Shown piece by piece: positions 1 through 64,000 of a stretch of DNA of 64,000 nt. Source of the DNA: Candidatus Latescibacterota bacterium. Lineage in GTDB: Bacteria; Latescibacterota; UBA2968; UBA8231. The position numbers and the translations under genes were made by a program. The stretch is taken from the NCBI GenBank assembly GCA_963422735.1, contig OY730476.1, positions 1,216,001 through 1,280,000 on the forward strand. The letters run 5' to 3'. How positions within the stretch are numbered: position 1 is the first letter of the stretch; each line of letters begins with the position of its first letter. Under the pieces are notes generated by a model. That model had not been told where the DNA came from. It saw only the letters and a list, made by a program, of their open reading frames with translations, and did no database searches.

Positions 1-1
1 T

Positions 2-1039
2 ACGGAAGCCCCAGGTATTGGTGAGATAGGATGGATGGGAATTACCCCTGACAGCTCCTTGCTCCTTACAGATCGAGTTTCTCGTGAGGCACATGAGTTC
101 AGCCTAAACGATGGCCGGTACATCCGCTCCTTTGGACGCCAAGGCAAGGGACCCGGAGAGTATGGGAACGCTGATAGTATGGTCCTAGACTCCAAGGGAT
201 CTATTTATATCCAAGATGGTATATACGGCCAGCTATTGCGCTACAACCGACAGGGGCAGTATCTCGGCCATAAGATGCGCTGGATTAGCGGCGTAGATTT
301 GCTAGTCAACCGCGAGGACGAGTTTCTTCTCATGGAGAAGAAATACGGTCTATTCTTGCAGATTCGGCGAGTTACTGGCCTTAATGGAGAGATAAAATAT
401 ACTTTGCCTCTTTTCAGCAAGAAAGAGGAGATTGTTACTTGCTTTATGAGTAATCCAGCTCAACTGTCTTACAATACTACGTCAGATCATCTGTATTACC
501 TAGAGCTAAACGACTATATGGTAAAAGAGATCAACGCCTCAACTGGCGAGGTTCTCCGACGGTTTGGTATTATGGTTCCGAGTTATAACGCTTTGAAACT
601 CGAGAAGCAGATGTCTTCAAATTTCGTATTCTTACCAGAAAAGTATCACGACTTAGATTGTGGCTCATTGGATCTGGAGGAACTCACCTATTTGATAAGC
701 GATATCGGTCAAGCTACTAGCATGGAATTACTTGAAGACCGTTATTTACTAATTTCACATAGTTTGCCCGATGTAAGATCCATTAATGTATGGACACTTT
801 ACGACCTAACTCCTCCAGGTTCATCGACGATGATTAAGGCATATTCACTCAATAGTGTCGCCTATCAATCGTTAAATGGCACTAAGAAAAATTCGCAAGG
901 TGGTGTTATTCAAGCTAGCAGTATAGATGGAAGAATCACCTCTTGGCAGAATCAGCTCTATGTGTATAAACCGCCATCCGTAGAGCGGGCTGAGGTTTCC
1001 AACGGCGTGGTAGAAGTATATGAAGTGTCCATAGATTGA
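2..1039 (+). CDS. 6-bladed beta-propeller / NHL-like protein, 5'-truncated by the window edge
   Basis: The frame is open from position 2 (TEAPGIGEIGWMG...). The motif 'YIRSFGRQGKGPGEY...MVLDSKGSIYIQD' is typical of 6-bladed propeller/NHL proteins. GC is lower than in the downstream genes. Confidence 0.7.
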   Translation, partial: TEAPGIGEIGWMGITPDSSLLLTDRVSREAHEFSLNDGRYIRSFGRQGKGPGEYGNADSMVLDSKGSIYIQDGIYGQLLRYNRQGQYLGHKMRWISGVDLLVNREDEFLLMEKKYGLFLQIRRVTGLNGEIKYTLPLFSKKEEIVTCFMSNPAQLSYNTTSDHLYYLELNDYMVKEINASTGEVLRRFGIMVPSYNALKLEKQMSSNFVFLPEKYHDLDCGSLDLEELTYLISDIGQATSMELLEDRYLLISHSLPDVRSINVWTLYDLTPPGSSTMIKAYSLNSVAYQSLNGTKKNSQGGVIQASSIDGRITSWQNQLYVYKPPSVERAEVSNGVVEVYEVSID

Positions 1040-1041
1040 AA

Positions 1042-2248
1042 GTGAAGGTAAATGGGCTGACTACCGATCTCACCTTCCTCAAACGAAAGGAGTCCGTTAT
1101 GTTGAGTCTCGCTAAGAAATCTCTCTATAGGCATACTAGTCTTATCATTGTTCGTAACAGTTAGTTTACTGGCTCCACCGTACATCATGAAGATCATTAT
1201 TGATGATGTGTTGCTATCCAGGGAACTTGACTGGCTACTCATAGCCATTGCCGTTCTATTGAGTATCATATTGACAAACTTAATCTTGTCTTTCGTATCC
1301 GATTATCTATATGCGAGGATCAGCAATCGAATCGTCCGGGACATACGCGTCGAGTTGTTCAAACACCTTATACACTTGCCTTTGGGCTTCCGCAACCGGC
1401 AAAAGACCGGGGACTTAATCTTTTGTTTGAATAGCGATGTAGGAGTGATTCAGTCTGTTCTGACTTCAAGTGTGCTGCGTTTCCTGCATAATGTCTTGAC
1501 CCTAATTGGCCTTGTAGCAGTACTATGTTGGATGAATGCCACTTTGTTCCTGTTATCGGTCATTGTCATACCCTTTTTTGTGGCGAATCTGCTTTACTTT
1601 CAGCCCAAGATCGGAAAGATCGTCGAATCCATTCAGCAACAGGGGTCCGATATTTTTAGCCATGTTGTTGAGCGATTCAACAACGTTCCGCTGATTCAAC
1701 TCTCCAACAGCGATGGCTACGAAACGCATCGCTTTCGCTCGGCCCTCAACGACTTAATCGCATTCGTCATGCGCAACGTGCTATACTCGGCCTCCATGCG
1801 TACAGTTTCGTCGGGACTGGTGGCTCTAACGCCAGTGTTTATCATGGGATGGGGCGGCTATCAGGTAATGCAGGGCGCGATGACAGTCGGATCTCTCATT
1901 GCCTTTCTCCAGTACACTTCGCGCTTGTTTGGTCCAGTCAGTGGACTACACGATTTGTACATGGACTTAGTAAGGGGCTTGGTCTCCATGCGCCGGGTGC
2001 TAGAATTCATGCAGTTACCCACGCAGCAAGCGATCCATAAAGGCCACAAACCCTTCGTCTATCAGCACACCATTGAACTACAAGACATTTACTTCCGCTT
2101 CGGCGATCAAGCGGTTGGCCGGCTTGGCAGCAGGCTGGATTCCCAAGGACCACAGGCCCGAACCGCACTCTCACAGGAAAGTACCTACGATGAGTTTTCC
2201 CTTTGCAGACCAAACCGGCCACGGCGTCAAGGTCGCCATCGTCGATAG
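1042..2248 (+). pseudogene. ABC exporter (MsbA/peptide-exporter type): transmembrane domain intact, nucleotide-binding domain missing
   Basis: ORF 1148-2248 has a full ABC_membrane domain ('RVELFKHLIHLPLGF...TGDLI', 'GAMTVGSLIAFLQY'). The NBD starts with 'IELQDIYFRFG' and then breaks off near 2115, with no Walker A or LSGGQ motif. The in-frame stop at 1103-1105 suggests an additional 5' frameshift from a GTG at 1042. Confidence 0.75.
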
Positions 2249-4097
2249 CGGCCTCGTGCCCAATCACCCCAAAATCGGGCTTGTGGCTGGAGGCATCTCG
2301 CTAACCATAGGGCCGGATGGCTCAATACGCTACAGTGACAACCACGCCGATTGCGCCGGCCACGGCACGGCCTGCGCCGGCATCGTTCGCCGCAAAGCAC
2401 CCGCAGCCGCTCTCTACAGCGTACGCATCTTTGACGAATCGCTTCAAGCCGATAGCCGCTTACTAATCGCAGCCATCGAATGGGCTTTAGAACAAGGTAT
2501 GGACATCATCAACCTGAGCTTGGGCACCACCGACGTAGCGCAGCGAGACACCTTAGCCCGCATCTGCCAGCAAGCCGCAGCTCAAGGCGTCCTCACGGTC
2601 GCCGCCGAGCACGAAGAAAGCCGCGAGAGCTATCCAGCCCACTTGCCCCAAGTCATCGGCGTGGGCGCGGGACCATTGCAGGACCTATACGATTACTACT
2701 ATCGCCAAGGAGCCGCCATCGAGTGCATAGCCCGGGGCGATCTCCAGCGGCTGTGCTGGCTAGATCCGCCCGAGGTCATGCTGGCGGGTACCAGCTTTGC
2801 CGCGCCCCACATCACCGGCCTGCTCGCTTTGATCCGTCAAGCCCATCCCAGCGCGAGCTTAGCACAGGTGCGCGAAATCCTCCGCAACCACGCTCTGCCC
2901 GAAGCCGCTTGTGCCTCCGTGCCCAAAACCGCTCCTCTACCCCGTGCTGAAGACCCGTTCGCCTACATTCAGAAAGCCGCCCTCTATCCCTACAACAAGG
3001 AGATGCACTCGCTGGTGCGCGGGCGCGATCTGCTCGGCTTTGAAATCGTCGGCGTCGGCGATCCGGTCGGCAAGGGCTTGGTCGGCCAAGACGCCGGCGA
3101 GGCCATTGGTCTGCCGCCAGCGGGCCTGCCCATTGCGCCCAGCCTAACCGCCGCCCTACGGGGAGCCGATACCCTTATTTTGGGCTATATGGACCAACTG
3201 AGTCGCATCCGCAAAAGAGACCTATTGCGCGAAGCCGTCCAAACCGCCATAGACCAAAGCGTCCACGTCTTCAGCCTCTCGGCTCTGCCCTGCGAGCAAT
3301 ACGCCGATTTGTACGAACAAGCCACGGCTAAAAGGCTAAACCTGTACTATCCGTCGCTGTCCGCTAAAGAAATAGTACAGACGCTCAGGTCAGAGATGCA
3401 TCAGCCCCAAGTAGATGTGCCGGTCTTAGCGGTCACAGGCACCAGCTCACAGCAAGGGAAGTTTACCCTACAACTCGCCCTGCGCCGCCGATTGCTGGAA
3501 CTAGGCTACCGGGTGGGACAAATCGGCACCGAACACCACTCGGCCCTCTTCGGCATGGACTGCGCGTTCCCCATGGGCTACGCGGCGTCTATTGAGATGC
3601 CGCTGGACTATTACGCGCCCTATCTCGACGCCAAGATGCGGGAGATCAATCAGCGCGAGCGACCGGACCTAATTTTAGTCGGCACCCAATCCGGTACGAT
3701 TCCCTATAACTTAGAAGAACAGCAAACCCATACGCTGCCTACCCTTGCGTTCTTGATGGGTGTCAAGCCCCAAGCCTGCCTACTGGTGGTCAATAGTGTG
3801 GACCCCGACAGCTACATCCAAAACACCATCGATGGCATCCGCGCACTGTGCCAAGCACCTACGCTCTTGTTGGCCATAAGCGATCAGGCGAAGCACATTC
3901 GCACGGCCTATGGCCGAACCTCTATTAAACCGCAGCCCATGACCGCGGCCGAGGTGCGCGACAAACTGAATCGCTTGGAACAGACGTTCGGCCTTCCCGC
4001 GGTATCCATTGCAGACGAAGCGGATATCCATCGGGCCATCGAGGTGGTCATCAACCATTTTGCCGAGGAAGAAGTGCGACCATGCGCGATGATATAG
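2190..4097 (+). CDS. S8 subtilisin-family protease fused to a DUF1611/TIGR04066-like (peptide maturation system, P-loop-like) domain
   Basis: ATG at 2190 follows a CAGGAAAG element. Triad motifs are 'VAIVDSG', 'AGHGTACAG' and 'AGTSFAAPHITG', and there is no signal peptide. The C-terminal half contains 'KAALYPYNKEM...GLVGQDAGE' and 'VLAVTGTSSQQGKFTLQLAL...PDLILVGTQSG'. Confidence 0.8.
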   Translation: MSFPFADQTGHGVKVAIVDSGLVPNHPKIGLVAGGISLTIGPDGSIRYSDNHADCAGHGTACAGIVRRKAPAAALYSVRIFDESLQADSRLLIAAIEWALEQGMDIINLSLGTTDVAQRDTLARICQQAAAQGVLTVAAEHEESRESYPAHLPQVIGVGAGPLQDLYDYYYRQGAAIECIARGDLQRLCWLDPPEVMLAGTSFAAPHITGLLALIRQAHPSASLAQVREILRNHALPEAACASVPKTAPLPRAEDPFAYIQKAALYPYNKEMHSLVRGRDLLGFEIVGVGDPVGKGLVGQDAGEAIGLPPAGLPIAPSLTAALRGADTLILGYMDQLSRIRKRDLLREAVQTAIDQSVHVFSLSALPCEQYADLYEQATAKRLNLYYPSLSAKEIVQTLRSEMHQPQVDVPVLAVTGTSSQQGKFTLQLALRRRLLELGYRVGQIGTEHHSALFGMDCAFPMGYAASIEMPLDYYAPYLDAKMREINQRERPDLILVGTQSGTIPYNLEEQQTHTLPTLAFLMGVKPQACLLVVNSVDPDSYIQNTIDGIRALCQAPTLLLAISDQAKHIRTAYGRTSIKPQPMTAAEVRDKLNRLEQTFGLPAVSIADEADIHRAIEVVINHFAEEEVRPCAMI

Positions 4098-4354
4098 CTC
4101 AACGAGTGAAACAAGCCCTTGTCCAAGGGCTCCAACTCAAGATCAATCCCGAAGACATCGCCGATGACGAGCCCCTTTTTGGCGAGGGCCTTGATGCTGA
4201 TTCCATGGCCGCGTTAGAAATCGTCTTTGCCCTTGAAGAAGAGTTCGGGTTTGAAGTAGAAGACGAAGATCTGCGGGTCGATCTATTCGATTCAGTGCGT
4301 ACTCTGACCTCATATATAGAAGAGCGACTGGCAGTTCAATCGTCTATGCCCTGA
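4082..4354 (+). CDS. Stand-alone acyl carrier protein
   Basis: A 90-aa acidic protein with the phosphopantetheine-site motif 'LFGEGLDADSMAALEIVFALEEEFG'. It overlaps the upstream gene. Confidence 0.9.
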   Translation: MRDDIAQRVKQALVQGLQLKINPEDIADDEPLFGEGLDADSMAALEIVFALEEEFGFEVEDEDLRVDLFDSVRTLTSYIEERLAVQSSMP

Positions 4355-4374
4355 GTAAACAGGAGGGAACAGAT

Positions 4375-5010
4375 ATGCGATCCAATAATGGCCAAATAAC
4401 TGTGGACTTAGCATCCTATTTCAACAACGCTGGCATCGCCTCCTGTTGCGATCCTGCCGCCGACGGACTCGACGGGATGGGGACGATCTTTCGGGCAGAG
4501 GGTCTCCCGGCGTCGGGGGCGACCGTCGATTGCAACGGCACAAGGTTCTCGTTCCCAGATAAAAGAGATGGTGTGCGCGATAACATAGCCTGCGAGGCCC
4601 AAGAAGTTCCGCTGCCAGTGGGATGCTACCGCATACTCCATGTGGTTGGAATATGCGATTGGCGTGCTACTGCCGAATCGGTGCGGTTACACTCACCGCA
4701 TGGTTCCCACATCCAAGCAACCCTCGGGCTCAGCGACGCCTCGCATTACAAAGGGCTTCAGTACGGCGAGCGCCAGGCACTAACGGGCCAACTGGTCACT
4801 CCCGATAGTCTCATTCCCCACGTATTTCTCTTCGGCATTACCCCGCCGGGCGAGGGCTATCAGATGCAGGAGACGCATATTGAGGCGGGCTTATGGCATC
4901 AGGTAATTGAATTGAAAGAATCCCTGCTGCTATCGCATCTCGTAATGCCGGACAACCCGTCCATGCACATCTTCGCGTTGACCTTGTGCCGAGAGGCAGG
5001 CTCGTTATGA
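4375..5010 (+). CDS. Hypothetical protein (probable beta-sandwich) within the ACP/BtrH cluster
   Basis: Strong RBS (AGGAGG) and an ATGA overlap with the next gene. Motifs 'VDLASYFNN', 'DNIACEAQEVPLP' and 'MPDNPSMHIFALTL'. Confidence 0.75.
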   Translation: MRSNNGQITVDLASYFNNAGIASCCDPAADGLDGMGTIFRAEGLPASGATVDCNGTRFSFPDKRDGVRDNIACEAQEVPLPVGCYRILHVVGICDWRATAESVRLHSPHGSHIQATLGLSDASHYKGLQYGERQALTGQLVTPDSLIPHVFLFGITPPGEGYQMQETHIEAGLWHQVIELKESLLLSHLVMPDNPSMHIFALTLCREAGSL

Positions 5011-6017
5011 AAAAGCGCATTAGCGGTATCCCCTTCTGCACCAATCGGCACTACAACTGTCTCTACGTCGTATTAGATAGCTTATTGCGCTACTACCAAT
5101 GGGAACCGTCGCTGCCCGCTTTTTACAATTGGGACTTTTTCTACTCTAGAGGCGAGGCGTTCAGCATCAAGAATCGTCCGGCTTCCCTCTTTGCCATGCT
5201 CCAGCAGTTCGGCATTGAAGCATTCAACTGTACTTCTGACGATGGCAGGTCAGAGTGGAAAGAAGTAAAAAAGTTATTGGACGCGGATACGCCCGTAGCC
5301 GTCAGCATAGATGTTTTTCCCTTGGCCCAAGCCAGCCTCTATCCGCGCCTGCGCCACTCCGATCACCAAGTTATCGTCTCCGGGTACGACGATGAGGCTG
5401 GGACCGTTCACTTGATCGATCCTTCGCCGTGGCAACCTTCGGCGCGAGACACCCCGCTCGACCTCTTCCTCGCCTGTTGGGACACACGGGCTATTTCTGG
5501 AGGGAACCAGCCCTGCTTCGACTGGACGTGGCTAGACATGCCGGATGAACCGCCTCGCGTCCAGCTTCACCATGTGGCCGCCATTTTGCAACGCAATCTC
5601 GCGAGTATGTCTGCAACCAGCCCACAGGCCGAGTGCGGCCAAGGCGTAGCCGGGATTGAGCAACTCGCCGAAGATGTAGGAGCATGGGGGAAATGCGAAA
5701 AGCAAGCTCTCAAAACACGCCTGAACCAATGCACTGAATTGTTCCTCGATGTCGCCCTAAATAGAGAAGGGCACGGTGCTTTTCTCCACTATGCCAGTCA
5801 GGTCTGTTGTCATGCTGGCCTGAGTGTTCTCGGCCGAGAATTTGAATCGATTTCTCAGAGCTGGTTTGTCGCCAAAAACTTGTGCTTCAAAGGCGTAATC
5901 AAGGATACACCAAGGCTAATACCGCGTATCCAGTCGCGAATCCATGATATCGCCGTCCAAGAACGGAAGGCCCTAGAGGCCCTGACTAATCACTCCCAAA
6001 CCTTGAGCAAGTCGTAA
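5007..6017 (+). CDS. BtrH N-terminal-domain (papain/C39-like fold) protein, putative ACP-dependent acyltransferase
   Basis: ATG at 5007 overlaps the upstream TGA. A Cys-His-Asp pattern is present: 'HYNCL', 'PVAVSIDVFPL', 'HSDHQVIVSGYD', 'VHLIDP'. The C-terminal region is helical. Confidence 0.7.
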   Translation: MKKRISGIPFCTNRHYNCLYVVLDSLLRYYQWEPSLPAFYNWDFFYSRGEAFSIKNRPASLFAMLQQFGIEAFNCTSDDGRSEWKEVKKLLDADTPVAVSIDVFPLAQASLYPRLRHSDHQVIVSGYDDEAGTVHLIDPSPWQPSARDTPLDLFLACWDTRAISGGNQPCFDWTWLDMPDEPPRVQLHHVAAILQRNLASMSATSPQAECGQGVAGIEQLAEDVGAWGKCEKQALKTRLNQCTELFLDVALNREGHGAFLHYASQVCCHAGLSVLGREFESISQSWFVAKNLCFKGVIKDTPRLIPRIQSRIHDIAVQERKALEALTNHSQTLSKS

Positions 6018-6063
6018 CCGGAGCGCTGTGTACTGTCCACGGTAGAGATCGCGAGTTTACAAA

Positions 6064-7230
6064 ATGACGACATTGAAAAAGCTACTATACATCGCTCTCG
6101 CGCTTGGGTTACTCGTCCTATTATTTGCGATTTTCAACATCTCTGTTCCATCCCCAAACCCCCGCGGCGAATCCCTCGAAACCCTCCCCGAACTCGAACC
6201 ACCCAACACCCCGGTCGCCATAGAAACGATTCAGCACCGCACCCTCGTGCAGAAAATTACCTCAACGGGGATTTTTAAGGCCAAGATGGAGACCGCTATC
6301 GTACCCCAAGTAGCGGGCCAAGTGCGCCGCCTCAACGTCGAGGAAAGCCGCTTTGTCAGCAAAGGCGACACCATCTTAGAACTGGATGCGGGACGCTACG
6401 CTATCGCGTACCTACAGGCAAAAGACCAAATGACGCGGGCACTGCGGGAATACGCCTCCATAGCCTTGCTGAGCAGCCAACTGGACCGCGGGCACCAAGC
6501 ACGCGACCTCATCGAGACCAAAGCCGATAGCACCAACATCAACGATGTAGAAGCTCTGTCGCTGTTTGCAAACGGCACCCCCAAAGAATGGATCGCCAGC
6601 ACTACGGGCTTAACGCGCGCCCGACTCGACCTAAAGCAAGCCGAACTCGACCTCAAAAACGCAGTTGTTACAGCACCTTTTGCCGGCGTCGTAACCGAAG
6701 TGGAAGTAACCTTTGGCACTTGGGTCACCCAAGGACAAACCCTGATGCAGCTTTTGGCACTCGACCCGCTACTGCTCGAAGTCAGCATCATCGAAAGCGA
6801 ACTGCGCTTACTGCACGTGGGTGCTCAAGCAGCTATCGCGCTCCACGCATACCCTGACGACCAGTTTGCGGGCGCGGTCAAATCCATCAGTCCGGTAGTC
6901 GATAACGAGAGCGGGACTTGCCGCATCTTGATCCAAATGGATAACCCCGGCCAGCGCATCAAACCCGGCATGTTCGCCCGGCTCGAAATAGGCGTTAAAG
7001 CCTTTCAGCAGCGGCTGCTCATCCCGCGCGACGCGCTCCTAATCCGCGACGACCGCAAGCTAGTGTTCGTTCACCAAGACGGGCTGGCCCAATGGCGCTA
7101 TGTGAAGACCGGCCTTGAAAACGACGACTTTATCGAGATCACCGAAGGGCTAGAAGCCGGCGAAGAACTCATCGTATCCGGGCATTACAACCTAGCCCAC
7201 GATGCAAAAGTCGTGGTCGTCCAACGCTGA
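6064..7230 (+). CDS. RND efflux periplasmic adaptor (membrane fusion protein)
   Basis: N-terminal TM segment, lipoyl halves 'IVPQVAGQV' and 'VTAPFAGVV', 'IKPGMFA', and 'VKTGL...IEITEGLEAGE'. Confidence 0.93.
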   Translation: MTTLKKLLYIALALGLLVLLFAIFNISVPSPNPRGESLETLPELEPPNTPVAIETIQHRTLVQKITSTGIFKAKMETAIVPQVAGQVRRLNVEESRFVSKGDTILELDAGRYAIAYLQAKDQMTRALREYASIALLSSQLDRGHQARDLIETKADSTNINDVEALSLFANGTPKEWIASTTGLTRARLDLKQAELDLKNAVVTAPFAGVVTEVEVTFGTWVTQGQTLMQLLALDPLLLEVSIIESELRLLHVGAQAAIALHAYPDDQFAGAVKSISPVVDNESGTCRILIQMDNPGQRIKPGMFARLEIGVKAFQQRLLIPRDALLIRDDRKLVFVHQDGLAQWRYVKTGLENDDFIEITEGLEAGEELIVSGHYNLAHDAKVVVVQR

Positions 7231-7242
7231 GAGGATCGGCTC

Positions 7243-10200
7243 GTGCGTATCGTGCGTTTTGCCGTCTATCGGCCCGTAGCCACTACGGTTTGTTTTCTCG
7301 CCGCGCTTCTCTTGGGTTTGTACTCCCTTTTCCGGCTAAGCGTAGATTTACTCCCAGACATCGACATTCCCCGGCTCATCGTCCGCACGGACGCGCCCAG
7401 CCTAAATGCCCGCGATGTGGAAGAACATGTCACTCGCCCCATCGAAGCCTCCCTCAGTGCCATAAGCGGTGTGCGGCGACTCAAGTCCATCTCGCAAGAC
7501 GGCATCTCTTTTGTGGAGGTCGAGTTCAACTGGGGCAGCGACATGGACCTCAGCTTCATCAAGGCGCGCAGCAGCCTCGACCAAGGCCATCTGCCGCAAA
7601 CGGCCGGCCGCCCTACCATTCTGCGCTTCGACCCCTCGGCCGCCCCCATTATGACGCTCGTGATCACCGGCGATCGAGTCGAACAGCCCCGCTCCACCCG
7701 GGATCACCAGGCAGCCCTCATGGAACTGAAGGAAGTGGCGCAGGCCGTCGTCAAACGCCGGCTGGAGCAGATCGACGGTGTAGCTTACGTGCAGATCGCT
7801 GGCGGGCTAGACCGCGAGATTCAGATCCATCTCGACGCCGAGAAAAGCCTGCGCTACAACATCGGCTTTGCAGAGGTGGAAGCCAGCCTCAAGCAGTTTA
7901 ACATAACCCACTTCGGCGGCTCGATCCGCGACGGTTTTTCCCAGTTCCCTCTGCGCATCCAAGCCGAGTTCACCGACATACAACAAATCCGCCAAATCCC
8001 CGTGCAGCTAATGCCCCAACTGATCCGCTTACAGGACATAGCCCGCGTCGAAGAAGGCTACACGGAACGCACCGGCTACACCCGTTTGAATGGACACGAG
8101 GTCATTACTCTGTATGTGTTCAAGGAGGCCGGTGCTAACACCGTGGAAGCCTCCGAAAAAGTGTACGATAGCCTCTACCGCTTTTCGCAAGAGTACGCGG
8201 ACTTCGCCGTCGTGCCGGTTTTCGACCAAGCCGAGTTCATCAGTGAATCTATACACAATGTCCTACAATCCTTGTACTTGGGCGGCCTCTTTGCCTTTGT
8301 CATCCTCATTTACTTCCTCCGCGATCTTAAAAACCCGCTTATCGTAGGGCTATCCATACCTATTTCCATTATTACCACCTTTATCTGCATGTACTTCCTC
8401 GACATCCATTTTAACATTGTGTCGTTGGGGGGCCTCGCGTTGGGCATCGGCATCTTAGTCGATAACTCAATCGTCGTGCTGGAAAACATCTATCGCTACC
8501 GCGAAATGTCGCACGAGCCGGGCGAAGCCGCCGTGCGCGGCACCCGCGAGGTGGGCCTAGCCATCACGGCCTCAACCCTCACCACCATGTCGGTTTTCAT
8601 GCCCTTAGTGTATGTCAAGGGGATCGCTGGGGCACTCTTTTACGAGCAGGCCGTCACCATTTCCCTCGCTTTGGCGGCCTCTTTGATCGTGTCTATCATG
8701 CTACTTCCTATGCTCTCTGCCCGGTCTTGGAAAGCACCCAATAAATCGGGTCAGCTCTACCGCGTCGGGCGCGTAGCGGCCACCCCTTTCCTCCTCACCC
8801 TCGACCTCTTTCAATACCTGTTCGACAAGTTTTTCCTGCTGTACGAGTACGTCCTCGTCCGCGCCCTGCGCCATCGCTGGCAGGTCGTCGGAGCACTGTT
8901 TGCCCTGCTTGCGCTGAGTACTTATCTGGCCATCGGCCTAGAGCGGGAGCTCATACCCACCGTCGATAGGAAGCACTTGGTCCTCCGCGCCGAACTGTCG
9001 CCGGGGGCCAATCTGCCGACCACTGCGGCGGAAATAACCAAACTAGAACGCCGCCTGCTGCGCGAAGATGGCGTCGCGTCCGTGCTCTCGTCCATCGGCA
9101 TCACCCGAGAAATCCTCGACCGGCAGTACCGGCCCGGGCTGAACAAAGCGGTGCTGGACATCGAGGTTGCCGAGGGCAGCGAAAGCGCAAACGTTGCCGA
9201 GCGGATCGAAGCGGCCTTTGGGGAATTTGGCCGCCTAGCCCTCTCCCTGTCGCCACCAGAATCAGCCTTTGAGCAGCTTTTTCAGCAGCACCAGACCGAA
9301 TTCGACCTGAAAATCATCGGGCCGCAGCTTACCGTCCTCGCCGATTTGAGCCAGCGGATCACAGGTTTTATGCAGCAGGACGCGGGCTTTGCCAACGCTC
9401 GTGCCAACTTGCAGGCCAGCAAGCAGGTGTTCAATGTCGAGGTCCAGCGGGAAGCGGCTCTACAGTACGGCATCCGCCTCGCCGAACTCGCCGACTTTAT
9501 CAACCGCCAGCTACAAGGCAGTACGCCCACCCAGTTCGTCGATTTTGCCGATCGCATAGACATCAAGGTACGAGCCGAGCACCGCGATGAACTCGACTTG
9601 TGGCGCGTCCTCAACATGCAGTACCCACTCCGAACGCAGGGCCGCCTCGTCTCCGTCCCACTCTCCGAGTTGGTCCGCCTCAAACCCAGCGAGGGCTACG
9701 AAGCCATCCACCGCGAAAACCAAGCGCGTACTGTCGCCATCACGGCCGCCTTACAGGGTCTCGATTTTGCCCAAGCCAAGGCTCGGCTAAACGAATTCCT
9801 TCCCCAGCTAGCTATCCCCGATGGATACTGGATCGAGATCGGCACTCAGTACGCCGAGTTACAGGAACACTATCAAAACCTGTACCTCATTCTCTTTATC
9901 TCCATCGTATTGGTCTATTTCATTCTCGCCGCTCAGTTTGAATCCCTAGCCGTTCCTTTTGTAATCGTCGTGGCCGTGCCCCTCGCGTCCATTGGGGTCG
10001 TCTGTACCCTGTGGCTAACGGGCAACACGCTAAACATCATGTCCTTGTTGGGATGTATCGTCCTCGTGGGAATTGTGGTGAACGATTCCATCGTCAAAAC
10101 CGACTTCATTCACCGACATTACCGAGCCAGCGGCGACCTCGGCCAAGCCATTGTGGAAGCCGGGCAAAAGCGCTTTCGCCCCATATGCATGACCACCTTG

Positions 10201-10365
10201 ACGACGGTCTGTGGCCTGCTGCCCATGGCCATATCTAGCGGCAGCGGTGCCGAGTTGCGCCGTCCCTTGGCTTGGGCAGTTGTTGGCGGCATTTCTCTAT
10301 CAACCCTGTTGATCCTGATCGCCGTTCCCATCCTCTACTCGGTCGTTGCACGGGCGAAAGACTGA
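7243..10365 (+). CDS. RND efflux permease (AcrB/MdtB family), subunit 1
   Basis: 1040 aa. Motifs 'RPVAT', 'LSVDLLPDIDIP', 'GILVDNSIVVLENI', 'GIVVNDSI' and 'RFRPICMTTLTT'. Confidence 0.95.
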   Translation: MRIVRFAVYRPVATTVCFLAALLLGLYSLFRLSVDLLPDIDIPRLIVRTDAPSLNARDVEEHVTRPIEASLSAISGVRRLKSISQDGISFVEVEFNWGSDMDLSFIKARSSLDQGHLPQTAGRPTILRFDPSAAPIMTLVITGDRVEQPRSTRDHQAALMELKEVAQAVVKRRLEQIDGVAYVQIAGGLDREIQIHLDAEKSLRYNIGFAEVEASLKQFNITHFGGSIRDGFSQFPLRIQAEFTDIQQIRQIPVQLMPQLIRLQDIARVEEGYTERTGYTRLNGHEVITLYVFKEAGANTVEASEKVYDSLYRFSQEYADFAVVPVFDQAEFISESIHNVLQSLYLGGLFAFVILIYFLRDLKNPLIVGLSIPISIITTFICMYFLDIHFNIVSLGGLALGIGILVDNSIVVLENIYRYREMSHEPGEAAVRGTREVGLAITASTLTTMSVFMPLVYVKGIAGALFYEQAVTISLALAASLIVSIMLLPMLSARSWKAPNKSGQLYRVGRVAATPFLLTLDLFQYLFDKFFLLYEYVLVRALRHRWQVVGALFALLALSTYLAIGLERELIPTVDRKHLVLRAELSPGANLPTTAAEITKLERRLLREDGVASVLSSIGITREILDRQYRPGLNKAVLDIEVAEGSESANVAERIEAAFGEFGRLALSLSPPESAFEQLFQQHQTEFDLKIIGPQLTVLADLSQRITGFMQQDAGFANARANLQASKQVFNVEVQREAALQYGIRLAELADFINRQLQGSTPTQFVDFADRIDIKVRAEHRDELDLWRVLNMQYPLRTQGRLVSVPLSELVRLKPSEGYEAIHRENQARTVAITAALQGLDFAQAKARLNEFLPQLAIPDGYWIEIGTQYAELQEHYQNLYLILFISIVLVYFILAAQFESLAVPFVIVVAVPLASIGVVCTLWLTGNTLNIMSLLGCIVLVGIVVNDSIVKTDFIHRHYRASGDLGQAIVEAGQKRFRPICMTTLTTVCGLLPMAISSGSGAELRRPLAWAVVGGISLSTLLILIAVPILYSVVARAKD

Positions 10366-10366
10366 C

Positions 10367-13300
10367 ATGCACAAGCTGCTGGACAGGCCCGTGGCCGTGG
10401 GCGTAGCCGGGGTGGCGGTGTTGGTGTTGGGGCTAGTTTGTTTTCGGCTGGTCCCAATTGACATCGGCGGCCAGCTAGACGCCCCTCGGCTCACCGTGAG
10501 CGTTGGGTGGCCCGGAGTTTCGGCTTTTACTATTGAATCGCAGATTACTGCTCCCTTAGAGTCGCTTGTGCAGAGTCTGCAGGGCGTGGTCCTGCTGAGC
10601 TCCACTAGTTCCAAAGGACATGCGTATATCACCGCTGAATTCGCCCCCGACACGGATATACAACTAGCCGAGCTAGCGCTAGCCGAAAAGATATATTCGT
10701 TCCGCCGCCAAATGCCGCCCGGTGCTTCGCCGCCCCGCGTTCAGCACACCGATCCCGATCAGCTAAACAACCCGAATTTCGTCCGTTTAATGCTGCTTGG
10801 CCGCGAAGACCCCGCGGTCCTGCGCCGATATGCAGACGACCGATTGCGGCTGCCCTTGCAATCCGTGCCGGGCGTCGATCAGGTGACCGTGCGCGGCGGT
10901 GCCCAACAACACATCCTCCTCGAAATGAACCACCTCTTGGCACAGCGCTGGCAAATCGACCAAGGGGTGCTGAGCCAAGCGCTAGCCGCCCAAGGCATAC
11001 AGACCCGTTTCCTCGGCGCAGCACAAAGCCAAGGCGCACTCAGCAGCATCCAGCTTCACGGCAATCTCGCAGGCTTGGAGACCCTTGGGCATGCGCCGAT
11101 CAAGAGGCTGGCTAGTGGCCGCTTCATTTACCTAAAGGACGTAGCGACCGTGCGCTACCAGCCCGGCCCTCCGTCGGCTCTCTACCGGATCAACGGGCGC
11201 AATGCCATTGCCATCCAATTTGAAAAAACGCCCGGTAGCGACATGGTACGCACCTCCCAGCAGATCCGGGACAAGGTAGCCGAACTCACCCAGCAGCTAC
11301 CCGAGGGCTTTGAGATCGTCGCGCTACACGACAAGGGGGCCGAGATAGAGCAGGACTTTCGCTTTCTGCTGCGCTGGTCGGCGTTTTCCATTGCCTTTAT
11401 TGCGTTGGTGCTGGTCGGCGTTTTCCGGCGTTTCCAAACGGTCTTGCTCATTTTGAGCTCTATATGGCTGTCCGTCTTGGGGGCGATTGTGGTGTTCTTC
11501 GCCCTCGGCATTCACCTAAACCTCGCTACCCTCGCCGGTTTCACCATCGGTTTTGGTCTGATCGTAGATAACGCCATTGTCATCTACGACTATCTCCACC
11601 GCCGCGCCCAATCCTGCGGCCCCGGAGGGGATTTGCGGGCGGCTGTAGCCGCGGGGTTACGCGAAGGGGTTCATCCCATCGCGGTGTCTAACCTGACCAC
11701 CTTGGGGGCTTTTCTACCAGTTTTTTTTCTTTCCCGAGAATTACAGGGCTATTTCGAGCCGTTTGTGGTTGCCCTAGGCCTAACCCTCACCATTGCCCTC
11801 CTAGTCGCCCTCACCCTGATCCCGACCTTCTTCTACCGGACGGTCGCACGGTCGGCTCGCGCCCCGGTTGCACCCACAGATCGCTTCTACCGCTTGTATC
11901 GCACGGTCCTCTTTTTGTGCGTCCGCCGCAAAAAAATGTTCCTCGGTTTGGTCGCGTGGACAGTGGGCGTACCGCTGTGGCTATTACCGGACAAGCTAGG
12001 CGACGAGCGGGTTGTGCAAGCCACACCAGCCGACAAAATTACCACGCGACAACAGTACAAAGCATGGCTCGCGACGAGAGATACAACCACTTCGTCTAGC
12101 TTATTGGGCAATGCGATATTCACGTCCAAACGCTCGCAAGAGGACCAACCGATCTGGGAGCGGCTCCACGCCGACGGAGCCGACCTTTACGACCAAGTGT
12201 GGGGCAACCCCATAGTGAGTGCGATCAAGCCAGCACTCTTCAAGGTGTTTGGCGGGGCCACGTACTTTTTATTTAGCGACCTATCGCACCGGCTCAACCG
12301 GCGACCTCCCCGGTACTTTCTCCAAGAACTCTCAGAGGGCTTTTCGCTGATTGTCACTCTCCAGATGCCTTATAACGCCCACATAAGCAGGATGGATAAA
12401 ATTTTGCGGGATGTCGAAAAACAACTGTTCAACTTCGCGCCGTATATCGAGGGCATCATTACCCAAAGTTCGGGCCAGTACGGGCTTATTCAGGTACTGC
12501 TAAAGGAAGAGTACCGCACCTCGGATATACCATACATCCTCTACGAGCGTTTAGCGGCTTATGAGGGCAATATCGGCGGCGTGGGATTCTCCGTATATGG
12601 TAAGGGGCTAGATGGACTTGGCAAGCGTTTGGGAGGCAGCCGGAGTGTCTCCGACCAGTTGAGTATCCACGGGTTCAACTTTGGGCAGGTAGGCAACATT
12701 GCCGAAGATATCGCCGATCAGCTAAGGCAGCGTCGCTCGCGGCGGATTAAGGACATTCACATCGACTTTGCCTACGGCCCATCCCAGCGCGAAATAGTGG
12801 CCCAGTTCGACCACACCAAAACCGCGCTCCTCGGCCTCGATCACGCCGACATTGTCCGTGAGATCCAAAATCGGCTCGCCGTCAGTACCGCCCTTTCGCA
12901 CGTGTATGTGGATGGGCAACAATACGCCGTAAGCGTCGCCGATACCGGAGCCAGTCGCATGACTGCCCGCCGTCTCAGCCAAGTCGCGTTAGATGCACAC
13001 CCAGCGCGTATCGGGCACGTCGCACATATCGAGAAACGAGCCGTGACGCCCAGCATAAAACGCGAAGATCAACGCTACATCCGCACCATTGGATTCACGG
13101 TCTTGGGAAGCTATTCTTATTCCAACAGCATCCTACAAGGCATCGTCGACTACACGCCTCTGCCGTACGGTTATAGCCTTTCCAATCCCATGATATACGA
13201 AATGGACAAAAAGGAGCAGCGGGAACTAGGGGGCATCGTGCTTTTGGCGGTTCTCTTGGTCTGGATGATCGCCGCCGCGCTCTTTGAGTCTTGGACCCAG

Positions 13301-13714
13301 CCGCTATTGGTGCTTATTGCCCTGCCCCTCGCGCTCATAGGGCTAGGGGCCGCGCTCTTCCTGTTCGATGCCCCTTTTAACCAAGGCGGCTACGCGGCCT
13401 TGTTGCTGCTGATGGGCATTGCCGTCAATAATTCCATCCTGCTGGTGTACACCATCTCCAACGCCTTGAAGCGGCAACCAGCCAATCCCACCGAGGCGAT
13501 TGCCAACGCGGCCTTCCAACGCTTGCGCCCCATTTTCATCACCACCCTTACGACCATCGCCGGCTTCCTGCCCATGTTGCTGCAAGGGGATCGCACCGAC
13601 TTCTGGTACACCCTAGCCTTGGGGACCTCGGGGGGCCTAGTATCCTCGTCCGCATTGCTAATACTAGTAGTGCCACTGTGTGCAATCTGGCGCACCGTAG
13701 GAATTAGGAATTAG
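10367..13714 (+). CDS. RND efflux permease (AcrB/MdtC family), subunit 2, with an extra insertion
   Basis: ATG at 10367 lies 1 bp after the previous stop. Motifs 'GLIVDNAIVI', 'GIAVNNSILLV' and 'RLRPIFITTLTTIAG'. There is an insertion of roughly 100 aa after 'GVPLWLLPDK'. Confidence 0.92.
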   Translation: MHKLLDRPVAVGVAGVAVLVLGLVCFRLVPIDIGGQLDAPRLTVSVGWPGVSAFTIESQITAPLESLVQSLQGVVLLSSTSSKGHAYITAEFAPDTDIQLAELALAEKIYSFRRQMPPGASPPRVQHTDPDQLNNPNFVRLMLLGREDPAVLRRYADDRLRLPLQSVPGVDQVTVRGGAQQHILLEMNHLLAQRWQIDQGVLSQALAAQGIQTRFLGAAQSQGALSSIQLHGNLAGLETLGHAPIKRLASGRFIYLKDVATVRYQPGPPSALYRINGRNAIAIQFEKTPGSDMVRTSQQIRDKVAELTQQLPEGFEIVALHDKGAEIEQDFRFLLRWSAFSIAFIALVLVGVFRRFQTVLLILSSIWLSVLGAIVVFFALGIHLNLATLAGFTIGFGLIVDNAIVIYDYLHRRAQSCGPGGDLRAAVAAGLREGVHPIAVSNLTTLGAFLPVFFLSRELQGYFEPFVVALGLTLTIALLVALTLIPTFFYRTVARSARAPVAPTDRFYRLYRTVLFLCVRRKKMFLGLVAWTVGVPLWLLPDKLGDERVVQATPADKITTRQQYKAWLATRDTTTSSSLLGNAIFTSKRSQEDQPIWERLHADGADLYDQVWGNPIVSAIKPALFKVFGGATYFLFSDLSHRLNRRPPRYFLQELSEGFSLIVTLQMPYNAHISRMDKILRDVEKQLFNFAPYIEGIITQSSGQYGLIQVLLKEEYRTSDIPYILYERLAAYEGNIGGVGFSVYGKGLDGLGKRLGGSRSVSDQLSIHGFNFGQVGNIAEDIADQLRQRRSRRIKDIHIDFAYGPSQREIVAQFDHTKTALLGLDHADIVREIQNRLAVSTALSHVYVDGQQYAVSVADTGASRMTARRLSQVALDAHPARIGHVAHIEKRAVTPSIKREDQRYIRTIGFTVLGSYSYSNSILQGIVDYTPLPYGYSLSNPMIYEMDKKEQRELGGIVLLAVLLVWMIAAALFESWTQPLLVLIALPLALIGLGAALFLFDAPFNQGGYAALLLLMGIAVNNSILLVYTISNALKRQPANPTEAIANAAFQRLRPIFITTLTTIAGFLPMLLQGDRTDFWYTLALGTSGGLVSSSALLILVVPLCAIWRTVGIRN

Positions 13715-14048
13715 CCGCTGTTTTGCACTGCTGGTAGATCGGGCTCGCGCTCGCGTCGTCGGTTTTATATTCGCGTTGGACCCGACGAGGGCCTTCAGAA
13801 GGCTGCTTAGCCCGCTAGTAGTTGCAGCACTATTTCCATGTTCAAGAGCACCGCATCTTCTTCCCGCTCCAGAAACGGACGCACATCGGCGCTACCCGAT
13901 TCCATGCCAGCGCGCGTAGCCGGCGGCTGATCGCGATCCGCTATGTCCGCGATCGTACGAGATCGAATCGCCTTCAAGTGTAAACAGAGTAGCGCGGCAG
14001 CACAGAGAGGAAGCGCAGACCAGTGATTAGCGGATAGCCCCCCCGTGA

Positions 14049-14111
14049 ACTAACCACTGATCACTAACCACTGATCACTAATCACTAACCACTGATCACT
14101 AACCACTAACC
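14049..14111. repeat. Heptamer tandem array (ACTRAYC)x9 abutting the acs stop codon
   Basis: Units ACTAACC, ACTGATC and ACTAATC are read directly. An inverted copy, CAGTGATTAG, lies at about 14021-14030. Confidence 0.92.
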
Positions 14112-14112
14112 A

Positions 14113-16068
<1,956 letters not shown>

Positions 16069-16115
16069 GCGAGCTAACTCCTCATTAGGGTGGAAATGGC
16101 CGTCAATAGCGCAAA

Positions 16116-16901
16116 CTACTTACCGCCGGCCACCGGCGGCAAGGGCCACTCGTCGCCAGCCATGAAGCCACCATCGACGTAGATGCACTGGCCGGTGACG
16201 TAATCCGAGGCTGGCGCAGCGAGGAAGACGGCTGTGCCGATCAAGTCTTCGGGCGTCCCCAAGCGATTGAGCGCGACCCGCCCCTCGCCCCAAGCCCGCA
16301 TGGTGTCGTCGGCCCATATCTTCTCGGTGAGCGAGGTGAGCACAAAGCCCGGGCAGATGGCGTTGACTTGGATATTGTGTGGCCCGAACTCAATGGCTTG
16401 GCCCTTGGTGAGCTGGCCAACAGCCCCTTTAGTCGCGGTGTACACCGACACGTTGGCGAGGGCGTAACCCGTGGTCAGCGAGCCAATGTTGATGATCTTG
16501 CCGCCTTGGCCGCGCTCGATCATCTGGCGGCCAACCTTCTGGCTGAGGAAGTACAAGCCCTTGAGGTTGACGGCCATGATTTGGTCGTAGTTTTCCTCCG
16601 AAACCTCGACGATGGGCTGGCGAATATTCGTGCCGGCATTGTTGAACAGGATGTCTATGGGGCCGCATTGCTCCAAGGCCGCGTCCATGCCCGCTAAGTC
16701 GGCCATGTCCAATTCAACCGCGCCAGCTTTGCCGCCGGCGGCCTCAATGGCGGCGACGGCTTCGTCGAGCTGGCCGCGGGTGCGAGCGGCGCATAAAACC
16801 GTGGCTCCGGCTTCAGCCATGCCCGCGGCCACCCCGCGGCCAATGCCGCGACTGGCACCGGTGACGAGGGCGACTTTTCCCGCTAGCGAAAATAGATTCA
16901 C
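16116..16901 (-). CDS. Short-chain dehydrogenase/reductase (gluconate 5-dehydrogenase/KduD-like)
   Basis: GTG at 16901 follows AAGGAG. Motifs 'TGASRGIG', 'NNAG', 'YTATKG' and '[13 protein letters not shown]'. Confidence 0.9.
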
Positions 16902-16970
16902 AACATACTCCTTTTTGTTTGAGGTTGCGTTGGTTAATGATAATCGGGGGCGGCGTACCAGCAAGGCTTT

Positions 16971-17918
16971 TCAGGCGGGTACGGAAGCGATTAGGTACGC
17001 CAATTTTTCGCCTCCCAGCGGCGCGACCTCGCAAGTGCGCCCAGCCGGTACCAGCGCGGTCCCGCCTGTGCCCAAGACCCACTCGCCCACGCACGCCCGA
17101 CCACCGACGACCGTCAGCGCCAAAAACGACTCTTCAGCCCGATGCTCGGCCCGGCCGCTGTCTAAGCCACAGCCGCGCAGCACAAAGTGCTCGGACTCTA
17201 CCAGCACTTGCCCCCGCAGTACAGGATGCGACCTTGGTCCGGGCAGGCGTTGGGCAAAGTCGATGACCTCGAGGGCCTGCTCCCAGTGCAGGGCGCGTGG
17301 CCGGCCGTAGTCGTACAGGCGGAAGGTCAGATCGCTCGCTTGCTGCACCTCGTATAGGACGACTCCCCGGCACAGGGCGTGTACCGTGCCCGGCGGCAAA
17401 AAGAGCACGTCCCCTTGCGCGACCGGGTAAAAGCGGACGACCTCGGCGATGCGGTTGGCCATGTGCGCGGCGACAAGCTCCGCACGGCCCACACCCTCGG
17501 CCAGTCCGCAAGCCACGCGGCCGCCATCTGACTGCAGCACGTACCAAGCCTCCATCTTGCCGCTGTCGGCCAACCCATTGCGCCGGGCGTACTCGTCGTT
17601 GGGATGCACTTGGATCGACAGGTCTTGCTGGGCATCGAGGAGCTTGACTAGCAGGGGGAAGCGCCCGCCGTAGCGCGCCCACACCGCCGCGCCAACTAAG
17701 TCGGCGCGGTGCGTTTCCATCAACTTGCGCAGCGAACGACCGTCCGCCGCCCGGCTCTCGCGGCCCTCGTACGCCGACAACTCAAAGGACTCCCCAATAG
17801 GCACCTCGTCGGGTAGGGCCTTGCCGTAAAGCGCGGCTAAGCGGCGTCCACCCCACACCATCTCCCGGTAATAGGGCGTCAAGGGAATGACATCGGGCAA
17901 TTTATTCATATATCGCAT
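16971..17918 (-). CDS. manA: Type I phosphomannose isomerase (cupin)
   Basis: Motifs 'VWGG', 'PIGESFELSA', 'FPLLVKLLDA..DLSIQVHP', 'GKMEAWYVL', 'PGTVHAL' and 'EVQQASDLTFRLYDYGR'. Confidence 0.88.
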   Translation of the reverse strand: MRYMNKLPDVIPLTPYYREMVWGGRRLAALYGKALPDEVPIGESFELSAYEGRESRAADGRSLRKLMETHRADLVGAAVWARYGGRFPLLVKLLDAQQDLSIQVHPNDEYARRNGLADSGKMEAWYVLQSDGGRVACGLAEGVGRAELVAAHMANRIAEVVRFYPVAQGDVLFLPPGTVHALCRGVVLYEVQQASDLTFRLYDYGRPRALHWEQALEVIDFAQRLPGPRSHPVLRGQVLVESEHFVLRGCGLDSGRAEHRAEESFLALTVVGGRACVGEWVLGTGGTALVPAGRTCEVAPLGGEKLAYLIASVPA

Positions 17919-18009
17919 TCGTCTTTTTGCTTGCCATTAAAGTATAGGACGACCGGGGCGAGACAATACTAGGGAAGGGATGCCGCTTTTTACCGGCGAG
18001 ACCGCTAGC

Positions 18010-18038
18010 TTGACATCAAGCGCATCTTCTCGTTCAAT
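18010..18038 (+). promoter_or_regulatory. Possible sigma70 promoter for the toxin-antitoxin relic
   Basis: TTGACA, a 17-bp spacer and TTCAAT, about 40 bp upstream of the ATG at 18079. Confidence 0.4.
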
Positions 18039-18078
18039 GGAACCGGATGTTATCCACTTTCACCAGAGAATAGATGCC

Positions 18079-18558
18079 ATGAAAAATATTACCATCGCCT
18101 TTGATGAAGAGATGATAAAGGCAGGACGAGCTTATGCTCAAAAGCACAATACTTCTCTAAACGACCTGATCCGCACCTTACTAGAACAGACGGTTATGCC
18201 GACCTCAAAATACTGGCTCGATGACAGAAGGCGTGTCGCACCATCCTCGAACAATTGCAGGACGAGAATAGAGCCGTCATTTCTACTCAGATAATTCAGG
18301 AGTTTTTCGTAGTAGCGACTCAAAAACTGGACGTTGATCCCTTAAAGGCCAAGAGCATATTGCAGGCTCTGGAGAATCTCGAAGTGGTCGCCGTATCGCC
18401 TGCATCGATCTACGAGGAGTTCAGCGAACCGGATTTCCTTTTGGGATGCTCTGGTGCTAGTCTGCGCCGAAAGTGTCCGATGTGCTCAGGTCTTGAGCGA
18501 AGGTCTAAACGATGGACAAGTTATTAGAGGAGTCGAGGTGCGGAATCCATTCACCTAG
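18079..18558 (+). pseudogene. Collapsed type II toxin-antitoxin pair (RHH-like antitoxin N-terminus joined to PIN/VapC toxin fragments)
   Basis: 'MKNITIAFDEEMIKAGRAYAQKHNTSLNDLIR' is followed, in other frames, by the PIN segments 'AVISTQIIQEFFVVATQKL' and 'SFWDALVL...SEGLNDGQVIRGVEVRNPF*'. Confidence 0.75.
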
Positions 18559-18588
18559 CAGTGGCAGAACCTATGACACCTGCTGACT

Positions 18589-19760
18589 TTGATATTCTTT
18601 GTCTTGCGAGCTTTGAATATTCTGTTGCTGGACAAGGCCGAGCCAAAGGAAATTGTGCTTTGCACCTTTACCGAGAAGGCCGCCTTCGAGATGCGCGACC
18701 GGCTGGCTACAGAGACCCGCAAAGTAGAATACACCGGCGATCTTTCCGAATTGACAGTCTCGACCATCCACGGCTTCTGCCACCGGGTGCTCACCCAACA
18801 TCGTCACCAGACAGATCTGGGGCACAACCTGCGAAACGCGGGACGAACTGACGCAGCTTCTCTTCATCCACGAACACTTCGCCGAGATCGTCCCGCCCGA
18901 CAACGACCTGTTTCTCACACGCTGGAAAACGCGCTAGACAGCCATTGAAGGAGTGCGCGGCTATTTTGACAAGATCGCGGAAGATCTGGTCAATTCTTGC
19001 CGACTGACGGCTTCCGACAACGCGTTCATTAAGGCTATCGGCACCGCCTAACGCTACGAGCAAGCTCTCTTACAAGCTTGATCGGGTGGATTTGGCCCAC
19101 CTACAGCGGCTCGTGTACGACCTGCTCGACAACCCTGCGAACGCAGACCTCGAATACGACTCCACGCCTTCCCGCTCGGCAGAGATGTTCTTCGGACTGC
19201 TCGTGCATCAGTCCATTGAGGATGTATCTCTCCGGCAGGCGCCCCATCGGCGATAAAGCAAAAGAGTTGGCTTTCACACAGGTAATCAGCTACTTCTGGC
19301 ATAACCAATCATCGAGACAGAGGTGGATGTGTCGCTGGAGAAGAACGGCTATATCCTCGCCGGGAAGGTGGACCTACTGCTTGGCGGCGAGGGCAAGCTG
19401 GAACTGCTGGACTTTAAGACCTCGCCGCGCCCGAAGAGCACCCCCGAGCTAATCGCCGCGTACGGACGACAACTTTGCACCTATGCACACATCCTAGAGC
19501 AGCGGCATGGTAAGCATGTGGACTGGCTACTTCTCTATTGAACCGCGGAGGAACACAGGGAAGATGCGCTCATGGTGCTGCCGTATCGTCCGGAATGGGT
19601 GAAAGAGGCGGGCCGGCACTTCGACGAGACAGTCAACCGAATTCAGACTGGGCAGTTTGCGGTTAAGACGCCGTCCGAAGCGAAAATTTACCAGGAGTGC
19701 GATCTGCGGATGCTATGCCATGCAGAAGGCGTTATCGGATGGGCGGAGGCAGTCTCATGA
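18589..19760 (+). pseudogene. UvrD/REP-type helicase with a C-terminal PD-(D/E)XK nuclease, fragmented
   Basis: Fragments 'EIVLCTFTEKAAFEMRDRL' and 'VSTIHGFC', then 'ILAGKVDLL...LELLDFKTS...QLCTYA' and 'ECDLRMLC'. It has several in-frame stops and frameshifts and a large internal deletion. Confidence 0.8.
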
Positions 19761-19827
19761 CGCCCGCTGATTTCGATATTCTCATCTAAGAGAGTGAACT
19801 ATTTGAAGAAATCTAAGGAGAGGAATA

Positions 19828-21678
19828 ATGACGAAGATCGACATTACTAAGACGGAACTAGTATGGCCCGGCAAGTACAACGAGGACGGAACGCTCAAGG
19901 AAGTTCCACGAATCAATCTGCCGTTCCAAGTCATTGAGACCGTCAATGAGAGCCGCGCTACGCGAGAGGCGCAGAAGACGAAGGGGATGTTCCTGTTCGA
20001 CATTTATGAAGGCAAGGAAGGCGATACTTTCAAAGAGGGTTGGAAGAACAAGCTCGTCTGGGGTGACAACTTGCTGGTGATGAGTTCGTTACTGGAGAAG
20101 TTCGCAGGGAAGATTGATCTGATCTATATCGATCCCCCGTTCGCAACGGGAACGGATTTTTCATTTACAGCAGCGATCGGGGAATCGGATGAAAAAATTT
20201 CAAAAAAGCAATCCATAATTGAGGACAAGGCGTATAGGGATACGTGGGGAAAAGGTACCGATTCCTTCATTTCTATGCTCTATGAACGGTTAGTTTTGAT
20301 GCGGGATTTGCTATCTAAGAACGGAAGTATTTATGTGCATTGTGACTGGCATAAAAGCCATCATCTGCGTCTTATATTAGATGAGATTTTTGGAATGGAT
20401 AATTTTCTAAATGAAATAATATGGTACTACACAAATAAAATTCCTGACAAAAGAAAAAGGAAATTTACAAATTCTTCGGACACAATTTTTTCCTATAGAA
20501 AAACAGAAGAAAACATTTTTACCCATCAATATGAAAAAAGAGATAAACCTATCAAGGTCTCAAAAATGAAAAAGATTGATGGGAAAAAAGTTTACTTAAA
20601 AGACGAGAACGGCAAAGGATTATATGATGAACGCACAGAAAGAACCGTTGATAATGTGTGGAATATTCCACTATTACATGCTCAGCCTGAGATTTTGAAT
20701 TACCCCACCCAAAAACCCGAAAAACTACTCGAACGCATCATTAAAGCCTCCTCCAACGAAGGTGATCTCGTCACCGACTTCTTCTGCGGCTCCGGCACCA
20801 CCCTCGCCGTCGCCGAAAAGTTAGGTCGCCGCTGGATCGGCTGCGATCTTGGCCGCTGGGGCATCCACGCCACTCGCAAGCGCATGCTCGGTATTGAAAA
20901 CTGCAAACCATTCGAGATTCTCAACCTCGGCAAATACGAGCGCCAGTACTGGCAAGGGGTAACGTTTGGCGGAGCAAAAAAACAACCACCGAGCGAGCGA
21001 GCACTCTACCAATACCTCGCCTTCATTCTCAAGCTCTACGGCGCGCAGCCACTCTCGGGCCTAGCGCATCTGCACGGCAGAAAAGGCCGCACCATGATTC
21101 ACATCGGCGCGATAGATGCGCCCGTGACCTTCAACGAAATCGACAACTCCATAGAAGAATGCGCCAAGCTCAAGCAGAGTGAACTGCACATCCTCGGCTG
21201 GGAATGGGAAACGGGCCTTCAGAATCTCGTGGTTCCAGAAGCACAGAATAAGGGCGTCAAACTTTCGCTGTTGCAAATCCCCCGCGAAGTCATGGAAGAG
21301 CAGGCGACCGATAAAGGCGATGTCCGTTTCTTTGAGCTGGCCTATCTAAAGGCGATGGTCGAAAAACCGAAGAAACTCACCGCGCAAGTGAAGCTGCAAA
21401 ATTTCGTCATCCCCAACTCGGAACTCATTCCTGAAGAAGTGCGAGACAAAATTGCGAAGTGGTCGGACTACATCGACTATTGGGCGGTGGATTGGGACTT
21501 CCAAAACGACGCCTTCATGCAGGGATGGGTCGCCTACCGTACGCGCAAAGATCGAACGCTCCCATTCATTTCCAACTCCCACACCTATGAGAAGCCCGGC
21601 AAGTACCGGGTACTGGTCAAAGTAATCGACATCTTCGGCAACGAAACCTCCCAAGCTCTCGATGTTGAGGTGAAATAG
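19828..21678 (+). CDS. mod: Type III restriction-modification-like Mod subunit (N6-adenine DNA methyltransferase, beta class)
   Basis: Motifs 'NKLVWGDNL', 'IDLIYIDPPF', 'YPTQKPEKLLERII' and 'DFFCGSGTT', with C-terminal 'DYWAVDW...VKVIDIFGN'. The 616-aa ORF is intact. Confidence 0.9.
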   Translation: MTKIDITKTELVWPGKYNEDGTLKEVPRINLPFQVIETVNESRATREAQKTKGMFLFDIYEGKEGDTFKEGWKNKLVWGDNLLVMSSLLEKFAGKIDLIYIDPPFATGTDFSFTAAIGESDEKISKKQSIIEDKAYRDTWGKGTDSFISMLYERLVLMRDLLSKNGSIYVHCDWHKSHHLRLILDEIFGMDNFLNEIIWYYTNKIPDKRKRKFTNSSDTIFSYRKTEENIFTHQYEKRDKPIKVSKMKKIDGKKVYLKDENGKGLYDERTERTVDNVWNIPLLHAQPEILNYPTQKPEKLLERIIKASSNEGDLVTDFFCGSGTTLAVAEKLGRRWIGCDLGRWGIHATRKRMLGIENCKPFEILNLGKYERQYWQGVTFGGAKKQPPSERALYQYLAFILKLYGAQPLSGLAHLHGRKGRTMIHIGAIDAPVTFNEIDNSIEECAKLKQSELHILGWEWETGLQNLVVPEAQNKGVKLSLLQIPREVMEEQATDKGDVRFFELAYLKAMVEKPKKLTAQVKLQNFVIPNSELIPEEVRDKIAKWSDYIDYWAVDWDFQNDAFMQGWVAYRTRKDRTLPFISNSHTYEKPGKYRVLVKVIDIFGNETSQALDVEVK

Positions 21679-21680
21679 CC

Positions 21681-22063
21681 ATGGCAAACGCCGTCATCAA
21701 TTACGACAAGGATCTACCGGAGATTCGCGATCGCCGCCCGTGGGAAAAGTCCACTTCCTACTTGGTCAAGGACGACGACGCACCGACCGGCTGACGTGAG
21801 GCCGAGCGATCTCCTGCTGGTGCCAAAAATTCGCCAGGCCGTAGATGCTTGGCGAGACAGTGGCTACAAGGGCGCATCGGAAGTCCCTCAACGCTTGTTC
21901 GAGTATTGGTTCGAGGGGGATCATACGGTCAACGGATTTGATGCGCCGTTCCGATACAACTTCTGCCAACGCGAAGAGATCGACTAGTAGAGATGGCCAA
22001 GTAGCGAGATGCCAAGGCACTCATCGAGGCGTATGGAACAATCACTCAGAAAGACTTATTTAG
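21681..22063 (+). pseudogene. Type III Res (restriction helicase) N-terminal remnant
   Basis: ATG lies 2 bp after the mod stop, and there is a TGA at about 21792. The fragment 'LLVPKIRQAVDAWRDSGYKGAS...LFEYWF...FRYNFCQRE' resembles Res N-termini and then ends. Confidence 0.7.
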
Positions 22064-22086
22064 GGTTTCGAGGCTTGCCTGATCCA

Positions 22087-22210
22087 ACTCACGAACCAGT
22101 TTTTAACCTGACCATATACGACGCTAGCTATCTAGAGACGGCCATCCGCCGCAAGGCCAAGCTGGCGACCTTCGATCAAAAACTCGCTATCGCCGCCTCC
22201 AAAGAAAAAT
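22087..22210 (+). pseudogene. PIN/VapC toxin C-terminal fragment
   Basis: 'FNLTIYDASYLETAIRRKAKLATFDQKLAIAA'. Confidence 0.7.
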
Positions 22211-22274
22211 CGAGAACCCGGCGGTGCAATTGGGTGCCGTAAAAGAGGAATGATAACGCACCAGTGCCGCTCGG

Positions 22275-25200
22275 TTAGCTACTATCTGGGCCTGCAGCTG
22301 CTACCCCCGTCCCCTGCGCCAGCTTGTCTCCTTCAATCGAGTACTCTTCCCGCACCTCGGGTGCAATCGTCCGCCAGACCAAGAAACGCTTGCGCAGCAC
22401 GTTGAGAAAGCTGGTGTTGAGCCGCTGCCAGCTCACCACATCGCCGCTTATGCGCTGCAAGTGCATCTCAATGCGGTAAATACCCGGAATGTCCTCGGTC
22501 GGCAAGGTGCGCAAAAATACCCGCTGGCTCACCCCCAAGTCGTAGGGCGCGAGCCACACCATCAGCTCCAGCAGATAGACTGGCTGCGCACCGCCCCGCT
22601 CCAAGTGGAAATCCACGCCCTCGGTCATAAAGTCGCCCACCGACCCCTCGCCATACGACGAGAAGACCCGGTGCAAATACGCGCACGAGCCCAAGGCATC
22701 GCCCTTACCCAGCGTAAAGGGGAAATCGAAGCGCCAGTCGTCGCCATCGGGCGGGGGAAACTCCCAGCGTCGCGTCACGTCGGGCACGGCCATGGCGGCG
22801 GCCTTGCGCGCTGGATACAGGGTCGAGAGCACCACCACCACCATCACGATCAAGGTCGAGAAAATCGCCGAGAGCGACGAGTAATTGAGAAACATCCCGC
22901 CCAAGAGCGCGTAGTGCGCCATCAGCAACGTCGTCGTCTGCCCTACCAAATAGCCCAGCACCGCGCCGACGATGGCAAACACGAGGGCCTCGGCGATGAA
23001 GAGCGCGGCAATGTGACTTGGTGCCAGCCCCACCGACGAGTACACCCCGATTTCGCCGGAGCGCTCGTACACAGCCCCGAGCATGGTGTTGAGCACGATT
23101 AGCGAGGCGATCAACAAGGGCACGAAGAGATTGCCAATCCCGGCCAAGGACGCCGATCCCATGGACGTGTACACTCGCACGCGCTCGTCAGCACCGACAA
23201 AAAGCGGCACCGCCACCCGCGACACGAATTCCTCAACCTCGGCGAGCAAAGTCTCCCGATCGGCAAAACCAGCGATGGCAACAGAGCGCAGCGTACCGCC
23301 CAAATCGACGACCTGCTGGTAGGGCAAGAACGCCACGTTGTTGGCCAGCAGGTGGGTAAAGGTCTCAATCGCAGCCGTGTCCATCAGGCGCGGATCCAAA
23401 CCGGTCATTTCCTCCATCTTCTTGGCCTCGGCCACCGTGTCCACCGGCATTAGGCTCTCGTTGTCTAAGTCGCGCAGCCGGTCGATGGCCTCGCCGTCGA
23501 TTAAGCCAATAACTCGATAGGACCGCCCCATCAGCCATATCTGGGCCGTGCCCACATCTTCCGGGCCAATACCCAAAATCTCTGCCATAGCCACCGGCAG
23601 GACGCACACATCGCGCTCGCCATCTGCAAACCAACGGCTCGCCGGCCCCACCAACAACTCTTCTAGCCCCATCAGCGCGCCCTCGCCCGGGGTCACTCCG
23701 AGGATGGCCGAGGCAAAGCTCTTTTTTTGCGCCAGCTTGTGTTCGACGTCAATATAGGCCCGCTCGCCAATGACCTTAGAGGTCACCCACGACCTGGGCA
23801 GCACCTGCGCTTGGTCGCCAAACGCGCTCTCCGCATAGTCGAGCACCGATAGCTGCAAGCCCTTCCAGCCGCGGTCGCGCAGCAGGGCCCCCTCGTAGCT
23901 AGGCGCATTCGGACGGGGGATCTGATAGAACTTGAGATAGCTCTGCACCGAGGTGAAGGCCTGGGCGGTAAAGGTCAAAAGCGTCAGGGTTATGACCGTC
24001 AGCGCGGTGCGCAACTTGCGCTTGCGGAGGTTGGAAATCCCCAGCGACGCAGCCGCGGCCGTGGCACTGAGGCGACCAATGTCCGCTTCGTGGACGCCGG
24101 CGGTGGCCCGCTTGCGTTGGCCTACGGCGCGGGTGAAGCGGCCTAGGATCATCAGCAGGGCCGTGCCGCCAATGGCGAAGATAACGAAAGCTAAAAAGAT
24201 GATGTACGGCGATGAACTCAGCTTGAAGGCCGGGTGGATAAAACGCATGATGAGGAAAATCGCCAAGAAGAAAAACGCCGCGCCCGCCACTTGGCGGCGG
24301 ATGTCGGCAAAGCCGAAGAACAGCCGCTCGCAGCAAAACGAAAACGGCAGTAGCAACGCGAAGTAGAAAATCACCCCATAGACCGTGTCGTCCGCGGTTG
24401 ATTTAATATCTGGGTAGCCCCGCCCTTCGAGGCCCCACGCCTTGCGCGTGGCCCGCTTGAACTCGCTGTACCGCCGCGCCTGTAAATGCTCTTCGGCCTC
24501 CAACAAAGCTAAGCGCGCCTCTTCGTGCAGGCGCATGAACTTGTCGTTGCGCACTCCGTAGCGCGCCAACTGCTTGATCCGCACGTCGTCGAGCACCCAC
24601 ATGTCGCGCGCGGCCGCGTACCCGGGGCGCAGCACCACACCTTGATCCACGAGATAGCCGCGCCCGAGCGCTTGCTCTATCGTCGGCTCATCCACATCGG
24701 CCGGGCGCACCGGCTCAGCCACCCATTCGGCGGGCGCACCGCTGAGCAGATAGCGCACGCCGAAGAGGCTAGTGCTCATCAGGGCTTTGACCCGGGTGCC
24801 GGGCTGGGCGTACACTACGGAAGCAAGCGTTACCTTGCCCTCCTCATTGCTCTGCTTTTCGACAAAATCGGCCCCCCACGACTGCGGCACGCCGTCGCGC
24901 TCGTCGAGGACGGTCACGCGGTCCAAGACCGACAGGTAGCGCGAGTCAACGGTCTCGAACAGACTCAGCGCCCGGCACTCGAAGAGCACTTGCAGCATCT
25001 CGTTTTCCCACCAGCCCCACGGATGTACGGTCGGGTATGTCTCGTCGCCTTCCTGACCCATGTCCGGTGCTGAGATAATCGCGCCATAGAGATCGAGCTG
25101 GTACGCGCGGATGGCGTTGTCCAGCCGGTTGCGCATGATGTCGAAGCGGAAGCGGCCCGCGTCGTCGGCCTCTTGCGCGATCAAGGTGCGGACCCCACCG

Positions 25201-26894
25201 ACCGAATTCGGTCCGAGCTGCTGATAGGTCACCAGCGCTTGCGGCACCGGCTTTTTGGGCACGGCAAAATTGACGTCGCGGTCGAACCAATAGATCGCGC
25301 CCGCCAAGCTGTGGCCGTAGTCTTCCAACTCTAACTTGGTCGGCTTGAGCAGGTCGGCGTCGCGGCCAGCCCACGCCAACATAGCCGCGAGCGTCTGGAT
25401 CTGCCGAGTGAGGTTTTGCGCGTCCACGGCCTCCGGCAGGTCGAGCGGCGTGTCGATCCGCTCGCGTGCATCGTTGGCCGTAGCGAGGGCAAGGGCCTTC
25501 TGACCGACAAAGGCCGCGGCCTCGCTGGCAAAGGCGAGCGGGGTGGACATGAAGTTTTTCCACGTGCGCTTAGGAGGGGCAATGCCCTCGTAGTGGCGCG
25601 TGGTGTCGCCAAAAGTTTCTTCGACTGCGAGGCTTAGCCGCTTGGAATAGGGCGTCAACATGTATTTGACGTAGTTGTCGGTGCGCCACTTGGGATTGTA
25701 GAAGGTGCCCATCCCAAAGCTGGCCGTGCGGTCGGCGTGGCTCGACAGATCCAACGACAGCATCAGGTCGAAGTCGATGCGCTCGGCCGCGTTCATGCGT
25801 TCGCGGAAATAGTCGCTGCGGCGGCTGTGCCGGTAGAGGAAATCGTTGATCCCAGATAAGCCCTCAAAGTGCCCAGAGGTCGCCAAAAAGAGCACCGAGT
25901 AGTGAGGGCGATATTCTTTGAGCAGTTCCACTAGCTGGAGCAGGGCGACGATCCCGGCCGCGTTTTCCGCTCCGGGGGCGAGCGCAGGCACGACCGAGAT
26001 GGCGTCGTAATAGGCTTGAACGACGATGGTTTGATCCTTCCACGCCTGCGGCTTTTCTCGGCTCTTGGCCGGTAGCATCTCTGGCGACCCAGGCAGGTAG
26101 CCATACACGTTATGCGCTTCCACGCCCTCCCAATCCATCCGCGCATCTAGGTGGACGGCGACCGGCCCGTCTTGCAGGCGCACCAACAGGTCGAGCGCGT
26201 CTTGTCGCTCGAGCCAAAATCGCGGGATGTCAACCGGCACCTTGAGGAACTTGTCGGCGGCCTGCTCGCGGTTGACGCGGCCGTTGTCGAAGAAGACAAT
26301 GGCCTTGGCCCCCAGCGATGCGGCGTGGAGGTAATTTTGGCCGCTGGCAAAGTCCAAGAGCACGACACTGCCCTGCACGGGCTGGCCATCCAATAATTCG
26401 AGTGCCCCATCCCCTCCATAGATCAGCGGGCCGCGCACACCGTCCGGCCCCAGCGAAGACGTGCGCACCCCATTGGGCCACAAGCTGTAAAGCCGCTTAC
26501 TATCGCCGCCTTGCACCACCAACTCGCCGCCGCGATCTATGGGCACGGCCACTTTAAATGCCTCGCTCTGTACGTCTTCCAGCCCCAACGCAGCAAATCG
26601 CTGGCGCACGTAATCGCGGGCCTGCCGCTCCCCCGCATAACCCGGCACTCGCGAGCCGAAGGCCGCAAAGCGCGCGATCTCAGCGGCAATGCCCGCCTCG
26701 TCAATGCCGGCGACTAGGGCGCGAAGCTGGGCGGCCTGTGCGGGATCGACCATGCGCGCCTCTACAGGCGGGTCGGGTGCCCAGCCGAAAAAATCGTTTA
26801 CCGCTCGATTGACCGCTCCCGGATCGCCGAAACCAACGATCACTATCAAGGCGGCGGCGAATAGCAACAAAAACGCATTGAGTACTTTGGCCAT
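22275..26894 (-). CDS. Large membrane protein: M28-like/PA extracytoplasmic domain plus FtsX/MacB-like permease
   Basis: ATG at 26894 ('MAKVLNAFLLL'). The M28-like segment is 'VVQAYYDAISVVPALAPGAENAAG...LFLATSGHFEGL'. FtsX motifs are 'SNLRKRKLRTALT' and 'NTMLGAVYERSGEIGVYSSVGLAP'. Confidence 0.82.
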   Translation of the reverse strand: MAKVLNAFLLLFAAALIVIVGFGDPGAVNRAVNDFFGWAPDPPVEARMVDPAQAAQLRALVAGIDEAGIAAEIARFAAFGSRVPGYAGERQARDYVRQRFAALGLEDVQSEAFKVAVPIDRGGELVVQGGDSKRLYSLWPNGVRTSSLGPDGVRGPLIYGGDGALELLDGQPVQGSVVLLDFASGQNYLHAASLGAKAIVFFDNGRVNREQAADKFLKVPVDIPRFWLERQDALDLLVRLQDGPVAVHLDARMDWEGVEAHNVYGYLPGSPEMLPAKSREKPQAWKDQTIVVQAYYDAISVVPALAPGAENAAGIVALLQLVELLKEYRPHYSVLFLATSGHFEGLSGINDFLYRHSRRSDYFRERMNAAERIDFDLMLSLDLSSHADRTASFGMGTFYNPKWRTDNYVKYMLTPYSKRLSLAVEETFGDTTRHYEGIAPPKRTWKNFMSTPLAFASEAAAFVGQKALALATANDARERIDTPLDLPEAVDAQNLTRQIQTLAAMLAWAGRDADLLKPTKLELEDYGHSLAGAIYWFDRDVNFAVPKKPVPQALVTYQQLGPNSVGGVRTLIAQEADDAGRFRFDIMRNRLDNAIRAYQLDLYGAIISAPDMGQEGDETYPTVHPWGWWENEMLQVLFECRALSLFETVDSRYLSVLDRVTVLDERDGVPQSWGADFVEKQSNEEGKVTLASVVYAQPGTRVKALMSTSLFGVRYLLSGAPAEWVAEPVRPADVDEPTIEQALGRGYLVDQGVVLRPGYAAARDMWVLDDVRIKQLARYGVRNDKFMRLHEEARLALLEAEEHLQARRYSEFKRATRKAWGLEGRGYPDIKSTADDTVYGVIFYFALLLPFSFCCERLFFGFADIRRQVAGAAFFFLAIFLIMRFIHPAFKLSSSPYIIFLAFVIFAIGGTALLMILGRFTRAVGQRKRATAGVHEADIGRLSATAAAASLGISNLRKRKLRTALTVITLTLLTFTAQAFTSVQSYLKFYQIPRPNAPSYEGALLRDRGWKGLQLSVLDYAESAFGDQAQVLPRSWVTSKVIGERAYIDVEHKLAQKKSFASAILGVTPGEGALMGLEELLVGPASRWFADGERDVCVLPVAMAEILGIGPEDVGTAQIWLMGRSYRVIGLIDGEAIDRLRDLDNESLMPVDTVAEAKKMEEMTGLDPRLMDTAAIETFTHLLANNVAFLPYQQVVDLGGTLRSVAIAGFADRETLLAEVEEFVSRVAVPLFVGADERVRVYTSMGSASLAGIGNLFVPLLIASLIVLNTMLGAVYERSGEIGVYSSVGLAPSHIAALFIAEALVFAIVGAVLGYLVGQTTTLLMAHYALLGGMFLNYSSLSAIFSTLIVMVVVVLSTLYPARKAAAMAVPDVTRRWEFPPPDGDDWRFDFPFTLGKGDALGSCAYLHRVFSSYGEGSVGDFMTEGVDFHLERGGAQPVYLLELMVWLAPYDLGVSQRVFLRTLPTEDIPGIYRIEMHLQRISGDVVSWQRLNTSFLNVLRKRFLVWRTIAPEVREEYSIEGDKLAQGTGVAAAGPDSS

Positions 26895-26958
26895 GAAATT
26901 TGCTTTGTCTGTGGAATGGGACGAGCGGCTGTCAAGATATAGCATCGGCGGGGGGGGT

Positions 26959-28863
26959 TCAACCGTGAAAGTACGCATGCCCTCTGCCCATGAACCAGAA
27001 GATATCCACCAAATACGACAACCCAATTCCCAAGAAATATCCGGCGATCAACCCCATAAAAAACGGCCGCGCTCGGCGGTACGCCGCGATCCCACCATAG
27101 CGCATAATCGCGCTCTTGGCCACCCACGCCAGAAAGACCGAAAACGCAATGAGTCGGGTCATCCACAGCGGGGCTACCGCAATGCCCACCGGATGCAGGG
27201 GCCACCAGTGAAAGCGATACTGGAGGATGGCCAAAATTGAGTACACCACCATTCCGATCCCAAAGTAGGACAGCTTGTTCCAGTCGGTCGGCCAAGGATC
27301 GTTGAAGTGGCGGATCACCCCGTTGTACGCCATGCCGCCGGCACCACCGCCAGCGATAAAATACCAAGAGCCAAAATTGCCCGCGCCGTATTTGTAGCAC
27401 AGCGAGAGAATAAAATAAAGACAGGTAGTGAAGCCCACGACCGCGGCCATGCCCAGCGCCAAGGCCATGGGCCGGCGAATCCGGTACAGTTCGCCGAGTC
27501 GTGCGCCGTGCGCCGCCGCCGGCATAAAGAGCGATTGCACATCCCCAAACCAAGTGTAGGAAACCCCCAGCGCCACCAAATTGTGCCCCCCGATCCCCGT
27601 GCCGGTTATCGCCAGCGCAAAAGCCTGAGCACCTATCGGCGGCGTTAAAAAATAGACTCCGGCCTGTACCACCAAGCGCGTGATCCCGTAGTAGGCGACC
27701 AACACGCCAAAAACAAAAAGCGCGGCAATGTGAAGATCCATCCCAGACCGCCACAACCAGCCGAGGATATAGACTAACGCGGCAATGAATCCGCAAACTG
27801 CCGTGCGATAGGAAACCATTTCCTCGCGGTCGTCTATAGTCCGCCGTCCGCCCAAGGCTTGGCGCACGACCGCCACTAGATGGCCCCGCGCCATCCACAA
27901 GCTCAGCAGCACCATCGCCGTAAATCCGCCCCAAGCCTGCCAAGAAAGCGACTGCATCCCCCAAACAAAAGCATCGGGCCGCGTCACGTCGTAGCCGATG
28001 CGATTGGTAATCCCCTCTTGCACCACAGCCACCAAATAAAAGAACAGGATGCTGAACGAGACGCTGGTGTTGACTAGGTACATAAAGCCGATTACCGGGA
28101 AGTAGAGCATTAGGCTGATGGTGGGAAACTCCCGGCTCAGTTGCAGATTGATGGCGTGGTTGAAGTTGATTTTGGGAAAGCCGATGTAGAACGAACCAAT
28201 GATATTGAAGAGGATCATCCCCAGTGGGATCGCCGCGCCGATCCAAAACCCCTTAGAGCGCACGATCTCCCGCCCGTCGTCGTCGATCAGCAGCCGCGGC
28301 ATCTCCATCAGTGGAAAGACCAGCCGCTCGTGCTCGACCCACTGGCGGCGAAAGATCACCACCAAGCAGAAGCAGGCAAAGTACACGGTCAAGATCAGAC
28401 TCAATAGCCAAAACAGCGGCCCGATCCAGACCTCAAACGGCAGGGCTTGGCCCTTGGGCAGTCCCTCGTAGAACCAGCGCATGGCGTCGCCGTCGGCGCG
28501 GGGTACGACCCAATCGGGCAGGTAGGGGTGGATGTTGCCCGCCCAGTCGTTTTCCGGGGTGGCTCCATAGTACGGCGATGAAATGATCGCCAGCAAGGTT
28601 CCGACGATAAAAGTCGGAATCCCGGTCGCCGCCAAGCCCATAATCACAATGGTAGCCAACTCGGCGGGCCGCAACGCCGAGGTAGGCCGCATCCACCGCA
28701 CCAGCGCATTCGCCAGCAAAATCACCACAAAGCAAAAACCGGCGCTAGTCGGAAAATACGACCAAGTAATCTCCGAAGAGCGCACCATCCAAATCGAATA
28801 GGGTGCCCCCATGACAATGGCCATCACAACCACAATGCCCAACACAGCCGAACGAAAAGTCAA
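26959..28863 (-). CDS. Polytopic membrane protein, DUF6785/DUF6784-like
   Basis: 634 aa with many TM segments. Motifs 'LRPAELATI', 'RRQWVEHERLVFPL' and 'RFHWWPLHPVG...RYGG..YRRARPFFMGLIAG'. Confidence 0.78.
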   Translation of the reverse strand: MTFRSAVLGIVVVMAIVMGAPYSIWMVRSSEITWSYFPTSAGFCFVVILLANALVRWMRPTSALRPAELATIVIMGLAATGIPTFIVGTLLAIISSPYYGATPENDWAGNIHPYLPDWVVPRADGDAMRWFYEGLPKGQALPFEVWIGPLFWLLSLILTVYFACFCLVVIFRRQWVEHERLVFPLMEMPRLLIDDDGREIVRSKGFWIGAAIPLGMILFNIIGSFYIGFPKINFNHAINLQLSREFPTISLMLYFPVIGFMYLVNTSVSFSILFFYLVAVVQEGITNRIGYDVTRPDAFVWGMQSLSWQAWGGFTAMVLLSLWMARGHLVAVVRQALGGRRTIDDREEMVSYRTAVCGFIAALVYILGWLWRSGMDLHIAALFVFGVLVAYYGITRLVVQAGVYFLTPPIGAQAFALAITGTGIGGHNLVALGVSYTWFGDVQSLFMPAAAHGARLGELYRIRRPMALALGMAAVVGFTTCLYFILSLCYKYGAGNFGSWYFIAGGGAGGMAYNGVIRHFNDPWPTDWNKLSYFGIGMVVYSILAILQYRFHWWPLHPVGIAVAPLWMTRLIAFSVFLAWVAKSAIMRYGGIAAYRRARPFFMGLIAGYFLGIGLSYLVDIFWFMGRGHAYFHG

Positions 28864-29033
28864 GTTATATCATCCCTGTGCAAGCGATAATTTACATCGC
28901 GCATTTTTTTTCGGAATTTCCTAGTGTACGGTTGGGCATTCAGGCTTCACTCGGTATGCCCGTAGCCCTCGTCCCGGCCAGCGCGGTCCCCCGCGTCAAT
29001 GTTCCGGGACCAGTCGCCAAGGGGGCGGATGGG

Positions 29034-29117
29034 ACTAACCACTAACCACTAACCACTAACCACTGACCACTAACCACTGACCACTAACCACTAACCACTA
29101 ACCACTGACCACTGATT
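29034..29117. repeat. Heptamer tandem array (ACTRACC)x12 in the divergent intergenic region
   Basis: Read directly: 8 ACTAACC, 3 ACTGACC and a terminal ACTGATT. Confidence 0.93.
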
Positions 29118-29339
29118 AAACAGTCCTTATTCCAGGAAAGTCCATTTTTTATATATTTACTGCTTAGCATCAACGTACTGAGTGATATTACACACCGTTC
29201 AAGCGTTATCCGTGTACGACGTCCATTACTTGACTGACCTACGCAGTGCTTGGTCGCGGACGCTGCGGTATCGGCGGGCGAGAGGCCGAGTGAGACCACG
29301 CCATTTTGCGGCAAACTGCGTAACGTCCATTCTTTGACT

Positions 29340-30518
29340 ATGTCCACTAACTGCCTCATGTCCCTTATCCTCGCCCTGCTGCTGACGGCTTGTTCTAAGA
29401 GCACCGGCCCGGATAGCAGCCCGCAAGCCCTCTGCACAGATGTGCCCGGCACCATCTGCACTTGGGCCGGCACGGGCGAAGCCGGCTTCAATGGCGACGG
29501 CCAGCCGCTGCTGGCCTCCTCCCTCTACTGGCCCATCGATCTTACCTTCGCCCCCTCGGGCCGGATCTACCTCCTCGACTGGAACAACCACCGCGTGCGC
29601 CGCGTGACCCCGGAGGGCACTCTCGTCACCGTCATTGGCACGGACTTCGTCGGCGACGGCCCCTACGACGAATCCGACCAAGTGCCTCCTGGTGCGCCCG
29701 GCACCGAGGTCCACCTCAACCATCCGACCCATCTTCTACCACTGGCCAACGGGACGCTGCTGCTAACCGCTTGGCACAATCACAAGCTGCGCCTCTACGA
29801 CCCGCAGACCGGGCTTGTCCAAGTCATCTGCGGGGCAGGCCCGGGGTTTGCCGGCGACGGCGGTCCGGCCCGCGATGCACTCCTAAGCCAGCCGCCGCAG
29901 ACGGTCTTAGGCCCTGACGGCGGGCTGTACATCCTCGACCAGCGCAATCAACGAGTGCGCAAAATAGATCCCGACGGCATTATCACTACCGTCGTAGGCA
30001 CCGGCGCGGCCGGATTTGCCGGCGATGGCGGCAGCCCGCGCGACGCCCAACTACACATGCCCGCCGGGGCCAACCCGCCGCCGGCCGGGGGCTTGACTTT
30101 TGGTCCGCAGGGCCGACTCTATATTGCCGACGCCCTCAACCACCGCATCCGCCGCGTTGACTTCGACCGCGGGCGGATCGAAACGGTGGCTGGCACGGGC
30201 GCGACGAATTTCTCCGGCGATGGCGGACCGGCCCTCGGCACAGCCTTCAACAACCCGCGCGACTTGGCCTTTGGTCCCGATGGCCGGCTCTACATTGCCG
30301 ACGAATTTAACCACCGCATCCGCGCCCTCGATCTAGCGACCAGCACCATTGAGACCGTTGTCGGCAGCGGCGAAGAAGGCTTTGCTGGCGACGGCGGACC
30401 GGCCATCAGTGCAGCTCTCAACCGACCGGCCGGGCTCGACTTTGACCCGCTGGGCCGACTCTATGTCGCCGACACATACAACCACCGCATCCGCCGCGTC
30501 GTCTTGCTAACACCATGA
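29340..30518 (+). CDS. NHL-repeat (teneurin-like beta-propeller) lipoprotein
   Basis: Lipobox 'LLLTAC'. Repeated 'GFAGDGGPA...L..P......DGRLYIAD..NHRIRR'. Confidence 0.88.
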   Translation: MSTNCLMSLILALLLTACSKSTGPDSSPQALCTDVPGTICTWAGTGEAGFNGDGQPLLASSLYWPIDLTFAPSGRIYLLDWNNHRVRRVTPEGTLVTVIGTDFVGDGPYDESDQVPPGAPGTEVHLNHPTHLLPLANGTLLLTAWHNHKLRLYDPQTGLVQVICGAGPGFAGDGGPARDALLSQPPQTVLGPDGGLYILDQRNQRVRKIDPDGIITTVVGTGAAGFAGDGGSPRDAQLHMPAGANPPPAGGLTFGPQGRLYIADALNHRIRRVDFDRGRIETVAGTGATNFSGDGGPALGTAFNNPRDLAFGPDGRLYIADEFNHRIRALDLATSTIETVVGSGEEGFAGDGGPAISAALNRPAGLDFDPLGRLYVADTYNHRIRRVVLLTP

Positions 30519-31639
30519 TCTATCTAGCGGTCTTGTTCATCGCCCTGTCCGCCTGTGGGGAAGCACCCACTGGCCCCGGCGGCTCCTACGGACGCATCGA
30601 AACCTTTGCTGGCACCGGCGACGCTGGTCTAGGCCCCGAAAAAGCGTCGCTGCGCCAAGCGCTCTTCTACCTGCCGCAGGACCTGACCTACGGCCCCGAC
30701 GGGCGGCTCTACATCCTCGACTGGAACAACCACCGCGTCCGCGTGGTTGCCAAAGACAGCGTCACCACCCTGATCGGCACCGGCGAACTCGGCGACGCCC
30801 CGGCCGGCCGGGCGCGCGAGATTGGCCTCAACCATCCGACCCACATCTCCTTTGACCCATTCGGACGCCTAGTGCTGTCGGCTTGGCACAATTCGATCAT
30901 CCTGCGCTACGACTTTGCCACCGATTATATCGAGCCGATCTGCGGCACCGGCGAGCGCACCTACAGCGGCGACGGCGGCCCTGCCACCCAAGCGACGGTC
31001 AACCTGCCCAGCTCTACCGCCTTCGACCCGCTCGGACGCATGTACATCTCCGACCAAGAAAACCAGCGCATCCGCAGGGTCGATATAGACGGTGCGATCT
31101 CCACGGTCGTCGGCACGGGCAAGCCGGGCTTTTCTGGCGACGGGGGGCCCGCCGACCAAGCCCGGATATACGCCCCGATAGGCCAAGCGGCCCCCCCCAC
31201 CAGCCGCATCGCCACCGACGAATTCGGCACGCTCTACATCGCCGACACCTTCAACAACCGCATCCGCAAAGTTGACGCAGCGACCGGCATCATCACCACC
31301 ATCGCCGGCAGTGGGGCCTTCCCGCCCATGACCGGCGGCGAGCGCGACGAGGGGGCCGCGGCGATCGACGTTTCGCTCTATTGGCCCTGCGACGTGGCCA
31401 TCGACTCGGAAGGGCGAGTCTTTGTAGCCGACACCTTCAACCACTGCGTACGCCGCATTGACCTCGACGGCACCATACGCACGGTGGCCGGTCAGTGCGG
31501 CAAATCCGGCGACAGCGGCGACGGCGGCCCTCCGCAGGCCGCCCTGCTCAACCGCCCCTACGGCATCGAACTCGACCCGGACGACAACCTCTACATCGCC
31601 GATACGCGCAACCACCGCATCCGCCTAGTGCCAAAATGA
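30515..31639 (+). CDS. NHL-repeat lipoprotein, paralog of the upstream gene
   Basis: ATGA overlap with the upstream gene. Lipobox 'IALSAC'. It shares 'LDWNNHRVR', 'LNHPTH' and 'AWHN' with the paralog. Confidence 0.88.
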   Translation: MIYLAVLFIALSACGEAPTGPGGSYGRIETFAGTGDAGLGPEKASLRQALFYLPQDLTYGPDGRLYILDWNNHRVRVVAKDSVTTLIGTGELGDAPAGRAREIGLNHPTHISFDPFGRLVLSAWHNSIILRYDFATDYIEPICGTGERTYSGDGGPATQATVNLPSSTAFDPLGRMYISDQENQRIRRVDIDGAISTVVGTGKPGFSGDGGPADQARIYAPIGQAAPPTSRIATDEFGTLYIADTFNNRIRKVDAATGIITTIAGSGAFPPMTGGERDEGAAAIDVSLYWPCDVAIDSEGRVFVADTFNHCVRRIDLDGTIRTVAGQCGKSGDSGDGGPPQAALLNRPYGIELDPDDNLYIADTRNHRIRLVPK

Positions 31640-31644
31640 AGACA

Positions 31645-32433
31645 CTACTCGTCGAGATTGCCCTCTATGACAATGCCTCCGGCCACTAGCTGTTCGGCAA
31701 GAATCTGCGCGGACCCGGTCGGCAGGCGAGCGTTGTTGGTGACGATCACGTCGGCCCCCACGTAGCGGACGCCGCGCAACCCGTCCAAGCTTTGCAGCGC
31801 ACCGTTGCTGCTGACTTCCAAAAAGTCTCGCACTCTAGCTAAGTAGTGCAGGCCCGTTAGGCTTTGCAGCGCGTCGTTGAACCAGATGTCCACGCTGCCT
31901 TCGATCTCCACGAGGTGCGGCATGTCCGTCAGGAACGCAAGCGACTCATTGCGGACGAGTGCCAAGCCCCCGCTAACAGAGACCAAATTCTCCAACCCTT
32001 TGAGCGAGCGCAGAGCCTTGTTTTCAAATATCAACAGCCCTTCCACTACGTGAGCAGCTTTGCCGGCCACGGGCGTAGGTAAGAGCGGTGGTGCGGTCGC
32101 CGGACCTAGCCCCGCTCCGACGCTTGCAAGCCCTTCCAGCCCGGCTAGGCTTTCCAAGCGGTCGTTAAACCAAATCTCGACGCTGCCCTCGACGCGCCTC
32201 AGCCCTTCCAAACCCGTCAGTGCAACTAAGCTGCTCCCGACGATCTGCAAGTCGCCGTCGATGATGTAAGCAGCGCCCCCTCTTTCTCCAAGAGCAGCGA
32301 TATCGGCCAGCGACGCAATGACAATGCCCTCTTCCAAGACGACCGGTGCTACCAGCCCTTTGCCACAGCCCGCCAGCGCGACGAGCAACGGCGCGATCGC
32401 CCGTTCAAAAATCCCGCGCACACCGAAACCCAA
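31645..32433 (-). CDS. Receptor-L-domain/LRR-like lipoprotein
   Basis: Lipobox 'VALAGC'. Repeats of about 25 aa such as 'LTGLEGLRRVEGSVEIWFNDRLESL' and 'LKGLENLVSVSGGLALVRNESL'. The start is uncertain (32433 or 32421). Confidence 0.75.
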   Translation of the reverse strand: MGFGVRGIFERAIAPLLVALAGCGKGLVAPVVLEEGIVIASLADIAALGERGGAAYIIDGDLQIVGSSLVALTGLEGLRRVEGSVEIWFNDRLESLAGLEGLASVGAGLGPATAPPLLPTPVAGKAAHVVEGLLIFENKALRSLKGLENLVSVSGGLALVRNESLAFLTDMPHLVEIEGSVDIWFNDALQSLTGLHYLARVRDFLEVSSNGALQSLDGLRGVRYVGADVIVTNNARLPTGSAQILAEQLVAGGIVIEGNLDE

Positions 32434-33232
32434 TATCTATATCGGTCAACAGAGGATGATAGGCTTCCCGATTCGCCGCGGGCAGGGACTCCTTCTCAAA
32501 CCACCACGACCCACCCCGCAACACCCCGAATTTGCCGCGCAGCGGACCCGGCGGATTGTCCCGTGGACTCTCTGCATAGTAGGTGTCCCCGTACCAATCG
32601 GATACCCACTCCCACACGTTCCCCGCCAAGTCGCGTGCCCCGTACGGCGACGCGCCGGCAGGACGGCTACCCACCGGCTCGGTCGCTCCGGCGATAAAGC
32701 GAAAGTTGGCCTCGTCGCCTACCAGCACGTATCCCCAGGGATACGTGCGCCCATCGGTGCCGCGCGCGGCCTTCTCCCACTCGGCCTCGGTCGGCAGCCG
32801 CAGGCCAGCCCACGCGCAATAGTCGAGTGCGTTTTGGCGGTTCGCGCAATTGATGGGATGGGTGTCGTCTATGGCTTTGTCCCAGTTGCAGTTAGGAGCG
32901 TAGGCCGGCTCTTTGCAGGCATCGTCCTCCACGCAGCGCCGGTACCGTCCTACGGTGACTTCAAACTGGTCGATGTAGTAAGCGGAAAGAAAAACTTGGT
33001 GCGGCGGCTGCTCGTCCGGGTCGCCTGCGTCCCAACCCATCACAAAGAGACCTTCGGGCACGAGGACCATGGCGTGATTGGCTTTGTTGACCTCGGTGAC
33101 CTCGGTGACCTCAGTGGCCGGAGCCTCGCCGGGCGGAGCGGGCGCAACTGCGCGATTTTCGCTTACTTGCCCCGGGTCCTTTTGGCCGCAACCAAGTGCC
33201 CACAGGGCCATGCACACCAGTGCGCGGCTCAC
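32405..33232 (-). CDS. FGE-sulfatase (SUMF1/GldK-type) domain lipoprotein
   Basis: Lipobox 'WALGC'. Motifs 'RLPTEAEWEKAARG', 'DLAGNVWEW', 'VLRGGSW' and 'IGFRC'. Confidence 0.9.
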   Translation of the reverse strand: MSRALVCMALWALGCGQKDPGQVSENRAVAPAPPGEAPATEVTEVTEVNKANHAMVLVPEGLFVMGWDAGDPDEQPPHQVFLSAYYIDQFEVTVGRYRRCVEDDACKEPAYAPNCNWDKAIDDTHPINCANRQNALDYCAWAGLRLPTEAEWEKAARGTDGRTYPWGYVLVGDEANFRFIAGATEPVGSRPAGASPYGARDLAGNVWEWVSDWYGDTYYAESPRDNPPGPLRGKFGVLRGGSWWFEKESLPAANREAYHPLLTDIDIGFRCARDF

Positions 33233-33244
33233 CGTGTGGCCCCC

Positions 33245-35236
33245 TCAGAACACGACCTGCGACACGGCCTTGGAAATCAGCGCAATGGCAATGGACGTCA
33301 TGCCGATCAGACCCACGCCACATGAGTACCCAGCCAGCACGATGGGCGCGTACGCGTACCAGCGCTCGGGGCCAAAACGCTTTTGCAAATAGAAGCGGCC
33401 CAGCAAGGCACCGACGAAGTTGAGGATGGCAAAGTGCGGCCAGCCGCCGAGACCGGCGACAAAACCATAGAAGATTCCCAGCGGTGCGCTGAGTGCGCTC
33501 AACAGCGCGTACAATGCGCCGCTAAAGGCTAGCCCAACCCCGATGTAATCCCAGCGAATGATTTGGGTCACCAAGCTCTGACCCGCTCCCGGTAGAGTTG
33601 ACTTGGCCCAGAACGCCTGCATGGTGGCGTGGAAGGGCCACATCTTTTGCACAAATGGGTACGCCGAGGAGGGAATTGGTCCGAGCTTCCATATCAGAGA
33701 CCAGAACAGGAAGCTGCACGCGAACATGACGGCCAAGGTCAGGGCCGTCATCTTGACGATGCTGCCAAATCGGGTGCGCGTCAGATCTAGCTGCTTGAAC
33801 ACTTGCGCCTCGTAGCCCCACTGGAAGATCGGCACGGGCGCGAACCAGATCCCGGCCCCTTGGTAGCCGGACAAATAGAAGCTGGCCTCGCGCAGATAGG
33901 GGAAGGTCACTCCCTGCGGCGATCCGGTCAGGCCGATCATCCGCGTACCGATGTACGAGTAGATCGGCGTCCACACAAAGCCGAAGAGCGCGGTGATCCA
34001 CCAAGGAAAATCGGGCACCAAATAGTACACCATCAGCACGAAGCCCAACGTACTCACCGCCCAGATCCCCAAGGCCATGACAATGCGGATATCGCCGCGC
34101 TCGGGGCTAGGTCCCCGGTCAGCTTCCCGAGTCGGGGCGCGCCCCTTGCCGACGGCGAGCAAGACCTTGCCCGCCGTATAGAAACCCATGGCCGCAACCA
34201 CGATGGCCCCCCCCAGCGAAAAGCTCAGCCAGAAGTCAAAGGTATTGGCGATCTGGGTAGGGATCGACGACATACCCGGCTCCCAAGTGTGCAGGATGCC
34301 GTAGGCATAGAGGATCGGGTTGGCGACCAAGTTGACCAATATCGACGAGGAAAACACCCCTACTACGACCCAAAACGGCAGCACCAGGCCGAATAGCACG
34401 TGGATCAAATCCGTGGCCAAGCCGATGACTGCGGCGGGCAAAACCGCCTTTAACGGCACGGTGAAGTCGATGAAGGGAATCGGCAAAATCGACACGGTTT
34501 CGGTCAAAAAGACCGACGACAGCGTGGGCACCACCACGTAGAATATGCCCCACACCGCCCCGATAAAGGCCCCGGTGCTGAACACGTGCCAGCGCCAGCC
34601 CTCCTGCTTGGCCGAGGTCTCGGCGAGGGCGGTGGCGCCGCCGGCCTGCACATAGGCCATGGGAAAGGGCAAGCGCTCGATGTCGTGAGTGATGCGGAAG
34701 AGCACGTAGCCCAACGACAGGGCGTTGACCCTCTGTAGTGCAACGGCGCAGAGGAGGATGGCGATGGGCTTAAGCCACGCGCTGTCGAGGAAGCTGCGCT
34801 CTAAGAGTGCCTCCGAGCCACGCGGGGGCACGACCCAAGTTGGAATGTGTTCGGCCAGTCCGTCAGCCTGGGGCGATTGGATCAGATATTGATCCCAGAT
34901 CAACACACCGAATGGGCCGCCGAAGAGGTCGGCCCCCGTGCCCAGCTTGCCGCCCATCATCACCAAGCCGCCGGCCACCCAGTAGAGGATGATGATCTCC
35001 TGAGTCCGCAGGGATACGAAGGTGCGCTTGGCCATTTCGATAAAGAGGATCAGGGTCACCCATTCGGCCCCCCCGGCCATGCTCATCCCGGTCACCAGCC
35101 CGAGGTAAATCGCGCCCGGCAGCATCACGAAGCCGACGAAGAGCGCCGCCCACAGGGTCTTTGCATTGAAGCCCGGTTCGAACGGGGCGTTGGCGGGCAT
35201 AACCGCGAAGCGCTCTTGGGCGTTGGCCTGTGCCAA
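33245..35236 (-). CDS. OPT-superfamily-like 'peptide transporter' membrane protein
   Basis: 663 aa with many TM segments. Motifs 'PGAIYLGLVTG', 'DIERLPFPMA' and 'PIPSSAYPF'. TTG start after AGGGGAG. Confidence 0.7.
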   Translation of the reverse strand: MAQANAQERFAVMPANAPFEPGFNAKTLWAALFVGFVMLPGAIYLGLVTGMSMAGGAEWVTLILFIEMAKRTFVSLRTQEIIILYWVAGGLVMMGGKLGTGADLFGGPFGVLIWDQYLIQSPQADGLAEHIPTWVVPPRGSEALLERSFLDSAWLKPIAILLCAVALQRVNALSLGYVLFRITHDIERLPFPMAYVQAGGATALAETSAKQEGWRWHVFSTGAFIGAVWGIFYVVVPTLSSVFLTETVSILPIPFIDFTVPLKAVLPAAVIGLATDLIHVLFGLVLPFWVVVGVFSSSILVNLVANPILYAYGILHTWEPGMSSIPTQIANTFDFWLSFSLGGAIVVAAMGFYTAGKVLLAVGKGRAPTREADRGPSPERGDIRIVMALGIWAVSTLGFVLMVYYLVPDFPWWITALFGFVWTPIYSYIGTRMIGLTGSPQGVTFPYLREASFYLSGYQGAGIWFAPVPIFQWGYEAQVFKQLDLTRTRFGSIVKMTALTLAVMFACSFLFWSLIWKLGPIPSSAYPFVQKMWPFHATMQAFWAKSTLPGAGQSLVTQIIRWDYIGVGLAFSGALYALLSALSAPLGIFYGFVAGLGGWPHFAILNFVGALLGRFYLQKRFGPERWYAYAPIVLAGYSCGVGLIGMTSIAIALISKAVSQVVF

Positions 35237-35239
35237 AAA

Positions 35240-36946
35240 TCACTCCCCTCGTTTGCGCTCGTCGTCCAAATACCGCAGGTGCTCTTCGTACACGTCTATC
35301 TGCTCGGCGTATTTTTCGTGTAACTCCCGCAGATAGCCATTGAAGTACTCCCGCTCGATGCGCTCCCGCACGTCCCGCACCACCGCATTCCGCACCTGCT
35401 TTAGCTCTAGGCCTTGATAAATCTCTGGATATCGTTCGATAACCCGGAAGATAGAATAGCCTCCCCTCGTTTGGATCGGCCCTTGGAACTGGTGCAACTC
35501 GGCGTTCATCACCGCGTTCATCCAAGCCTCCCCCAAAAAAGGGGCCTGTGACTGGGAGACGTACAGGAGGCCATCTTCGGCGTCGCGGCGCAGGCTGTGG
35601 GCGCGGGCCATCTCCGACCACTCGGCACCCGCCTCAATCCGGGCCGCGATTTGGCGTGCCTCGCTTGGGGTCTCGAGCAAAATTTCCTCTAATTGCGCGT
35701 GGGGAGGGCTGCGGAAGCGTTGCTTGTGCTCCTCGTAGAAGGCTCGTAGATCGTCCTCGGTCGGCGCGGGAGCCTCTGCCAAAATTTGCTCGCGCAGTTT
35801 TATCAGCGTCAGGTTGCCCAGCGCCAAGACATGAGACCGCGCGAAAGCCTCGGTTTTATCGAGGCCCTTGCGCCGGGCATCGTGGGCCATGATGCGGGTG
35901 GGGAAATGGCTCTCAGATAGTTTTTCGTTGACCGCGTCGGCTGTGGCTTCCGGCCACAATCGGCCCGATGGCTGCACGGCCTCTAAGACCTCTGCTGCAT
36001 CCATCTGCAAGCCCTCGAAAGCATAGACTGGATGCTGGCGCTGGGCCTGGTCCAAATCTGCATAACGGACCGCCCCCTGTAAGACGCCTACTACTATATC
36101 CATGCCCTCGGCGTCAAAAACCGTGTCCAGATCCCATTTGAGGTGCCGCAGGTACGATTCGCGCAGTTGCTTTTGCTGCTCGTCGCCGAGTGCCTCGCGG
36201 ATCCCGTCTTCAACCTCGACCAATGCAGCGCGGCGACGCTGTGCCACTTTGGCAATGACGAATCCTCCGTGCAAGGGGAGTGGCTCAGTAACGCCGCCCA
36301 CGGGCAGGGCGAAGACCGCTTGCACTAGGTCGCGGGGGCTGTCAAAGGGCGAATAGGCCAGCCGCCGGATTTCGCCGGTGTGTATGCCGTAATAGGGGTC
36401 GGCGGCGAATTGACGACCTGCTTCTGCAAAGTCCTTGCCTTGTGCCAAAAGCGCTTGTACCTGACGCGCCTGTTCCCGATTGGGCACAAAAATCTCCATA
36501 GTAACGACTTTTTCTCCCCACCCCGGCCGCGCGTAGGCTTTTTCGATGTCGTCCTCGGTCACCACGACCTTGGCCGCGACGTTGCGCCGCAACATTGCGT
36601 CAGCGAGGGCCTTGGTTTCGCGCTTGGCGAGTTCGGCTAAAACCTCTTCGTCGCGCTGCAAACCCCGCTCGTTGGCCTCCAAAAGCAACACCTCGCGGTC
36701 AATCAGCGTCTGCAAGTTGTCCCGGTGCTGCAAGCGCATGGCGGCCGTTTTGAGATTGGCCTCAAAAGTGTGCAGATCGGCCGCGGTAATCTCGACCGCG
36801 CCGACCTTGGCCAGCAAGGCGTCGGCCGGCCGATCATCGCCACAGCTAATGCAGGCCCCGACTAGCAGCCCGGCCAACAGCGATTTGTGTATAAAAAGAG
36901 GAGCTAGACGGAAGGTCCAGCTCCTCGCAATGAGATATCCTGCCAT
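35240..36946 (-). CDS. SurA/PrsA-like parvulin peptidyl-prolyl isomerase with two PPIase-like domains, probable lipoprotein
   Basis: 'LAKVGAVEIT', 'LIDREVLLLEA', 'GKDFAEAGRQF', 'GAEWSEMARAHS' and 'GPIQTRGGYSIFRV'. Possible lipobox 'CISC'. The start is uncertain (36946 or 36985). Confidence 0.8.
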   Translation of the reverse strand: MAGYLIARSWTFRLAPLFIHKSLLAGLLVGACISCGDDRPADALLAKVGAVEITAADLHTFEANLKTAAMRLQHRDNLQTLIDREVLLLEANERGLQRDEEVLAELAKRETKALADAMLRRNVAAKVVVTEDDIEKAYARPGWGEKVVTMEIFVPNREQARQVQALLAQGKDFAEAGRQFAADPYYGIHTGEIRRLAYSPFDSPRDLVQAVFALPVGGVTEPLPLHGGFVIAKVAQRRRAALVEVEDGIREALGDEQQKQLRESYLRHLKWDLDTVFDAEGMDIVVGVLQGAVRYADLDQAQRQHPVYAFEGLQMDAAEVLEAVQPSGRLWPEATADAVNEKLSESHFPTRIMAHDARRKGLDKTEAFARSHVLALGNLTLIKLREQILAEAPAPTEDDLRAFYEEHKQRFRSPPHAQLEEILLETPSEARQIAARIEAGAEWSEMARAHSLRRDAEDGLLYVSQSQAPFLGEAWMNAVMNAELHQFQGPIQTRGGYSIFRVIERYPEIYQGLELKQVRNAVVRDVRERIEREYFNGYLRELHEKYAEQIDVYEEHLRYLDDERKRGE

Positions 36947-36981
36947 ACGTATTATCCAGATGCAGAAGCAGCGCCGGGAAC

Positions 36982-37734
36982 TCAACCCGCTCCGTCCGCT
37001 CTGGCCCTTTCCCTCGTTCCTTGGTCCACCGCAAAGCGGAACTCAATGTCAATGGTCTCTTCCGGATTGCCGCTGGCGTCAAACGAAAGCACAAATTCGC
37101 GGAATGTGAGCAGCAACTCGTCGTTTTCCGGTAGCAACGGGTCGAAGACCAACATGCCTTTTTGGCTGCTATCGCGGAAGATGGGGCGATGGCGGTGAAA
37201 GACCGTCTTGTAGATAATGCCCATGCGCTCCAAGTTGATTTCGCGCTCGTTGCCCGAAGTGCCCAGCTCCATTTTGTAGTACTTGGTGAAGCTGTTGCCC
37301 CCCAACACGACGGCCCCCTCGCGCCCGGGATCGTAGTAGCGATAGGTCTCGCCGCCCGATTCCATGGTCGCCTTGGCCGGATCGAATTCGATCTTAGCAT
37401 AGGTCTTGTTTATGACCTCGACTTCAAAAACGGTAAACTGCGGAGGGCTGTAGCCCCTTTCGGGATCGATGTCGCCCCGGGTGTAGGGGTTGACGTGGCG
37501 ACCGTCGTACAAGGGCGGGAAGCGCTTGTTGAGCTCGGGATCGCTCAGGTGCCGCACCTTGATCAAAAGCCCCTCTTTGCTAAAGACCATCGAGTTGTCG
37601 TCTGGGTCAATAGTGTAATCGCCGCGGCCCTCTGGCAAAACGGGCATCACGTGCAGGTCGTACACGAGTTGGGGCGGCACCAGCCCCCCGCAGCTCCAGA
37701 CCAGCCCAAGCAGCGCCATGTACCTTGCTGTCAT
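36982..37734 (-). CDS. Uncharacterised lipoprotein, paralog of 48771-49538
   Basis: Lipobox 'LVWSC'. RBS AGGGAG. Motif 'YSPPQFTVFEVEVINKT...FDP'. Confidence 0.8.
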   Translation of the reverse strand: MTARYMALLGLVWSCGGLVPPQLVYDLHVMPVLPEGRGDYTIDPDDNSMVFSKEGLLIKVRHLSDPELNKRFPPLYDGRHVNPYTRGDIDPERGYSPPQFTVFEVEVINKTYAKIEFDPAKATMESGGETYRYYDPGREGAVVLGGNSFTKYYKMELGTSGNEREINLERMGIIYKTVFHRHRPIFRDSSQKGMLVFDPLLPENDELLLTFREFVLSFDASGNPEETIDIEFRFAVDQGTRERARADGAG

Positions 37735-37765
37735 AAAATTGCCACTCCCTTTTTGCTAGCTGTCG

Positions 37766-38185
37766 TCAATTGGTTGGTTCCTCGGTTTCAATGTCGATCT
37801 GTTCTACGCCCGCCATGGTGGCCGCTTCCATCGCGTCGATGATGTGGCCGTGCGCAGCATCGGCGTCTGCGGTGATAATCAGCGTCGATGAGCCGCTGCG
37901 GACCTTCTCGCGCTCTAGCCAGCTCGCTAGCTGCCCCATGGCTACTAGCTGCCCATTGATCTCGATCTGGCCCTCGCTCGAGATGCGCAGATTCAGCTTC
38001 TTCTCTGCCTTGAGCTGGTCGTAGTGGACCGAATCGGGCAGCTCGATCTTGAGCTGAGTAGCCTTGACGAAGACCGTGGTGGTCATAAAGAAAATCAGTA
38101 GCAGGAACACCGCGTCTATCATCGGCGTCAGGTTCAGTTCAAATTCGCCGGCTTTTTCGGCCAGCGACTGTCTCCGTTTAGCCAT
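37766..38185 (-). CDS. exbD: ExbD/TolR family protein
   Basis: 'LNLTPMIDAVFLLLIFFM' retains the TM Asp. 'IITAD...HGHIIDAM'. Confidence 0.92.
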   Translation of the reverse strand: MAKRRQSLAEKAGEFELNLTPMIDAVFLLLIFFMTTTVFVKATQLKIELPDSVHYDQLKAEKKLNLRISSEGQIEINGQLVAMGQLASWLEREKVRSGSSTLIITADADAAHGHIIDAMEAATMAGVEQIDIETEEPTN

Positions 38186-38190
38186 GCCGC

Positions 38191-38610
38191 TTATCCTTCT
38201 CCGCTCTTGGCGAAAGCGATGGCCTCAATGCCCTCGCCGCGGGCGATGTCCATCACCTGCACCACATAGAAGTGAGGCACGGAACGCGCGGACTCCAAGA
38301 TCACGTTCTTGGTGTTATCGGCTGCTATGACTTGGCGAATTTTTTCCGCCAATCTCGCCTTATCCGTGACCTCGCCGTTGACTTGGATCGTCTGATCTGG
38401 GTCAATCACGATGTTCATGTCCTTGGTCGCTCTCGACTCGCCTTCGCCGCCCGGCAGATCTACGCTCAGACCCTTGGGGTTGACGAAAGTGGTCGCCACC
38501 ATAAAGAAAACCAACAGCAGGAACATGCAGTTGATAAGCGGGGTCAGATCTGGATTCTCTGTGGTCTTGAAGGCACTTTTGCCGAATCCGCTCTTTCGTC
38601 TCTGCTGCAT
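38191..38610 (-). CDS. exbD: ExbD/TolR family protein with the TM Asp replaced by Asn
   Basis: 'PDLTPLINCMFLLLVFFMVAT' and 'VVQVMDIAR'. Confidence 0.88.
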   Translation of the reverse strand: MQQRRKSGFGKSAFKTTENPDLTPLINCMFLLLVFFMVATTFVNPKGLSVDLPGGEGESRATKDMNIVIDPDQTIQVNGEVTDKARLAEKIRQVIAADNTKNVILESARSVPHFYVVQVMDIARGEGIEAIAFAKSGEG

Positions 38611-38628
38611 AGCAGCGTCTCTTTCTGC

Positions 38629-39303
38629 CTAGCGGCCCTCCTGCTGGCCAGCTTGAAAGCGCACCAGCAGGGTATTGGCGAAGGCGTGGCAATACAGTTC
38701 CACGCTCTTGAAGACCTTTTCCGCACGACCGGAGAGATAGCGATGGAAGACGATGGTCGGAATAGCGACGATGAGACCACTGGCCGTAGTAATCAGGGCC
38801 TCGGAGATGCCGCTGGCCACGGCCGCCGGATCGCCGGCCCCGGCGCGGGCAATAGCGTCAAAGGCGTTGATCATACCCATGATCGTGCCCAACAGCCCCA
38901 TCAGCGGGGAAAGGACGCCAATGGTTCCGAGCGCGTTGAGCAGACGGCCCAGATACATCTCGCCGGCCTCCTCAGTGACCAAGATCAACTCCTGGCGCAT
39001 GTCCTCTAGGTCCGTGCGATTTTCCAGCACTAAGGTGTCGTAGCGCTTCACCAAGGCGGCGAAGATGAAGTTGAGCACACCGCTGCCCTGCCGGAATAGC
39101 TCGATGGCCCCACCTTCGCCTTCGCTTTTGAGCATGTCTTCTGCCTCGTTGAGCTGCTGTTCGGCCTCCTGTTCGCCCGGGACCATCAGCAGGCGCCACA
39201 GCCGTTCTATGATGATGGCTAGGGCGATCAACAAGCAAAGCAACATGGGCCACATCATCGGCCCGCCTTTGAAAAACTGGTCAACTAAAAAATTCTGCTC
39301 CAT
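38629..39303 (-). CDS. exbB: ExbB/TolQ/MotA proton-channel protein
   Basis: ATG at 39303 follows GGAGG. Motifs 'GGPMMWPM', 'SPLMGLLGTIMGMI' and 'GISEALITTASGL'. Confidence 0.93.
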   Translation of the reverse strand: MEQNFLVDQFFKGGPMMWPMLLCLLIALAIIIERLWRLLMVPGEQEAEQQLNEAEDMLKSEGEGGAIELFRQGSGVLNFIFAALVKRYDTLVLENRTDLEDMRQELILVTEEAGEMYLGRLLNALGTIGVLSPLMGLLGTIMGMINAFDAIARAGAGDPAAVASGISEALITTASGLIVAIPTIVFHRYLSGRAEKVFKSVELYCHAFANTLLVRFQAGQQEGR

Positions 39304-39350
39304 TACAACCTCCCATATTGTGTCCTGCTTTGCGTTGCGTTGAAAGCTCG

Positions 39351-42300
39351 CTAGAGCCGGTTTTCCACAATCCACGCCCGGTGCAGCTTGGCAAAACTGA
39401 CCACGTCCGCGTTTTCCGCCTTGTCCCCGCCCTTTTCTTCCACTACCTGATAGTTTTCCACGGCTTGCGACCACTGGCGCATGATTTCATAGACCAGCCC
39501 CAAGTTGCAGTACGCGGCCAATTCGGTATAAGTACCGGGGTACTCGCGGATAATCTCCTGTAAGGCTGGCACGGCCTGGTCGTAGTCTTTGGCCTCAAAC
39601 AGCTTCATGGCCTCGTTATAGCTAAAGCTGGCCTGGATCTCGCTTAGCTCTTCCACTAGGGCTGTGGCCCTCGACGCCTCCTCGGAGTCGGGATATAGCT
39701 TGAGTACTCGCTTGTAGGCCGCCATGGCCTCGTCATAAAACTGGATATTGTAGTAGTAGTCGCCGATGGTAAACTGCGCTTTGGGGGCGAATTCGCTTTG
39801 GGGGTAGTTGGCAACTAGGTTTTGCATCGCGCCTACTGCTTGCTCCATCTCCTCTTGTTCGACAAAGGACCAAGCCAACGCGTATTGCGCCGATCCGCCG
39901 TATCGGCCTTGGGGATATTTGGCTAAGAGCGCTTGATATGCAGTCGCGGCCTCGGCAAAGGCCTGCTCGTTGTAGTAGTTTTCGCCAATGAGGAAAAGCG
40001 CCTCTTCCTCGTATTGGGACTGGAGATAGCGCTCGACGAGCACAGCAAAAGCGGCCGCAGCCTCCTTGAACTGGGTCAGGGCCTGGAGACTGTGAGCCAG
40101 ATAGTACTGGCCGTGAATGCGGTTGGCATTGCGCGGATATTTTTTGACAAAAGCCCTGAAGCTCTCAGCGGCTGTGGCGTAGTCGCCGTAGCTGATTTCG
40201 GCAAAGCCCTTGGAGAAGGCCAAGTTGCCACTCTCGCCCGAATTCGGATAGCGTTTGAGACCTTGGGCAAAGATGCGGGCGGCTTCCTCGTATTTCTTCT
40301 GCTGTAGCAGCGCGTTGCCAATGATGGAATAGGCGCGTTCTTTGCGGTAGTACCCAGCTTGAGCGTCGTCTGCAAACTGCATGTCGAGGAGCCGGCGAGC
40401 GAATTTCTCGGCTTGAACGAAGTCCTGCTGATCGTAGTACAGCTCAGTCAGCAGCATGCTAAAGGTGGCCTGTTCTTGGGGGTCAGCCGACGCGGCAATG
40501 AGCTCTTGGTAGTATCTGGCCGCCTCTTCTTGCCGCCCCAAGCGGATCATGCCAGCCCCCAGCGTGCGGAAGGCACTGTCCTTTATCTGAGGCGCAGGAT
40601 CGCTTTCGAGCAGGGCCTTCATATCCTCCAGCGATGCCTCATAGCTTATGCGGGCCTGGGCCGTGTCGCCGACGGCGTCTTGCTGTTTGGCGACCTCGTA
40701 GTAAGCACCGCCGCGGGCCAGCAGCGAATTTTGCAGGATGTGCGTGGGCGGACTCAGCGCAATGGCCTGACCCCAAGAGTCGATCGCATCCGCGAAATTG
40801 TCCTCGGCAAAATGCACCCGAGCCATGGTGTAGTGCATCTGGCCTCTTAGAGTGTCGTCGTCGGCTCGATCCAAGGCGCGAGATAGGGCCTTGTGCGCCT
40901 TTTTGTACTCTTGTTTGCCCATGTACAGCTCGGCCAACTCGACCTGCATGGTCGGCCACTTGTCCCAACCCTCTTCTACCGTCTCATAGGCGGCGATGGC
41001 GCTCTCTGGATCCTGTAGGTGCTTGTAGGTGAGCCCCAACTCCATCCGCGTCGTATTGCGCAGTTCCGAATCCGAGAAGCGGTCGAGGAAGGACGTATAG
41101 ATAGCTTCGGCCCGTTTGAGATCGGATGCGGCATAGGCTATGCGGGCCAACTGCAAAAGGCCGTTAGGGGCCGCCGGATGGGCCGGATACTCATCGACTA
41201 ACCGCTGGTACAGCGGCTGCGCCGCTTCGTTTTTCTCGAGGAGTTGGTTGGCAAAACCGGCGTTAAAAAGCACATCCGCTATCAGGGAATTATCCTCGTG
41301 CTGGCTCAAGAGCTGATCGTAGCCCTTGAGCGCCTCGGCGATTTCCGCGTCCGCTCTAGCCGGATCCTCGCTGCGGATCTGCCGCCCGTATTCTTGGTGG
41401 CACTGGGCGATGCGAAAAAGAACCTTGTAGCGGTTAAAGCCGATGCGCTGGGCCACATCGCCGTAGGCATTGATATATATCTCGTATTCTTGTGCCGACT
41501 TAAGGTATTCGTCTTGGTCGAAAAGCATCAGGGCGACCGTTAGCTGCGTGCGGGCTTGAAAGAGCTTGTCCTCGACCTTTTCGATGGCATCCTTGTACGC
41601 GGCGATGGCCGCGGTCGTGCCCTGCTCCTTCTGCACCAACTCGGCGGTGCGGATATAGCTGTTTTGCACCAAGACCGGCTCAGCCGCGTATTCAGCCGGG
41701 AGTACGGCATAGGCGGCGAGGGCCTTTTCGACCTTGCCGTTGCGTGCGTAAATATCGCCCTTTTTCAGGTGGGCCTTGGCGACTAGTTCGCGCGCTGTCT
41801 CCTTGACCAAGCCTTTGAGCTTGAGGGTGGTCATCTCGATGATTTCTTCCTCGGTCATCTGCGCGAAGTCGTAGCGGGCGATGAGGCGGTCGAGAAAATT
41901 CAGCGCATCTTCGTACTGCCCGAGCTTGTCGTAGCTCTCGGCGATCTGGAAGAGCGAGCGGTCGGCATTAGAGCCTCTGGGGGCCAAGATCAACACCTGC
42001 TTGAAGCCGGCGATGGCCTCCTCGTAGCGTTCCAATTCAAAATAGGACCACGCCCGGTCGTAGTGAACGGACGCCTCGTAGAGGCTGTGGGGGAAGCTGT
42101 GTAGCAGCGCGTCCCCCTCCTCAATGACCTGATCGTAATCCTTGAGCTGGTAACTCGTCTGGATCATCTGGTACTGGGCCATCACTCGGGTGCGGTCATC
42201 AACGTGCTCGTCCACGGCTAGGCTGCGGAAGTGGTCGCGGCTCTTATTGAGGTCTTGCAGTGCCTCCTCGTAGCGAGCGTCGGCCTCGGCCTCCTTTTTC

Positions 42301-42623
42301 TCTGAGCGCAAAAACTGCGAGCGCTGCAATTTTTCGAGACCTAGCTTGTTGTAGGTATTGCCTAGCTGGTAGGTAGCACCCACGCGCACCGGCAGAATGA
42401 ACTCGTCAACCGCTACGGTTACATCCTCCACGTTGATCATGGAGTTGCTCTCGGTGGAGAGAATGACCTCATAGCGCTCAATGGCTTTGTCGTAGGCCCC
42501 CAACGCATAGAGCTTCTGACCTTCCTCAAAGCGGTCTTGCAATTCCACCGGCGAGAAGAAGCGCGTGCTCAGGCTGGCGGCCACGCCGACCGCTGCGACC
42601 AGTAGCAGGTTTACCAGAATCAT
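39351..42623 (-). CDS. Large periplasmic TPR protein (BamD/CpoB-type repeats)
   Basis: 1090 aa with a hydrophobic N-terminus. Repeated 'A...Y..L...YP.S...A' motifs. Confidence 0.88.
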   Translation of the reverse strand: MILVNLLLVAAVGVAASLSTRFFSPVELQDRFEEGQKLYALGAYDKAIERYEVILSTESNSMINVEDVTVAVDEFILPVRVGATYQLGNTYNKLGLEKLQRSQFLRSEKKEAEADARYEEALQDLNKSRDHFRSLAVDEHVDDRTRVMAQYQMIQTSYQLKDYDQVIEEGDALLHSFPHSLYEASVHYDRAWSYFELERYEEAIAGFKQVLILAPRGSNADRSLFQIAESYDKLGQYEDALNFLDRLIARYDFAQMTEEEIIEMTTLKLKGLVKETARELVAKAHLKKGDIYARNGKVEKALAAYAVLPAEYAAEPVLVQNSYIRTAELVQKEQGTTAAIAAYKDAIEKVEDKLFQARTQLTVALMLFDQDEYLKSAQEYEIYINAYGDVAQRIGFNRYKVLFRIAQCHQEYGRQIRSEDPARADAEIAEALKGYDQLLSQHEDNSLIADVLFNAGFANQLLEKNEAAQPLYQRLVDEYPAHPAAPNGLLQLARIAYAASDLKRAEAIYTSFLDRFSDSELRNTTRMELGLTYKHLQDPESAIAAYETVEEGWDKWPTMQVELAELYMGKQEYKKAHKALSRALDRADDDTLRGQMHYTMARVHFAEDNFADAIDSWGQAIALSPPTHILQNSLLARGGAYYEVAKQQDAVGDTAQARISYEASLEDMKALLESDPAPQIKDSAFRTLGAGMIRLGRQEEAARYYQELIAASADPQEQATFSMLLTELYYDQQDFVQAEKFARRLLDMQFADDAQAGYYRKERAYSIIGNALLQQKKYEEAARIFAQGLKRYPNSGESGNLAFSKGFAEISYGDYATAAESFRAFVKKYPRNANRIHGQYYLAHSLQALTQFKEAAAAFAVLVERYLQSQYEEEALFLIGENYYNEQAFAEAATAYQALLAKYPQGRYGGSAQYALAWSFVEQEEMEQAVGAMQNLVANYPQSEFAPKAQFTIGDYYYNIQFYDEAMAAYKRVLKLYPDSEEASRATALVEELSEIQASFSYNEAMKLFEAKDYDQAVPALQEIIREYPGTYTELAAYCNLGLVYEIMRQWSQAVENYQVVEEKGGDKAENADVVSFAKLHRAWIVENRL

Positions 42624-42640
42624 GATGTCAATCTCCTAGC

Positions 42641-45559
42641 CTAGAACCCGGCCACAATATCAAAGAAAAGGCGCGAGTTGTCGAAGCTATCGGAAGCGCG
42701 AGTGGCATCGTCGTACTCCCGGCTAGTTCTGATAAAGCCGAACTGGGAGGCGAGGTTGTAGCCGTAGTGATCCGAGCGGTTGCTCATCATCAGTACCAGC
42801 GTCCACTCCTTAAAATCGTTGCGCTGGTCCACCCGGTCCAAGCTCGTGTGCTGCCAGAAAGGGAAGCCCTGAAATCCGAGTTGCAGATTGGACTTGGTCG
42901 TCAGGTCGAAACGGGTCCTGATGATCGGTGCGTAAATCGAGAAAGAGCGAATGCTGCCGTCGCCAGTGGCGTCTTCGAGTACACTCGAATGCTCGCGCAA
43001 CAACAGGTGCTTGAACATCGGGCGGATGTTCAGGTTGCCGGCGTTGATCGTATAGTCGAGCCGGTTGACCATCGCAAAGGTCGAGAGCACACCGGCTTCC
43101 TGTTGGGTACCGTCGTCGAACTCGTCCTCGGCTTGGCTGTTGCGGATCCACTGGACGCTGTTGATGACGTTGAGATTGGAAAACTGCTTAAAGGCCGAGC
43201 TGATGAACAAGGTATTGACCAAGCTATTGCGCATGTTCAGCGGATCGACATCCGGCGGGAAAATCTGGGAATTGAGATCCCGCGCCTCAATCATCGGACC
43301 TTTCAAGTGTGGGACGGGGCTGGGTATTCGCTGGGCAAACCCCACATCTTCCCAGACGTACACATCGTCGCGAATATCGTCTTTGACCTGCTTGATGTCC
43401 TCGTTGATGCGAATTTTTCCCAGATAGGGCGAGATAAAGTTGTGCTCGTAGCGAGCGTAGATGGCCTTGGCCTCGCCGCCGCCGACCGGCTCCTTTATGG
43501 TGTAATAGCCTACAGAGGTCCATTTGCCCCAGCCCCCCAAGCCCTTCTTGGTGGCCACCAAGTGGCCCCCCCGGCGGTCCCGTGGGTAGGGATAGTCGGG
43601 CAGCGCGTCGTTTTCGCGGTAATCGACTATGCCGTTGTTGTTGAAGTCGATGCCGTAGATGAAATCCGGTGGATCGGCGTCGTAAAAGAGGATCGGCTCA
43701 GTCCAGTCGGGAATGCCGTTGAAATTCTGGTCGCTGTCCGGGATTAGGTCATTGTTTTCGTCTAGTCCGGGGAAAATGCCCGAATCCGACTTCTCCGCAC
43801 TAGGCAACTCGTTGAGCATCTCGTCTGGCCACTGGTCGTTGTCGTCATTATCGGTCATGACGGACATTTCCTGCATCTGGGGACACACGAAGCAATTGTC
43901 GCTAAAGAAGGCTACGCCGCCGCGGTCGCTGTCGTAGTTGCCGCTGTAATCCGGGTCTAGGTTGAAAATTTCGCCACCGATCTCGATCGGGCCTACTTCC
44001 TTTTGGGCCGTGAGGAAATAGCCGAGGGCCCGCTTGTCAAAACGCTTGCCGGCATTGCTGCCCACTGGGAAGAGGAAGTACTGGGGATTGGCAACCAACT
44101 CGCCCTTTACTTTTAGCCCTTTGAGGCTTAAGTCCCAGTCCAACCCGTAGAGTGCCTGACCGGTGGGGATGCCGTAGTCGAACTCGACCACCTTGCGGCC
44201 CGAGTCGCTGCCATCGGAGCGCAGGACGGTATAGCCCACCCGGGTCGGATTGAGCAGATCCCACTTGTATTGCAAAAACGGCGAAGCCTGGGTAGTGCCC
44301 GGTTCTGGCACCACCGGCCACTGATTGAAGGAGTCGGGATTTTCTGCTAGCACATCTTCGAGCGGTTTGACCGCGTCGTCGCCTTTCAGCCCGGTAAAAG
44401 GATTGACGTACTTGCTGCCGCCTGGAGCGTACGCGTCGTCCCCATCGGCCACTTTGTCCACGTTTTTTTGGTGGACTCGCTGTTCGAAGAACAAGTGCTG
44501 TTGGCGCACCAAAATGCGATAGTCGCCCTCGACATCGGCCAAGAAGCGCACGGACTTCATCGTCAGCCCCGGAACAAGTTCGTTGGGATCTGCCGAGTAC
44601 GCCGCGTCATCCGGGAGGTTGAATCGCGGCATTTGGAAGCGGAAGACCACCTGGTCGCCGCCGGCTATCGTCAGCCCGCTCTCGGCCCCGCCAACCGGAT
44701 CAACCATCTTCAGGCTCGAGTCGTACTCGGAATCTCCTTCAATGCTGGTCAGGCGCACCCGCTGTCCCTGTGACTCGCCAATGATCACCACATCTACGTC
44801 ATAGACGGTGGCCACCCGGCCTATCTCGTCGGGCGAATCGTCTTCGATAATGACTTCAATAAAAGAGGGCGGCAGCATGCTGTAGGGAGTATCGCCCTTG
44901 AGAAAGGAGCCGTTCTCGTCGGCGGTATTGGCCATGTGCTGATTGAAGTACGTGGCACCCATGCGCAGCACGTTGCCCAGCTTAGTCTCCCAGTGGCCGC
45001 CAAAGATCAACACCGGCGAGGTCTCCCTAGTCGCTTTGAAAGTCGAAAACTTGGCGGCGTTCAACAGGTCGCCGCCTTGGCTCAGCATCAAGGTGAACTT
45101 GTTGTCCGAGGAAGCACCGTCGAGCAAAATGCCAAAGAAGCGCGGGTCGCTAAAGGTCAGATCCGAAAACTTGGCGCGGATGTCCTCGCCCAAGGTCACT
45201 CGGTAGTTCCAGCCCTTGTAGGAGTCGTTGAGCATCACCAAGTTGGCGAACCACCCCAAGTACTGGGCCGTTCGGGTGTTGATATTACTTTCCCCAGGAC
45301 GGGAAAATTCCCAAGTGAAGACATTGAACCCGCGCGACAAGTAATTGCCTAAGCGGTCGTAGCGATTGCGTGCGTTGATCACCGAAGGATAGGGATCGTA
45401 CTCCTTGCGCCCATAGTTCAAATAAGGTTCGGGATGGCCGAGGTTGAGGAAATCCCGGTTGCGCAGAAAGGTCTGCGCTTCGGCTTCGGCGCCCAGCATT
45501 CCCAACCCAACAAACGCTAGTAGCGCGGTCCTCACCAGGCTTTTTCTCGCATTACTCAT
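42641..45559 (-). CDS. Uncharacterised ~970-aa secreted protein, probable outer-membrane beta-barrel with Asp-rich Ca-binding-like loops (paralog 1)
   Basis: Signal peptide ending 'AEAEAQ'. C-terminal 'LFFDIVAGF' resembles a beta-signal. Loops 'DNDDNDQWPDE', 'GLDENND' and 'GIDFNNNG'. Confidence 0.75.
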   Translation of the reverse strand: MSNARKSLVRTALLAFVGLGMLGAEAEAQTFLRNRDFLNLGHPEPYLNYGRKEYDPYPSVINARNRYDRLGNYLSRGFNVFTWEFSRPGESNINTRTAQYLGWFANLVMLNDSYKGWNYRVTLGEDIRAKFSDLTFSDPRFFGILLDGASSDNKFTLMLSQGGDLLNAAKFSTFKATRETSPVLIFGGHWETKLGNVLRMGATYFNQHMANTADENGSFLKGDTPYSMLPPSFIEVIIEDDSPDEIGRVATVYDVDVVIIGESQGQRVRLTSIEGDSEYDSSLKMVDPVGGAESGLTIAGGDQVVFRFQMPRFNLPDDAAYSADPNELVPGLTMKSVRFLADVEGDYRILVRQQHLFFEQRVHQKNVDKVADGDDAYAPGGSKYVNPFTGLKGDDAVKPLEDVLAENPDSFNQWPVVPEPGTTQASPFLQYKWDLLNPTRVGYTVLRSDGSDSGRKVVEFDYGIPTGQALYGLDWDLSLKGLKVKGELVANPQYFLFPVGSNAGKRFDKRALGYFLTAQKEVGPIEIGGEIFNLDPDYSGNYDSDRGGVAFFSDNCFVCPQMQEMSVMTDNDDNDQWPDEMLNELPSAEKSDSGIFPGLDENNDLIPDSDQNFNGIPDWTEPILFYDADPPDFIYGIDFNNNGIVDYRENDALPDYPYPRDRRGGHLVATKKGLGGWGKWTSVGYYTIKEPVGGGEAKAIYARYEHNFISPYLGKIRINEDIKQVKDDIRDDVYVWEDVGFAQRIPSPVPHLKGPMIEARDLNSQIFPPDVDPLNMRNSLVNTLFISSAFKQFSNLNVINSVQWIRNSQAEDEFDDGTQQEAGVLSTFAMVNRLDYTINAGNLNIRPMFKHLLLREHSSVLEDATGDGSIRSFSIYAPIIRTRFDLTTKSNLQLGFQGFPFWQHTSLDRVDQRNDFKEWTLVLMMSNRSDHYGYNLASQFGFIRTSREYDDATRASDSFDNSRLFFDIVAGF

Positions 45560-45610
45560 GGCAGCTATCCTCATTCAGTATAGAGATTTCGTCTTCAGTC
45601 GCATTCCAAC

Positions 45611-46471
45611 TCAGCGCTGGCGATAACCAACGCTGAACCGATGTACACCTCCATAGCCGGACAGGTGCAGCGGATAGGAATAAGCATAATCGAAATGCCA
45701 TTGCTTATAGTTGTGGCCAAGGCCCACGTTGAGCTCTCTGTCATCAAAACCCGAACCAACCGCCGCCCCTCCCATGCGGAACCGGGCTCGGTTGAGGCTC
45801 ACTGTCCGCGTCTCGAACCCCACCCTGAACTCAGTTTGTCCATCGCGGCGCTCAATGTCGAACAGGACTTCCCGCCCCGCCAAGTTGAGCAAGGCCGCTG
45901 CGACCAAGGCCGGCTTTTCTTCGCCTGCGGCTTGGCCACCTGCTGCGATATTGGCACCGTTTAAGCCTTTGGCGACCAAACCCAAGCGCAGGTACGCTCG
46001 CGGGTGTATGAAGCCCACTTCCCAAGTCGCCCCTACATCCAAGTGCCAAGCCCGGTGCGACAGATCGCCAGCCTTCCAAGCGCTGGTGCGCAAGCCGCCG
46101 CCTAAGGCAAAGCGCTCGTGCAACGGCCGCCCATAGCCCAAGGCAATCACTTCTTCGCGCCAGCCATCGGCACCGAGAAACGATAGGCCCATTTGCAAAC
46201 CGCCGCCTCGCAAGGGGCCGGTTACCGACAAACCGCTTAGGGCTGGACTTTGGTCCAACCCGGGATAGAGCAACGCGTGCGTCGTTCCAGCCTGCCATTT
46301 TTGCTGCTGGGCGTTGCCGGCCGGATTGTACCAAACGGCCTCAGCCGTTTGAATGCTGGCGGCGAAAGCCCCGCCCAATGCCGTGCTCTGGGCCCCCCGT
46401 GCCGCAAATTCAAAAGCGGCTCCGACCGGGGGCACAAAAGCCAGCAATAGGACGCTAGTACGCCACCACAA
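45611..46471 (-). CDS. PorV/PorP(SprF)-like small outer-membrane beta-barrel
   Basis: Signal peptide, then 'GAQSTALGGAF...AVWYNPAG' (a FadL/PorV-type N-terminus). C-terminal 'FDYAYSYP...GGVHRFSVGYR'. Confidence 0.72.
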   Translation of the reverse strand: MWWRTSVLLLAFVPPVGAAFEFAARGAQSTALGGAFAASIQTAEAVWYNPAGNAQQQKWQAGTTHALLYPGLDQSPALSGLSVTGPLRGGGLQMGLSFLGADGWREEVIALGYGRPLHERFALGGGLRTSAWKAGDLSHRAWHLDVGATWEVGFIHPRAYLRLGLVAKGLNGANIAAGGQAAGEEKPALVAAALLNLAGREVLFDIERRDGQTEFRVGFETRTVSLNRARFRMGGAAVGSGFDDRELNVGLGHNYKQWHFDYAYSYPLHLSGYGGVHRFSVGYRQR

Positions 46472-48113
46472 AAGTGCCTCGGCGCGCCTTGCCGCTTTCT
46501 TCTATTCTAACCTCGTACAGATAGAGCCCCGGCTCGACAACGCGACCGCTCCCATCGCGACCGTCCCACTCAAACTGATAGGTCCGGGCACTTCCGGTCT
46601 GCGCCAACTGGCGAATCGGCCGACCGGTCAAGTTGTAAATTTTTAGCACGACTTCCCGGCCCTCTTCGATGTTGCCGACGACGAAGACAAAGCGCGCATA
46701 CTCGTCCGCAAACGGAGAGAACGGGCGCGGCTGCACCTGCACCTCGCCCAAAAGCTGCAACGGCGTTCCCCCAGCCAGTACCGTCCAAGTGGCACCCGGC
46801 ATTTCCCGCCCCTGCTGCCAGTTGACGTAGCCGTCTCTGTCGCCTTGGGCCTTGTTGCCGGCTTCGAAGCGCATGGCGGTCTTGTCGCGCACAAAGAGCG
46901 CCTGTCCCTCAATTTCGACGGTCGCCATCGCGTTGATTTGCTCGCTAGGTACAAGCTCTATCAGCATCCCCTCCCGATCCGGCGTCGGACCCCAAGTATA
47001 GCCTTCTGTGGACACGAGTTCTCGACCATCGACGCGCACGGCTGTTACGCTGAGCAAGGGGCCTTGTACGCGCAAGAGATCGACCCCGTAGTCATCGACG
47101 CCAGCCGCGATTTCCACTCGGTAGATCAACGTTGCTTCCTCGCCCTTGCGCAGCGAATCGGATGCGACCACCTCCGCCATGAGCTGTTGGGCGACCAAGA
47201 CTGGATCGTAGTCAATGGCGATGCGCTCGAGCGCCGGGCTGACAAAGGGGGCCGAGTTCGTCAGGCGGGCCCGGTACGCCAACCGCGCGACCGGCTCGTC
47301 CCCGCTGTAGAAAAATTCCCCGTCCGTGTGTGCCGCCAAGCTTCCCCAAGGCACTTCTGCTCCCTCTGCGGCGGTTCCACGCACCTGCAATTCAATGCCC
47401 GTGCGCTCCGTGCGCTCTACTTGCCAGCGTATCTGCCCCACGTTGACCGGGGTAGGCGGGGCGAAGCTATCCTCTATGAAGCCTTCGCTAACGTAGCCCG
47501 CGCCGAACACCTCGATTTCCCCGATGGCGACCCAGTTGCTGCGGTCTTGGCGGATCAGCGTCAGCCGCACGAAGCGACCCTCTCGCGGGATCGCCTCACC
47601 GCGCTCGTCGGTTATGGCCCAAGTAGAATCTGCACTCGTATCTACGTTGAGGACGAAATTGTCCGGCTGTTCCGCCAACAGGTGCCAGACTTGCGGCGCT
47701 GCTTGGGTGGCTGTTTCAAGCCTGTACCCACGCACGAAATACTCGGGCTGGCTCAGCGCTGTCTCGCCGGCTAGCACCCGCACCCGCTTGATCGCCCGGT
47801 CCAGCCCGAGATCGACGGTAAACTGCTTGTCGAACACGTGATTGGTCCCCGAAATCCACTCGCTCCGCACGAGATCAATCGCGCCGTCGGTTAGGGGCAC
47901 AGGCTTGTCGAAATCGTCTATCACCGATCGTCCTAAGGCCACGTTTACATCCTCGTCCAACTGTGCCAGAATGACGAGGCTATCTGGATGCACCCGTACT
48001 CCTCGGGTCGTTCCCAAGGCAAATGTTTCGACCGCGTCCACTACCCAAGTCTTTAACTCAGCACGGCACGGACTGAATTCAAGCAAGAGCAAAAGTGCGC
48101 CCAGCCTCAGCAC
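46455..48113 (-). CDS. Secreted protein with a discoidin-like domain and a C-terminal FlgD-Ig/T9SS-CTD-like domain
   Basis: 'FTVDLG...GRFVRLTL...IGEIEVFG'. C-terminal 'PRPFSP...LKIYNLTGRPIRQL...WDGRDGSGRVVEPGLYLY...GTFVVAY'. Confidence 0.78.
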   Translation of the reverse strand: MLRLGALLLLLEFSPCRAELKTWVVDAVETFALGTTRGVRVHPDSLVILAQLDEDVNVALGRSVIDDFDKPVPLTDGAIDLVRSEWISGTNHVFDKQFTVDLGLDRAIKRVRVLAGETALSQPEYFVRGYRLETATQAAPQVWHLLAEQPDNFVLNVDTSADSTWAITDERGEAIPREGRFVRLTLIRQDRSNWVAIGEIEVFGAGYVSEGFIEDSFAPPTPVNVGQIRWQVERTERTGIELQVRGTAAEGAEVPWGSLAAHTDGEFFYSGDEPVARLAYRARLTNSAPFVSPALERIAIDYDPVLVAQQLMAEVVASDSLRKGEEATLIYRVEIAAGVDDYGVDLLRVQGPLLSVTAVRVDGRELVSTEGYTWGPTPDREGMLIELVPSEQINAMATVEIEGQALFVRDKTAMRFEAGNKAQGDRDGYVNWQQGREMPGATWTVLAGGTPLQLLGEVQVQPRPFSPFADEYARFVFVVGNIEEGREVVLKIYNLTGRPIRQLAQTGSARTYQFEWDGRDGSGRVVEPGLYLYEVRIEESGKARRGTFVVAY

Positions 48114-48114
48114 T

Positions 48115-48771
48115 TCAGAATAGCAGTTTCTGCGTCAGGCTGGTCACCACGGCAATGGCGAGAGCCTCCTCCAACTCCCTAGAGTTGAAGGTCATGACAA
48201 TGCCGGCATCCACTGGGCTTTTCTTGCTCACTTTGCCGGTTTTGAGATCCTTAACTGACACCTCGACCTGCACTCGTTGCGTTTGCGGGGAGAATACTTT
48301 GCGCACTCGCTGACTGGAAAGCAGAGCCGTACCGCTAATTTCCAAGTCGGCCTCGTCCGAGTCCGCTGACACCACCGCGAAGGGATTGTTCACTTGCCGC
48401 ACGCTGTCTTCGTCTAGCACCTCGACCCGATCCGTCTGCGTGAAAATCCGCACCTTGTCCCTGCGGAGTTCGCGCAACAAGGCCCCAGACAAATCCTCAA
48501 TGCGCGAAGGCCGAGTAATCTGCACCAAGCGATTTCCAGAGGTGGCGAGGGCATTAGTAACGTACTGGGTTCCTTGGCCACTAGCCGAATTGGCGGTCCT
48601 CGGATCGACCACGTTAGCCTTGCTCTCGACCGGGAATTCCTTGACGTATATTTTGACTGGCATCGACGGCGGGTTGGGCAAACTAGTGTCCTTGAGTGCC
48701 TCGTATCTCAAAGTACAGGCCATCGCGCCGCCTAGTAGCATCATCCCGAGGTATTTGACCATCTTTTTCAT
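48115..48771 (-). CDS. Uncharacterised lipoprotein
   Basis: Lipobox in 'MKKMVKYLGMMLLGGAMAC'. TAATG overlap with the upstream gene. Confidence 0.8.
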   Translation of the reverse strand: MKKMVKYLGMMLLGGAMACTLRYEALKDTSLPNPPSMPVKIYVKEFPVESKANVVDPRTANSASGQGTQYVTNALATSGNRLVQITRPSRIEDLSGALLRELRRDKVRIFTQTDRVEVLDEDSVRQVNNPFAVVSADSDEADLEISGTALLSSQRVRKVFSPQTQRVQVEVSVKDLKTGKVSKKSPVDAGIVMTFNSRELEEALAIAVVTSLTQKLLF

Positions 48772-49538
48772 TACTTATTCTCCACCCAACGCACTCCGTG
48801 ATCGACATTGAAGTCGAATTTCAAGTCGGTAAACTCCACCGGATTGCCGTATCCTACTTGAAACCGATCAAAGGCCAGAATGAAGTCGTTTACTTCGAGG
48901 GTGAATGACTTAGTCTCTACGGGCAGCGGTGGAAAGGTCAGCTTGCCGGCGTATCTGGAGCCTTTGCGTACGGGCTTTTCCCGGTGGTACTCGCTCTTCT
49001 CCCAAATCGGGTTGCGGTCCAAGCTGGCGTGATAGCGCACATTGCCTTCTTGCCCCCCCCACTTCAAATAGGAATAGTCGAAGAACTCGTCTTTGTCGTA
49101 CCAATTTCCCGTCCCTTGGCGGCAGAGCAATCGGCTGCCGTCGTCCAAGCGGATAATGGCCTGCGTGGGATCCAACTCCACCCGCTCTCGAGTGCGGTTG
49201 ATCACCGTCACTTCAAAAACGGTCCATAAGGGCGGCGTATAGTCCAAGCCGGGAATTTCGACTCCCGTGAGCGTATAGGGCGTGAAGCGGGGGTCGTATT
49301 CGGCGTCGAGCATGGCATCGTCGTAGAACTTGACCTTGACTTGCACCCCTTGCTCGCTCCACACGACCGAGCTATCGATCGGATCGATGTAATAGGTCTC
49401 CCCATCGGGCAGTTCCGGCTCCAACTCGATAACGTACTCCCGCTGCACATGCGATTCGAGGGATTTGAGAGTAGCGCACCCCCCGGCGGCCAACGCCAAG
49501 CACAGGAGGACGTGAATGTATTTTGCGATTGGTCTCAT
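48771..49538 (-). CDS. Uncharacterised lipoprotein, paralog of 36982-37734
   Basis: Lipobox 'AAGGC'. Motif 'YTPPLWTVFEVTVINRT...LDP'. Confidence 0.8.
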   Translation of the reverse strand: MRPIAKYIHVLLCLALAAGGCATLKSLESHVQREYVIELEPELPDGETYYIDPIDSSVVWSEQGVQVKVKFYDDAMLDAEYDPRFTPYTLTGVEIPGLDYTPPLWTVFEVTVINRTRERVELDPTQAIIRLDDGSRLLCRQGTGNWYDKDEFFDYSYLKWGGQEGNVRYHASLDRNPIWEKSEYHREKPVRKGSRYAGKLTFPPLPVETKSFTLEVNDFILAFDRFQVGYGNPVEFTDLKFDFNVDHGVRWVENK

Positions 49539-49543
49539 AGGCC

Positions 49544-52501
49544 TTAGAAGGGGGATATCAGCTCTACGAAGAGAATGCCTTGCTTGGAGTCGGGCCGCCC
49601 TGCATGGCTAAAGTCCCGCCGCGTACGCTGGTAGCCGAAGAATATCGAATTGTCGCGGATGCCAAAGTAGTCTGCGGTGATGCTCAGCATGGCCAGATAA
49701 TCGGTCTGGCTGTACGTCCCATCACCAAAGGCGCGATCCCAGTGCTTAAACGGCAGCAAGGGCAGCCCCTGCACGCCTAGCTGAAAGCTGGTCTTGGGCG
49801 TGAGCTTGTACTGCCCCATTACAATGGGGATGAAGTCGCTGTACGATTTCCGCGGCGTATCTTCGCTGTCAACCTGCTCAACGATCGTCCGATGCTTTAA
49901 CTTAGGCGTGACGCTGAAGGCACCCCAGCTATGGGTATAGTCGATCTTGTTGACAACGGAAAAACGCGAGCGCACATCTTGGGGCTGCAACAGCCCGCTG
50001 CCGTCTTCAAGCTCAATTTCGGCTTGGTTGTTGCGCTGCCACAGGAAGCCATTTTCAATGTTGAAGCCGCGCAAGCCCTGATAGGTGCTGTCAAAAAAGA
50101 GGAGATGCACAAAGCTGTCGCGCATCAACAGCTCGTCCGGCGTTGCCGGCCGCCAAAAGCCCGCGCGCTCGGGCGGGCCGTCCGGCTCGTTAAACCAGTT
50201 GATGACTTCGATATCGTCGATGGGCACTTGGTACACGTAGGTGTGATCCGGGGTGTCGTCTTTGACCTGCTTGGCGTCGAAGTTGATCCTCAATGCACCA
50301 ACGCCGCGCTTTTCCAACTCATAGGCGTAGCGGAAGTAAAGCCCTTCGGACTTGCCCGGGCCGGCGATCTGACGGTTGTCGTAGCGACCTATGCTGACGA
50401 ATTTACCCAAGCGCCCCAAGCGGTCGTAGCGGAGGAAGATGTGCTGGCCCTTTTGGTCGCGTGGATAGGGGTAGTCCGGCTTATCGTCGTTCTCGCGGAA
50501 GTCGGGTACGTTGTTGTTGTTGAAGTCGATGCCATAGACAAATTCGGGCGGCTCTGAATCATAGGTCAGAAAAGCCTCTTCCCAGTCGACGATGAAATTC
50601 TCGTTGCGGTCCATATCCGGGATGTTATCGACGTTCTCGTCGAGACCCGGATACACTTGGGCACTGGGAAAGCCCGGATACAGCGTACGCGGCTCGGCGG
50701 TAGCCGTATCGTTAGTGTGTTCGTCGGGGAAGCCGTCGTGATCGTCGTTGTCCTCGTGGAGGGGGAACTCCTCGGTGACCGTAGAGATTCTCTCGCCGGG
50801 AGCAGGCTGCCCATCGTAGTGGAAGGCCATGCCGCCTCGGTAGCTATCGTACCCGCCGCCGTAGTCAGGCTCCATGCGGTATATCTCGCCGCCCAGTGCT
50901 AGGCCGCCGGCTATATCCTTGACGCCCTTGACCCACCACGCAAAGGCGCGCTCGCTGCTGCGCTCGCCCTCGTTATCGCCGACCGGGAACATAAAATTCT
51001 GCAGGTTGTGCGCCACTTCGCCGCTGATATCTAGCCCTACCAAATCGACCTGATAGTTGACCGAGGCCAAACTCTGCCCGGTGGGAATGCCGTAATCAAA
51101 GGAGACCATCCGCCGATTTGCACCGCTGCGGTCGCTGCCATCGGCGCGGACAACGGTGTAGTAGATCTCCTCGTCTTCGTCTGTGTACCACTTGAACGGA
51201 CGCCGGATGGCCCGCTCGTTACCTTTAGTGATGGGGGCTGGCCAAGCTGCTTCGGTGATCGTCGCGTCGCCCCGACGACTGATATTGAAGAAGTCGTGGG
51301 TCTGGCTGACGCCGACCCGGTAGTCGCCGGCCACATCGGCGACAAAGCGCACCGAGCGCACCGTCGCGTCCGGCGGGAGGACGAAGGTGTACACCACCGG
51401 CACCTTGCCCTCGGCCTCGCGCCCGCCACCGGCGCGGACGGCACCGCCCTCGGGCGGCCCGGCTTCTAGCAGCGGGTCGTAGTCTGGGTCGTCGTCGAGG
51501 CTGGTCAGGCGCACCGGCTCTGTGTTGCGCTCGCCCTCGATGACGATGTCCACGCCATAAACAATGGCATTGGCCCGGGCGTCGTCGGGCGAGTCGTCGG
51601 CCACGAAGACGCGGATGGTCTTGGGGCCGAGCATCTCATAGGGCAAATCGCCGCGCCAAGCGCTGGTGCGCGACAGGGCCGGCGAGGCCATAATCTGGTT
51701 GATTAGCGTCCCGCCAACGCTGGCGAAGCGACCTACTTCGTGCTGATAGTGGCCGCCAAAGAGCAGCACTGGTGAGTTGTCCCAAGCGTCGTCGCCTTCT
51801 TGGCCAAACGCCCATTTGGAGAATAGCTGGGCACCGGAGTGATCGCCGCCGCGCGAGTAGAGCAGAGTCGCCCGGTCGCGCTCCTTGTAGTTGATGTCCA
51901 TGCGCAGCACGTTCAGCTTACTGCTGGTCAGCGTGAGCGGCGTGAAAATGGTGCGCACATCCGATCTTGTGGTCAGATGGCCCACAGTAGCGGTCCAGTG
52001 CAAATCCTTGTGAGTATAGTGGCCGACCCGGAACGACCGATACTTGTGGTCGATATAGCTATACGCACTAAAATCGTTGCCACTGCGCGACTCTTCTATC
52101 GTCAGGAGCCGCTGATAGCCGCCGCCCATGTAGTTGCCCATCCGGTCCCAACCCACGTTGCGGGTACTTGGCGAGCGGCCCGACGGGGCGGCCCAAGCAA
52201 CCGTCTCGCGGTAGTAAGCAATGTACTTTTCGTCGGCGTAGTTGAGATAGGGGACGTTGACTGCGGCGTTGAGGAAAGCCCTCTCCAGCCCTCGGTCATA
52301 GCGGTCTTGGGGACCGCGCAGAAAGGGGGGGCGCTTTTTCCACGGGGGATCTTTGGGCGTACCGGGAGTAGGGTCGTAATAGGGCAGCGGACCGGCGGAT
52401 TCGGGGTGGCGCTGCGCCTCCGCCGGCGCGGACAGGGCAACGCAAACTACTGATAATATCCCCACCCAGCACTTGGACACGACACTAATAAAAAACAGCA
52501 T
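49544..52501 (-). CDS. Uncharacterised ~985-aa secreted protein, probable outer-membrane beta-barrel (paralog 2)
   Basis: Signal peptide ending 'PAEAQ'. C-terminal 'ILFVELISPF'. Its motifs are colinear with those of 42641-45559. Confidence 0.75.
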   Translation of the reverse strand: MLFFISVVSKCWVGILSVVCVALSAPAEAQRHPESAGPLPYYDPTPGTPKDPPWKKRPPFLRGPQDRYDRGLERAFLNAAVNVPYLNYADEKYIAYYRETVAWAAPSGRSPSTRNVGWDRMGNYMGGGYQRLLTIEESRSGNDFSAYSYIDHKYRSFRVGHYTHKDLHWTATVGHLTTRSDVRTIFTPLTLTSSKLNVLRMDINYKERDRATLLYSRGGDHSGAQLFSKWAFGQEGDDAWDNSPVLLFGGHYQHEVGRFASVGGTLINQIMASPALSRTSAWRGDLPYEMLGPKTIRVFVADDSPDDARANAIVYGVDIVIEGERNTEPVRLTSLDDDPDYDPLLEAGPPEGGAVRAGGGREAEGKVPVVYTFVLPPDATVRSVRFVADVAGDYRVGVSQTHDFFNISRRGDATITEAAWPAPITKGNERAIRRPFKWYTDEDEEIYYTVVRADGSDRSGANRRMVSFDYGIPTGQSLASVNYQVDLVGLDISGEVAHNLQNFMFPVGDNEGERSSERAFAWWVKGVKDIAGGLALGGEIYRMEPDYGGGYDSYRGGMAFHYDGQPAPGERISTVTEEFPLHEDNDDHDGFPDEHTNDTATAEPRTLYPGFPSAQVYPGLDENVDNIPDMDRNENFIVDWEEAFLTYDSEPPEFVYGIDFNNNNVPDFRENDDKPDYPYPRDQKGQHIFLRYDRLGRLGKFVSIGRYDNRQIAGPGKSEGLYFRYAYELEKRGVGALRINFDAKQVKDDTPDHTYVYQVPIDDIEVINWFNEPDGPPERAGFWRPATPDELLMRDSFVHLLFFDSTYQGLRGFNIENGFLWQRNNQAEIELEDGSGLLQPQDVRSRFSVVNKIDYTHSWGAFSVTPKLKHRTIVEQVDSEDTPRKSYSDFIPIVMGQYKLTPKTSFQLGVQGLPLLPFKHWDRAFGDGTYSQTDYLAMLSITADYFGIRDNSIFFGYQRTRRDFSHAGRPDSKQGILFVELISPF

Positions 52502-52555
52502 GAAGACCCCTCGTGGCTCACCTTAGTATGAGCTAACTGAAAATCAACGGGCGAA

Positions 52556-52585
52556 AACATATGTTTGCCAAAGCTCGCGGGTCAA
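52556..52585 (-). promoter_or_regulatory. Possible weaker promoter for the downstream operon
   Basis: Minus-strand TTGACC, an 18-bp spacer and TATGTT, immediately after the terminator U-tract. Confidence 0.3.
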
Positions 52586-52586
52586 G

Positions 52587-52624
52587 AAAAAAAACGGGAA
52601 GCAGGCGTCAAGACCGCTTCCCGT
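52587..52624 (-). terminator. Rho-independent terminator after the CBM9-like gene
   Basis: Minus-strand sequence ACGGGAAGC-GGTCTTGACGCCT-GCTTCCCGT followed by a T run. Confidence 0.85.
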
Positions 52625-52653
52625 CTTTGTAAAACCTATCCAAAGTGCATTGA

Positions 52654-53610
52654 CTACTGGACGAAGGTCTCCTTTACTCGGCCCCAAGAATCTTCTTCGA
52701 CCGCGGTCCCTGTCGGGCCAGCCGGCGTATCCACAAAGACCCAGTTGGCAAACTCGGACATGTTGCCGCCCGCCCATGCCACGCACTGAATCTGGCCGCC
52801 ATAACCATCTTCGCCGTCGGAATCAACCGCCAGCCAAGTAAAGCCCATCTCAGAGCCAGCTGTGGGGGCTTCAAAGAGGTTACCGTTGCGCAGGAAGGTA
52901 TCCCATGGCAGCATGCCTTCAATCACGTAGTCGGCGTCGCCAGCGTCGCCAAATTCGTCGCCAGCGTCGCGGAAGCCGTATTCAAACCCCTCAAGCGCGT
53001 CGGGGTCGTGGACATCCACGCGCTGATTATCCACGGTGGTGATTAAACAGACAGACAGCTCGTTCGAGCCAAAGGGCAGGGCCATGAAGTTGACCACGTT
53101 CAGATTGACGTAGCTAGCCGGGGCCGGGTCGCCGCACGCGCAATCCTCGTTGTTCAGGTCGAGGTAGAGAGACATGCTGTCGCGCTCCCACCAAGCCCGG
53201 GCCTCACCGCCGCCCTCGGTGTCGCGGACATTATCGCTAACCTCGGTGATGTAGTACAGGGCATCGTCGTCCCAAGCCTGCAAGATCACCGAAGAAAAAT
53301 CGGCGTCCGTGCGCCCCTCGCCGGCTACTTCGGTCTCGCCGTTTTCATTGAGCTGGTTGGTACTGACTTCGCTGGACTCCTGCTCAATACTGCGCCAACC
53401 ATACTCTTGACCATCGAGCTGAATCTGGCTCGGCGAGCAGGGAAATTCTAGCGCACCAGCCCACTCGTCGGCAACTGTTGCGCGGTCGCCGTCGAGCGTG
53501 GGGGCTTGGGTGAACTTGGGCAAGTCGAAGTAGCGCACTGGCGGCTGGGCACTGGCCAGCGTAGTAAAGCAAAGGGCCGCGATAGCGGCCAAAAGAGCCA
53601 ACTTCTTCAT
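52654..53610 (-). CDS. Secreted acidic CBM9/DOMON-like sugar-binding protein with a C-terminal 'TAVEEDSWGRVK' tail
   Basis: Signal peptide ending 'ASAQ'. 'APTLDG...EW', 'AWDDDALYY...VSD', 'DSMSLYLD' and 'YVIEGMLPW'. RBS AAGGAG. Confidence 0.78.
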   Translation of the reverse strand: MKKLALLAAIAALCFTTLASAQPPVRYFDLPKFTQAPTLDGDRATVADEWAGALEFPCSPSQIQLDGQEYGWRSIEQESSEVSTNQLNENGETEVAGEGRTDADFSSVILQAWDDDALYYITEVSDNVRDTEGGGEARAWWERDSMSLYLDLNNEDCACGDPAPASYVNLNVVNFMALPFGSNELSVCLITTVDNQRVDVHDPDALEGFEYGFRDAGDEFGDAGDADYVIEGMLPWDTFLRNGNLFEAPTAGSEMGFTWLAVDSDGEDGYGGQIQCVAWAGGNMSEFANWVFVDTPAGPTGTAVEEDSWGRVKETFVQ

Positions 53611-53661
53611 TATTGCATCTCCTTAGCTGTAAGAGAAGTGGACGAAAAATTTGAACGGTTC

Positions 53662-53690
53662 ATAATATACCCCTGCCAAAGGGTTGTCAA
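53662..53690 (-). promoter_or_regulatory. Near-consensus sigma70 promoter of the CBM9-like gene
   Basis: Minus-strand TTGACA (53690-53685), a 17-bp spacer and TATTAT (53667-53662), in an AT-rich divergent region. Confidence 0.72.
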
Positions 53691-53793
53691 GAAAAAAGTT
53701 GCTCTACGAGACCATCCAAATTATATCATAAATATAGAGCATGATACATAATGATACCTAGATTTCCACTGCGATCGCACATGATTTAATCCC

Positions 53794-54822
53794 GTGAAGT
53801 ATCTCTTCCTCATTGGATTGGCCCTCGTACTAGGAGGCCAACCGGCCAACGCCCAGCCGCACATCTACACTGTCGGCCTAGTCTTTATCGATCTCGTTGA
53901 TCAAGATATCCTACCCGTCCATCTCGCCGAACAACATCCCCTCCTGATGCGTGAAATCGAACGAGCGATCAGAGACCTCTTTGCCGGCCTAGGCCGCTTT
54001 CGCACCGTGCGTTTGCCAAGCGTCGGAGAGGCCCGCGATCCCATTTATCAGGGAGGGAAATCCGTCGATTTCATCGCTCACATTATTCTCAACAAAGCCT
54101 ATAAAACATACCACAACAAGGTCATTCACTACGAGGATTTAAGCCTATTCGACGACGGCAGGCCGAGCGAAGACCGTTCCTATGAAGTGATTTCACTGCC
54201 CGCCTTCGTCGGCCAACTCGAAATCAAGCTAGTGGATCCGAGCCGGGGAAAGACCTTCTGGTCGGACTTGCGCGACTCCTCGGCCACTATACCTTATGAC
54301 AAACAGCTATACCTTTATAATACTTGGAAGTATCCGGGCGCGTCACATCCTAATTTGACGCGCGCTTTTTTAGCCGATCTTCTCCGTTTGCAAATGGCCA
54401 ATCCCGCCACAGAACGCGCATTGAACGTCGCCGAGCGCTGGTTCGTCTCTAAGCCCAGTAGCGACCTCGCCGTTGCCCGAGGACTGTTAAAGGAGCTAGC
54501 GGACAATCTAGCACCCGATATAGACGCAAATTTGCCGATAGAGGGCCGCGTCACAGCCCTATTGCCCGAGCAGAAAGGCAAACCTCACGTCCAGCTAAAC
54601 ATCGGTGCCCGGCATGGGCTGACGGCGCGAATGCGGTTCGATGTGTGGCGACCTAGGCCCTCGCAGCAGAAAGTGGGACAAATAGAGATCGTTGACGTGG
54701 ATTCCACCACGGCCATTGCTCGGCTGCGGAAACTTGACAAAAAGATCAAAAAACGCGGAGATGGCCTACATCTCCAAGACCGGGTCATTTCTCCCAAACG
54801 CCCTTTGAGGAGATCATTGTGA
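53794..54822 (+). CDS. Secreted hypothetical protein with a FlgT-C-like terminal domain
   Basis: Signal peptide ending 'PANAQ'. C-terminal 'VQLNIGARHGL...FDV...VGQIEIVDV..TTAIARL...DRV'. Confidence 0.7.
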   Translation: MKYLFLIGLALVLGGQPANAQPHIYTVGLVFIDLVDQDILPVHLAEQHPLLMREIERAIRDLFAGLGRFRTVRLPSVGEARDPIYQGGKSVDFIAHIILNKAYKTYHNKVIHYEDLSLFDDGRPSEDRSYEVISLPAFVGQLEIKLVDPSRGKTFWSDLRDSSATIPYDKQLYLYNTWKYPGASHPNLTRAFLADLLRLQMANPATERALNVAERWFVSKPSSDLAVARGLLKELADNLAPDIDANLPIEGRVTALLPEQKGKPHVQLNIGARHGLTARMRFDVWRPRPSQQKVGQIEIVDVDSTTAIARLRKLDKKIKKRGDGLHLQDRVISPKRPLRRSL

Positions 54823-55064
54823 CCAAACCTGTAACGCAAGCCCAAGACCACGACCGCCGCATTGGACGGCTGGAAGGCATCGCCGAACAACTGGATCGCC
54901 GCTTGGACGCTATCGAGCGCACTATGAGCGAGAATTTTCGCGCTGTCCAAGCCCGTCTCGACGGTATCGAGCAGCGGCAGGCCGCCGCGTTTCTCTGGCT
55001 AGTCGGCATCCAGCTTACGACGCTGATAGCACTGGGCACACTGATTTTGAGCATCAAGCCATAG
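54819..55064 (+). CDS. Small coiled-coil protein with a C-terminal TM helix
   Basis: GTGA overlap with the upstream gene and RBS GAGGAG. Heptads 'RIGRLEG..EQLDRRLDAIE' are followed by a hydrophobic tail. Confidence 0.7.
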   Translation: MTKPVTQAQDHDRRIGRLEGIAEQLDRRLDAIERTMSENFRAVQARLDGIEQRQAAAFLWLVGIQLTTLIALGTLILSIKP

Positions 55065-55130
55065 CCGAACTCCAACCCCTACTAGCGGCCTTTTGCGCTG
55101 GTAGGGCTCACCACCGAGGAGAAATTCGCC

Positions 55131-56348
55131 ATGCAGATGAATAAGAAATGGGTCTCCACGCGCTTTGCCTCGCCCACTCAAGACTTCGATCTCGATACTT
55201 TGGCTCGCCGCCTGCGCCGAGGCTTTGCTCTCTGCGTGGCCTTTGCTGCGGCCATCCTGCTCATCGTCGTTGCAATCAACCCCTTTCAGGAGGCCGAGAA
55301 GAAGACACCCCGGCCCCTGACGACCAAGTTCATCAAGCGCGAGCCACGGCTGACCAAGCCGCTGGAGCTGCGCAAGATTCCCCAACCCAAGCGCCAGCTC
55401 GCACGCCGCGAAGTCCAGCTCGCGCAAGCGCGCATGGACCAAGTACAGGCCACGGCCTCGTTCAACACTCGTAGCCTAATCGCCGGCGTTAGCGGCTCGG
55501 GAATTCGCCTGTCCGGCCAGTCTGCCTTCAGCAAGACGAGCACTATGACGCTAGAGCCTAAGCTGATGGCAGCGGCAGTGACTAGCACCCGTACCTCCGA
55601 GCACAAAATCGACATGGGACTAGAGATGCTCGACGTCAACAACATGGACACTGGTCGCTACCGCGCCATGATCGTCCAAGACGCCACGGACAAGCAGGCC
55701 ATCAAGGGCTTTGTCAAGATGGCCCAAGTCATGTCCTCGCGGGCATTGGCCGGCGGTACCTCCGGCTACGGCACGGTCACGCTCCGCGTCCAAACCATTG
55801 ATCGGCTACGAGACGTACTCAACGAGTACACCGGCCTCAAGGCCGAGTTCCTCGGCTTTGTCACGTTCGACGACCCGCGCCTGATGGAAATACCTATCAT
55901 CCTGCCGCAGGGCGCACCCACCGAGGCCGAAATGGCCAATTTGGCTCAGTACCTGATGTCGGGTGGTTTTACGTTCAACGGGATATATGAACAATCACTG
56001 GAAAAGTACGGCGGCCTAATCCGCGGCAAGGACTTCTGGTCTGAGCGCCTGCCAGAGGATCACCCCGTCTATACCGCCTTCTTCGACCTAAGTGGAGGCA
56101 TGCCTTTCGGCTATAGTCCCTCGTTGAGTCAGGGTAAGTCAGGCGTCAGGCCCTGGAACTATCTGCGCGGCTATTACATCAAAGGCCGGCTGGCGAGCAT
56201 CACGCCCGGCGACGGCGGCTGGGGCTGGGAAAACGATGTGCGCGGCGGGGACTCGACTCGTCAGCTACAAATGGCGGTCAACGTCATCATCTACGCCCTG
56301 ACGCAGGAAGGGTCAATTACCCAACGCCTCATGCAGATGGTCAACTAA
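55131..56348 (+). CDS. Membrane-anchored protein with a TonB-like N-terminus and a C-terminal DUF4159-like domain
   Basis: A single TM helix and a Lys/Arg/Pro-rich linker. 'NLAQYLMSGGF', 'LPEDHPVYTAFFD' and 'QMAVNVIIYALT'. Confidence 0.72.
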   Translation: MQMNKKWVSTRFASPTQDFDLDTLARRLRRGFALCVAFAAAILLIVVAINPFQEAEKKTPRPLTTKFIKREPRLTKPLELRKIPQPKRQLARREVQLAQARMDQVQATASFNTRSLIAGVSGSGIRLSGQSAFSKTSTMTLEPKLMAAAVTSTRTSEHKIDMGLEMLDVNNMDTGRYRAMIVQDATDKQAIKGFVKMAQVMSSRALAGGTSGYGTVTLRVQTIDRLRDVLNEYTGLKAEFLGFVTFDDPRLMEIPIILPQGAPTEAEMANLAQYLMSGGFTFNGIYEQSLEKYGGLIRGKDFWSERLPEDHPVYTAFFDLSGGMPFGYSPSLSQGKSGVRPWNYLRGYYIKGRLASITPGDGGWGWENDVRGGDSTRQLQMAVNVIIYALTQEGSITQRLMQMVN

Positions 56349-56366
56349 CCTACCAAGGCAGTCGGT

Positions 56367-57184
56367 ATGGCCGAATTTGCTTCACCTCACCTTTGGGTGA
56401 GACTACCATTTCCAAACACCTGATTCAAACCCACCCCGCCGACGTCGAGGTCTTAGAAGTCATTGACACCGAGCAACCCACTGTCGAAGCGCACCGCACT
56501 GATAGCCTGATCCGCGTACGCCTCGGCGACGAGGAGGCATTGGTCCATTGCAAATTTCAAACCACCGACAGTACACCGCCGATGCCGCAGCGGATGGCGG
56601 GCTATATCGGGCGTGGCGTTGAGCAGCACGGCCGACCGATCTACCTGCGCCCCGCGGCAGGGCAGGCCGATCCGGGACATTATGTCCAAGAGAGGCTCGG
56701 ACAAGGTGATTCGGCTGATCGAGCTTGACGGACTAGGCATCTTGGAGGGAGGCCCTTTGGGGTTGATTCCGTTTGCGCCGCTGATGAAGCCACCGGAAGG
56801 GATGGGTTCGGCGGCGTGGTTGCGTCAGGGTATTCACGCCGCTCATGTACTGCCGCAGGATCGTTCTATAATAAGGCCGATTTTCTCGCTGGTCTGACGC
56901 TGTTGAGCGGGTCGATTTACGAGTCAGAAACCATTAGGGATCTTGGTTTGAAGGAGGGTATCATGGATCTCGTGCGCGAATCATCCTTTGCTCAACACCT
57001 TACCCAACAAGGCATTCAAGAAAGCATCCAAGAAGTGTTGGTACCTCGCTTTGATGCGGCGCGGCAGTTGGCCGGCCGGATTGGGGCCATTGACGAGGTG
57101 CCCCGGCTCAAGCAATTGCATCGGGCGGCCATACAGGTACCCAGCCTCGAAGCCTTTAGGCACCTGTTAGACCTAGCCGAGTAG
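56367..57184 (+). pseudogene. Rpn-family (recombination-promoting nuclease/transposase-like) pseudogene
   Basis: Three frames carry 'HRTDSLIRV...VHCKFQT...MPQRMAGY', 'VIRLIELDG...LIPFAPLM' and 'DLVRESSFAQ...QLHRAAIQVPSLEAF'. Confidence 0.75.
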
Positions 57185-57216
57185 GGTCGCCGCGTAACAT
57201 CACTATATAGCTGCCC

Positions 57217-58035
57217 ATGTCCAAGCTCGCCCTAGCAAGCCTCTGCGTCGGCCTATTGAGCTGCGCCGCACAACAGGCTGAGTACTACATCGACCAACTC
57301 GCCGATTCGCGGCGTCAAGTTCGCCTCGACGCCAGCCACGCCTTAGTGCAATTAGGCAGCGCGGCTGTCGAGCCTTTGATGGACCGCGCTACCGCCGGCA
57401 GCGATAGCTTGCGCTACATCGCCGCCCAAGTCCTCGGCCAAATCGGCGATCGGCGCACCATCCCCTTCCTCAAATCGCTCCTCCGCGACGATAATCGCTA
57501 TATCCGCGAACAGGCCGTCCGCGCTCTCGGCCAACTCGACGACCCCCGCCTCCACGCGACCCTAGCTAACATCCTCTCCAGCGACTCGGTCCCAGATGTG
57601 CGCGGCGCGGCAGCTTGGAGTTTGGGCAACCTCCGCGACACCACGGCGGTGCCCTCTTTGGTGGGTGCCTTGGCGGATACCGTTCCCTCGGTGCGCCGGC
57701 AGGCTCTCGCCGCGCTTCAGTTTCTGTGGACCCAAGCGGCTGAAGCGGCGGCCCTCGCCGCGCTCCGCGACCGCGACGACAACATGCGCTACATCGCCGC
57801 ACAACTATTGGGGCACCATAGGACGCACCGCGCCCTCGACGCACTATGCCTCGCCTTGACCGACGACAATATCTGGGTCCGCACGGAGAGCGCACACACC
57901 CTCGGCCGCATCGGCGACACAACGGCTGTGGGTCCGCTAGAGCGCATGTTCGCCGAGCGCGAAGGCCCCGACCACGAGGCGGCAAAAGAGGCATTGCAAC
58001 AGCTTACGGGCCTGAACTACGCAGGCGCCCCCTGA
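57217..58035 (+). CDS. HEAT/PBS-lyase repeat lipoprotein
   Basis: Lipobox 'GLLSC'. Repeats such as 'VRGAAAWSLGNL.D..AVP.L..AL.D'. Confidence 0.88.
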   Translation: MSKLALASLCVGLLSCAAQQAEYYIDQLADSRRQVRLDASHALVQLGSAAVEPLMDRATAGSDSLRYIAAQVLGQIGDRRTIPFLKSLLRDDNRYIREQAVRALGQLDDPRLHATLANILSSDSVPDVRGAAAWSLGNLRDTTAVPSLVGALADTVPSVRRQALAALQFLWTQAAEAAALAALRDRDDNMRYIAAQLLGHHRTHRALDALCLALTDDNIWVRTESAHTLGRIGDTTAVGPLERMFAEREGPDHEAAKEALQQLTGLNYAGAP

Positions 58036-58036
58036 T

Positions 58037-59716
58037 TTGCGCTTCTTGCCGCTTTTTTTTGCCGCGCTTCTATGCGCCCTCCCCCTGCGCGCCCAACCCC
58101 AATTTAGCGATCAAACCGCTGCCGCTGGCATCACCTACCGCAATGTATTTGGCGGGGAAGAAAAGCAGTATATCCTAGAGTCCCACGGCAGCGGCGCAGC
58201 CTTCTTCGACCACGACTCCGACGGCGACCTCGACCTCTACATAGTCAACGGAGCCACCTTTGCCACGTACCGCGACCGCTCGGGGCCAGGCAACGCGCTC
58301 TACCGCAATCGCGGCGACGGCACTTTTGTAGAAATCACGCGAGCAGCAAACGTCGGCGATGCCGGCTGGGGCAGTGGCGTGGCCGTGGGCGACATCGACA
58401 ACGACGGCCGCCCAGATCTCTATGCGACCAACTACGGGGCCAACGTGCTCTACCGCAATCGCGGCAGCGACCGCTTTGCCGATGCGACCCGAGCAGCGGG
58501 CGTTGGCGGCGATCAATACAGTGCCAGTGCGGCCTTCTTCGACTACGACCGCGACGGCGACCTCGACCTCTACGTGGCCAACTACGTCGTCTTCGATGCC
58601 GAGCACCTACCGGCCAAGCCCAAACTCTGCACCTTTTTCAGCGGCCTCCGCGTCTATTGCGGTCCCAAAGGCTTAGTCGGCGCACCGGATGTGCTCTACC
58701 GCAACGAGGGCGACGGCGCGTTTACCGACGTAACCCAAGCGTCCGGCGTGGCGGCTGCTAACCGCTATTACGGCTTGGGCGTAGTCCCAGCCGATTACGA
58801 TTCCGATGGCGATAGCGACCTCTTTATCGCCAACGACGAGACCCCCAACGTACTCTTCCAAAACCAAGGCGACGGCACCTTCCAAGACGTCGCTCTCATC
58901 GCGGGCGTGGCGTACAATGGCGACGGCGATGTCGAAGCTGGCATGGGTGCGGACTTTGGCGACTACGATCAGGACGGCGACCCAGACCTATACGTGACCC
59001 ACTTCTTTACCGAGACCAATACGCTCTACCGCAACGAAGGCGGCGCACGTTTTTCCGACGTCACGACTACGGCTGGTCTCGCCGCGCCCACAGTAGAGAT
59101 GTTGGGTTGGGGTACGCGCTTTTTCGACTGCGACAACGACGGCCGCCTCGACCTCTTTGTCGCCAACGGCCACGTATATCCGCAGGTTGACCAAGCCGCA
59201 ACCGGCACCACCTACCGCCAGCCCAACCAACTCTTCCGCAATGAGGGCGGCGGCCGCTTTGCCCCGGTGTCAGCCGGCCCCGGGCTGGCACAGGCCAAAG
59301 TCAGTCGCGGCACCAGCTTTGGCGACTACGACGACGACGGCGATATCGACCTCTTCGTCGTCGAGCTCAACGACGCGCCGACTCTGTTGCGCAACGATGG
59401 GGGGAATGCGGGAAATTATCTCGTGGTGCAGGTCTTTGGCCGCGAGGACAACCGCGATGGGGTCGGCACTCGCGTCGGCCTGCAAGCAGCCGGCCAGCGC
59501 CAGTGGCGCACGGTCAACGGCGCGGCCAGCTACCTCTCACACAGCGACTTGCGCTCCTACTTCGGCTTGGGCGCGGCGCAGACCATCAACCTCGTCGAAA
59601 TCACCTATCCCAACGGCAGTACCTACGCGATCGAGAACGTGCCCGCCAACAAGCTGTTAGTCGTCCGCCAAGGGCAGGGGCACGCCCTCCTCGAACTAGG
59701 CGCGAATCCTTTTTAA
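58037..59716 (+). CDS. CRTAC1/ASPIC-UnbV family FG-GAP repeat protein
   Basis: Repeated 'DYD.DGDLDLYV.N' and 'LYRN.GDG.F.DVT'. C-terminal 'SYLSHSD.R.YFGLG'. Confidence 0.92.
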   Translation: MRFLPLFFAALLCALPLRAQPQFSDQTAAAGITYRNVFGGEEKQYILESHGSGAAFFDHDSDGDLDLYIVNGATFATYRDRSGPGNALYRNRGDGTFVEITRAANVGDAGWGSGVAVGDIDNDGRPDLYATNYGANVLYRNRGSDRFADATRAAGVGGDQYSASAAFFDYDRDGDLDLYVANYVVFDAEHLPAKPKLCTFFSGLRVYCGPKGLVGAPDVLYRNEGDGAFTDVTQASGVAAANRYYGLGVVPADYDSDGDSDLFIANDETPNVLFQNQGDGTFQDVALIAGVAYNGDGDVEAGMGADFGDYDQDGDPDLYVTHFFTETNTLYRNEGGARFSDVTTTAGLAAPTVEMLGWGTRFFDCDNDGRLDLFVANGHVYPQVDQAATGTTYRQPNQLFRNEGGGRFAPVSAGPGLAQAKVSRGTSFGDYDDDGDIDLFVVELNDAPTLLRNDGGNAGNYLVVQVFGREDNRDGVGTRVGLQAAGQRQWRTVNGAASYLSHSDLRSYFGLGAAQTINLVEITYPNGSTYAIENVPANKLLVVRQGQGHALLELGANPF

Positions 59717-59826
59717 TTATTGAGGTTACGCATAGTTCTCGTTTAGGGAGTTAATGCGAGGGTGCCAAGACGCAAGGGAGCGGGGTGGTAGGGTCGAGTA
59801 GGGTATTTCTTTTAGGTTTATCGACC

Positions 59827-59867
59827 AAGGAACACGAAGGGTTTCCTGAGTATTCTTCGTGTTCCTT
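59827..59867. repeat. Perfect 13-bp inverted repeat between convergent genes (terminator- or REP-like)
   Basis: AAGGAACACGAAG, a 15-nt spacer and CTTCGTGTTCCTT. Confidence 0.7.
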
Positions 59868-59926
59868 CAGGCCCTTGGTGGATCGCACAAGGCTCAAGGG
59901 CTGCGTAACGTCGGTTAATTATTGAA

Positions 59927-61186
59927 TCAACCCGCGCTGTGTGCGGCCCGCACCCGCTCGATTTCGGCGAGCCGCTCCTGCGCGGCGGAAAATTCGGGAT
60001 GGAGTTCGAGGAGCTTTTCAAAAACCGCTGCAGCCTTGTTGACGTAACCGAACTTTAGGTGGAGCATCCCCAGGTTGTAGGCGGCCTCCGGGGCCCTCGG
60101 CGACCGACTCGCGGCCCGTTTGAGGCTGGCGAGCCGACCCTCGTATTCCTTGAGCTTGGCAAAGACCTGCATTAGCTCGCTGCCCTCGGCACTGCGGCCC
60201 TGCTTGAGGTAGAGCTGAGCCAAGCTGTAGTGCGCGCCCGCGTGGCCGGGATCGCGCTTTATGGCCTCCAAGTAGTAGGTAGCCGCCTGTTCTTCGTGCC
60301 CTAACTTGGCCGTCACCGCGCCCAAGCGGTGATAGGAGTCGGCGTGGGCCGCATCCTTGAGCAGGGCTTGGTGAAAGTAACTCCGCGCCGCTTCGAACTT
60401 GCCTTCCTGCTCGCTGATAACGCCGAGGTCGTAAAACGCGCTCGCCGTCTCGACGCCAAGTTCTACGGCTCGCCGGTAGGCCGCCCTAGTTTCTTCGTAT
60501 TGGCTCAAGGCCATGTAGCTCTCGCCCAAGAGCGCATATACTCGCCCTTCGTCCGGGTGGTCGGCGAGGGTGCGCTGGTACTCGGCGATGGCTTCGCCCG
60601 GGCGGTGCTGCAAGTGATAGACCCGCCCCAAGTTGGCCCGAGCTTGCAGAAAGCTCGGCACCAAGCGCACGGCTTCCTCGTACTGAGCCGCAGCCTCTGC
60701 GTAGAGGCCCTGTTGCTGGTAGAGATAGCCGAGATTGTAGTAGATCGCCCCAAAGTCGGGCCGGAGCGCGAGCGCCTTCTTATAGCTGTCCTCTGCTGCT
60801 AAAAAGCGGCCCAACCCGTCGAGCGAAACCGCAAGGCCAATCCGCGCCTCAAAGTGCTTGGGGGTCAGCACTAGTGCCTGTTCGAAGTGGGGGATCGCCG
60901 CGTCAAAGCGTTCCAAGGCCGCGTGCGTCGCGCCCAAATTGCTATGGGCTTGGGCGAGGTCTGGATCGAGCTCAACGGCCTGCTGGTAGTAGCGGGCCGC
61001 TTCGTCCATCTGGCCTTGAGCGCGCAAGCGGTCGCCTTGCTCGACGGCTTTTTGCGCGGCATTTGCCCGGTACTGCGAGTACCAGTACGAGCCGCCCAAG
61101 CCGAGGGCAATCGCCAACGCGGCTGCTCCTAGATAAAAGAGGGGGCGACGCGGCACTTGCTCGCGGTTCTTTTTGTTGCGGGCCAT
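59927..61186 (-). CDS. Membrane-anchored TPR protein
   Basis: Basic N-terminus, one TM helix and about 10 canonical TPRs ('AHSNLG', 'IYYNLG'). Confidence 0.9.
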   Translation of the reverse strand: MARNKKNREQVPRRPLFYLGAAALAIALGLGGSYWYSQYRANAAQKAVEQGDRLRAQGQMDEAARYYQQAVELDPDLAQAHSNLGATHAALERFDAAIPHFEQALVLTPKHFEARIGLAVSLDGLGRFLAAEDSYKKALALRPDFGAIYYNLGYLYQQQGLYAEAAAQYEEAVRLVPSFLQARANLGRVYHLQHRPGEAIAEYQRTLADHPDEGRVYALLGESYMALSQYEETRAAYRRAVELGVETASAFYDLGVISEQEGKFEAARSYFHQALLKDAAHADSYHRLGAVTAKLGHEEQAATYYLEAIKRDPGHAGAHYSLAQLYLKQGRSAEGSELMQVFAKLKEYEGRLASLKRAASRSPRAPEAAYNLGMLHLKFGYVNKAAAVFEKLLELHPEFSAAQERLAEIERVRAAHSAG

Positions 61187-61320
61187 CAGTGAGTTGCGTT
61201 TACTCAGGGGAACACCAGTGTCATCCCATTTGGGCATGGGATCAATCGCGCCGAACTCGCCTAGAGCACCATTGCGAATTTATAGACGATCACCTCAAAC
61301 AATCTCAAATCCTGTACATC

Positions 61321-61770
61321 CTACCGGACGACCTCTAGCGCGGTCATGATCTGATCTTGACCCCAAGTTCCTCCGAGCCGGAGCGAACTCGTCGCTATGG
61401 AGCCGGTGATGGTGTCTTCTTCTTTGGTGAAGGCATAGACCGTCTTGGCATTGAGGTAGCGCAACTCCAAAGTGATCTGGTCGGGATCGTCGGGTTGGAT
61501 AATGTCGATTGCCTGGATGAAATCGTTGCGGCCCTCGCCATAAACCAACTTGGCAGACACGGTAACTTTCTTAGGGGTGACCCACACAATACTTATTGAA
61601 ACGGGGCGGTCTTGTCCGCTGACGCCATTGGATAGGGCGAAATCCCCGGCGCCTTCGTATTCGCCGACCCAGACATCGGCGTAATCGGGCGTCGATTGAA
61701 CGGCTTCCTCCGAGCTGCAGCTCAGGACCGTCAAGAGGCCAATTAGGGTCAACCACGTCCATTGTTTCAT
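61321..61770 (-). CDS. Small uncharacterised lipoprotein
   Basis: ATG at 61770 follows GGAGG. Lipobox in 'MKQWTWLTLIGLLTVLSC'. Confidence 0.78.
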   Translation of the reverse strand: MKQWTWLTLIGLLTVLSCSSEEAVQSTPDYADVWVGEYEGAGDFALSNGVSGQDRPVSISIVWVTPKKVTVSAKLVYGEGRNDFIQAIDIIQPDDPDQITLELRYLNAKTVYAFTKEEDTITGSIATSSLRLGGTWGQDQIMTALEVVR

Positions 61771-61882
61771 CGTGCGTACCTCCGCAGAGATTTTGTTCGG
61801 AAAAAGTATAGCGCACAACGCGACGCGAATCAACCACCTTGTGCCGCCGCCACTCGCCAATTCTCCCTCCAGTTCGTACACT

Positions 61883-64000
61883 ATGCGGCGCAAAATGTAT
61901 CCACTGCCAAAGATGCCTATGCGCCTAGGTATCGCGCTCGCTGCCTTCTTGGGCTGCACCTCCGAGCCGCCCCTTCCCTCGCAGAGCGCGCAGCGCTACG
62001 AACAGGCCCGCCAACACCTAGCGGCCGGCCGTTTGGACTCAGCCGCCCACGTGCTCAAAGCACTCGTCCGGCGCGATACCTTGCACTACGAGGCCGCGCT
62101 CACGCTCGGGGAAATCTACTTGCGGCAACGGCGCTACCGACAAGCCTTGTCGCCGCTCGCCCGCGCACAGAGGCTCGCGCCCGAGCGCATTGAGGCCCGG
62201 CTGCAGTTAGCCCAAACACTAAAGAAACTCGGGCGTCAAGCCGAGGCGCGCGCCCTTTTCGACTCCCTCGTGGCGGCCTTCCCCGGCAACGCGGTTGCCT
62301 GCATGGCATACGCCGACCTCCTAATGACGCAAGACCAACCCGACGCCGCGGGTGCCCTCGCCCAGTACGAAGCCATCCTCGCCGTCGATCCCAAGCACTA
62401 CCGAGCGCGCTCTGGCAAGGCCGCCTCGCTCTTGCGCTTGGGCGATTTTGCCGACGCAGCCGTCCGTCTCGACAGCTTGCTCGCCGAGCGGCCGGACGAT
62501 GTGTATCTATCGTTCCTGTTGGGCGCGGCCCACCACCACTTGCGCCAATACCCCGAGGCTGTCGCCGCGTACAAGCGCGCCATTGACGTCCTGCCCCCGG
62601 CCTCGCCGCAACGCACCGTGCGCCAGTGGAACCTGCGATTGGCCTATATTGAAGCGTATGGCACCTACCCGAGCGATCTCGAACCAGCCTATCAAATTGG
62701 CTTGGCACCGCTGGCTGAGGCGTCGCCGGTGCGCTTCACCGATGTGGCCGCAACAGCCGGCGTCGGCAAGCGAGATCGGGGACGCGGCGTGGCGTGGCTC
62801 GACTACGACACCGACGGCGACCCGGACCTTTTCGCCGCGGGCATCCAAGCCCCACACGCGCTCTACCGCAACGATGGCGACGGGCGCTTTGCCGACGTGT
62901 CTGCCGCAGCCGACCTCGCCGACCCGCGTGGCGGCTGGGCAGCCATTGCCGCAGACTACGATGGCGACGGCGACCCAGACCTCTTTGCCACCCGCGAGGC
63001 TTGGGAGGGCGAAGCGCCCAACTCGCTCTACCGCAATCAGGGCGATGGAACCTTTCGCGATGTCGCGCCCCAAGCCGGAATCGCCGGCGCGGACGACAGC
63101 TTCATGGCCGTCTGGACCGACTACGACAACGACGGCCTGCCCGATCTATACGTGGCCTCGGGCATCACCGGCAGTGGGCGGCCCAACCGCCTGTACCACA
63201 ACCAAGGGGACGGCACTTTTGCCGACCGCGGCGCGCAGGCCGGCGTGGCCTATCGCGGCAAAACCCTCGGCGTTACTTGTGGCGACTACGACAGCGACGG
63301 CGACAACGACCTCTACGCCATTGACGTAGCCGCCCCTAACCACCTCTACCGCAACGACGGACACCACTTCAGCGACGTCACCGCCGAGGCCGGCGTGGCC
63401 AAGCCGGGCGAGGGCAGCTACGTGGGATTTTTCATCGACGGCGACGGCGACGGCGACAGAGACCTCTTCGTCTCGGCCATGAATTTTTACGAAGACATCG
63501 TGCAGTCGCAGGTCACCGGGCTGGCCTTGCGCCCAACTCGTGCCCATCTGTACCGCAATGACGGGGCGACCTTCCGCGACATCGCCCCTCAGCAGGGGCT
63601 GGCCCGCTCCTTTGGCTCGATGGGCGCGGGCTATGGCGACGTGGACTACGACGGTCTAATCGACATCTACCTGACCAACGGCGGCCCCTTAATGGCGCGC
63701 TTTGAACCCAATACCTTGTTCCACAACCGCGGCGACCGCTTCGCCGACATCACGGTCGCGGCCGGCGTCGGCAATCCGGGCAAGGGGCACGGCGTGGGTT
63801 TTGCCGACTACGACCTCGACGGCGATCTCGACCTCTATACGGCGGTCGGCGGCCACTACTTAGGAGACCTATGGGCCAACAGCCTGTACCGCAACGAGGG
63901 CCACCACAATCACTTTCTCGGCGTGGATTTAGGGCCTCAAGCCATCGGCGCGCAGTTGCGCCTACGCGCCCAAGATCTGCTCGGGGTCGCGGAAGTCAGC
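61883..64000 (+). CDS. TPR plus FG-GAP/CRTAC1 lipoprotein, 3'-truncated by the window (absent from the ORF track)
   Basis: Hand translation gives MRRKMYPLPKMPMRLGIALAAFLGC (lipobox), then TPRs, then 'RFTDVAATAGV...WLDYDTDGDPDLF' repeats. No stop was seen before the window end. Confidence 0.85.
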   Translation, partial: MRRKMYPLPKMPMRLGIALAAFLGCTSEPPLPSQSAQRYEQARQHLAAGRLDSAAHVLKALVRRDTLHYEAALTLGEIYLRQRRYRQALSPLARAQRLAPERIEARLQLAQTLKKLGRQAEARALFDSLVAAFPGNAVACMAYADLLMTQDQPDAAGALAQYEAILAVDPKHYRARSGKAASLLRLGDFADAAVRLDSLLAERPDDVYLSFLLGAAHHHLRQYPEAVAAYKRAIDVLPPASPQRTVRQWNLRLAYIEAYGTYPSDLEPAYQIGLAPLAEASPVRFTDVAATAGVGKRDRGRGVAWLDYDTDGDPDLFAAGIQAPHALYRNDGDGRFADVSAAADLADPRGGWAAIAADYDGDGDPDLFATREAWEGEAPNSLYRNQGDGTFRDVAPQAGIAGADDSFMAVWTDYDNDGLPDLYVASGITGSGRPNRLYHNQGDGTFADRGAQAGVAYRGKTLGVTCGDYDSDGDNDLYAIDVAAPNHLYRNDGHHFSDVTAEAGVAKPGEGSYVGFFIDGDGDGDRDLFVSAMNFYEDIVQSQVTGLALRPTRAHLYRNDGATFRDIAPQQGLARSFGSMGAGYGDVDYDGLIDIYLTNGGPLMARFEPNTLFHNRGDRFADITVAAGVGNPGKGHGVGFADYDLDGDLDLYTAVGGHYLGDLWANSLYRNEGHHNHFLGVDLGPQAIGAQLRLRAQDLLGVAEVS

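Follow-up and report, generated by a model that had tools for sequence, protein, structure and literature searches.

A conserved Latescibacterota operon with giant barrels and an ExbB/ExbD motor: a possible Ton-like uptake system without TonB

Results

Gene organization of the locus

The ORF listing of the window, that is, the whole 64,000-nucleotide stretch analyzed here, places 16 co-oriented genes on the minus strand from position 53610 to position 31645. The original prediction of a co-oriented operon with the domains given below was confirmed, the number of 16 being reached once the gene for a CBM9-like protein is counted. From BarA to the last gene, adjacent genes overlap or are separated by at most 47 bp, a spacing which presupposes that ExbB starts at the internal Met58, its longest ORF extending to 39474. 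BarA is preceded, at a distance of 152 bp, by the CBM9-like gene. Six promoter-like sites were found in the region, compared with 0.9 expected from shuffles. Domains were assigned by Pfam and NCBIfam profile searches of the window proteins, and lipoboxes were identified by eye. The features are listed here.

53662..53690, minus: promoter-like site just upstream of the CBM9-like gene, TTGACA-17-TATTAT (11/12; consensus match only)
52654..53610, minus: secreted CBM9-like protein, 318 aa (Pfam CBM9_1, E 1.7e-9)
49544..52501, minus: predicted giant outer-membrane barrel A (BarA), 985 aa, paralog of barrel B
48771..49538, minus: L250-family lipoprotein (L255), 255 aa, paralog of the protein at 36982-37734
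48115..48771, minus: lipoprotein L218, 218 aa, without family match, single copy in the genome
46455..48113, minus: putative T9SS cargo (CBM32-like lectin, Ig-like, C-terminal sorting domain, CTD), 552 aa (AF2 and Pfam)
45611..46471, minus: small PorP/PorV-like outer-membrane barrel, 286 aa (NCBIfam below cut-off, predicted CTD docking)
42641..45574, minus: predicted giant outer-membrane barrel B (BarB), 977 aa (AF2 model, fold match SlpA)
39351..42623, minus: TPR protein, 1090 aa (TIGR02795 units, conserved N-terminal hydrophobic segment)
38629..39303, minus: ExbB/TolQ-family proton channel, ~224 aa from Met58 (Pfam MotA_ExbB, E 3.5e-28)
38191..38610, minus: ExbD paralog 1 (ExbD1), Asn at the membrane Asp site (Pfam ExbD, E 1.4e-25)
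37766..38185, minus: ExbD paralog 2 (ExbD2), membrane Asp kept (Pfam ExbD, E 1.1e-29)
36982..37734, minus: lipoprotein L250, 250 aa, without family match
35240..36985, minus: SurA/PrsA-like lipoprotein with two parvulin domains (PPIase), 581 aa in the longest ORF (Rotamase_2, E 2.8e-23; Rotamase, E 1.8e-12)
33245..35236, minus: OPT-like polytopic inner-membrane protein, 663 aa (look-alike search)
32405..33232, minus: FGE-sulfatase-fold lipoprotein, 275 aa (Pfam FGE-sulfatase, E 5.6e-51)
31645..32433, minus: L-domain/LRR-like lipoprotein, 262 aa (Recep_L_domain, E 1.3e-5)
55131..56348, plus, divergent: DUF4159 protein with TonB-like layout, candidate energy transducer (Pfam DUF4159, E 1.3e-10)

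Among the 16 operon genes and 18 of the 23 flanking ORFs, no match was obtained to models of Plug, TonB_C, GldL/M/N, SprA, TolB or Pal; the original prediction had likewise recognized no classical receptor and none of these T9SS or Tol-Pal proteins.

The same prediction had counted three unknown lipoproteins. L255, L218 and L250 indeed match no Pfam or NCBIfam family, and two of them, L255 and L250, proved to be paralogs (34% identity, E 4e-35). The look-alikes of L250 are solely uncharacterized lipoproteins of Latescibacterota or Gemmatimonadota. The 663-aa membrane protein, which gave no Pfam match at E<=10 and has 5 close paralogs in this genome, is called OPT-like on the sole basis of a language-model look-alike search, in which it resembled a "peptide transporter family" (score 0.97; OPT on 15-33% of cluster members).

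Two giant barrels of an unannotated family

BarA and BarB are paralogs (35% identity, E 2e-155), as had been proposed. Neither was matched by Pfam at E<=10 or by NCBIfam. The AF2 model of BarB (pLDDT 77.4, pTM 0.78) gave SlpA as its top fold match (7zgx_A: Z 13.7, rmsd 5.8, 368 aligned), followed by generic porins, TonB-dependent receptors and ushers, with PgaA at Z 11.4 and PelBC at Z 10.2. Both large proteins (~980 aa) are assigned to a giant beta-barrel family so far undescribed and unannotated, in line with the non-canonical outer-membrane component originally suggested. A conserved Asp-rich segment of the barrels looks calcium-binding. The possibility that the proteins are TonB-dependent receptors was rejected, because they possess no plug or receptor signature and model as giant barrels.

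The closest structural match, the trimeric SlpA of Deinococcus (PDB 8ae1, 7zgx), is also a very large beta-barrel and is linked to the S-layer. It is conceivable, then, that the locus builds a surface coat or tethers the envelope. That is, SlpA-like barrels would anchor proteins delivered by the T9SS, no transport would occur, and ExbB/ExbD with the CpoB-like TPR protein would be a Tol-like system holding a heavy outer layer attached. The Foldseek E value of 2e-10 against SlpA agrees with such a coat, as does a weak SlpA_C match (22.7 bits) in one barrel homolog. However, the Foldseek TM-scores are only 0.17, and generic porins come close behind. Moreover, the window barrels do not match the SlpA_C model, and these barrels, which form a multigene family, have no SLH or OmpA-type wall-binding domain in Pfam.

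Surface proteins and the adjacent small barrel

The CBM9-like protein also matched a xylanase CBM9 in the PDB by sequence (E 3.4e-4). In the AF2 model of the cargo protein (pLDDT 88, pTM 0.76), residues 52-207 resembled CBM32 modules (4zxe_A: Z 15.5, rmsd 2.1, 125 aligned) and residues 454-552 resembled the CTD of PorU (6za2_B: Z 13.0, rmsd 2.1, 95 aligned) and also that of PorZ (Z 11.7). Pfam detected FlgD_ig (E 3.3e-7) and the CHU_C C-terminal domain (E 5.9e-4). The protein thus models as a CBM32-type lectin with Ig-like domains and a PorU-like CTD.

The small barrel scored 44.7 bits with the PorV/PorQ family (cut-off 90) and 17.6 bits with PorP/SprF (cut-off 90.55). The predicted complex of the cargo CTD with this adjacent barrel reached an ipSAE of 0.86, compared with 0.00 for the best of 3 controls, with a partner pLDDT of 83 and 98% contact agreement; the mark used for docking is reached in 58 out of 80 solved complexes, as against 2 out of 110 mismatched pairs. 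The small barrel is accordingly predicted to be the docking site of the cargo CTD.

According to Gorasia et al. (2022, PMC9143113), type B T9SS cargo goes with a PorP-like anchor and PorE. Compared with that account, the locus likewise has a CTD protein followed by a small PorP/PorV-like barrel, with docking predicted between them, and a TPR-containing periplasmic partner nearby. In contrast to it, the small barrel is under the PorP and PorV cut-offs, the CTD fold is PorU/PorZ-like, OmpA-type PorE domains are missing from the locus, and the pair sits inside an operon with a motor and giant barrels.

The operon had been framed as having T9SS-like parts. In the strong form of that idea it is a T9SS variant, in which ExbB/ExbD would stand in place of GldL/GldM and the giant or PorP-like barrels would secrete. 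The operon does contain CTD cargo, a predicted cargo-binding barrel, an FGE-fold lipoprotein and a TPR protein. In addition, the GldM and GldL models had no match in this genome at E<=1, and a search of 41 genomes of the phylum returned no GldM, yet SprA is present in 116 of 121, although these GldL/GldM searches lacked a positive control. Against this, the genome encodes its own SprA, PorU and PorV elsewhere, which argues that the operon is not a variant of that system. The proposed FGE and TPR parallels failed as well, with 77.4 bits for the FGE-fold protein against GldK (cut-off 350) and 106 bits for the TPR protein against PorW (cut-off 250). The ~1090-aa TPR protein was found in none of the five genomes that have SprA and no barrels (E<=1e-20); it occurs with giant barrels and not with SprA, meaning that the module does not track the translocon. 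The giant barrels themselves are found in 71 of the 121 genomes and are absent from 50, and a core secretion part would hardly come as 34 paralogs. We therefore consider a T9SS variant improbable.

Motor, TPR protein and DUF4159 protein

In NCBIfam, ExbB came closest to TolQ and ExbD to TolR, both far below the cut-offs (TolQ 86 bits; cut-off 221). At the membrane Asp site, ExbD2 keeps Asp in 36 of 36 orthologs. ExbD1 has Asn in 34 of 36 by pattern, the two misses being a shifted ORF start (locus L053) and a Tyr beside the Asn (locus L090). The Asp that is essential in E. coli ExbD is thus absent from ExbD1.

The TPR protein consists of YbgF/CpoB-type units, passing TIGR02795 with 214.6 bits over 7 stretches (cut-off 90.1), and it gave 125.6 bits with a BamD-type model. 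Its N-terminus is kept among orthologs, and in syntenic and distant loci its neighbors are always barrels and ExbB.

These matches recall Tol-Pal with CpoB/YbgF and favor the coat explanation, as does the genome-wide search for TolB, which returned none over the cut-off. Unlike Tol-Pal, however, the locus has no recognized TolA, TolB or Pal, its motor proteins are far under the equivalog cut-offs, and it is tied to giant barrels and T9SS cargo.

The divergent DUF4159 protein had been named as a candidate partner of the motor. In its sequence, the N-terminus is basic, a single hydrophobic helix is present and the linker is rich in Pro, Lys and Arg. In other loci, DUF4159 comes straight after ExbD: at the G000 locus 1953334-1955824, in the distant genome G017 and, among 35 metagenome loci of at least 6 kb, in 7; no DUF4159 gene was observed beside the motor of G015. 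By layout and gene order, then, the protein is TonB-like and occupies the tonB position in other loci, and from the same features we infer that the DUF4159 and TPR proteins are candidates for a role in coupling.

The resemblance to the Ton system lies in the side-by-side ExbB and ExbD family genes, in the anchored protein with a Pro/Lys-rich linker at the tonB position in relatives, and in the many paralogous outer-membrane barrels served by few motors. In contrast to the Ton system, the locus has no TonB_C domain, its barrels are larger and have neither plug nor receptor signature, its two ExbD proteins are distinct, ExbD1 having Asn where ExbD2 has the Asp, and it adds the TPR protein and L250 lipoproteins. 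The Myxococcus Agl-Glt gliding complex also has a TolQ/TolR-type motor encoded with TPR proteins and outer-membrane barrels and without a classical receptor. However, the window proteins matched no NCBIfam Glt model, and Glt is not known to include T9SS cargo or giant barrels.

Conservation across relatives

Among relatives whose BarB identity goes down to 57%, the order CBM9-BarA-L255-L218-CTD-PorP-BarB-TPR-ExbB-ExbD-ExbD-L250-PPIase-OPT-like was kept, L218 included. TPR and L250 are both visible in 39 loci, and in 33 of these ExbB-ExbD-ExbD lies between them, so that the genes are conserved together. The retrieved flanks of related loci end before the position of the L-domain lipoprotein.

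Two distant families extend this result. In G017, where one barrel was matched, the order is CTD-PorV-like-barrel-TPR1100-ExbB-ExbD-ExbD-DUF4159, and G015 has CTD-PorV-like-3 barrels-TPR1182-ExbB-ExbD-ExbD-L250. The minimal locus of the distant relatives is CTD protein, PorP-like barrel, giant barrel(s), TPR protein of ~1100 aa, ExbB and two ExbD, after which G017 has DUF4159 and G015 has L250. Among the 35 metagenome loci of DUF4159 relatives (at least 6 kb), a giant barrel was present in 15 and ExbB with ExbD in 9; DUF4159 directly followed ExbD in 7 of these 9, and L250 lay downstream in 7/7 of these ExbD-DUF4159 loci, with a giant-barrel gene interposed in locus L177. In distant loci, L250 comes after ExbD or DUF4159. 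These results support a TonB-less ExbB/ExbD motor as a stable feature of the locus, distant families of the phylum included.

ExbBD was absent from 3 orthologous loci (L073, L075, L088) and from all three barrel loci retrieved from G009, and therefore the barrels are not always accompanied by a motor in cis. Conversely, the G000 locus 1953334-1960888 has motor, TPR, L250 and PorV-like barrel genes and no giant barrel. Both observations would suit separate modules that merely adjoin and share no function, namely a motor of generic Tol or Ton type, barrels resembling porins and a T9SS cargo pair. We give this explanation very little credence, because gene order is preserved over wide divergence, genes are tightly spaced or overlap, and in RNA-library contigs of relatives the locus was covered in 4 of 4 runs with gene junctions bridged, a pattern also compatible with several transcripts or DNA carry-over.

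Paralogous barrel loci in the genome

The giant-barrel family has 34 copies at 24 loci in this genome. The original prediction had overlooked that the window is one of these paralogous loci. Within 5 genes, by longest-ORF gene calls, a CTD protein accompanied 34 of 34 barrels (6.0 for random genes, with at most 13 across 1000 draws), a CBM9-like protein 24 (random 2.0; 27 copies in the genome), a PPIase 19 (random 2.3; ~30 paralogs), a TPR protein 18 (random 3.9), L250 9 (random 0.9) and DUF4159 7 (random 0.9). Enrichment of the OPT-like protein was weak (8 against 2.8, the random maximum also being 8). Several cassettes are flanked by permeases and small-molecule catabolic genes. Most of the 24 loci have no motor, which points to a shared energizer and an expansion like that of nutrient-uptake systems.

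Bacteroidota Sus-like utilisomes are similar in that many paralogous loci each combine a barrel in the outer membrane with carbohydrate-binding proteins at the cell surface. Glycoside hydrolase or lyase genes are part of Sus-type loci. In contrast, the loci here contain no SusC-type TonB-dependent barrel or SusD, their surface proteins are T9SS cargo and not lipoproteins, and SurA-like and OPT-like genes are seen instead of glycoside hydrolases; no hydrolase or lyase domain was found among 81 unlabelled neighbor proteins scanned (E<=1e-5).

The constant company of CTD proteins would also fit a coat. However, 24 loci of stereotyped make-up, in which lectin-type proteins occur with permeases and catabolic genes nearby, resemble substrate specialization and not one coat. 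Taken together with the low TM-scores to SlpA and the low TolQ and TolR scores, we regard the coat explanation as unlikely, although it is the more credible of the alternatives.

Polymer export can be considered in the same way. The TPR protein next to a barrel in many loci recalls synthase-dependent exopolysaccharide pairs (AlgK/AlgE, PelB, BcsC, PgaA), the polytopic membrane protein could feed the pathway, PgaA and PelBC are among the fold matches, and the results fit either direction of transport. Against it, neither the operon nor the 81 neighbors scanned showed a glycosyltransferase, a synthase or a cyclic-di-GMP receptor, the membrane protein resembles peptide transporters, two dozen paralogous exporters per genome would be unusual, and CBM32 and CBM9 surface lectins are better suited to capture. 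Export thus seems hardly probable.

Discussion

The original interpretation stood as regards the conserved unit, the motor without TonB and the giant barrels, and it did not stand as regards its T9SS-like framing. Our best explanation, which we hold tentatively, is that the window contains the core locus, motor included, of an outer-membrane uptake system which is specific to Latescibacterota, resembles Ton and works without TonB. The direction of transport is probably import, presumably of nutrients.

We speculate that this uptake system may work as follows. Lectin-like proteins would reach the cell surface by way of the T9SS encoded elsewhere and may capture glycans or glycoconjugates there, and the giant barrels would admit the captured substrate. 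The proton-motive force would drive the ExbB/ExbD motor to act on the barrels, with the DUF4159 protein as the possible coupling element and the TPR protein serving as a scaffold in the periplasm. On the way to the cytoplasm, barrels or substrate may be handled by the SurA-like lipoprotein and by the OPT-like permease. By analogy with the many TonB-dependent receptors that share one TonB system, the window motor may work in trans for the 20-odd other cassettes of the genome that lack one.

In conclusion, the operon looks like the core of a new envelope system that is repeated in 24 places of the genome.

Gene content and expression of the operon

The operon consists of 16 minus-strand genes that run head to tail from 53610 to 31645 in the ORF listing. 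The length of each product and its family matches, taken from Pfam and NCBIfam searches, are listed below.

Genes of the operon: strand, length, product and family match
minus strand, 318 aa, CBM9-like secreted protein, CBM9_1
minus strand, 985 aa, BarA (giant barrel), no family
minus strand, 255 aa, L255 lipoprotein, no family
minus strand, 218 aa, L218 lipoprotein, no family
minus strand, 552 aa, CTD protein (with a C-terminal sorting domain), FlgD_ig / CHU_C C-terminal domain
minus strand, 286 aa, small barrel, weak PorV/PorQ and PorP/SprF matches
minus strand, 977 aa, BarB (giant barrel), no family
minus strand, 1090 aa, TPR protein, TPR families
minus strand, about 224 aa, ExbB, MotA_ExbB
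38191-38610 and 37766-38185, minus strand, 139 aa each, ExbD1 and ExbD2, ExbD
minus strand, 250 aa, L250 lipoprotein, no family
minus strand, 581 aa, parvulin lipoprotein, two parvulin domains
minus strand, 663 aa, polytopic membrane protein TM663, no Pfam match
minus strand, 275 aa, FGE-fold lipoprotein, FGE-sulfatase
minus strand, 262 aa, L-domain lipoprotein, Recep_L_domain

When the start of ExbB is placed at the internal Met58, the genes from BarA onward overlap or are separated by gaps of 47 bp or less. A near-consensus promoter-like site lies upstream of the CBM9-like gene, and a scan of the operon 3' end for terminators and promoters found none. The operon has two pairs of paralogs, BarA with BarB (35% identity, E 2e-155) and L255 with L250 (E 4e-35). 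These results confirm the original prediction that T9SS-like parts, two barrel-like paralogs of ~980 aa and an ExbB/ExbD motor are encoded together in one operon.

Sequence searches of the PDB with L250, the CBM9-like protein and the CTD protein gave nothing beyond FlgD, C5a peptidase and CBM9 fragments. TM663 matched no Pfam model at E<=10, including PF03169 (OPT). In a look-alike search it scored 0.97 against clusters with an OPT domain in 15-33% of their proteins. Its homology to the DUF6785/DUF6784 polytopic membrane protein encoded at 26959-28863 on the minus strand (E 3e-102 to that family) was unconvincing (BLASTP E 0.005 over 95 residues). By clustering, the OPT-like group that includes DUF6785/DUF6784 has 41-46 members in the 4.95-Mb genome, an unusually large expansion, and we found no functional literature on DUF6785. 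The operon's 3' end faces two adjacent, convergent plus-strand genes for NHL-repeat beta-propeller proteins (422 and 374 aa; 29250-31639).

RNA contigs from four metatranscriptome runs of four studies were 90-95% identical to the window and covered 29-30 of the 30 bins of 33611-53610, with low depth at about 35.6-36.9 kb. They spanned the gene junctions L250-ExbD2-ExbD1, ExbD1-ExbB-TPR, BarB-PorP (the small barrel), PorP-CTD-L218 and L218-L255-BarA. These contigs come from relatives, and they can neither prove a single transcript nor exclude DNA carry-over.

The giant barrels

Neither BarA nor BarB matched any Pfam model at E<=10 or any NCBIfam model at E<=0.01. Their homologs in a collection of 5.8 billion proteins are all annotated as hypothetical and come from metagenome-assembled genomes labelled Latescibacteria, Handelsmanbacteria or Gemmatimonadetes. 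Searching 1.84 billion representative clusters with a profile built from 49 members gave 1171 matches at E<=0.001, of which 819 were at E<=1e-10, so that this is a small, lineage-restricted family.

The AlphaFold2 model of BarB (pLDDT 77.4, pTM 0.78) is nearly all beta. Its DSSP string shows at least 24 long strands outside two inserts, which lie at about 238-411 and about 540-666. The second insert is rich in Asp and Asn and contains most of the invariant columns of the family; two of its loops, as judged by eye, appear to fit the EF-hand calcium-loop consensus. In Foldseek the first-ranked match of BarB was SlpA of Deinococcus (E 2e-10, TM 0.17). An independent aligner also ranked SlpA first (7zgx_A, Z 13.7, rmsd 5.8, 368 aligned), followed by porins, TonB-dependent receptors, LptD and ushers at Z 8-12.

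The lack of family matches, the beta model and the matches to SlpA and porin folds together argue that BarA and BarB are giant outer-membrane barrels, which on the predicted fold are neither ordinary TonB-dependent receptors nor enzymes; either of these would have counted against the original prediction. The reading as TonB-dependent receptors was rejected because no Plug domain and no signature of the 22-strand TonB_dep_Rec barrel were detected. The corresponding model, PF00593, has 14 matches elsewhere in the same genome, so the model works here. Neither the giant barrel nor L250 is covered by a family model.

Relation to the type IX secretion system

The original prediction stressed the resemblance of these parts to the T9SS. 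We found neither the SprA/Sov translocon, nor the PorU sortase, nor the PorV shuttle in the window. Elsewhere in the genome, SprA is encoded in a 2140-aa frame (611.5 bits summed), PorU scored 632 bits (cut-off 420), and a PorV/PorQ-family protein adjacent to PorU scored 237 bits (cut-off 90). The CTD proteins of this organism therefore have an ordinary translocon and sortase. Also adjoining PorU-PorV, at 2049544-2052339 of the window's own genome, G000 (L116:6544-9339 in the fetched locus), is a gene for a 931-aa protein that scored 277.8 bits (cut-off 600) against the model 'T9SS-dependent M6-like inactivated metalloprotease'.

SprA occurs in 116 of the 121 genomes sampled from the phylum and giant barrels in 71 of them; two families have no giant barrels at all (0/29 and 0/13), and in all five genomes searched that have SprA but no barrels, no TPR protein was found at E<=1e-20. 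The presence of giant barrels and of the TPR protein thus does not go with that of the SprA translocon. We therefore rejected the view of the operon as a T9SS variant, and kept the T9SS as the delivery route for the operon's surface proteins. Two identifications with T9SS parts were rejected because the scores fell below the model cut-offs: the TPR protein as PorW/SprE (106.2 bits, cut-off 250; no lipobox cysteine in the N-terminus) and the FGE-fold lipoprotein as GldK/PorK (77.4 bits, cut-off 350).

Another explanation is that ExbB and ExbD of the operon are the missing motor of the T9SS. The GldL/GldM models (TIGR03513, TIGR03517, PF12081) had no match in the genome at E<=1, and GldM was found in none of 41 phylum genomes, both searches having been run with no positive-control genome. 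The neighbourhoods of SprA and PorU, when searched for a motor, contained only LptF/G, PorV and the M6-like T9SS protein. Considering that the barrels and the TPR protein do not go with SprA, we give this explanation only a slim chance.

The CTD protein shares with T9SS cargo its C-terminal sorting domain. It scored 30.6 bits against FlgD_ig (cut-off 27) and 18 bits against TIGR04183, under the cut-off of 23. In its model (pLDDT 88), residues 52-207 resemble CBM32 modules, of which many were matched; the best was 4zxe_A (Z 15.5, with 125 residues aligned at rmsd 2.1). After this part come beta-sandwich domains, and at residues 454-552 the chain folds like the sorting domains of PorU (Z 13.0) and PorZ (Z 11.7). 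The small barrel scored 44.7 bits against PorV_fam (cut-off 90) and 17.6 bits against PorP/SprF (cut-off 90.55). Docking of the CTD on the small barrel was predicted with ipSAE values of 0.86, 0.86 and 0.87, compared with 0.00 for the best of three controls, at a partner pLDDT of 83 and a contact agreement of 98%; the mark applied is reached by 58 of 80 solved complexes and by 2 of 110 mismatched pairs. Since complexes of PorV with cargo have already been solved, this predicted pass may reflect likeness to them and is not proof of binding. The pair fits the pattern of cargo with a PorP-like anchor described in the relevant part of Gorasia et al. (2022, PMC9143113).

The pertinent sections of T9SS reviews say that the system may exist in other FCB phyla, and no more (PMC11205867, PMC11285876), and those of the TXSScan survey report the complete system in Bacteroidetes only (PMC4793230). 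We found no literature joining 'Latescibacter' with 'type IX secretion'.

The motor and its candidate transducer

ExbB (PF01618, E 3.5e-28) and both ExbD proteins (PF02472, E 1.4e-25 and 1.1e-29) passed the Pfam thresholds, and the operon thus contains the MotA_ExbB and ExbD domains of a Ton system. Scores against the NCBIfam equivalogs exbB and exbD stayed under the cut-offs. In the Ton system, TonB with its TonB_C domain accompanies the motor, whereas TonB_C was detected neither in the 16 operon proteins nor in the flanking ORFs scanned. The four TonB_C genes of the genome all lie elsewhere, one of them beside a fourth ExbB-ExbD-ExbD set. L250 was ruled out as TonB, as it is a lipoprotein with no TonB_C and no family.

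It could be argued that the operon encodes a Tol-like tether for a coat of the SlpA kind. The best NCBIfam matches were TolQ for ExbB (86.3 bits, cut-off 221) and TolR for the ExbD proteins (55.5 and 61.4 bits, cut-off 127.3), well below the level of TolQ/TolR equivalogs. TolB had no match in the genome over its cut-off of 343; the best score, 104.6 bits, came from PD40 repeats. The TPR protein scored 214.6 bits against the CpoB/YbgF-type model TIGR02795 (cut-off 90.1) in 7 repeated stretches of its 1090 aa. It combines YbgF/CpoB-like and BamD-like units with a conserved N-terminal hydrophobic segment having no cysteine, an architecture different from that of CpoB of Tol-Pal, which has roughly 260 aa. 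As for the coat, SlpA is only the best structural match of the window barrel; the SlpA_C model (PF21620) had no match in the window barrels at E<=10, and one homolog, P0020, gave 22.7 bits, under the cut-off of 35. Taken comprehensively, we consider such a tether rather unlikely.

In ExbD1, Asn stands in place of the membrane Asp of ExbD2. Asn was matched at this position in 34 of 36 ExbD1 orthologs (the other two being pattern misses), and Asp in 36 of 36 ExbD2 orthologs. This distribution suggests that the two form a fixed heterodimer. In a paralogous motor at 2316006-2316835 of G000, Asp is kept in both ExbD proteins.

The candidate transducer is the DUF4159 protein encoded divergently at 55131-56348. 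Its sequence combines a single hydrophobic helix with a basic N-terminus and a stretch rich in Pro, Lys and Arg, and its paralogs are alike. This layout recalls that of TonB. At 1953334-1955824 of G000 a DUF4159 gene directly follows ExbD, and another lies three genes from the ExbB gene at 2316860-2317606. From metagenomes we kept 80 DUF4159 relatives, with 35 loci of at least 6 kb. ExbB and ExbD were present in 9 of these loci and a giant barrel in 15; in 7 of the 9, DUF4159 came directly after ExbD on the same strand with the L250 gene downstream. From these arrangements we infer that ExbB/ExbD, DUF4159, the TPR protein and L250 would make up the energising part.

NCBIfam offered no name for the DUF4159 protein, a 342-aa protein, two small ORFs, the ASPIC protein or the DUF6785 protein, and the only mention of DUF4159 that we found in a search for functional literature was the Pfam database article. 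Three further DUF4159 genes of G000 (355243-356583, 363590-364933 and 1714574-1715897) have identical or near-identical N-termini over 130 residues, and the third is split into two ORFs. This suggests recent duplication with one broken copy.

Conservation in relatives and recurrence in the genome

A scan of one genome per species yielded 49 related loci, whose ORFs were labelled with the 16 window proteins. Wherever a locus extended far enough to include neighbouring genes, their order was the same, down to a BarB identity of 57%. ExbB-ExbD-ExbD lay between the TPR and L250 genes in 33 of the 39 loci showing both; the six exceptions were the orthologous loci L073, L075 and L088 and the triple-barrel loci of paralogous type L095, L098 and L100. 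In two distant families of the phylum the layouts were CTD-PorV-like-barrel-TPR1100-ExbB-ExbD-ExbD-DUF4159 (G017, with a single barrel match) and CTD-PorV-like-three barrels-TPR1182-ExbB-ExbD-ExbD-L250 (G015). These layouts and the conserved order indicate that the motor-bearing arrangement is the minimal, widely kept form of the locus. The expectation that the gene set is conserved together in relatives was thus borne out.

We then counted the same genes, by our own ORF calls and profile searches, on the single 4.95-Mb contig that contains the window. It has 24 barrel loci, which together hold 34 full-length paralogs, often arranged in tandem. The proteins found within five genes of a barrel were as follows.

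Barrels with a given protein within five genes, and the number for random genes
CTD protein: 34 of 34 (random 6.0, maximum 13 in 1000 draws)
CBM9-like protein: 24 of 34 (random 2.0)
SurA-like parvulin protein: 19 of 34 (random 2.3)
TPR protein: 18 of 34 (random 3.9)
L250 lipoprotein: 9 of 34 (random 0.9)
DUF4159 protein: 7 of 34 (random 0.9)
OPT-like membrane protein: 8 of 34 (random 2.8, maximum 8), a weak enrichment

Two cassettes recur, CBM9-L250-CTD-CTD-CTD-barrel-PPIase and CBM9-CTD-CTD-CTD-barrel-barrel-PPIase, and similar ones are present in another family of the phylum (G009). In total, about 34 genes of this genome encode barrels, and with them go some 60 linked surface proteins of the T9SS, 30 lipoproteins of the SurA-like type and over 40 OPT-like membrane proteins. 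We consider it very improbable that the genes are neighbours by chance.

One body family is common to 77 of 125 CTD proteins. Apart from the CTD itself, a scan of 49 CTD proteins detected F5/8-type-C domains (discoidin, CBM32-like), FG-GAP in a single protein, and no other domain. The 81 other barrel neighbours include DUF6785/6784 membrane, FG-GAP/ASPIC and DUF4159 proteins, permeases and small-molecule catabolic enzymes; no glycoside hydrolase was found among them. Domains of the SusC or SusD type were absent from the matches of the operon proteins, the 49 CTD proteins and the 81 neighbours. The operon differs in this respect from a polysaccharide utilisation locus of the Sus type, which has a SusC-like TonB-dependent barrel and a SusD-like lipoprotein.

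An FG-GAP/ASPIC (UnbV) gene (58037-59716, plus strand) adjoins a gene for a 436-aa TPR protein (59927-61237, minus strand), and this type of pair also accompanies at least 7 further barrel cassettes elsewhere on the contig. In the closest paralogous locus (G000, 370958-374418), the long TPR gene consists of two overlapping ORFs (759 and 432 aa) and may be frameshifted.

Other features of the window

1-2000: low GC, 0.456
6064-13714, plus strand: HlyD-type adaptor, then a pair of RND pump genes of the AcrB family (1040 and 1122 aa), of which the second has a SecD/SecF-like C-terminal match
18001-22000: GC 0.48-0.53, against about 0.6 around
19828-21678: N6/N4 DNA methylase gene inside this low-GC patch
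22275-27026, minus strand: 1583-aa protein, sole match an FtsX-like permease domain near residue 1300-1412

The patch at 18001-22000 may be a foreign or restriction-modification island.

Proposed function and significance of the system

The system is akin to the Ton/Tol-like envelope systems driven by proton-motive force and to locus-encoded uptake complexes. Our leading reading is a Ton-like, TonB-independent uptake system, to which we tentatively give somewhat less than an even chance. The direction of transport was judged from gene content and context. Import is favoured by the presence of an ExbB/ExbD motor, the small number of motors relative to the many barrels, the lectin character of the surface proteins (CBM32, CBM9-like), the repetition of a stereotyped locus in two dozen places, and the permeases and catabolic genes nearby. 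Points against it are that no carbohydrate-active enzymes were found in the loci, that OPT-like genes are enriched only weakly, and that some loci have no motor. Movement in the opposite direction, that is, export of a polymer, seems to us improbable on the same gene content.

Within the uptake reading, we speculate further, and with more doubt, that the system represents a third route for proton-motive force to the outer membrane, beside TonB and TolA. In this scheme, ExbB, ExbD1 (Asn) and ExbD2 (Asp), with the DUF4159 transducer and the 1090-aa TPR scaffold, would drive a new class of giant calcium-binding active-transport barrels, and T9SS-delivered lectins would take the place of the SusD-like lipoproteins of Bacteroidota. 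An entire uncultured phylum would then take up its nutrients by this apparatus. We see a real chance that the system has a new transducer and a new receptor class.

Latescibacterota are widespread and uncultured, and the relevant part of Youssef et al. (2015, PMC4454575) describes outer-membrane uptake in Latescibacteria only as porins and classical TonB uptake. The results also raise the question of what energises the T9SS in a phylum with near-universal SprA, where searches run with no positive control did not find GldL/GldM. If the uptake reading is true, ExbB/ExbD motors would gain an energy transducer and a receptor family that are both new, and T9SS cargo could act as the surface-binding arm of an uptake system. 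Families now called hypothetical, namely the giant barrel, L250, DUF4159 and DUF6785/6784, would then receive names.

Follow-up and report, generated by a model that had tools for sequence, protein, structure and literature searches.

Two paralogous, probable outer membrane beta-barrels of a large unnamed family and a candidate surface-display operon in a Latescibacterota bacterium

This locus raises the question of what two large, related proteins that match no named family do in the cell envelope, and what the operon that carries them is for. The window, meaning the whole 64-kb stretch of DNA that was analysed, had been predicted from its letters to encode two colinear paralogs of ~980 residues with a series of shared motifs, and both reading frames were found:

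42641 to 45574, minus strand: bigB, probable outer membrane barrel protein, 977 aa from the first ATG (AF2 model, family HMM, alignment)
49544 to 52501, minus strand: bigA, paralogous probable outer membrane barrel protein, 985 aa, 35% identical to bigB

The true start of bigB is probably Met6, at 45559, giving 972 aa, because this residue is nearly invariant in the family alignment, the family HMM alignment begins at residue 6, and homologs of 92 to 95% identity measure 972 to 974 aa. In a BLASTP comparison, bigA and bigB aligned colinearly from residue 40 through the last residue with 342/991 identities (35%; E 2e-155), a similarity that, judged on sequence, is far beyond chance. All of the predicted motifs were present in the alignment, namely PYLNY, DR(L/M)GNY, SPVL.FGGH, GD.PY.ML.P, DDSPD, SVRF.ADV.GDYR, FDYGIPTGQ, GGEI..PDY.G.YDS.RGG, PGLDEN, and YGIDFNNN...REND..PDYPYPRD. 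Both N-termini resembled type I signal peptides, as had been expected, with a basic n-region, a hydrophobic core, and an end that reads AEA followed by Q; signal peptides of the same kind were present in the orthologs, and bigA carried an extra Pro-rich tail after its own. Both proteins ended in Phe after alternating hydrophobic residues, the form of a beta-signal, with an aromatic final residue (F, Y, or W) in just 27/76 family members and Phe970 conserved in at least 90% of the family.

The view that the proteins belong to no recognisable family was upheld. Neither matched a Pfam model up to E 10 or an NCBIfam model up to E 0.01, there was no meaningful match among PDB sequences, and hence no full-length match to a characterised family in these searches. 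The sole Pfam family touched by any relatives of bigA and bigB was SlpA_C (PF21620), which was matched weakly by 8/53 family members at E ≤ 0.1 (best E 2e-7), stood as a precomputed label on 9/74 listed homologs, and scored 22.7 and 25.1 bits over about 75 residues in two homologs, against a cut-off of 35. A barrel-family HMM scored bigA at 927 bits, and bigA and bigB were its only matches among the 503 six-frame open reading frames of the window. At E ≤ 1e-3 the family comprised 485 representative clusters, and of 660 genomic stretches at least 632 were confirmed as matches. In the data searched it occurred only in Latescibacterota, Gemmatimonadota, and allied candidate phyla, almost all homologs falling in the first two; the titles of 64 kept loci named Latescibacter- 42 times, Gemmatimonad- 14 times, Handelsmanbacteria 3 times, and Planctomycetota and Zipacnadia once each. 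The nearest named protein-atlas cluster was “TonB-dependent receptor-like” DUF6029 (0.89), which serves as a lead only.

Several barrel loci occurred per genome, with up to 4 on one chromosome. bigA and bigB formed sister orthologous clades (support 1.0 each) that always co-occurred. Tandem triples of two independent types were also found, with each gene position forming its own clade (support 0.999 to 1.0), and paralogs arranged in tandem at other loci, two or three to a set, kept a fixed order. The suggestion that the two proteins might act as a heterodimer gains indirect support from the separate but co-occurring bigA and bigB clades and from this constant order.

The AlphaFold2 model of bigB was confident (mean pLDDT 85.7, pTM 0.84) and bore out the large barrel that had been foreseen, with about 23 long antiparallel strands arranged in hairpins (DSSP). 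Among the matches listed by Foldseek at E ≤ 0.001 (44 counted), all were outer membrane barrels, including SlpA, MtrB, LptD, TonB-dependent transporters, SprA, ushers, and porins. SlpA was the best match, with E 7e-10 to 1.5e-8 and a TM-score of 0.16 to 0.18. SprA (TMq 0.22 to 0.23), LptD (TMq 0.13 to 0.17), and the TonB-dependent transporters, with which comparison had been proposed beforehand, all matched as generic large barrels. Across 76 family members, invariant turns of 2 to 3 residues strictly alternated with variable loops, and the last barrel strand ended on the turn side; two large insertions, L4 and L6, were therefore placed on the extracellular side and the count was set at 24 strands. 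From DSSP and loop statistics, on which the strand count, the placement of the insertions, and any lumen are based, the barrel would have about 24 transmembrane strands, with 26 possible. The model is consistent with bigA and bigB being closed antiparallel barrels whose periplasmic turns are short and whose extracellular loops are long. The insertions were located as follows:

44171 to 44932, minus strand: L4 of bigB, residues 215 to 468, a beta-sandwich (238 to 360) and a variable helical part (361 to 447), from DSSP
43577 to 43957, minus strand: L6 of bigB, residues 540 to 666, Asp/Asn-rich, with EF-hand-like loops at 615 and 643
50456 to 50872, minus strand: Asp/Asn-rich module of bigA, residues about 544 to 682, placed by alignment to bigB

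The strand-rich first part of L4 corresponds to the inserted beta-sandwich that had been predicted; its helical part was occupied in only 32% of family members, and L4 length ranged from 145 to 265 across the family. L6 had no regular secondary structure in the bigB model (block-mean pLDDT 69 to 95) and was the most conserved region of the family, with a majority-residue frequency of 0.54 versus 0.37 to 0.46 in strand blocks. The expected Asp-rich character was evident, since Asp, Glu, and Asn made up 37% of the region aligned to bigB residues 570 to 666 versus 19% of whole proteins (means of 76 members). The proposed likeness to thrombospondin-3 or EF-hand repeats held in part. bigB had two strict 12-residue EF-hand-type loops (D.N.NG..D..E), at residues 615 and 643, and bigA had no strict loop and two relaxed ones, at residues 631 and 659; among the 76 members, the strict form D.[DN].[DN]G..D..[ED] occurred once in 35, twice in 18, and in none of the remaining 23. 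No match to the Pfam TSP_3, EF-hand, or dockerin models was obtained for bigA or bigB at E ≤ 10. L6 is presumably stabilised by Ca2+, and the barrels would be inserted by BAM, as had been proposed. Taken together, it is very probable that bigA and bigB are paralogous, Sec-exported outer membrane beta-barrels of a large unnamed family, with about 24 strands and, towards the exterior or the lumen, two insertions, the beta-sandwich L4 and the Asp/Asn-rich L6.

The genes that accompany the barrels in the window are listed here in the order of transcription, with the divergent gene and the promoter match at the end:

52654 to 53610, minus strand: first operon gene, secreted acidic protein, 318 aa, CBM9-like (CBM9_1 38.3 bits, cut-off 23.4)
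48771 to 49538, minus strand: lipo255, lipoprotein, paralog of p250 (34% identity, E 4e-35; lipobox Cys conserved)
48115 to 48771, minus strand: lipo218, lipoprotein of no known family, in 21/25 window-type loci
46455 to 48113, minus strand: Ig552, secreted, 552 aa, discoidin-like domain at ~98 to 186 and FlgD-Ig/T9SS-CTD-type C-terminal domain at ~463 to 552
45611 to 46471, minus strand: PorV/PorQ/PorP-like small barrel, 286 aa (PorV_fam 44.7 bits, cut-off 90; predicted complex)
39351 to 42623, minus strand: giant TPR protein, 1090 aa, with an N-terminal hydrophobic anchor or signal (Pfam, NCBIfam)
38629 to 39474, minus strand: ExbB/TolQ-type proton channel (Pfam, NCBIfam)
38191 to 38610, minus strand: ExbD/TolR-type protein 1 (Pfam, NCBIfam)
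37766 to 38185, minus strand: ExbD/TolR-type protein 2 (Pfam, NCBIfam)
36982 to 37734, minus strand: p250, lipoprotein with an Ig-like beta-sandwich fold, conserved module member
35240 to 36985, minus strand: SurA-like protein, 581 aa, two parvulin PPIase domains (Pfam, NCBIfam)
33245 to 35236, minus strand: p663, very highly conserved polytopic inner membrane protein of no known family, last gene of the window-type operon
55131 to 56348, plus strand: divergently transcribed DUF4159 protein, with an N-terminal TM helix, a Pro/Lys/Arg/Glu-rich linker, and a DUF4159 domain
53662 to 53690, minus strand: sigma-70-like promoter match upstream of the first gene, TTGACA-17-TATTAT, 11/12, a consensus match only

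The true start of ExbB is probably internal, since the listed reading frame overlaps the end of the TPR gene and orthologs measure about 240 aa. p250 is not a TonB. The TPR protein scored 106 bits against PorW/SprE, under the cut-off of 250.

A module recurred in which one to three barrels were accompanied by a protein with a sorting-type C-terminal domain (CTD), a giant TPR protein, a lipoprotein, and a DUF4159 protein, and in some cases also by ExbBD and a PPIase. In the 25 window-type loci, the CBM9-like first gene was conserved in 20 and TPR relatives were found in 20; in the 39 other loci, those without orthology to the window operon, Ig552 relatives were found in 26, TPR in 26, p250 in 24, DUF4159 in 19, ExbB in 7, and PPIase in 7, all of these counts being lower bounds because contig ends cut many loci. 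An Ig552-like gene lay directly upstream in 40/70 barrel groups with upstream room, and a TPR gene downstream in 40/75 with downstream room. Of 23 DUF4159 proteins, 22 had an N-terminal TM segment, each followed by a P/K/R/E-rich linker, and in 17/22 the segment contained His; that of the window had none. DUF6785 relatives occurred in 10/64 loci. In a scan of neighbours (73 open reading frames, 16 loci), sulfatases, a GH67-like protein, PhyH, dehydrogenases, a hybrid two-component sensor, a sigma-54 activator, and DUF6785/DUF6784 membrane proteins adjoined some distant loci, and core-only loci had no transporter or catabolic gene nearby. As a whole, the conserved gene set looks like an undescribed machine for placing a protein on the cell surface.

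The candidate for that protein is Ig552. Its C-terminal domain matched Pfam FlgD_ig at 30.6 bits, above the cut-off of 27, and the PorU CTD of PDB 6za2 at E 0.0018; it remained under the cut-offs of TIGR04183 Por_Secre_tail (18 bits, cut-off 23) and CHU_C (20.4 bits, cut-off 27). The complex of Ig552 with the small barrel was predicted with scores of 0.81, 0.80, and 0.75 in three runs, versus 0.00 for the best of three controls, and these values are read against a mark attained by 116/157 solved complexes and 2/215 mismatched pairs, a rough calibration since our own alignments were used for the prediction. The runs shared at least 90% of contacts, with a partner pLDDT of at least 81. The predicted interface involved only residues 463 to 552 of Ig552, set against the periodic loop clusters of the small barrel. 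The small barrel is thus predicted to be the carrier or anchor of the Ig552 C-terminal domain, though the prediction may mirror likeness to solved PorV-CTD structures rather than true binding by these copies. The original prediction had suggested that the large barrels could be the translocon or receptor of the operon, and the translocon idea gains indirect support from a CTD that is predicted to bind its carrier barrel. The PorV-like gene was found only in window-type loci (21/25 versus 0/39 others), so that a carrier step cannot be shared by the barrel family as a whole.

We tentatively favour the possibility that the large barrels serve, as conduit or platform, as the outer membrane part of a self-contained machine of the envelope by which Ig552 is exported and displayed at the surface. 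Ig552, which has a signal peptide, would be taken over the inner membrane by Sec, and the giant TPR scaffold and the SurA-like PPIase would handle it in the periplasm. Its C-terminal domain would then dock on the loops of the PorV-like barrel, as in the predicted complex, and the carrier-cargo pair would pass through, or be handed over at, the large barrels, whose conserved Ca-module and beta-sandwich could form an external cap or gate. Energy would come from the proton-motive force via ExbB-ExbD-ExbD, with the inner membrane-anchored DUF4159 protein, built like TonB or TolA, as the likely coupler. bigA and bigB would be non-redundant partners, probably in one hetero-oligomer. Several points weigh against this machine. 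Ig552 could instead be secreted by a canonical T9SS encoded in another part of the genome, ExbBD was found in just 7/39 other loci, the DUF4159 protein of the window lacks the TM His, and an aromatic final residue is found in just 27/76 barrels. A translocon dedicated to one cargo and repeated several times in a genome is unusual among secretion pores and more typical of uptake loci.

That multiplicity, with each locus having its own partner proteins, suits energised nutrient import, in which the barrels would be gated uptake channels that, in these phyla, take the place of SusC-type TonB-dependent transporters. Ig552 (through its discoidin-like domain), the CBM9-like protein, and the lipoproteins would be surface binding proteins, ExbBD would open the channel through the TonB-like DUF4159 protein, and p663 or DUF6785 would move the substrate over the inner membrane. 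ExbB/ExbD in the operon, the TonB/TolA-like build of the DUF4159 proteins, the carbohydrate-binding-type domains on the partners, the DUF6785 relatives, and the name of the nearest atlas cluster, lead only as it is, all fit import, and the sulfatases, GH67-like protein, PhyH, dehydrogenases, sensor, sigma-54 activator, and DUF6785/DUF6784 proteins near some distant loci suggest nutrient-utilisation loci. However, the operon has no plug domain, TonB_dep_Rec match, or TonB C-terminal domain, no transporter or catabolic gene adjoins the core-only loci, and a link between p663 and DUF6785 was unsupported (hhalign probability 15%). The extracellular L6 is the region most conserved across paralogs, whereas divergence would be expected of loops that serve substrate-specific uptake; a SurA-like PPIase together with a giant periplasmic TPR scaffold is typical of export or assembly rather than import, and import gives no role to the predicted docking of the CTD on a carrier barrel. 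We regard import as doubtful on this balance.

The Foldseek ranking and the scattered SlpA_C matches and labels among homologs raise the further idea of a structural scaffold or porin like SlpA, an abundant outer membrane protein with its pore largely filled by metal-stabilised insertions. The barrels, possibly as hetero-trimers, would serve to organise the envelope, to stabilise it, or to anchor a surface layer of Ig552-type proteins. SlpA is described, in PMC9388160, as trimeric with acidic metal-binding sites on insertions lining the pore, and tandem paralogs in fixed-order sets of two or three would agree with such an assembly. This explanation is nevertheless unlikely, given the very low TM-scores, the homologs' sub-threshold SlpA_C scores, the lack of any SlpA_C match, SLH domain, or coiled-coil stalk in bigA and bigB, and a strand count of ~24 versus 28 to 30; moreover, it leaves unexplained why each locus should have a TPR protein, PPIase, ExbBD, and lipoprotein of its own and why a genome should carry several complete sets. 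Exopolysaccharide export would account for the 1090-aa TPR gene immediately downstream of bigB, and for the same order in other barrel groups, by pairing a giant periplasmic TPR protein with an outer membrane barrel, the CBM9-like and discoidin-like partners acting on the polymer. Such pairings are known from AlgK/AlgE, BcsC, PgaA, and PelB, with barrels of 16 to 18 strands. The present barrels exceed that size, several copies per genome are not expected of such a system, and no glycosyltransferase, synthase, polymerase, or flippase was present in the operon or among the 73 neighbouring open reading frames of 16 loci, which makes polysaccharide export very improbable.

The export machine, like its alternatives, can be set against known systems. 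LptD shares little with bigA and bigB beyond a generic large barrel, given the low TMq noted above and the absence of an LptD/OstA model match. The ushers PapC and FimD are closer in layout, with an estimated 24 strands, a beta-sandwich inserted after about six or seven strands, Ig-like partners encoded nearby, several loci per genome, and a Foldseek probability of 0.95 to 0.98. The usher plug lies in the periplasmic turn between strands 6 and 7, whereas the bigB insertion is on the variable-loop, extracellular side, and bigA and bigB have no Usher Pfam match and no N- or C-terminal periplasmic usher domains. TonB-dependent transporters of the SusC type (Foldseek E 3e-5 to 1e-3) are likewise large gated outer membrane barrels with ExbB/ExbD alongside and many loci per genome adjoined by genes for cognate surface proteins. 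They differ in having 22 strands and an N-terminal plug, while bigA and bigB match no TonB_dep_Rec model, carry their large domains in extracellular loops rather than at the N-terminus, and belong to an operon without a TonB C-terminal domain protein.

SlpA of Deinococcus-Thermus (PF21620; PDB 8ae1, 7zgx, and 8agd) resembles bigA and bigB as a very large single-chain outer membrane barrel with a beta-signal and large insertions, and gave the best E-values to the bigB model. It differs in belonging to other phyla, in its SLH domain and trimeric coiled-coil stalk, in its larger strand count, and in standing outside any multi-gene module of the kind that holds bigA and bigB. No long helix precedes the barrel in the bigB model.

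The Bacteroidota T9SS (PDB 6h3i and 8gl8) differs in scale and parts. SprA has 36 strands and >2,000 residues versus ~24 strands and ~980 residues here, bigA and bigB match no SprA family model, the motor is ExbB/ExbD rather than GldL/GldM, the TPR protein is not a lipoprotein, and several complete sets occur per genome. No operon component reached the curated Pfam or NCBIfam cut-offs for T9SS families, and no gene for SprA, GldK/L/M/N (PorK/L/M/N), PorU, or PorZ was present in the 64-kb window. The likeness is one of composition: large barrels, a PorV-like small barrel, a PPIase, and a long TPR scaffold are co-encoded, the loops of the small barrel are predicted to bind a sorting-type C-terminal domain, and a proton-driven inner membrane motor of the ExbB/MotA class is included. 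By analogy, the proposed machine would thus parallel in its logic the SprA barrel, PorV carrier, PPIase, SprE/PorW TPR protein, and GldLM motor of the T9SS, as that system is set out in PMC10994853.

The paralogous outer-membrane proteins bigA and bigB were both found to be real open reading frames:

42641-45574, minus strand: bigB, 977 aa counted from the first ATG
49544-52501, minus strand: bigA, 985 aa

The original prediction had started bigB at 45559 (Met6). This start is probably correct: nearly all aligned family members share Met6, the match to the family HMM begins at residue 6, and homologs most similar to bigB are 972 to 974 aa long. The two proteins are colinear from residue 40 to the C terminus with 342/991 identities (35%, E value 2e-155 by BLASTP), and this alignment contained all of the shared motifs that had been claimed. 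The predicted signal peptides and terminal Phe were also present in both: the N-terminal signal-peptide-like segment, as read in the sequence, ends in AEA before Q, and the final Phe follows alternating hydrophobic residues. The Asp-rich character was borne out by a mean D+E+N content over 76 family members of 37% in the region matching bigB 570 to 666, compared with 19% overall. Among 503 six-frame ORFs of the window, the family HMM found only bigA and bigB. A conserved Pro-rich tail was observed in bigA and its orthologs at residues ∼30 to 75, just past the signal peptide, and was absent from bigB; speculatively, this tail could dock in the periplasm onto the TPR protein of the operon.

The view that these proteins belong to no recognisable family held up. 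Searches with bigA and bigB returned no Pfam match even at an E value of ≤10 and no NCBIfam match at ≤0.01; among PDB sequences, bigB gave no match, bigA gave one at chance level, and the 76-sequence family profile gave nothing meaningful. In a protein atlas, the 30 clusters nearest to bigB were all without a name, as were those nearest to p250, a lipoprotein of the operon; the nearest named cluster of bigB was DUF6029, at 0.89, which is taken as a lead and nothing further. The single recurrent weak link of the family was Pfam SlpA_C, the barrel of Deinococcus SlpA. A precomputed PF21620 label was attached to 9 of the 74 homologs listed, two homologs rescanned for SlpA_C scored 22.7 and 25.1 bits over ∼75 residues, below the cut-off of 35, and a Pfam scan covering 53 of the 76 aligned members gave SlpA_C matches at an E value of ≤0.1 in 8, the best being 2e-7. 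The comparison with SlpA draws on a published account (PMC9388160).

The family was found to be large. An exhaustive search of representatives recovered 485 clusters at an E value of ≤1e-3, 294 at ≤1e-10, and 140 at ≤1e-30, with full-length matches mostly of ∼850 to 1,050 aa, and with one genome per species at least 632 family members were confirmed from 660 pattern matches. Genomic loci with family barrels were kept in 64 cases (L001 to L064), four of them from one chromosome. By record title, their phyletic distribution was mostly Latescibacter* (42) and Gemmatimonad* (14), the remainder being Handelsmanbacteria (3), uncultured bacterium (3), Planctomycetota (1), and Zipacnadia (1). No fused or longer form was seen among 7,890 candidates of 1,711 to 4,885 aa, which is weak evidence. 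In open-access papers and preprints, no description of the family, its module, DUF4159, or a T9SS in these phyla was found.

An AlphaFold2 model of bigB, built from the 76-sequence alignment, was confident (mean pLDDT 85.7, pTM 0.84). DSSP assigned ∼23 long strands in hairpins between residues 112 and 976, preceded by short strands at 69 to 99; the 23 long strands and one short N-terminal strand would give a barrel of about 24, or possibly 26, strands. Two large insertions interrupt it: L4 (215 to 468), a strand-rich beta-sandwich at 238 to 360 followed by helices, and L6 (540 to 666), which is Asp-rich and has hardly any regular secondary structure (block-mean pLDDT 69 to 95). The model therefore agreed with the predicted large barrel carrying an inserted beta-sandwich. 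Topology was deduced from DSSP together with connector lengths in the alignment, where invariant turns of 2 to 3 residues (bigB 120-121, 155-157, 200-202, 485-486, 528-529, 716-718, 846-847, and 937-938) alternate strictly with variable loops (167-187, 215-468, 503-509, 540-666, 733-782, 815-827, 864-873, and 955-963), a pattern that is consistent only if bigB 895 to 913 is a single strand with a kink. The final strand terminates on the side of the turns. In outer-membrane barrels, tight turns are usually periplasmic; by this rule, L4 and L6 would therefore be extracellular or folded into the lumen from outside. An usher-like plug topology was rejected, as the loop statistics place the beta-sandwich on the extracellular side.

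L6 was the best-conserved region of the family (majority-residue frequency 0.54, compared with 0.37 to 0.46 in strand blocks) and contained most of the near-invariant residues. Of the predicted Ca-binding, EF-like stretch, the loops were recovered, with two strict EF-hand-type 12-residue loops in the L6 of bigB, two relaxed ones in that of bigA, and at least one strict loop in 53/76 family members. In a Foldseek comparison of the bigB model with the PDB, every match listed at an E value of ≤0.001 (44 counted) was an outer-membrane barrel; TM-scores were low throughout (TMq 0.09 to 0.23). The fold class is therefore clear. SlpA (7e-10 to 1.5e-8), MtrB (4e-8), SprA (5.5e-5), LptD, TonB-dependent transporters, and the ushers PapC and FimD were all matched and none was close, so that the model has no close structural relative in the PDB. 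The same fold is inferred for bigA because of its full-length 35% identity to bigB. That bigA and bigB represent a new family of outer-membrane barrels, with ∼24 strands and a Ca-type module conserved on the outer side, is well supported.

Both barrels lie in an operon whose genes adjoin or overlap, with a near-consensus sigma-70-type match, a putative promoter, upstream of the first gene. The operon and a nearby DUF4159 gene comprise the following:

Gene 1, minus strand: CBM9-like secreted protein
Gene 2, minus strand: bigA
Gene 3, 48771-49538, minus strand: lipoprotein lipo255
Gene 4, minus strand: lipoprotein lipo218
Gene 5, minus strand: Ig552, a secreted protein (discoidin-like domain; FlgD-Ig domain at the C terminus)
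Gene 6, minus strand: 286-aa PorV/PorQ-like barrel, under its family threshold
Gene 7, minus strand: bigB
Gene 8, minus strand: 1090-aa TPR protein
Position 9, minus strand: ExbB, ExbD, ExbD
Position 10, 36982-37734, minus strand: lipoprotein p250
Position 11, minus strand: SurA-like protein with two PPIase domains
Position 12, 33245-35236, minus strand: p663, a 663-aa polytopic membrane protein
55131-56348, plus strand: DUF4159 protein, with a TM segment and linker and no TM His

The order was kept whole in loci with orthologous barrels, down to ∼54 to 60% barrel identity. Relatives of the window proteins were counted by searching the 64 loci, 25 of them window-type (barrels orthologous to those of the window operon).

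Relatives of window proteins in window-type loci and in other loci; all counts are lower bounds, as many loci end at contig ends
Ig552: 21/25; 26/39
TPR protein: 20/25; 26/39
p250: 24/25; 24/39
DUF4159 protein: 12/25; 19/39
ExbB: 18/25; 7/39
PPIase: 17/25; 7/39
PorV-like barrel: 21/25; 0/39
lipo218: 21/25; 0/39
CBM9-like protein: 20/25; 1/39

In the assembly behind locus L003, a frameshift or assembly error divides the CBM9-like gene (1956-2914) into two ORFs, of 151 and 174 aa.

Barrels stood singly in 66 groups, in pairs in 8, and in threes in 11. Where the locus extended far enough to tell, an Ig552-like gene lay directly upstream of 40/70 groups and a TPR gene downstream of 40/75. When 73 neighbouring ORFs that had no other label, taken from 16 diverse loci, were scanned against Pfam, DUF4159 recurred (12 ORFs in 8 loci), as did DUF6785/DUF6784 membrane, FG-GAP/ASPIC, and TPR proteins; some loci had sulfatases, a GH67-like protein, PhyH, dehydrogenases, a hybrid two-component sensor, or a sigma-54 activator. 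Proteins with DUF6785 were near barrels in L025, L042, and L055, and in 10/64 loci by phmmer. The window has a DUF6785+DUF6784 membrane protein at 26959-28863 (minus strand), adjoining a 1583-aa ORF (22275-27026, minus strand) that matches FtsX-like permease and M28 peptidase. The protein p663 had no Pfam, NCBIfam, or PDB match; a proposed relationship to DUF6785 was dropped (BLASTP E value 0.005 over 95 residues, hhalign probability only 15%). Its conservation is extreme, at 85 to 97% identity in loci whose bigB identity is only 59 to 64%.

The lipoproteins p250 and lipo255 are paralogs (34% identity, E value 4e-35), and the operon thus has two duplicated pairs, one of barrels and one of lipoproteins. 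Nearly all members of the unnamed p250 family have the lipobox Cys, and p250 itself was modelled as an Ig-like beta-sandwich, for which fold matches were only weak (YjhA, E value 5e-3; MPT63; ApaG). The idea that p250 is the TonB was rejected on these grounds: it is a lipoprotein, a paralog of lipo255, and an Ig-like beta-sandwich.

For energy coupling, ExbB and ExbD scored above the Pfam cut-offs. DUF4159 proteins adjoin barrels in L018, L025, L036, L038, L042, L048, L049, L064, and others. An N-terminal TM segment was present in 22/23, with His inside 17 of these 22 segments, and is followed by a linker with 23 to 36 P/K/R/E per 70 residues and then the DUF4159 domain. This build resembles that of TonB and TolA, whose TM segments carry a His motif, and suggests a possible link.

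The C-terminal domain of Ig552 passed the Pfam FlgD_ig cut-off (30.6 bits; cut-off, 27) and fell under those of TIGR04183 and CHU_C. In the PDB it matched FlgD Ig domains (E value 3e-7) and the PorU C-terminal domain (0.0018); the PorV-like profile gave only spurious designed-protein matches among PDB sequences. Co-folding of the PorV-like barrel with Ig552, each supplied as an alignment, gave scores of 0.81, 0.80, and 0.75, compared with 0.00 for the best of three controls. The mark was reached by 116/157 solved complexes and 2/215 mismatched pairs, a calibration that is only rough because the alignments were custom-built. At least 90% of contacts agreed between runs, with a partner pLDDT of ≥81. 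On the Ig552 side, the predicted interface comprised residues 463 to 552 only, including the last residue; on the barrel it formed seven periodic clusters (19-22, 68-76, 99-106, 132-139, 175-183, 238-246, and 267-273), which in the model would be loops on one face. The prediction supports binding of the Ig552 C-terminal domain by the PorV-like barrel. Such complexes are already solved, however, and the high score may therefore reflect resemblance to them instead of true binding between the present copies. In PMC10994853, T9SS substrates are described as carried by PorV in the same manner.

A tree built from 112 barrels placed bigA and bigB in sister clades with support of 1.0 each, and their orthologs were found in the same set of loci. 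Tandem triples occurred as two independent types (L025, L030, L032, L035, L037, L039 to L041, and L044; L047 to L049, L060, and L064), with every gene position forming its own clade (support, 0.999 to 1.0). Repeated duplication with fixed gene order suggests that tandem paralogs are non-redundant subunits of one assembly, and the pattern fits the bigA-bigB heterodimer that had been proposed.

Elsewhere in the window, tRNA and Rfam scans found nothing. The operon is flanked by HEAT-repeat, FG-GAP/ASPIC-UnbV, and TPR proteins (57217-64000, plus strand; 59927-61237, minus strand); FG-GAP/ASPIC proteins were also near barrels in L018, L055, and L061. A stretch at ∼18000-22000 has a G+C content of 0.48 to 0.53, compared with ∼0.58 to 0.62 around it, and may be an acquired island; it holds a gene for a 616-aa N6/N4 DNA methylase (19828-21678). 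An RND efflux set at 6064-13714 (plus strand) consists of an HlyD-type membrane-fusion protein and then two AcrB-family genes. A possible cluster for the maturation or export of peptides lies at 1148-6017 (plus strand), where the genes encode an ABC transporter membrane domain, a subtilase-DUF1611 P-loop fusion, and a BtrH_N/C39-like peptidase-fold protein.

The module around the barrels has a fair chance of being an envelope machine of a new kind. The reading tentatively favoured is that the barrels could form the outer-membrane core of a machine that exports and displays the co-encoded protein with the C-terminal domain (CTD). This is put forward because the parts (a barrel, a carrier barrel, a PPIase, a long TPR scaffold, and a proton-driven motor) parallel those of the extended T9SS translocon, because the carrier-CTD prediction passes strongly, because every locus encodes a full envelope-spanning set, and because the outer module is conserved among paralogs and the CTD proteins are variable. 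TPR scaffolds and SurA-type chaperones, moreover, associate with export or assembly rather than import. Several points count against export: none of the parts reaches the cut-off of a T9SS family, only the window-type operon has the carrier gene, most distant loci lack ExbBD in the 10 kb covered, and the genome may encode a canonical T9SS at another site.

Because of these points, three other explanations were retained. Several copies per genome, and the catabolic or regulatory genes that adjoin some loci, count against export and suit energised import, which is nevertheless considered unlikely. A SlpA-like scaffold or porin is less probable still, and polysaccharide export is highly improbable. 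If import were true, the barrels would be a plug-less counterpart to TonB-dependent uptake; if export were true, they would represent a new surface-protein route in two widespread, little-studied phyla. Either way, a concrete, testable set of parts is available, and cultured members of the Gemmatimonadota exist.

To our knowledge, very large outer-membrane barrels are of few kinds (TonB-dependent transporters, LptD, ushers, MtrB, SlpA, and SprA), each of which defined a major envelope process. The present family is abundant, at hundreds of clusters, yet is without a Pfam or NCBIfam model or a close structural neighbour, its outer face carries a Ca-type module that is unusual and highly conserved, and its genes sit in a recurring multi-gene set including a proton-driven motor. 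A more specific and rather doubtful proposal is that the Latescibacterota and Gemmatimonadota have an unrecognised pmf-powered export and surface-display system, a functional analogue of the T9SS with unrelated or very distantly related parts. If true, it would account for the arrival at the surface of these phyla's many FlgD-Ig-type CTD proteins, with several loci per genome each serving its own cargo with a C-terminal sorting domain. A hetero-oligomer of ∼24-strand barrels with a Ca-module cap would then stand in place of SprA, ExbB/ExbD and a TonB-like DUF4159 protein in place of GldLM, and the 1090-aa TPR protein in place of SprE.
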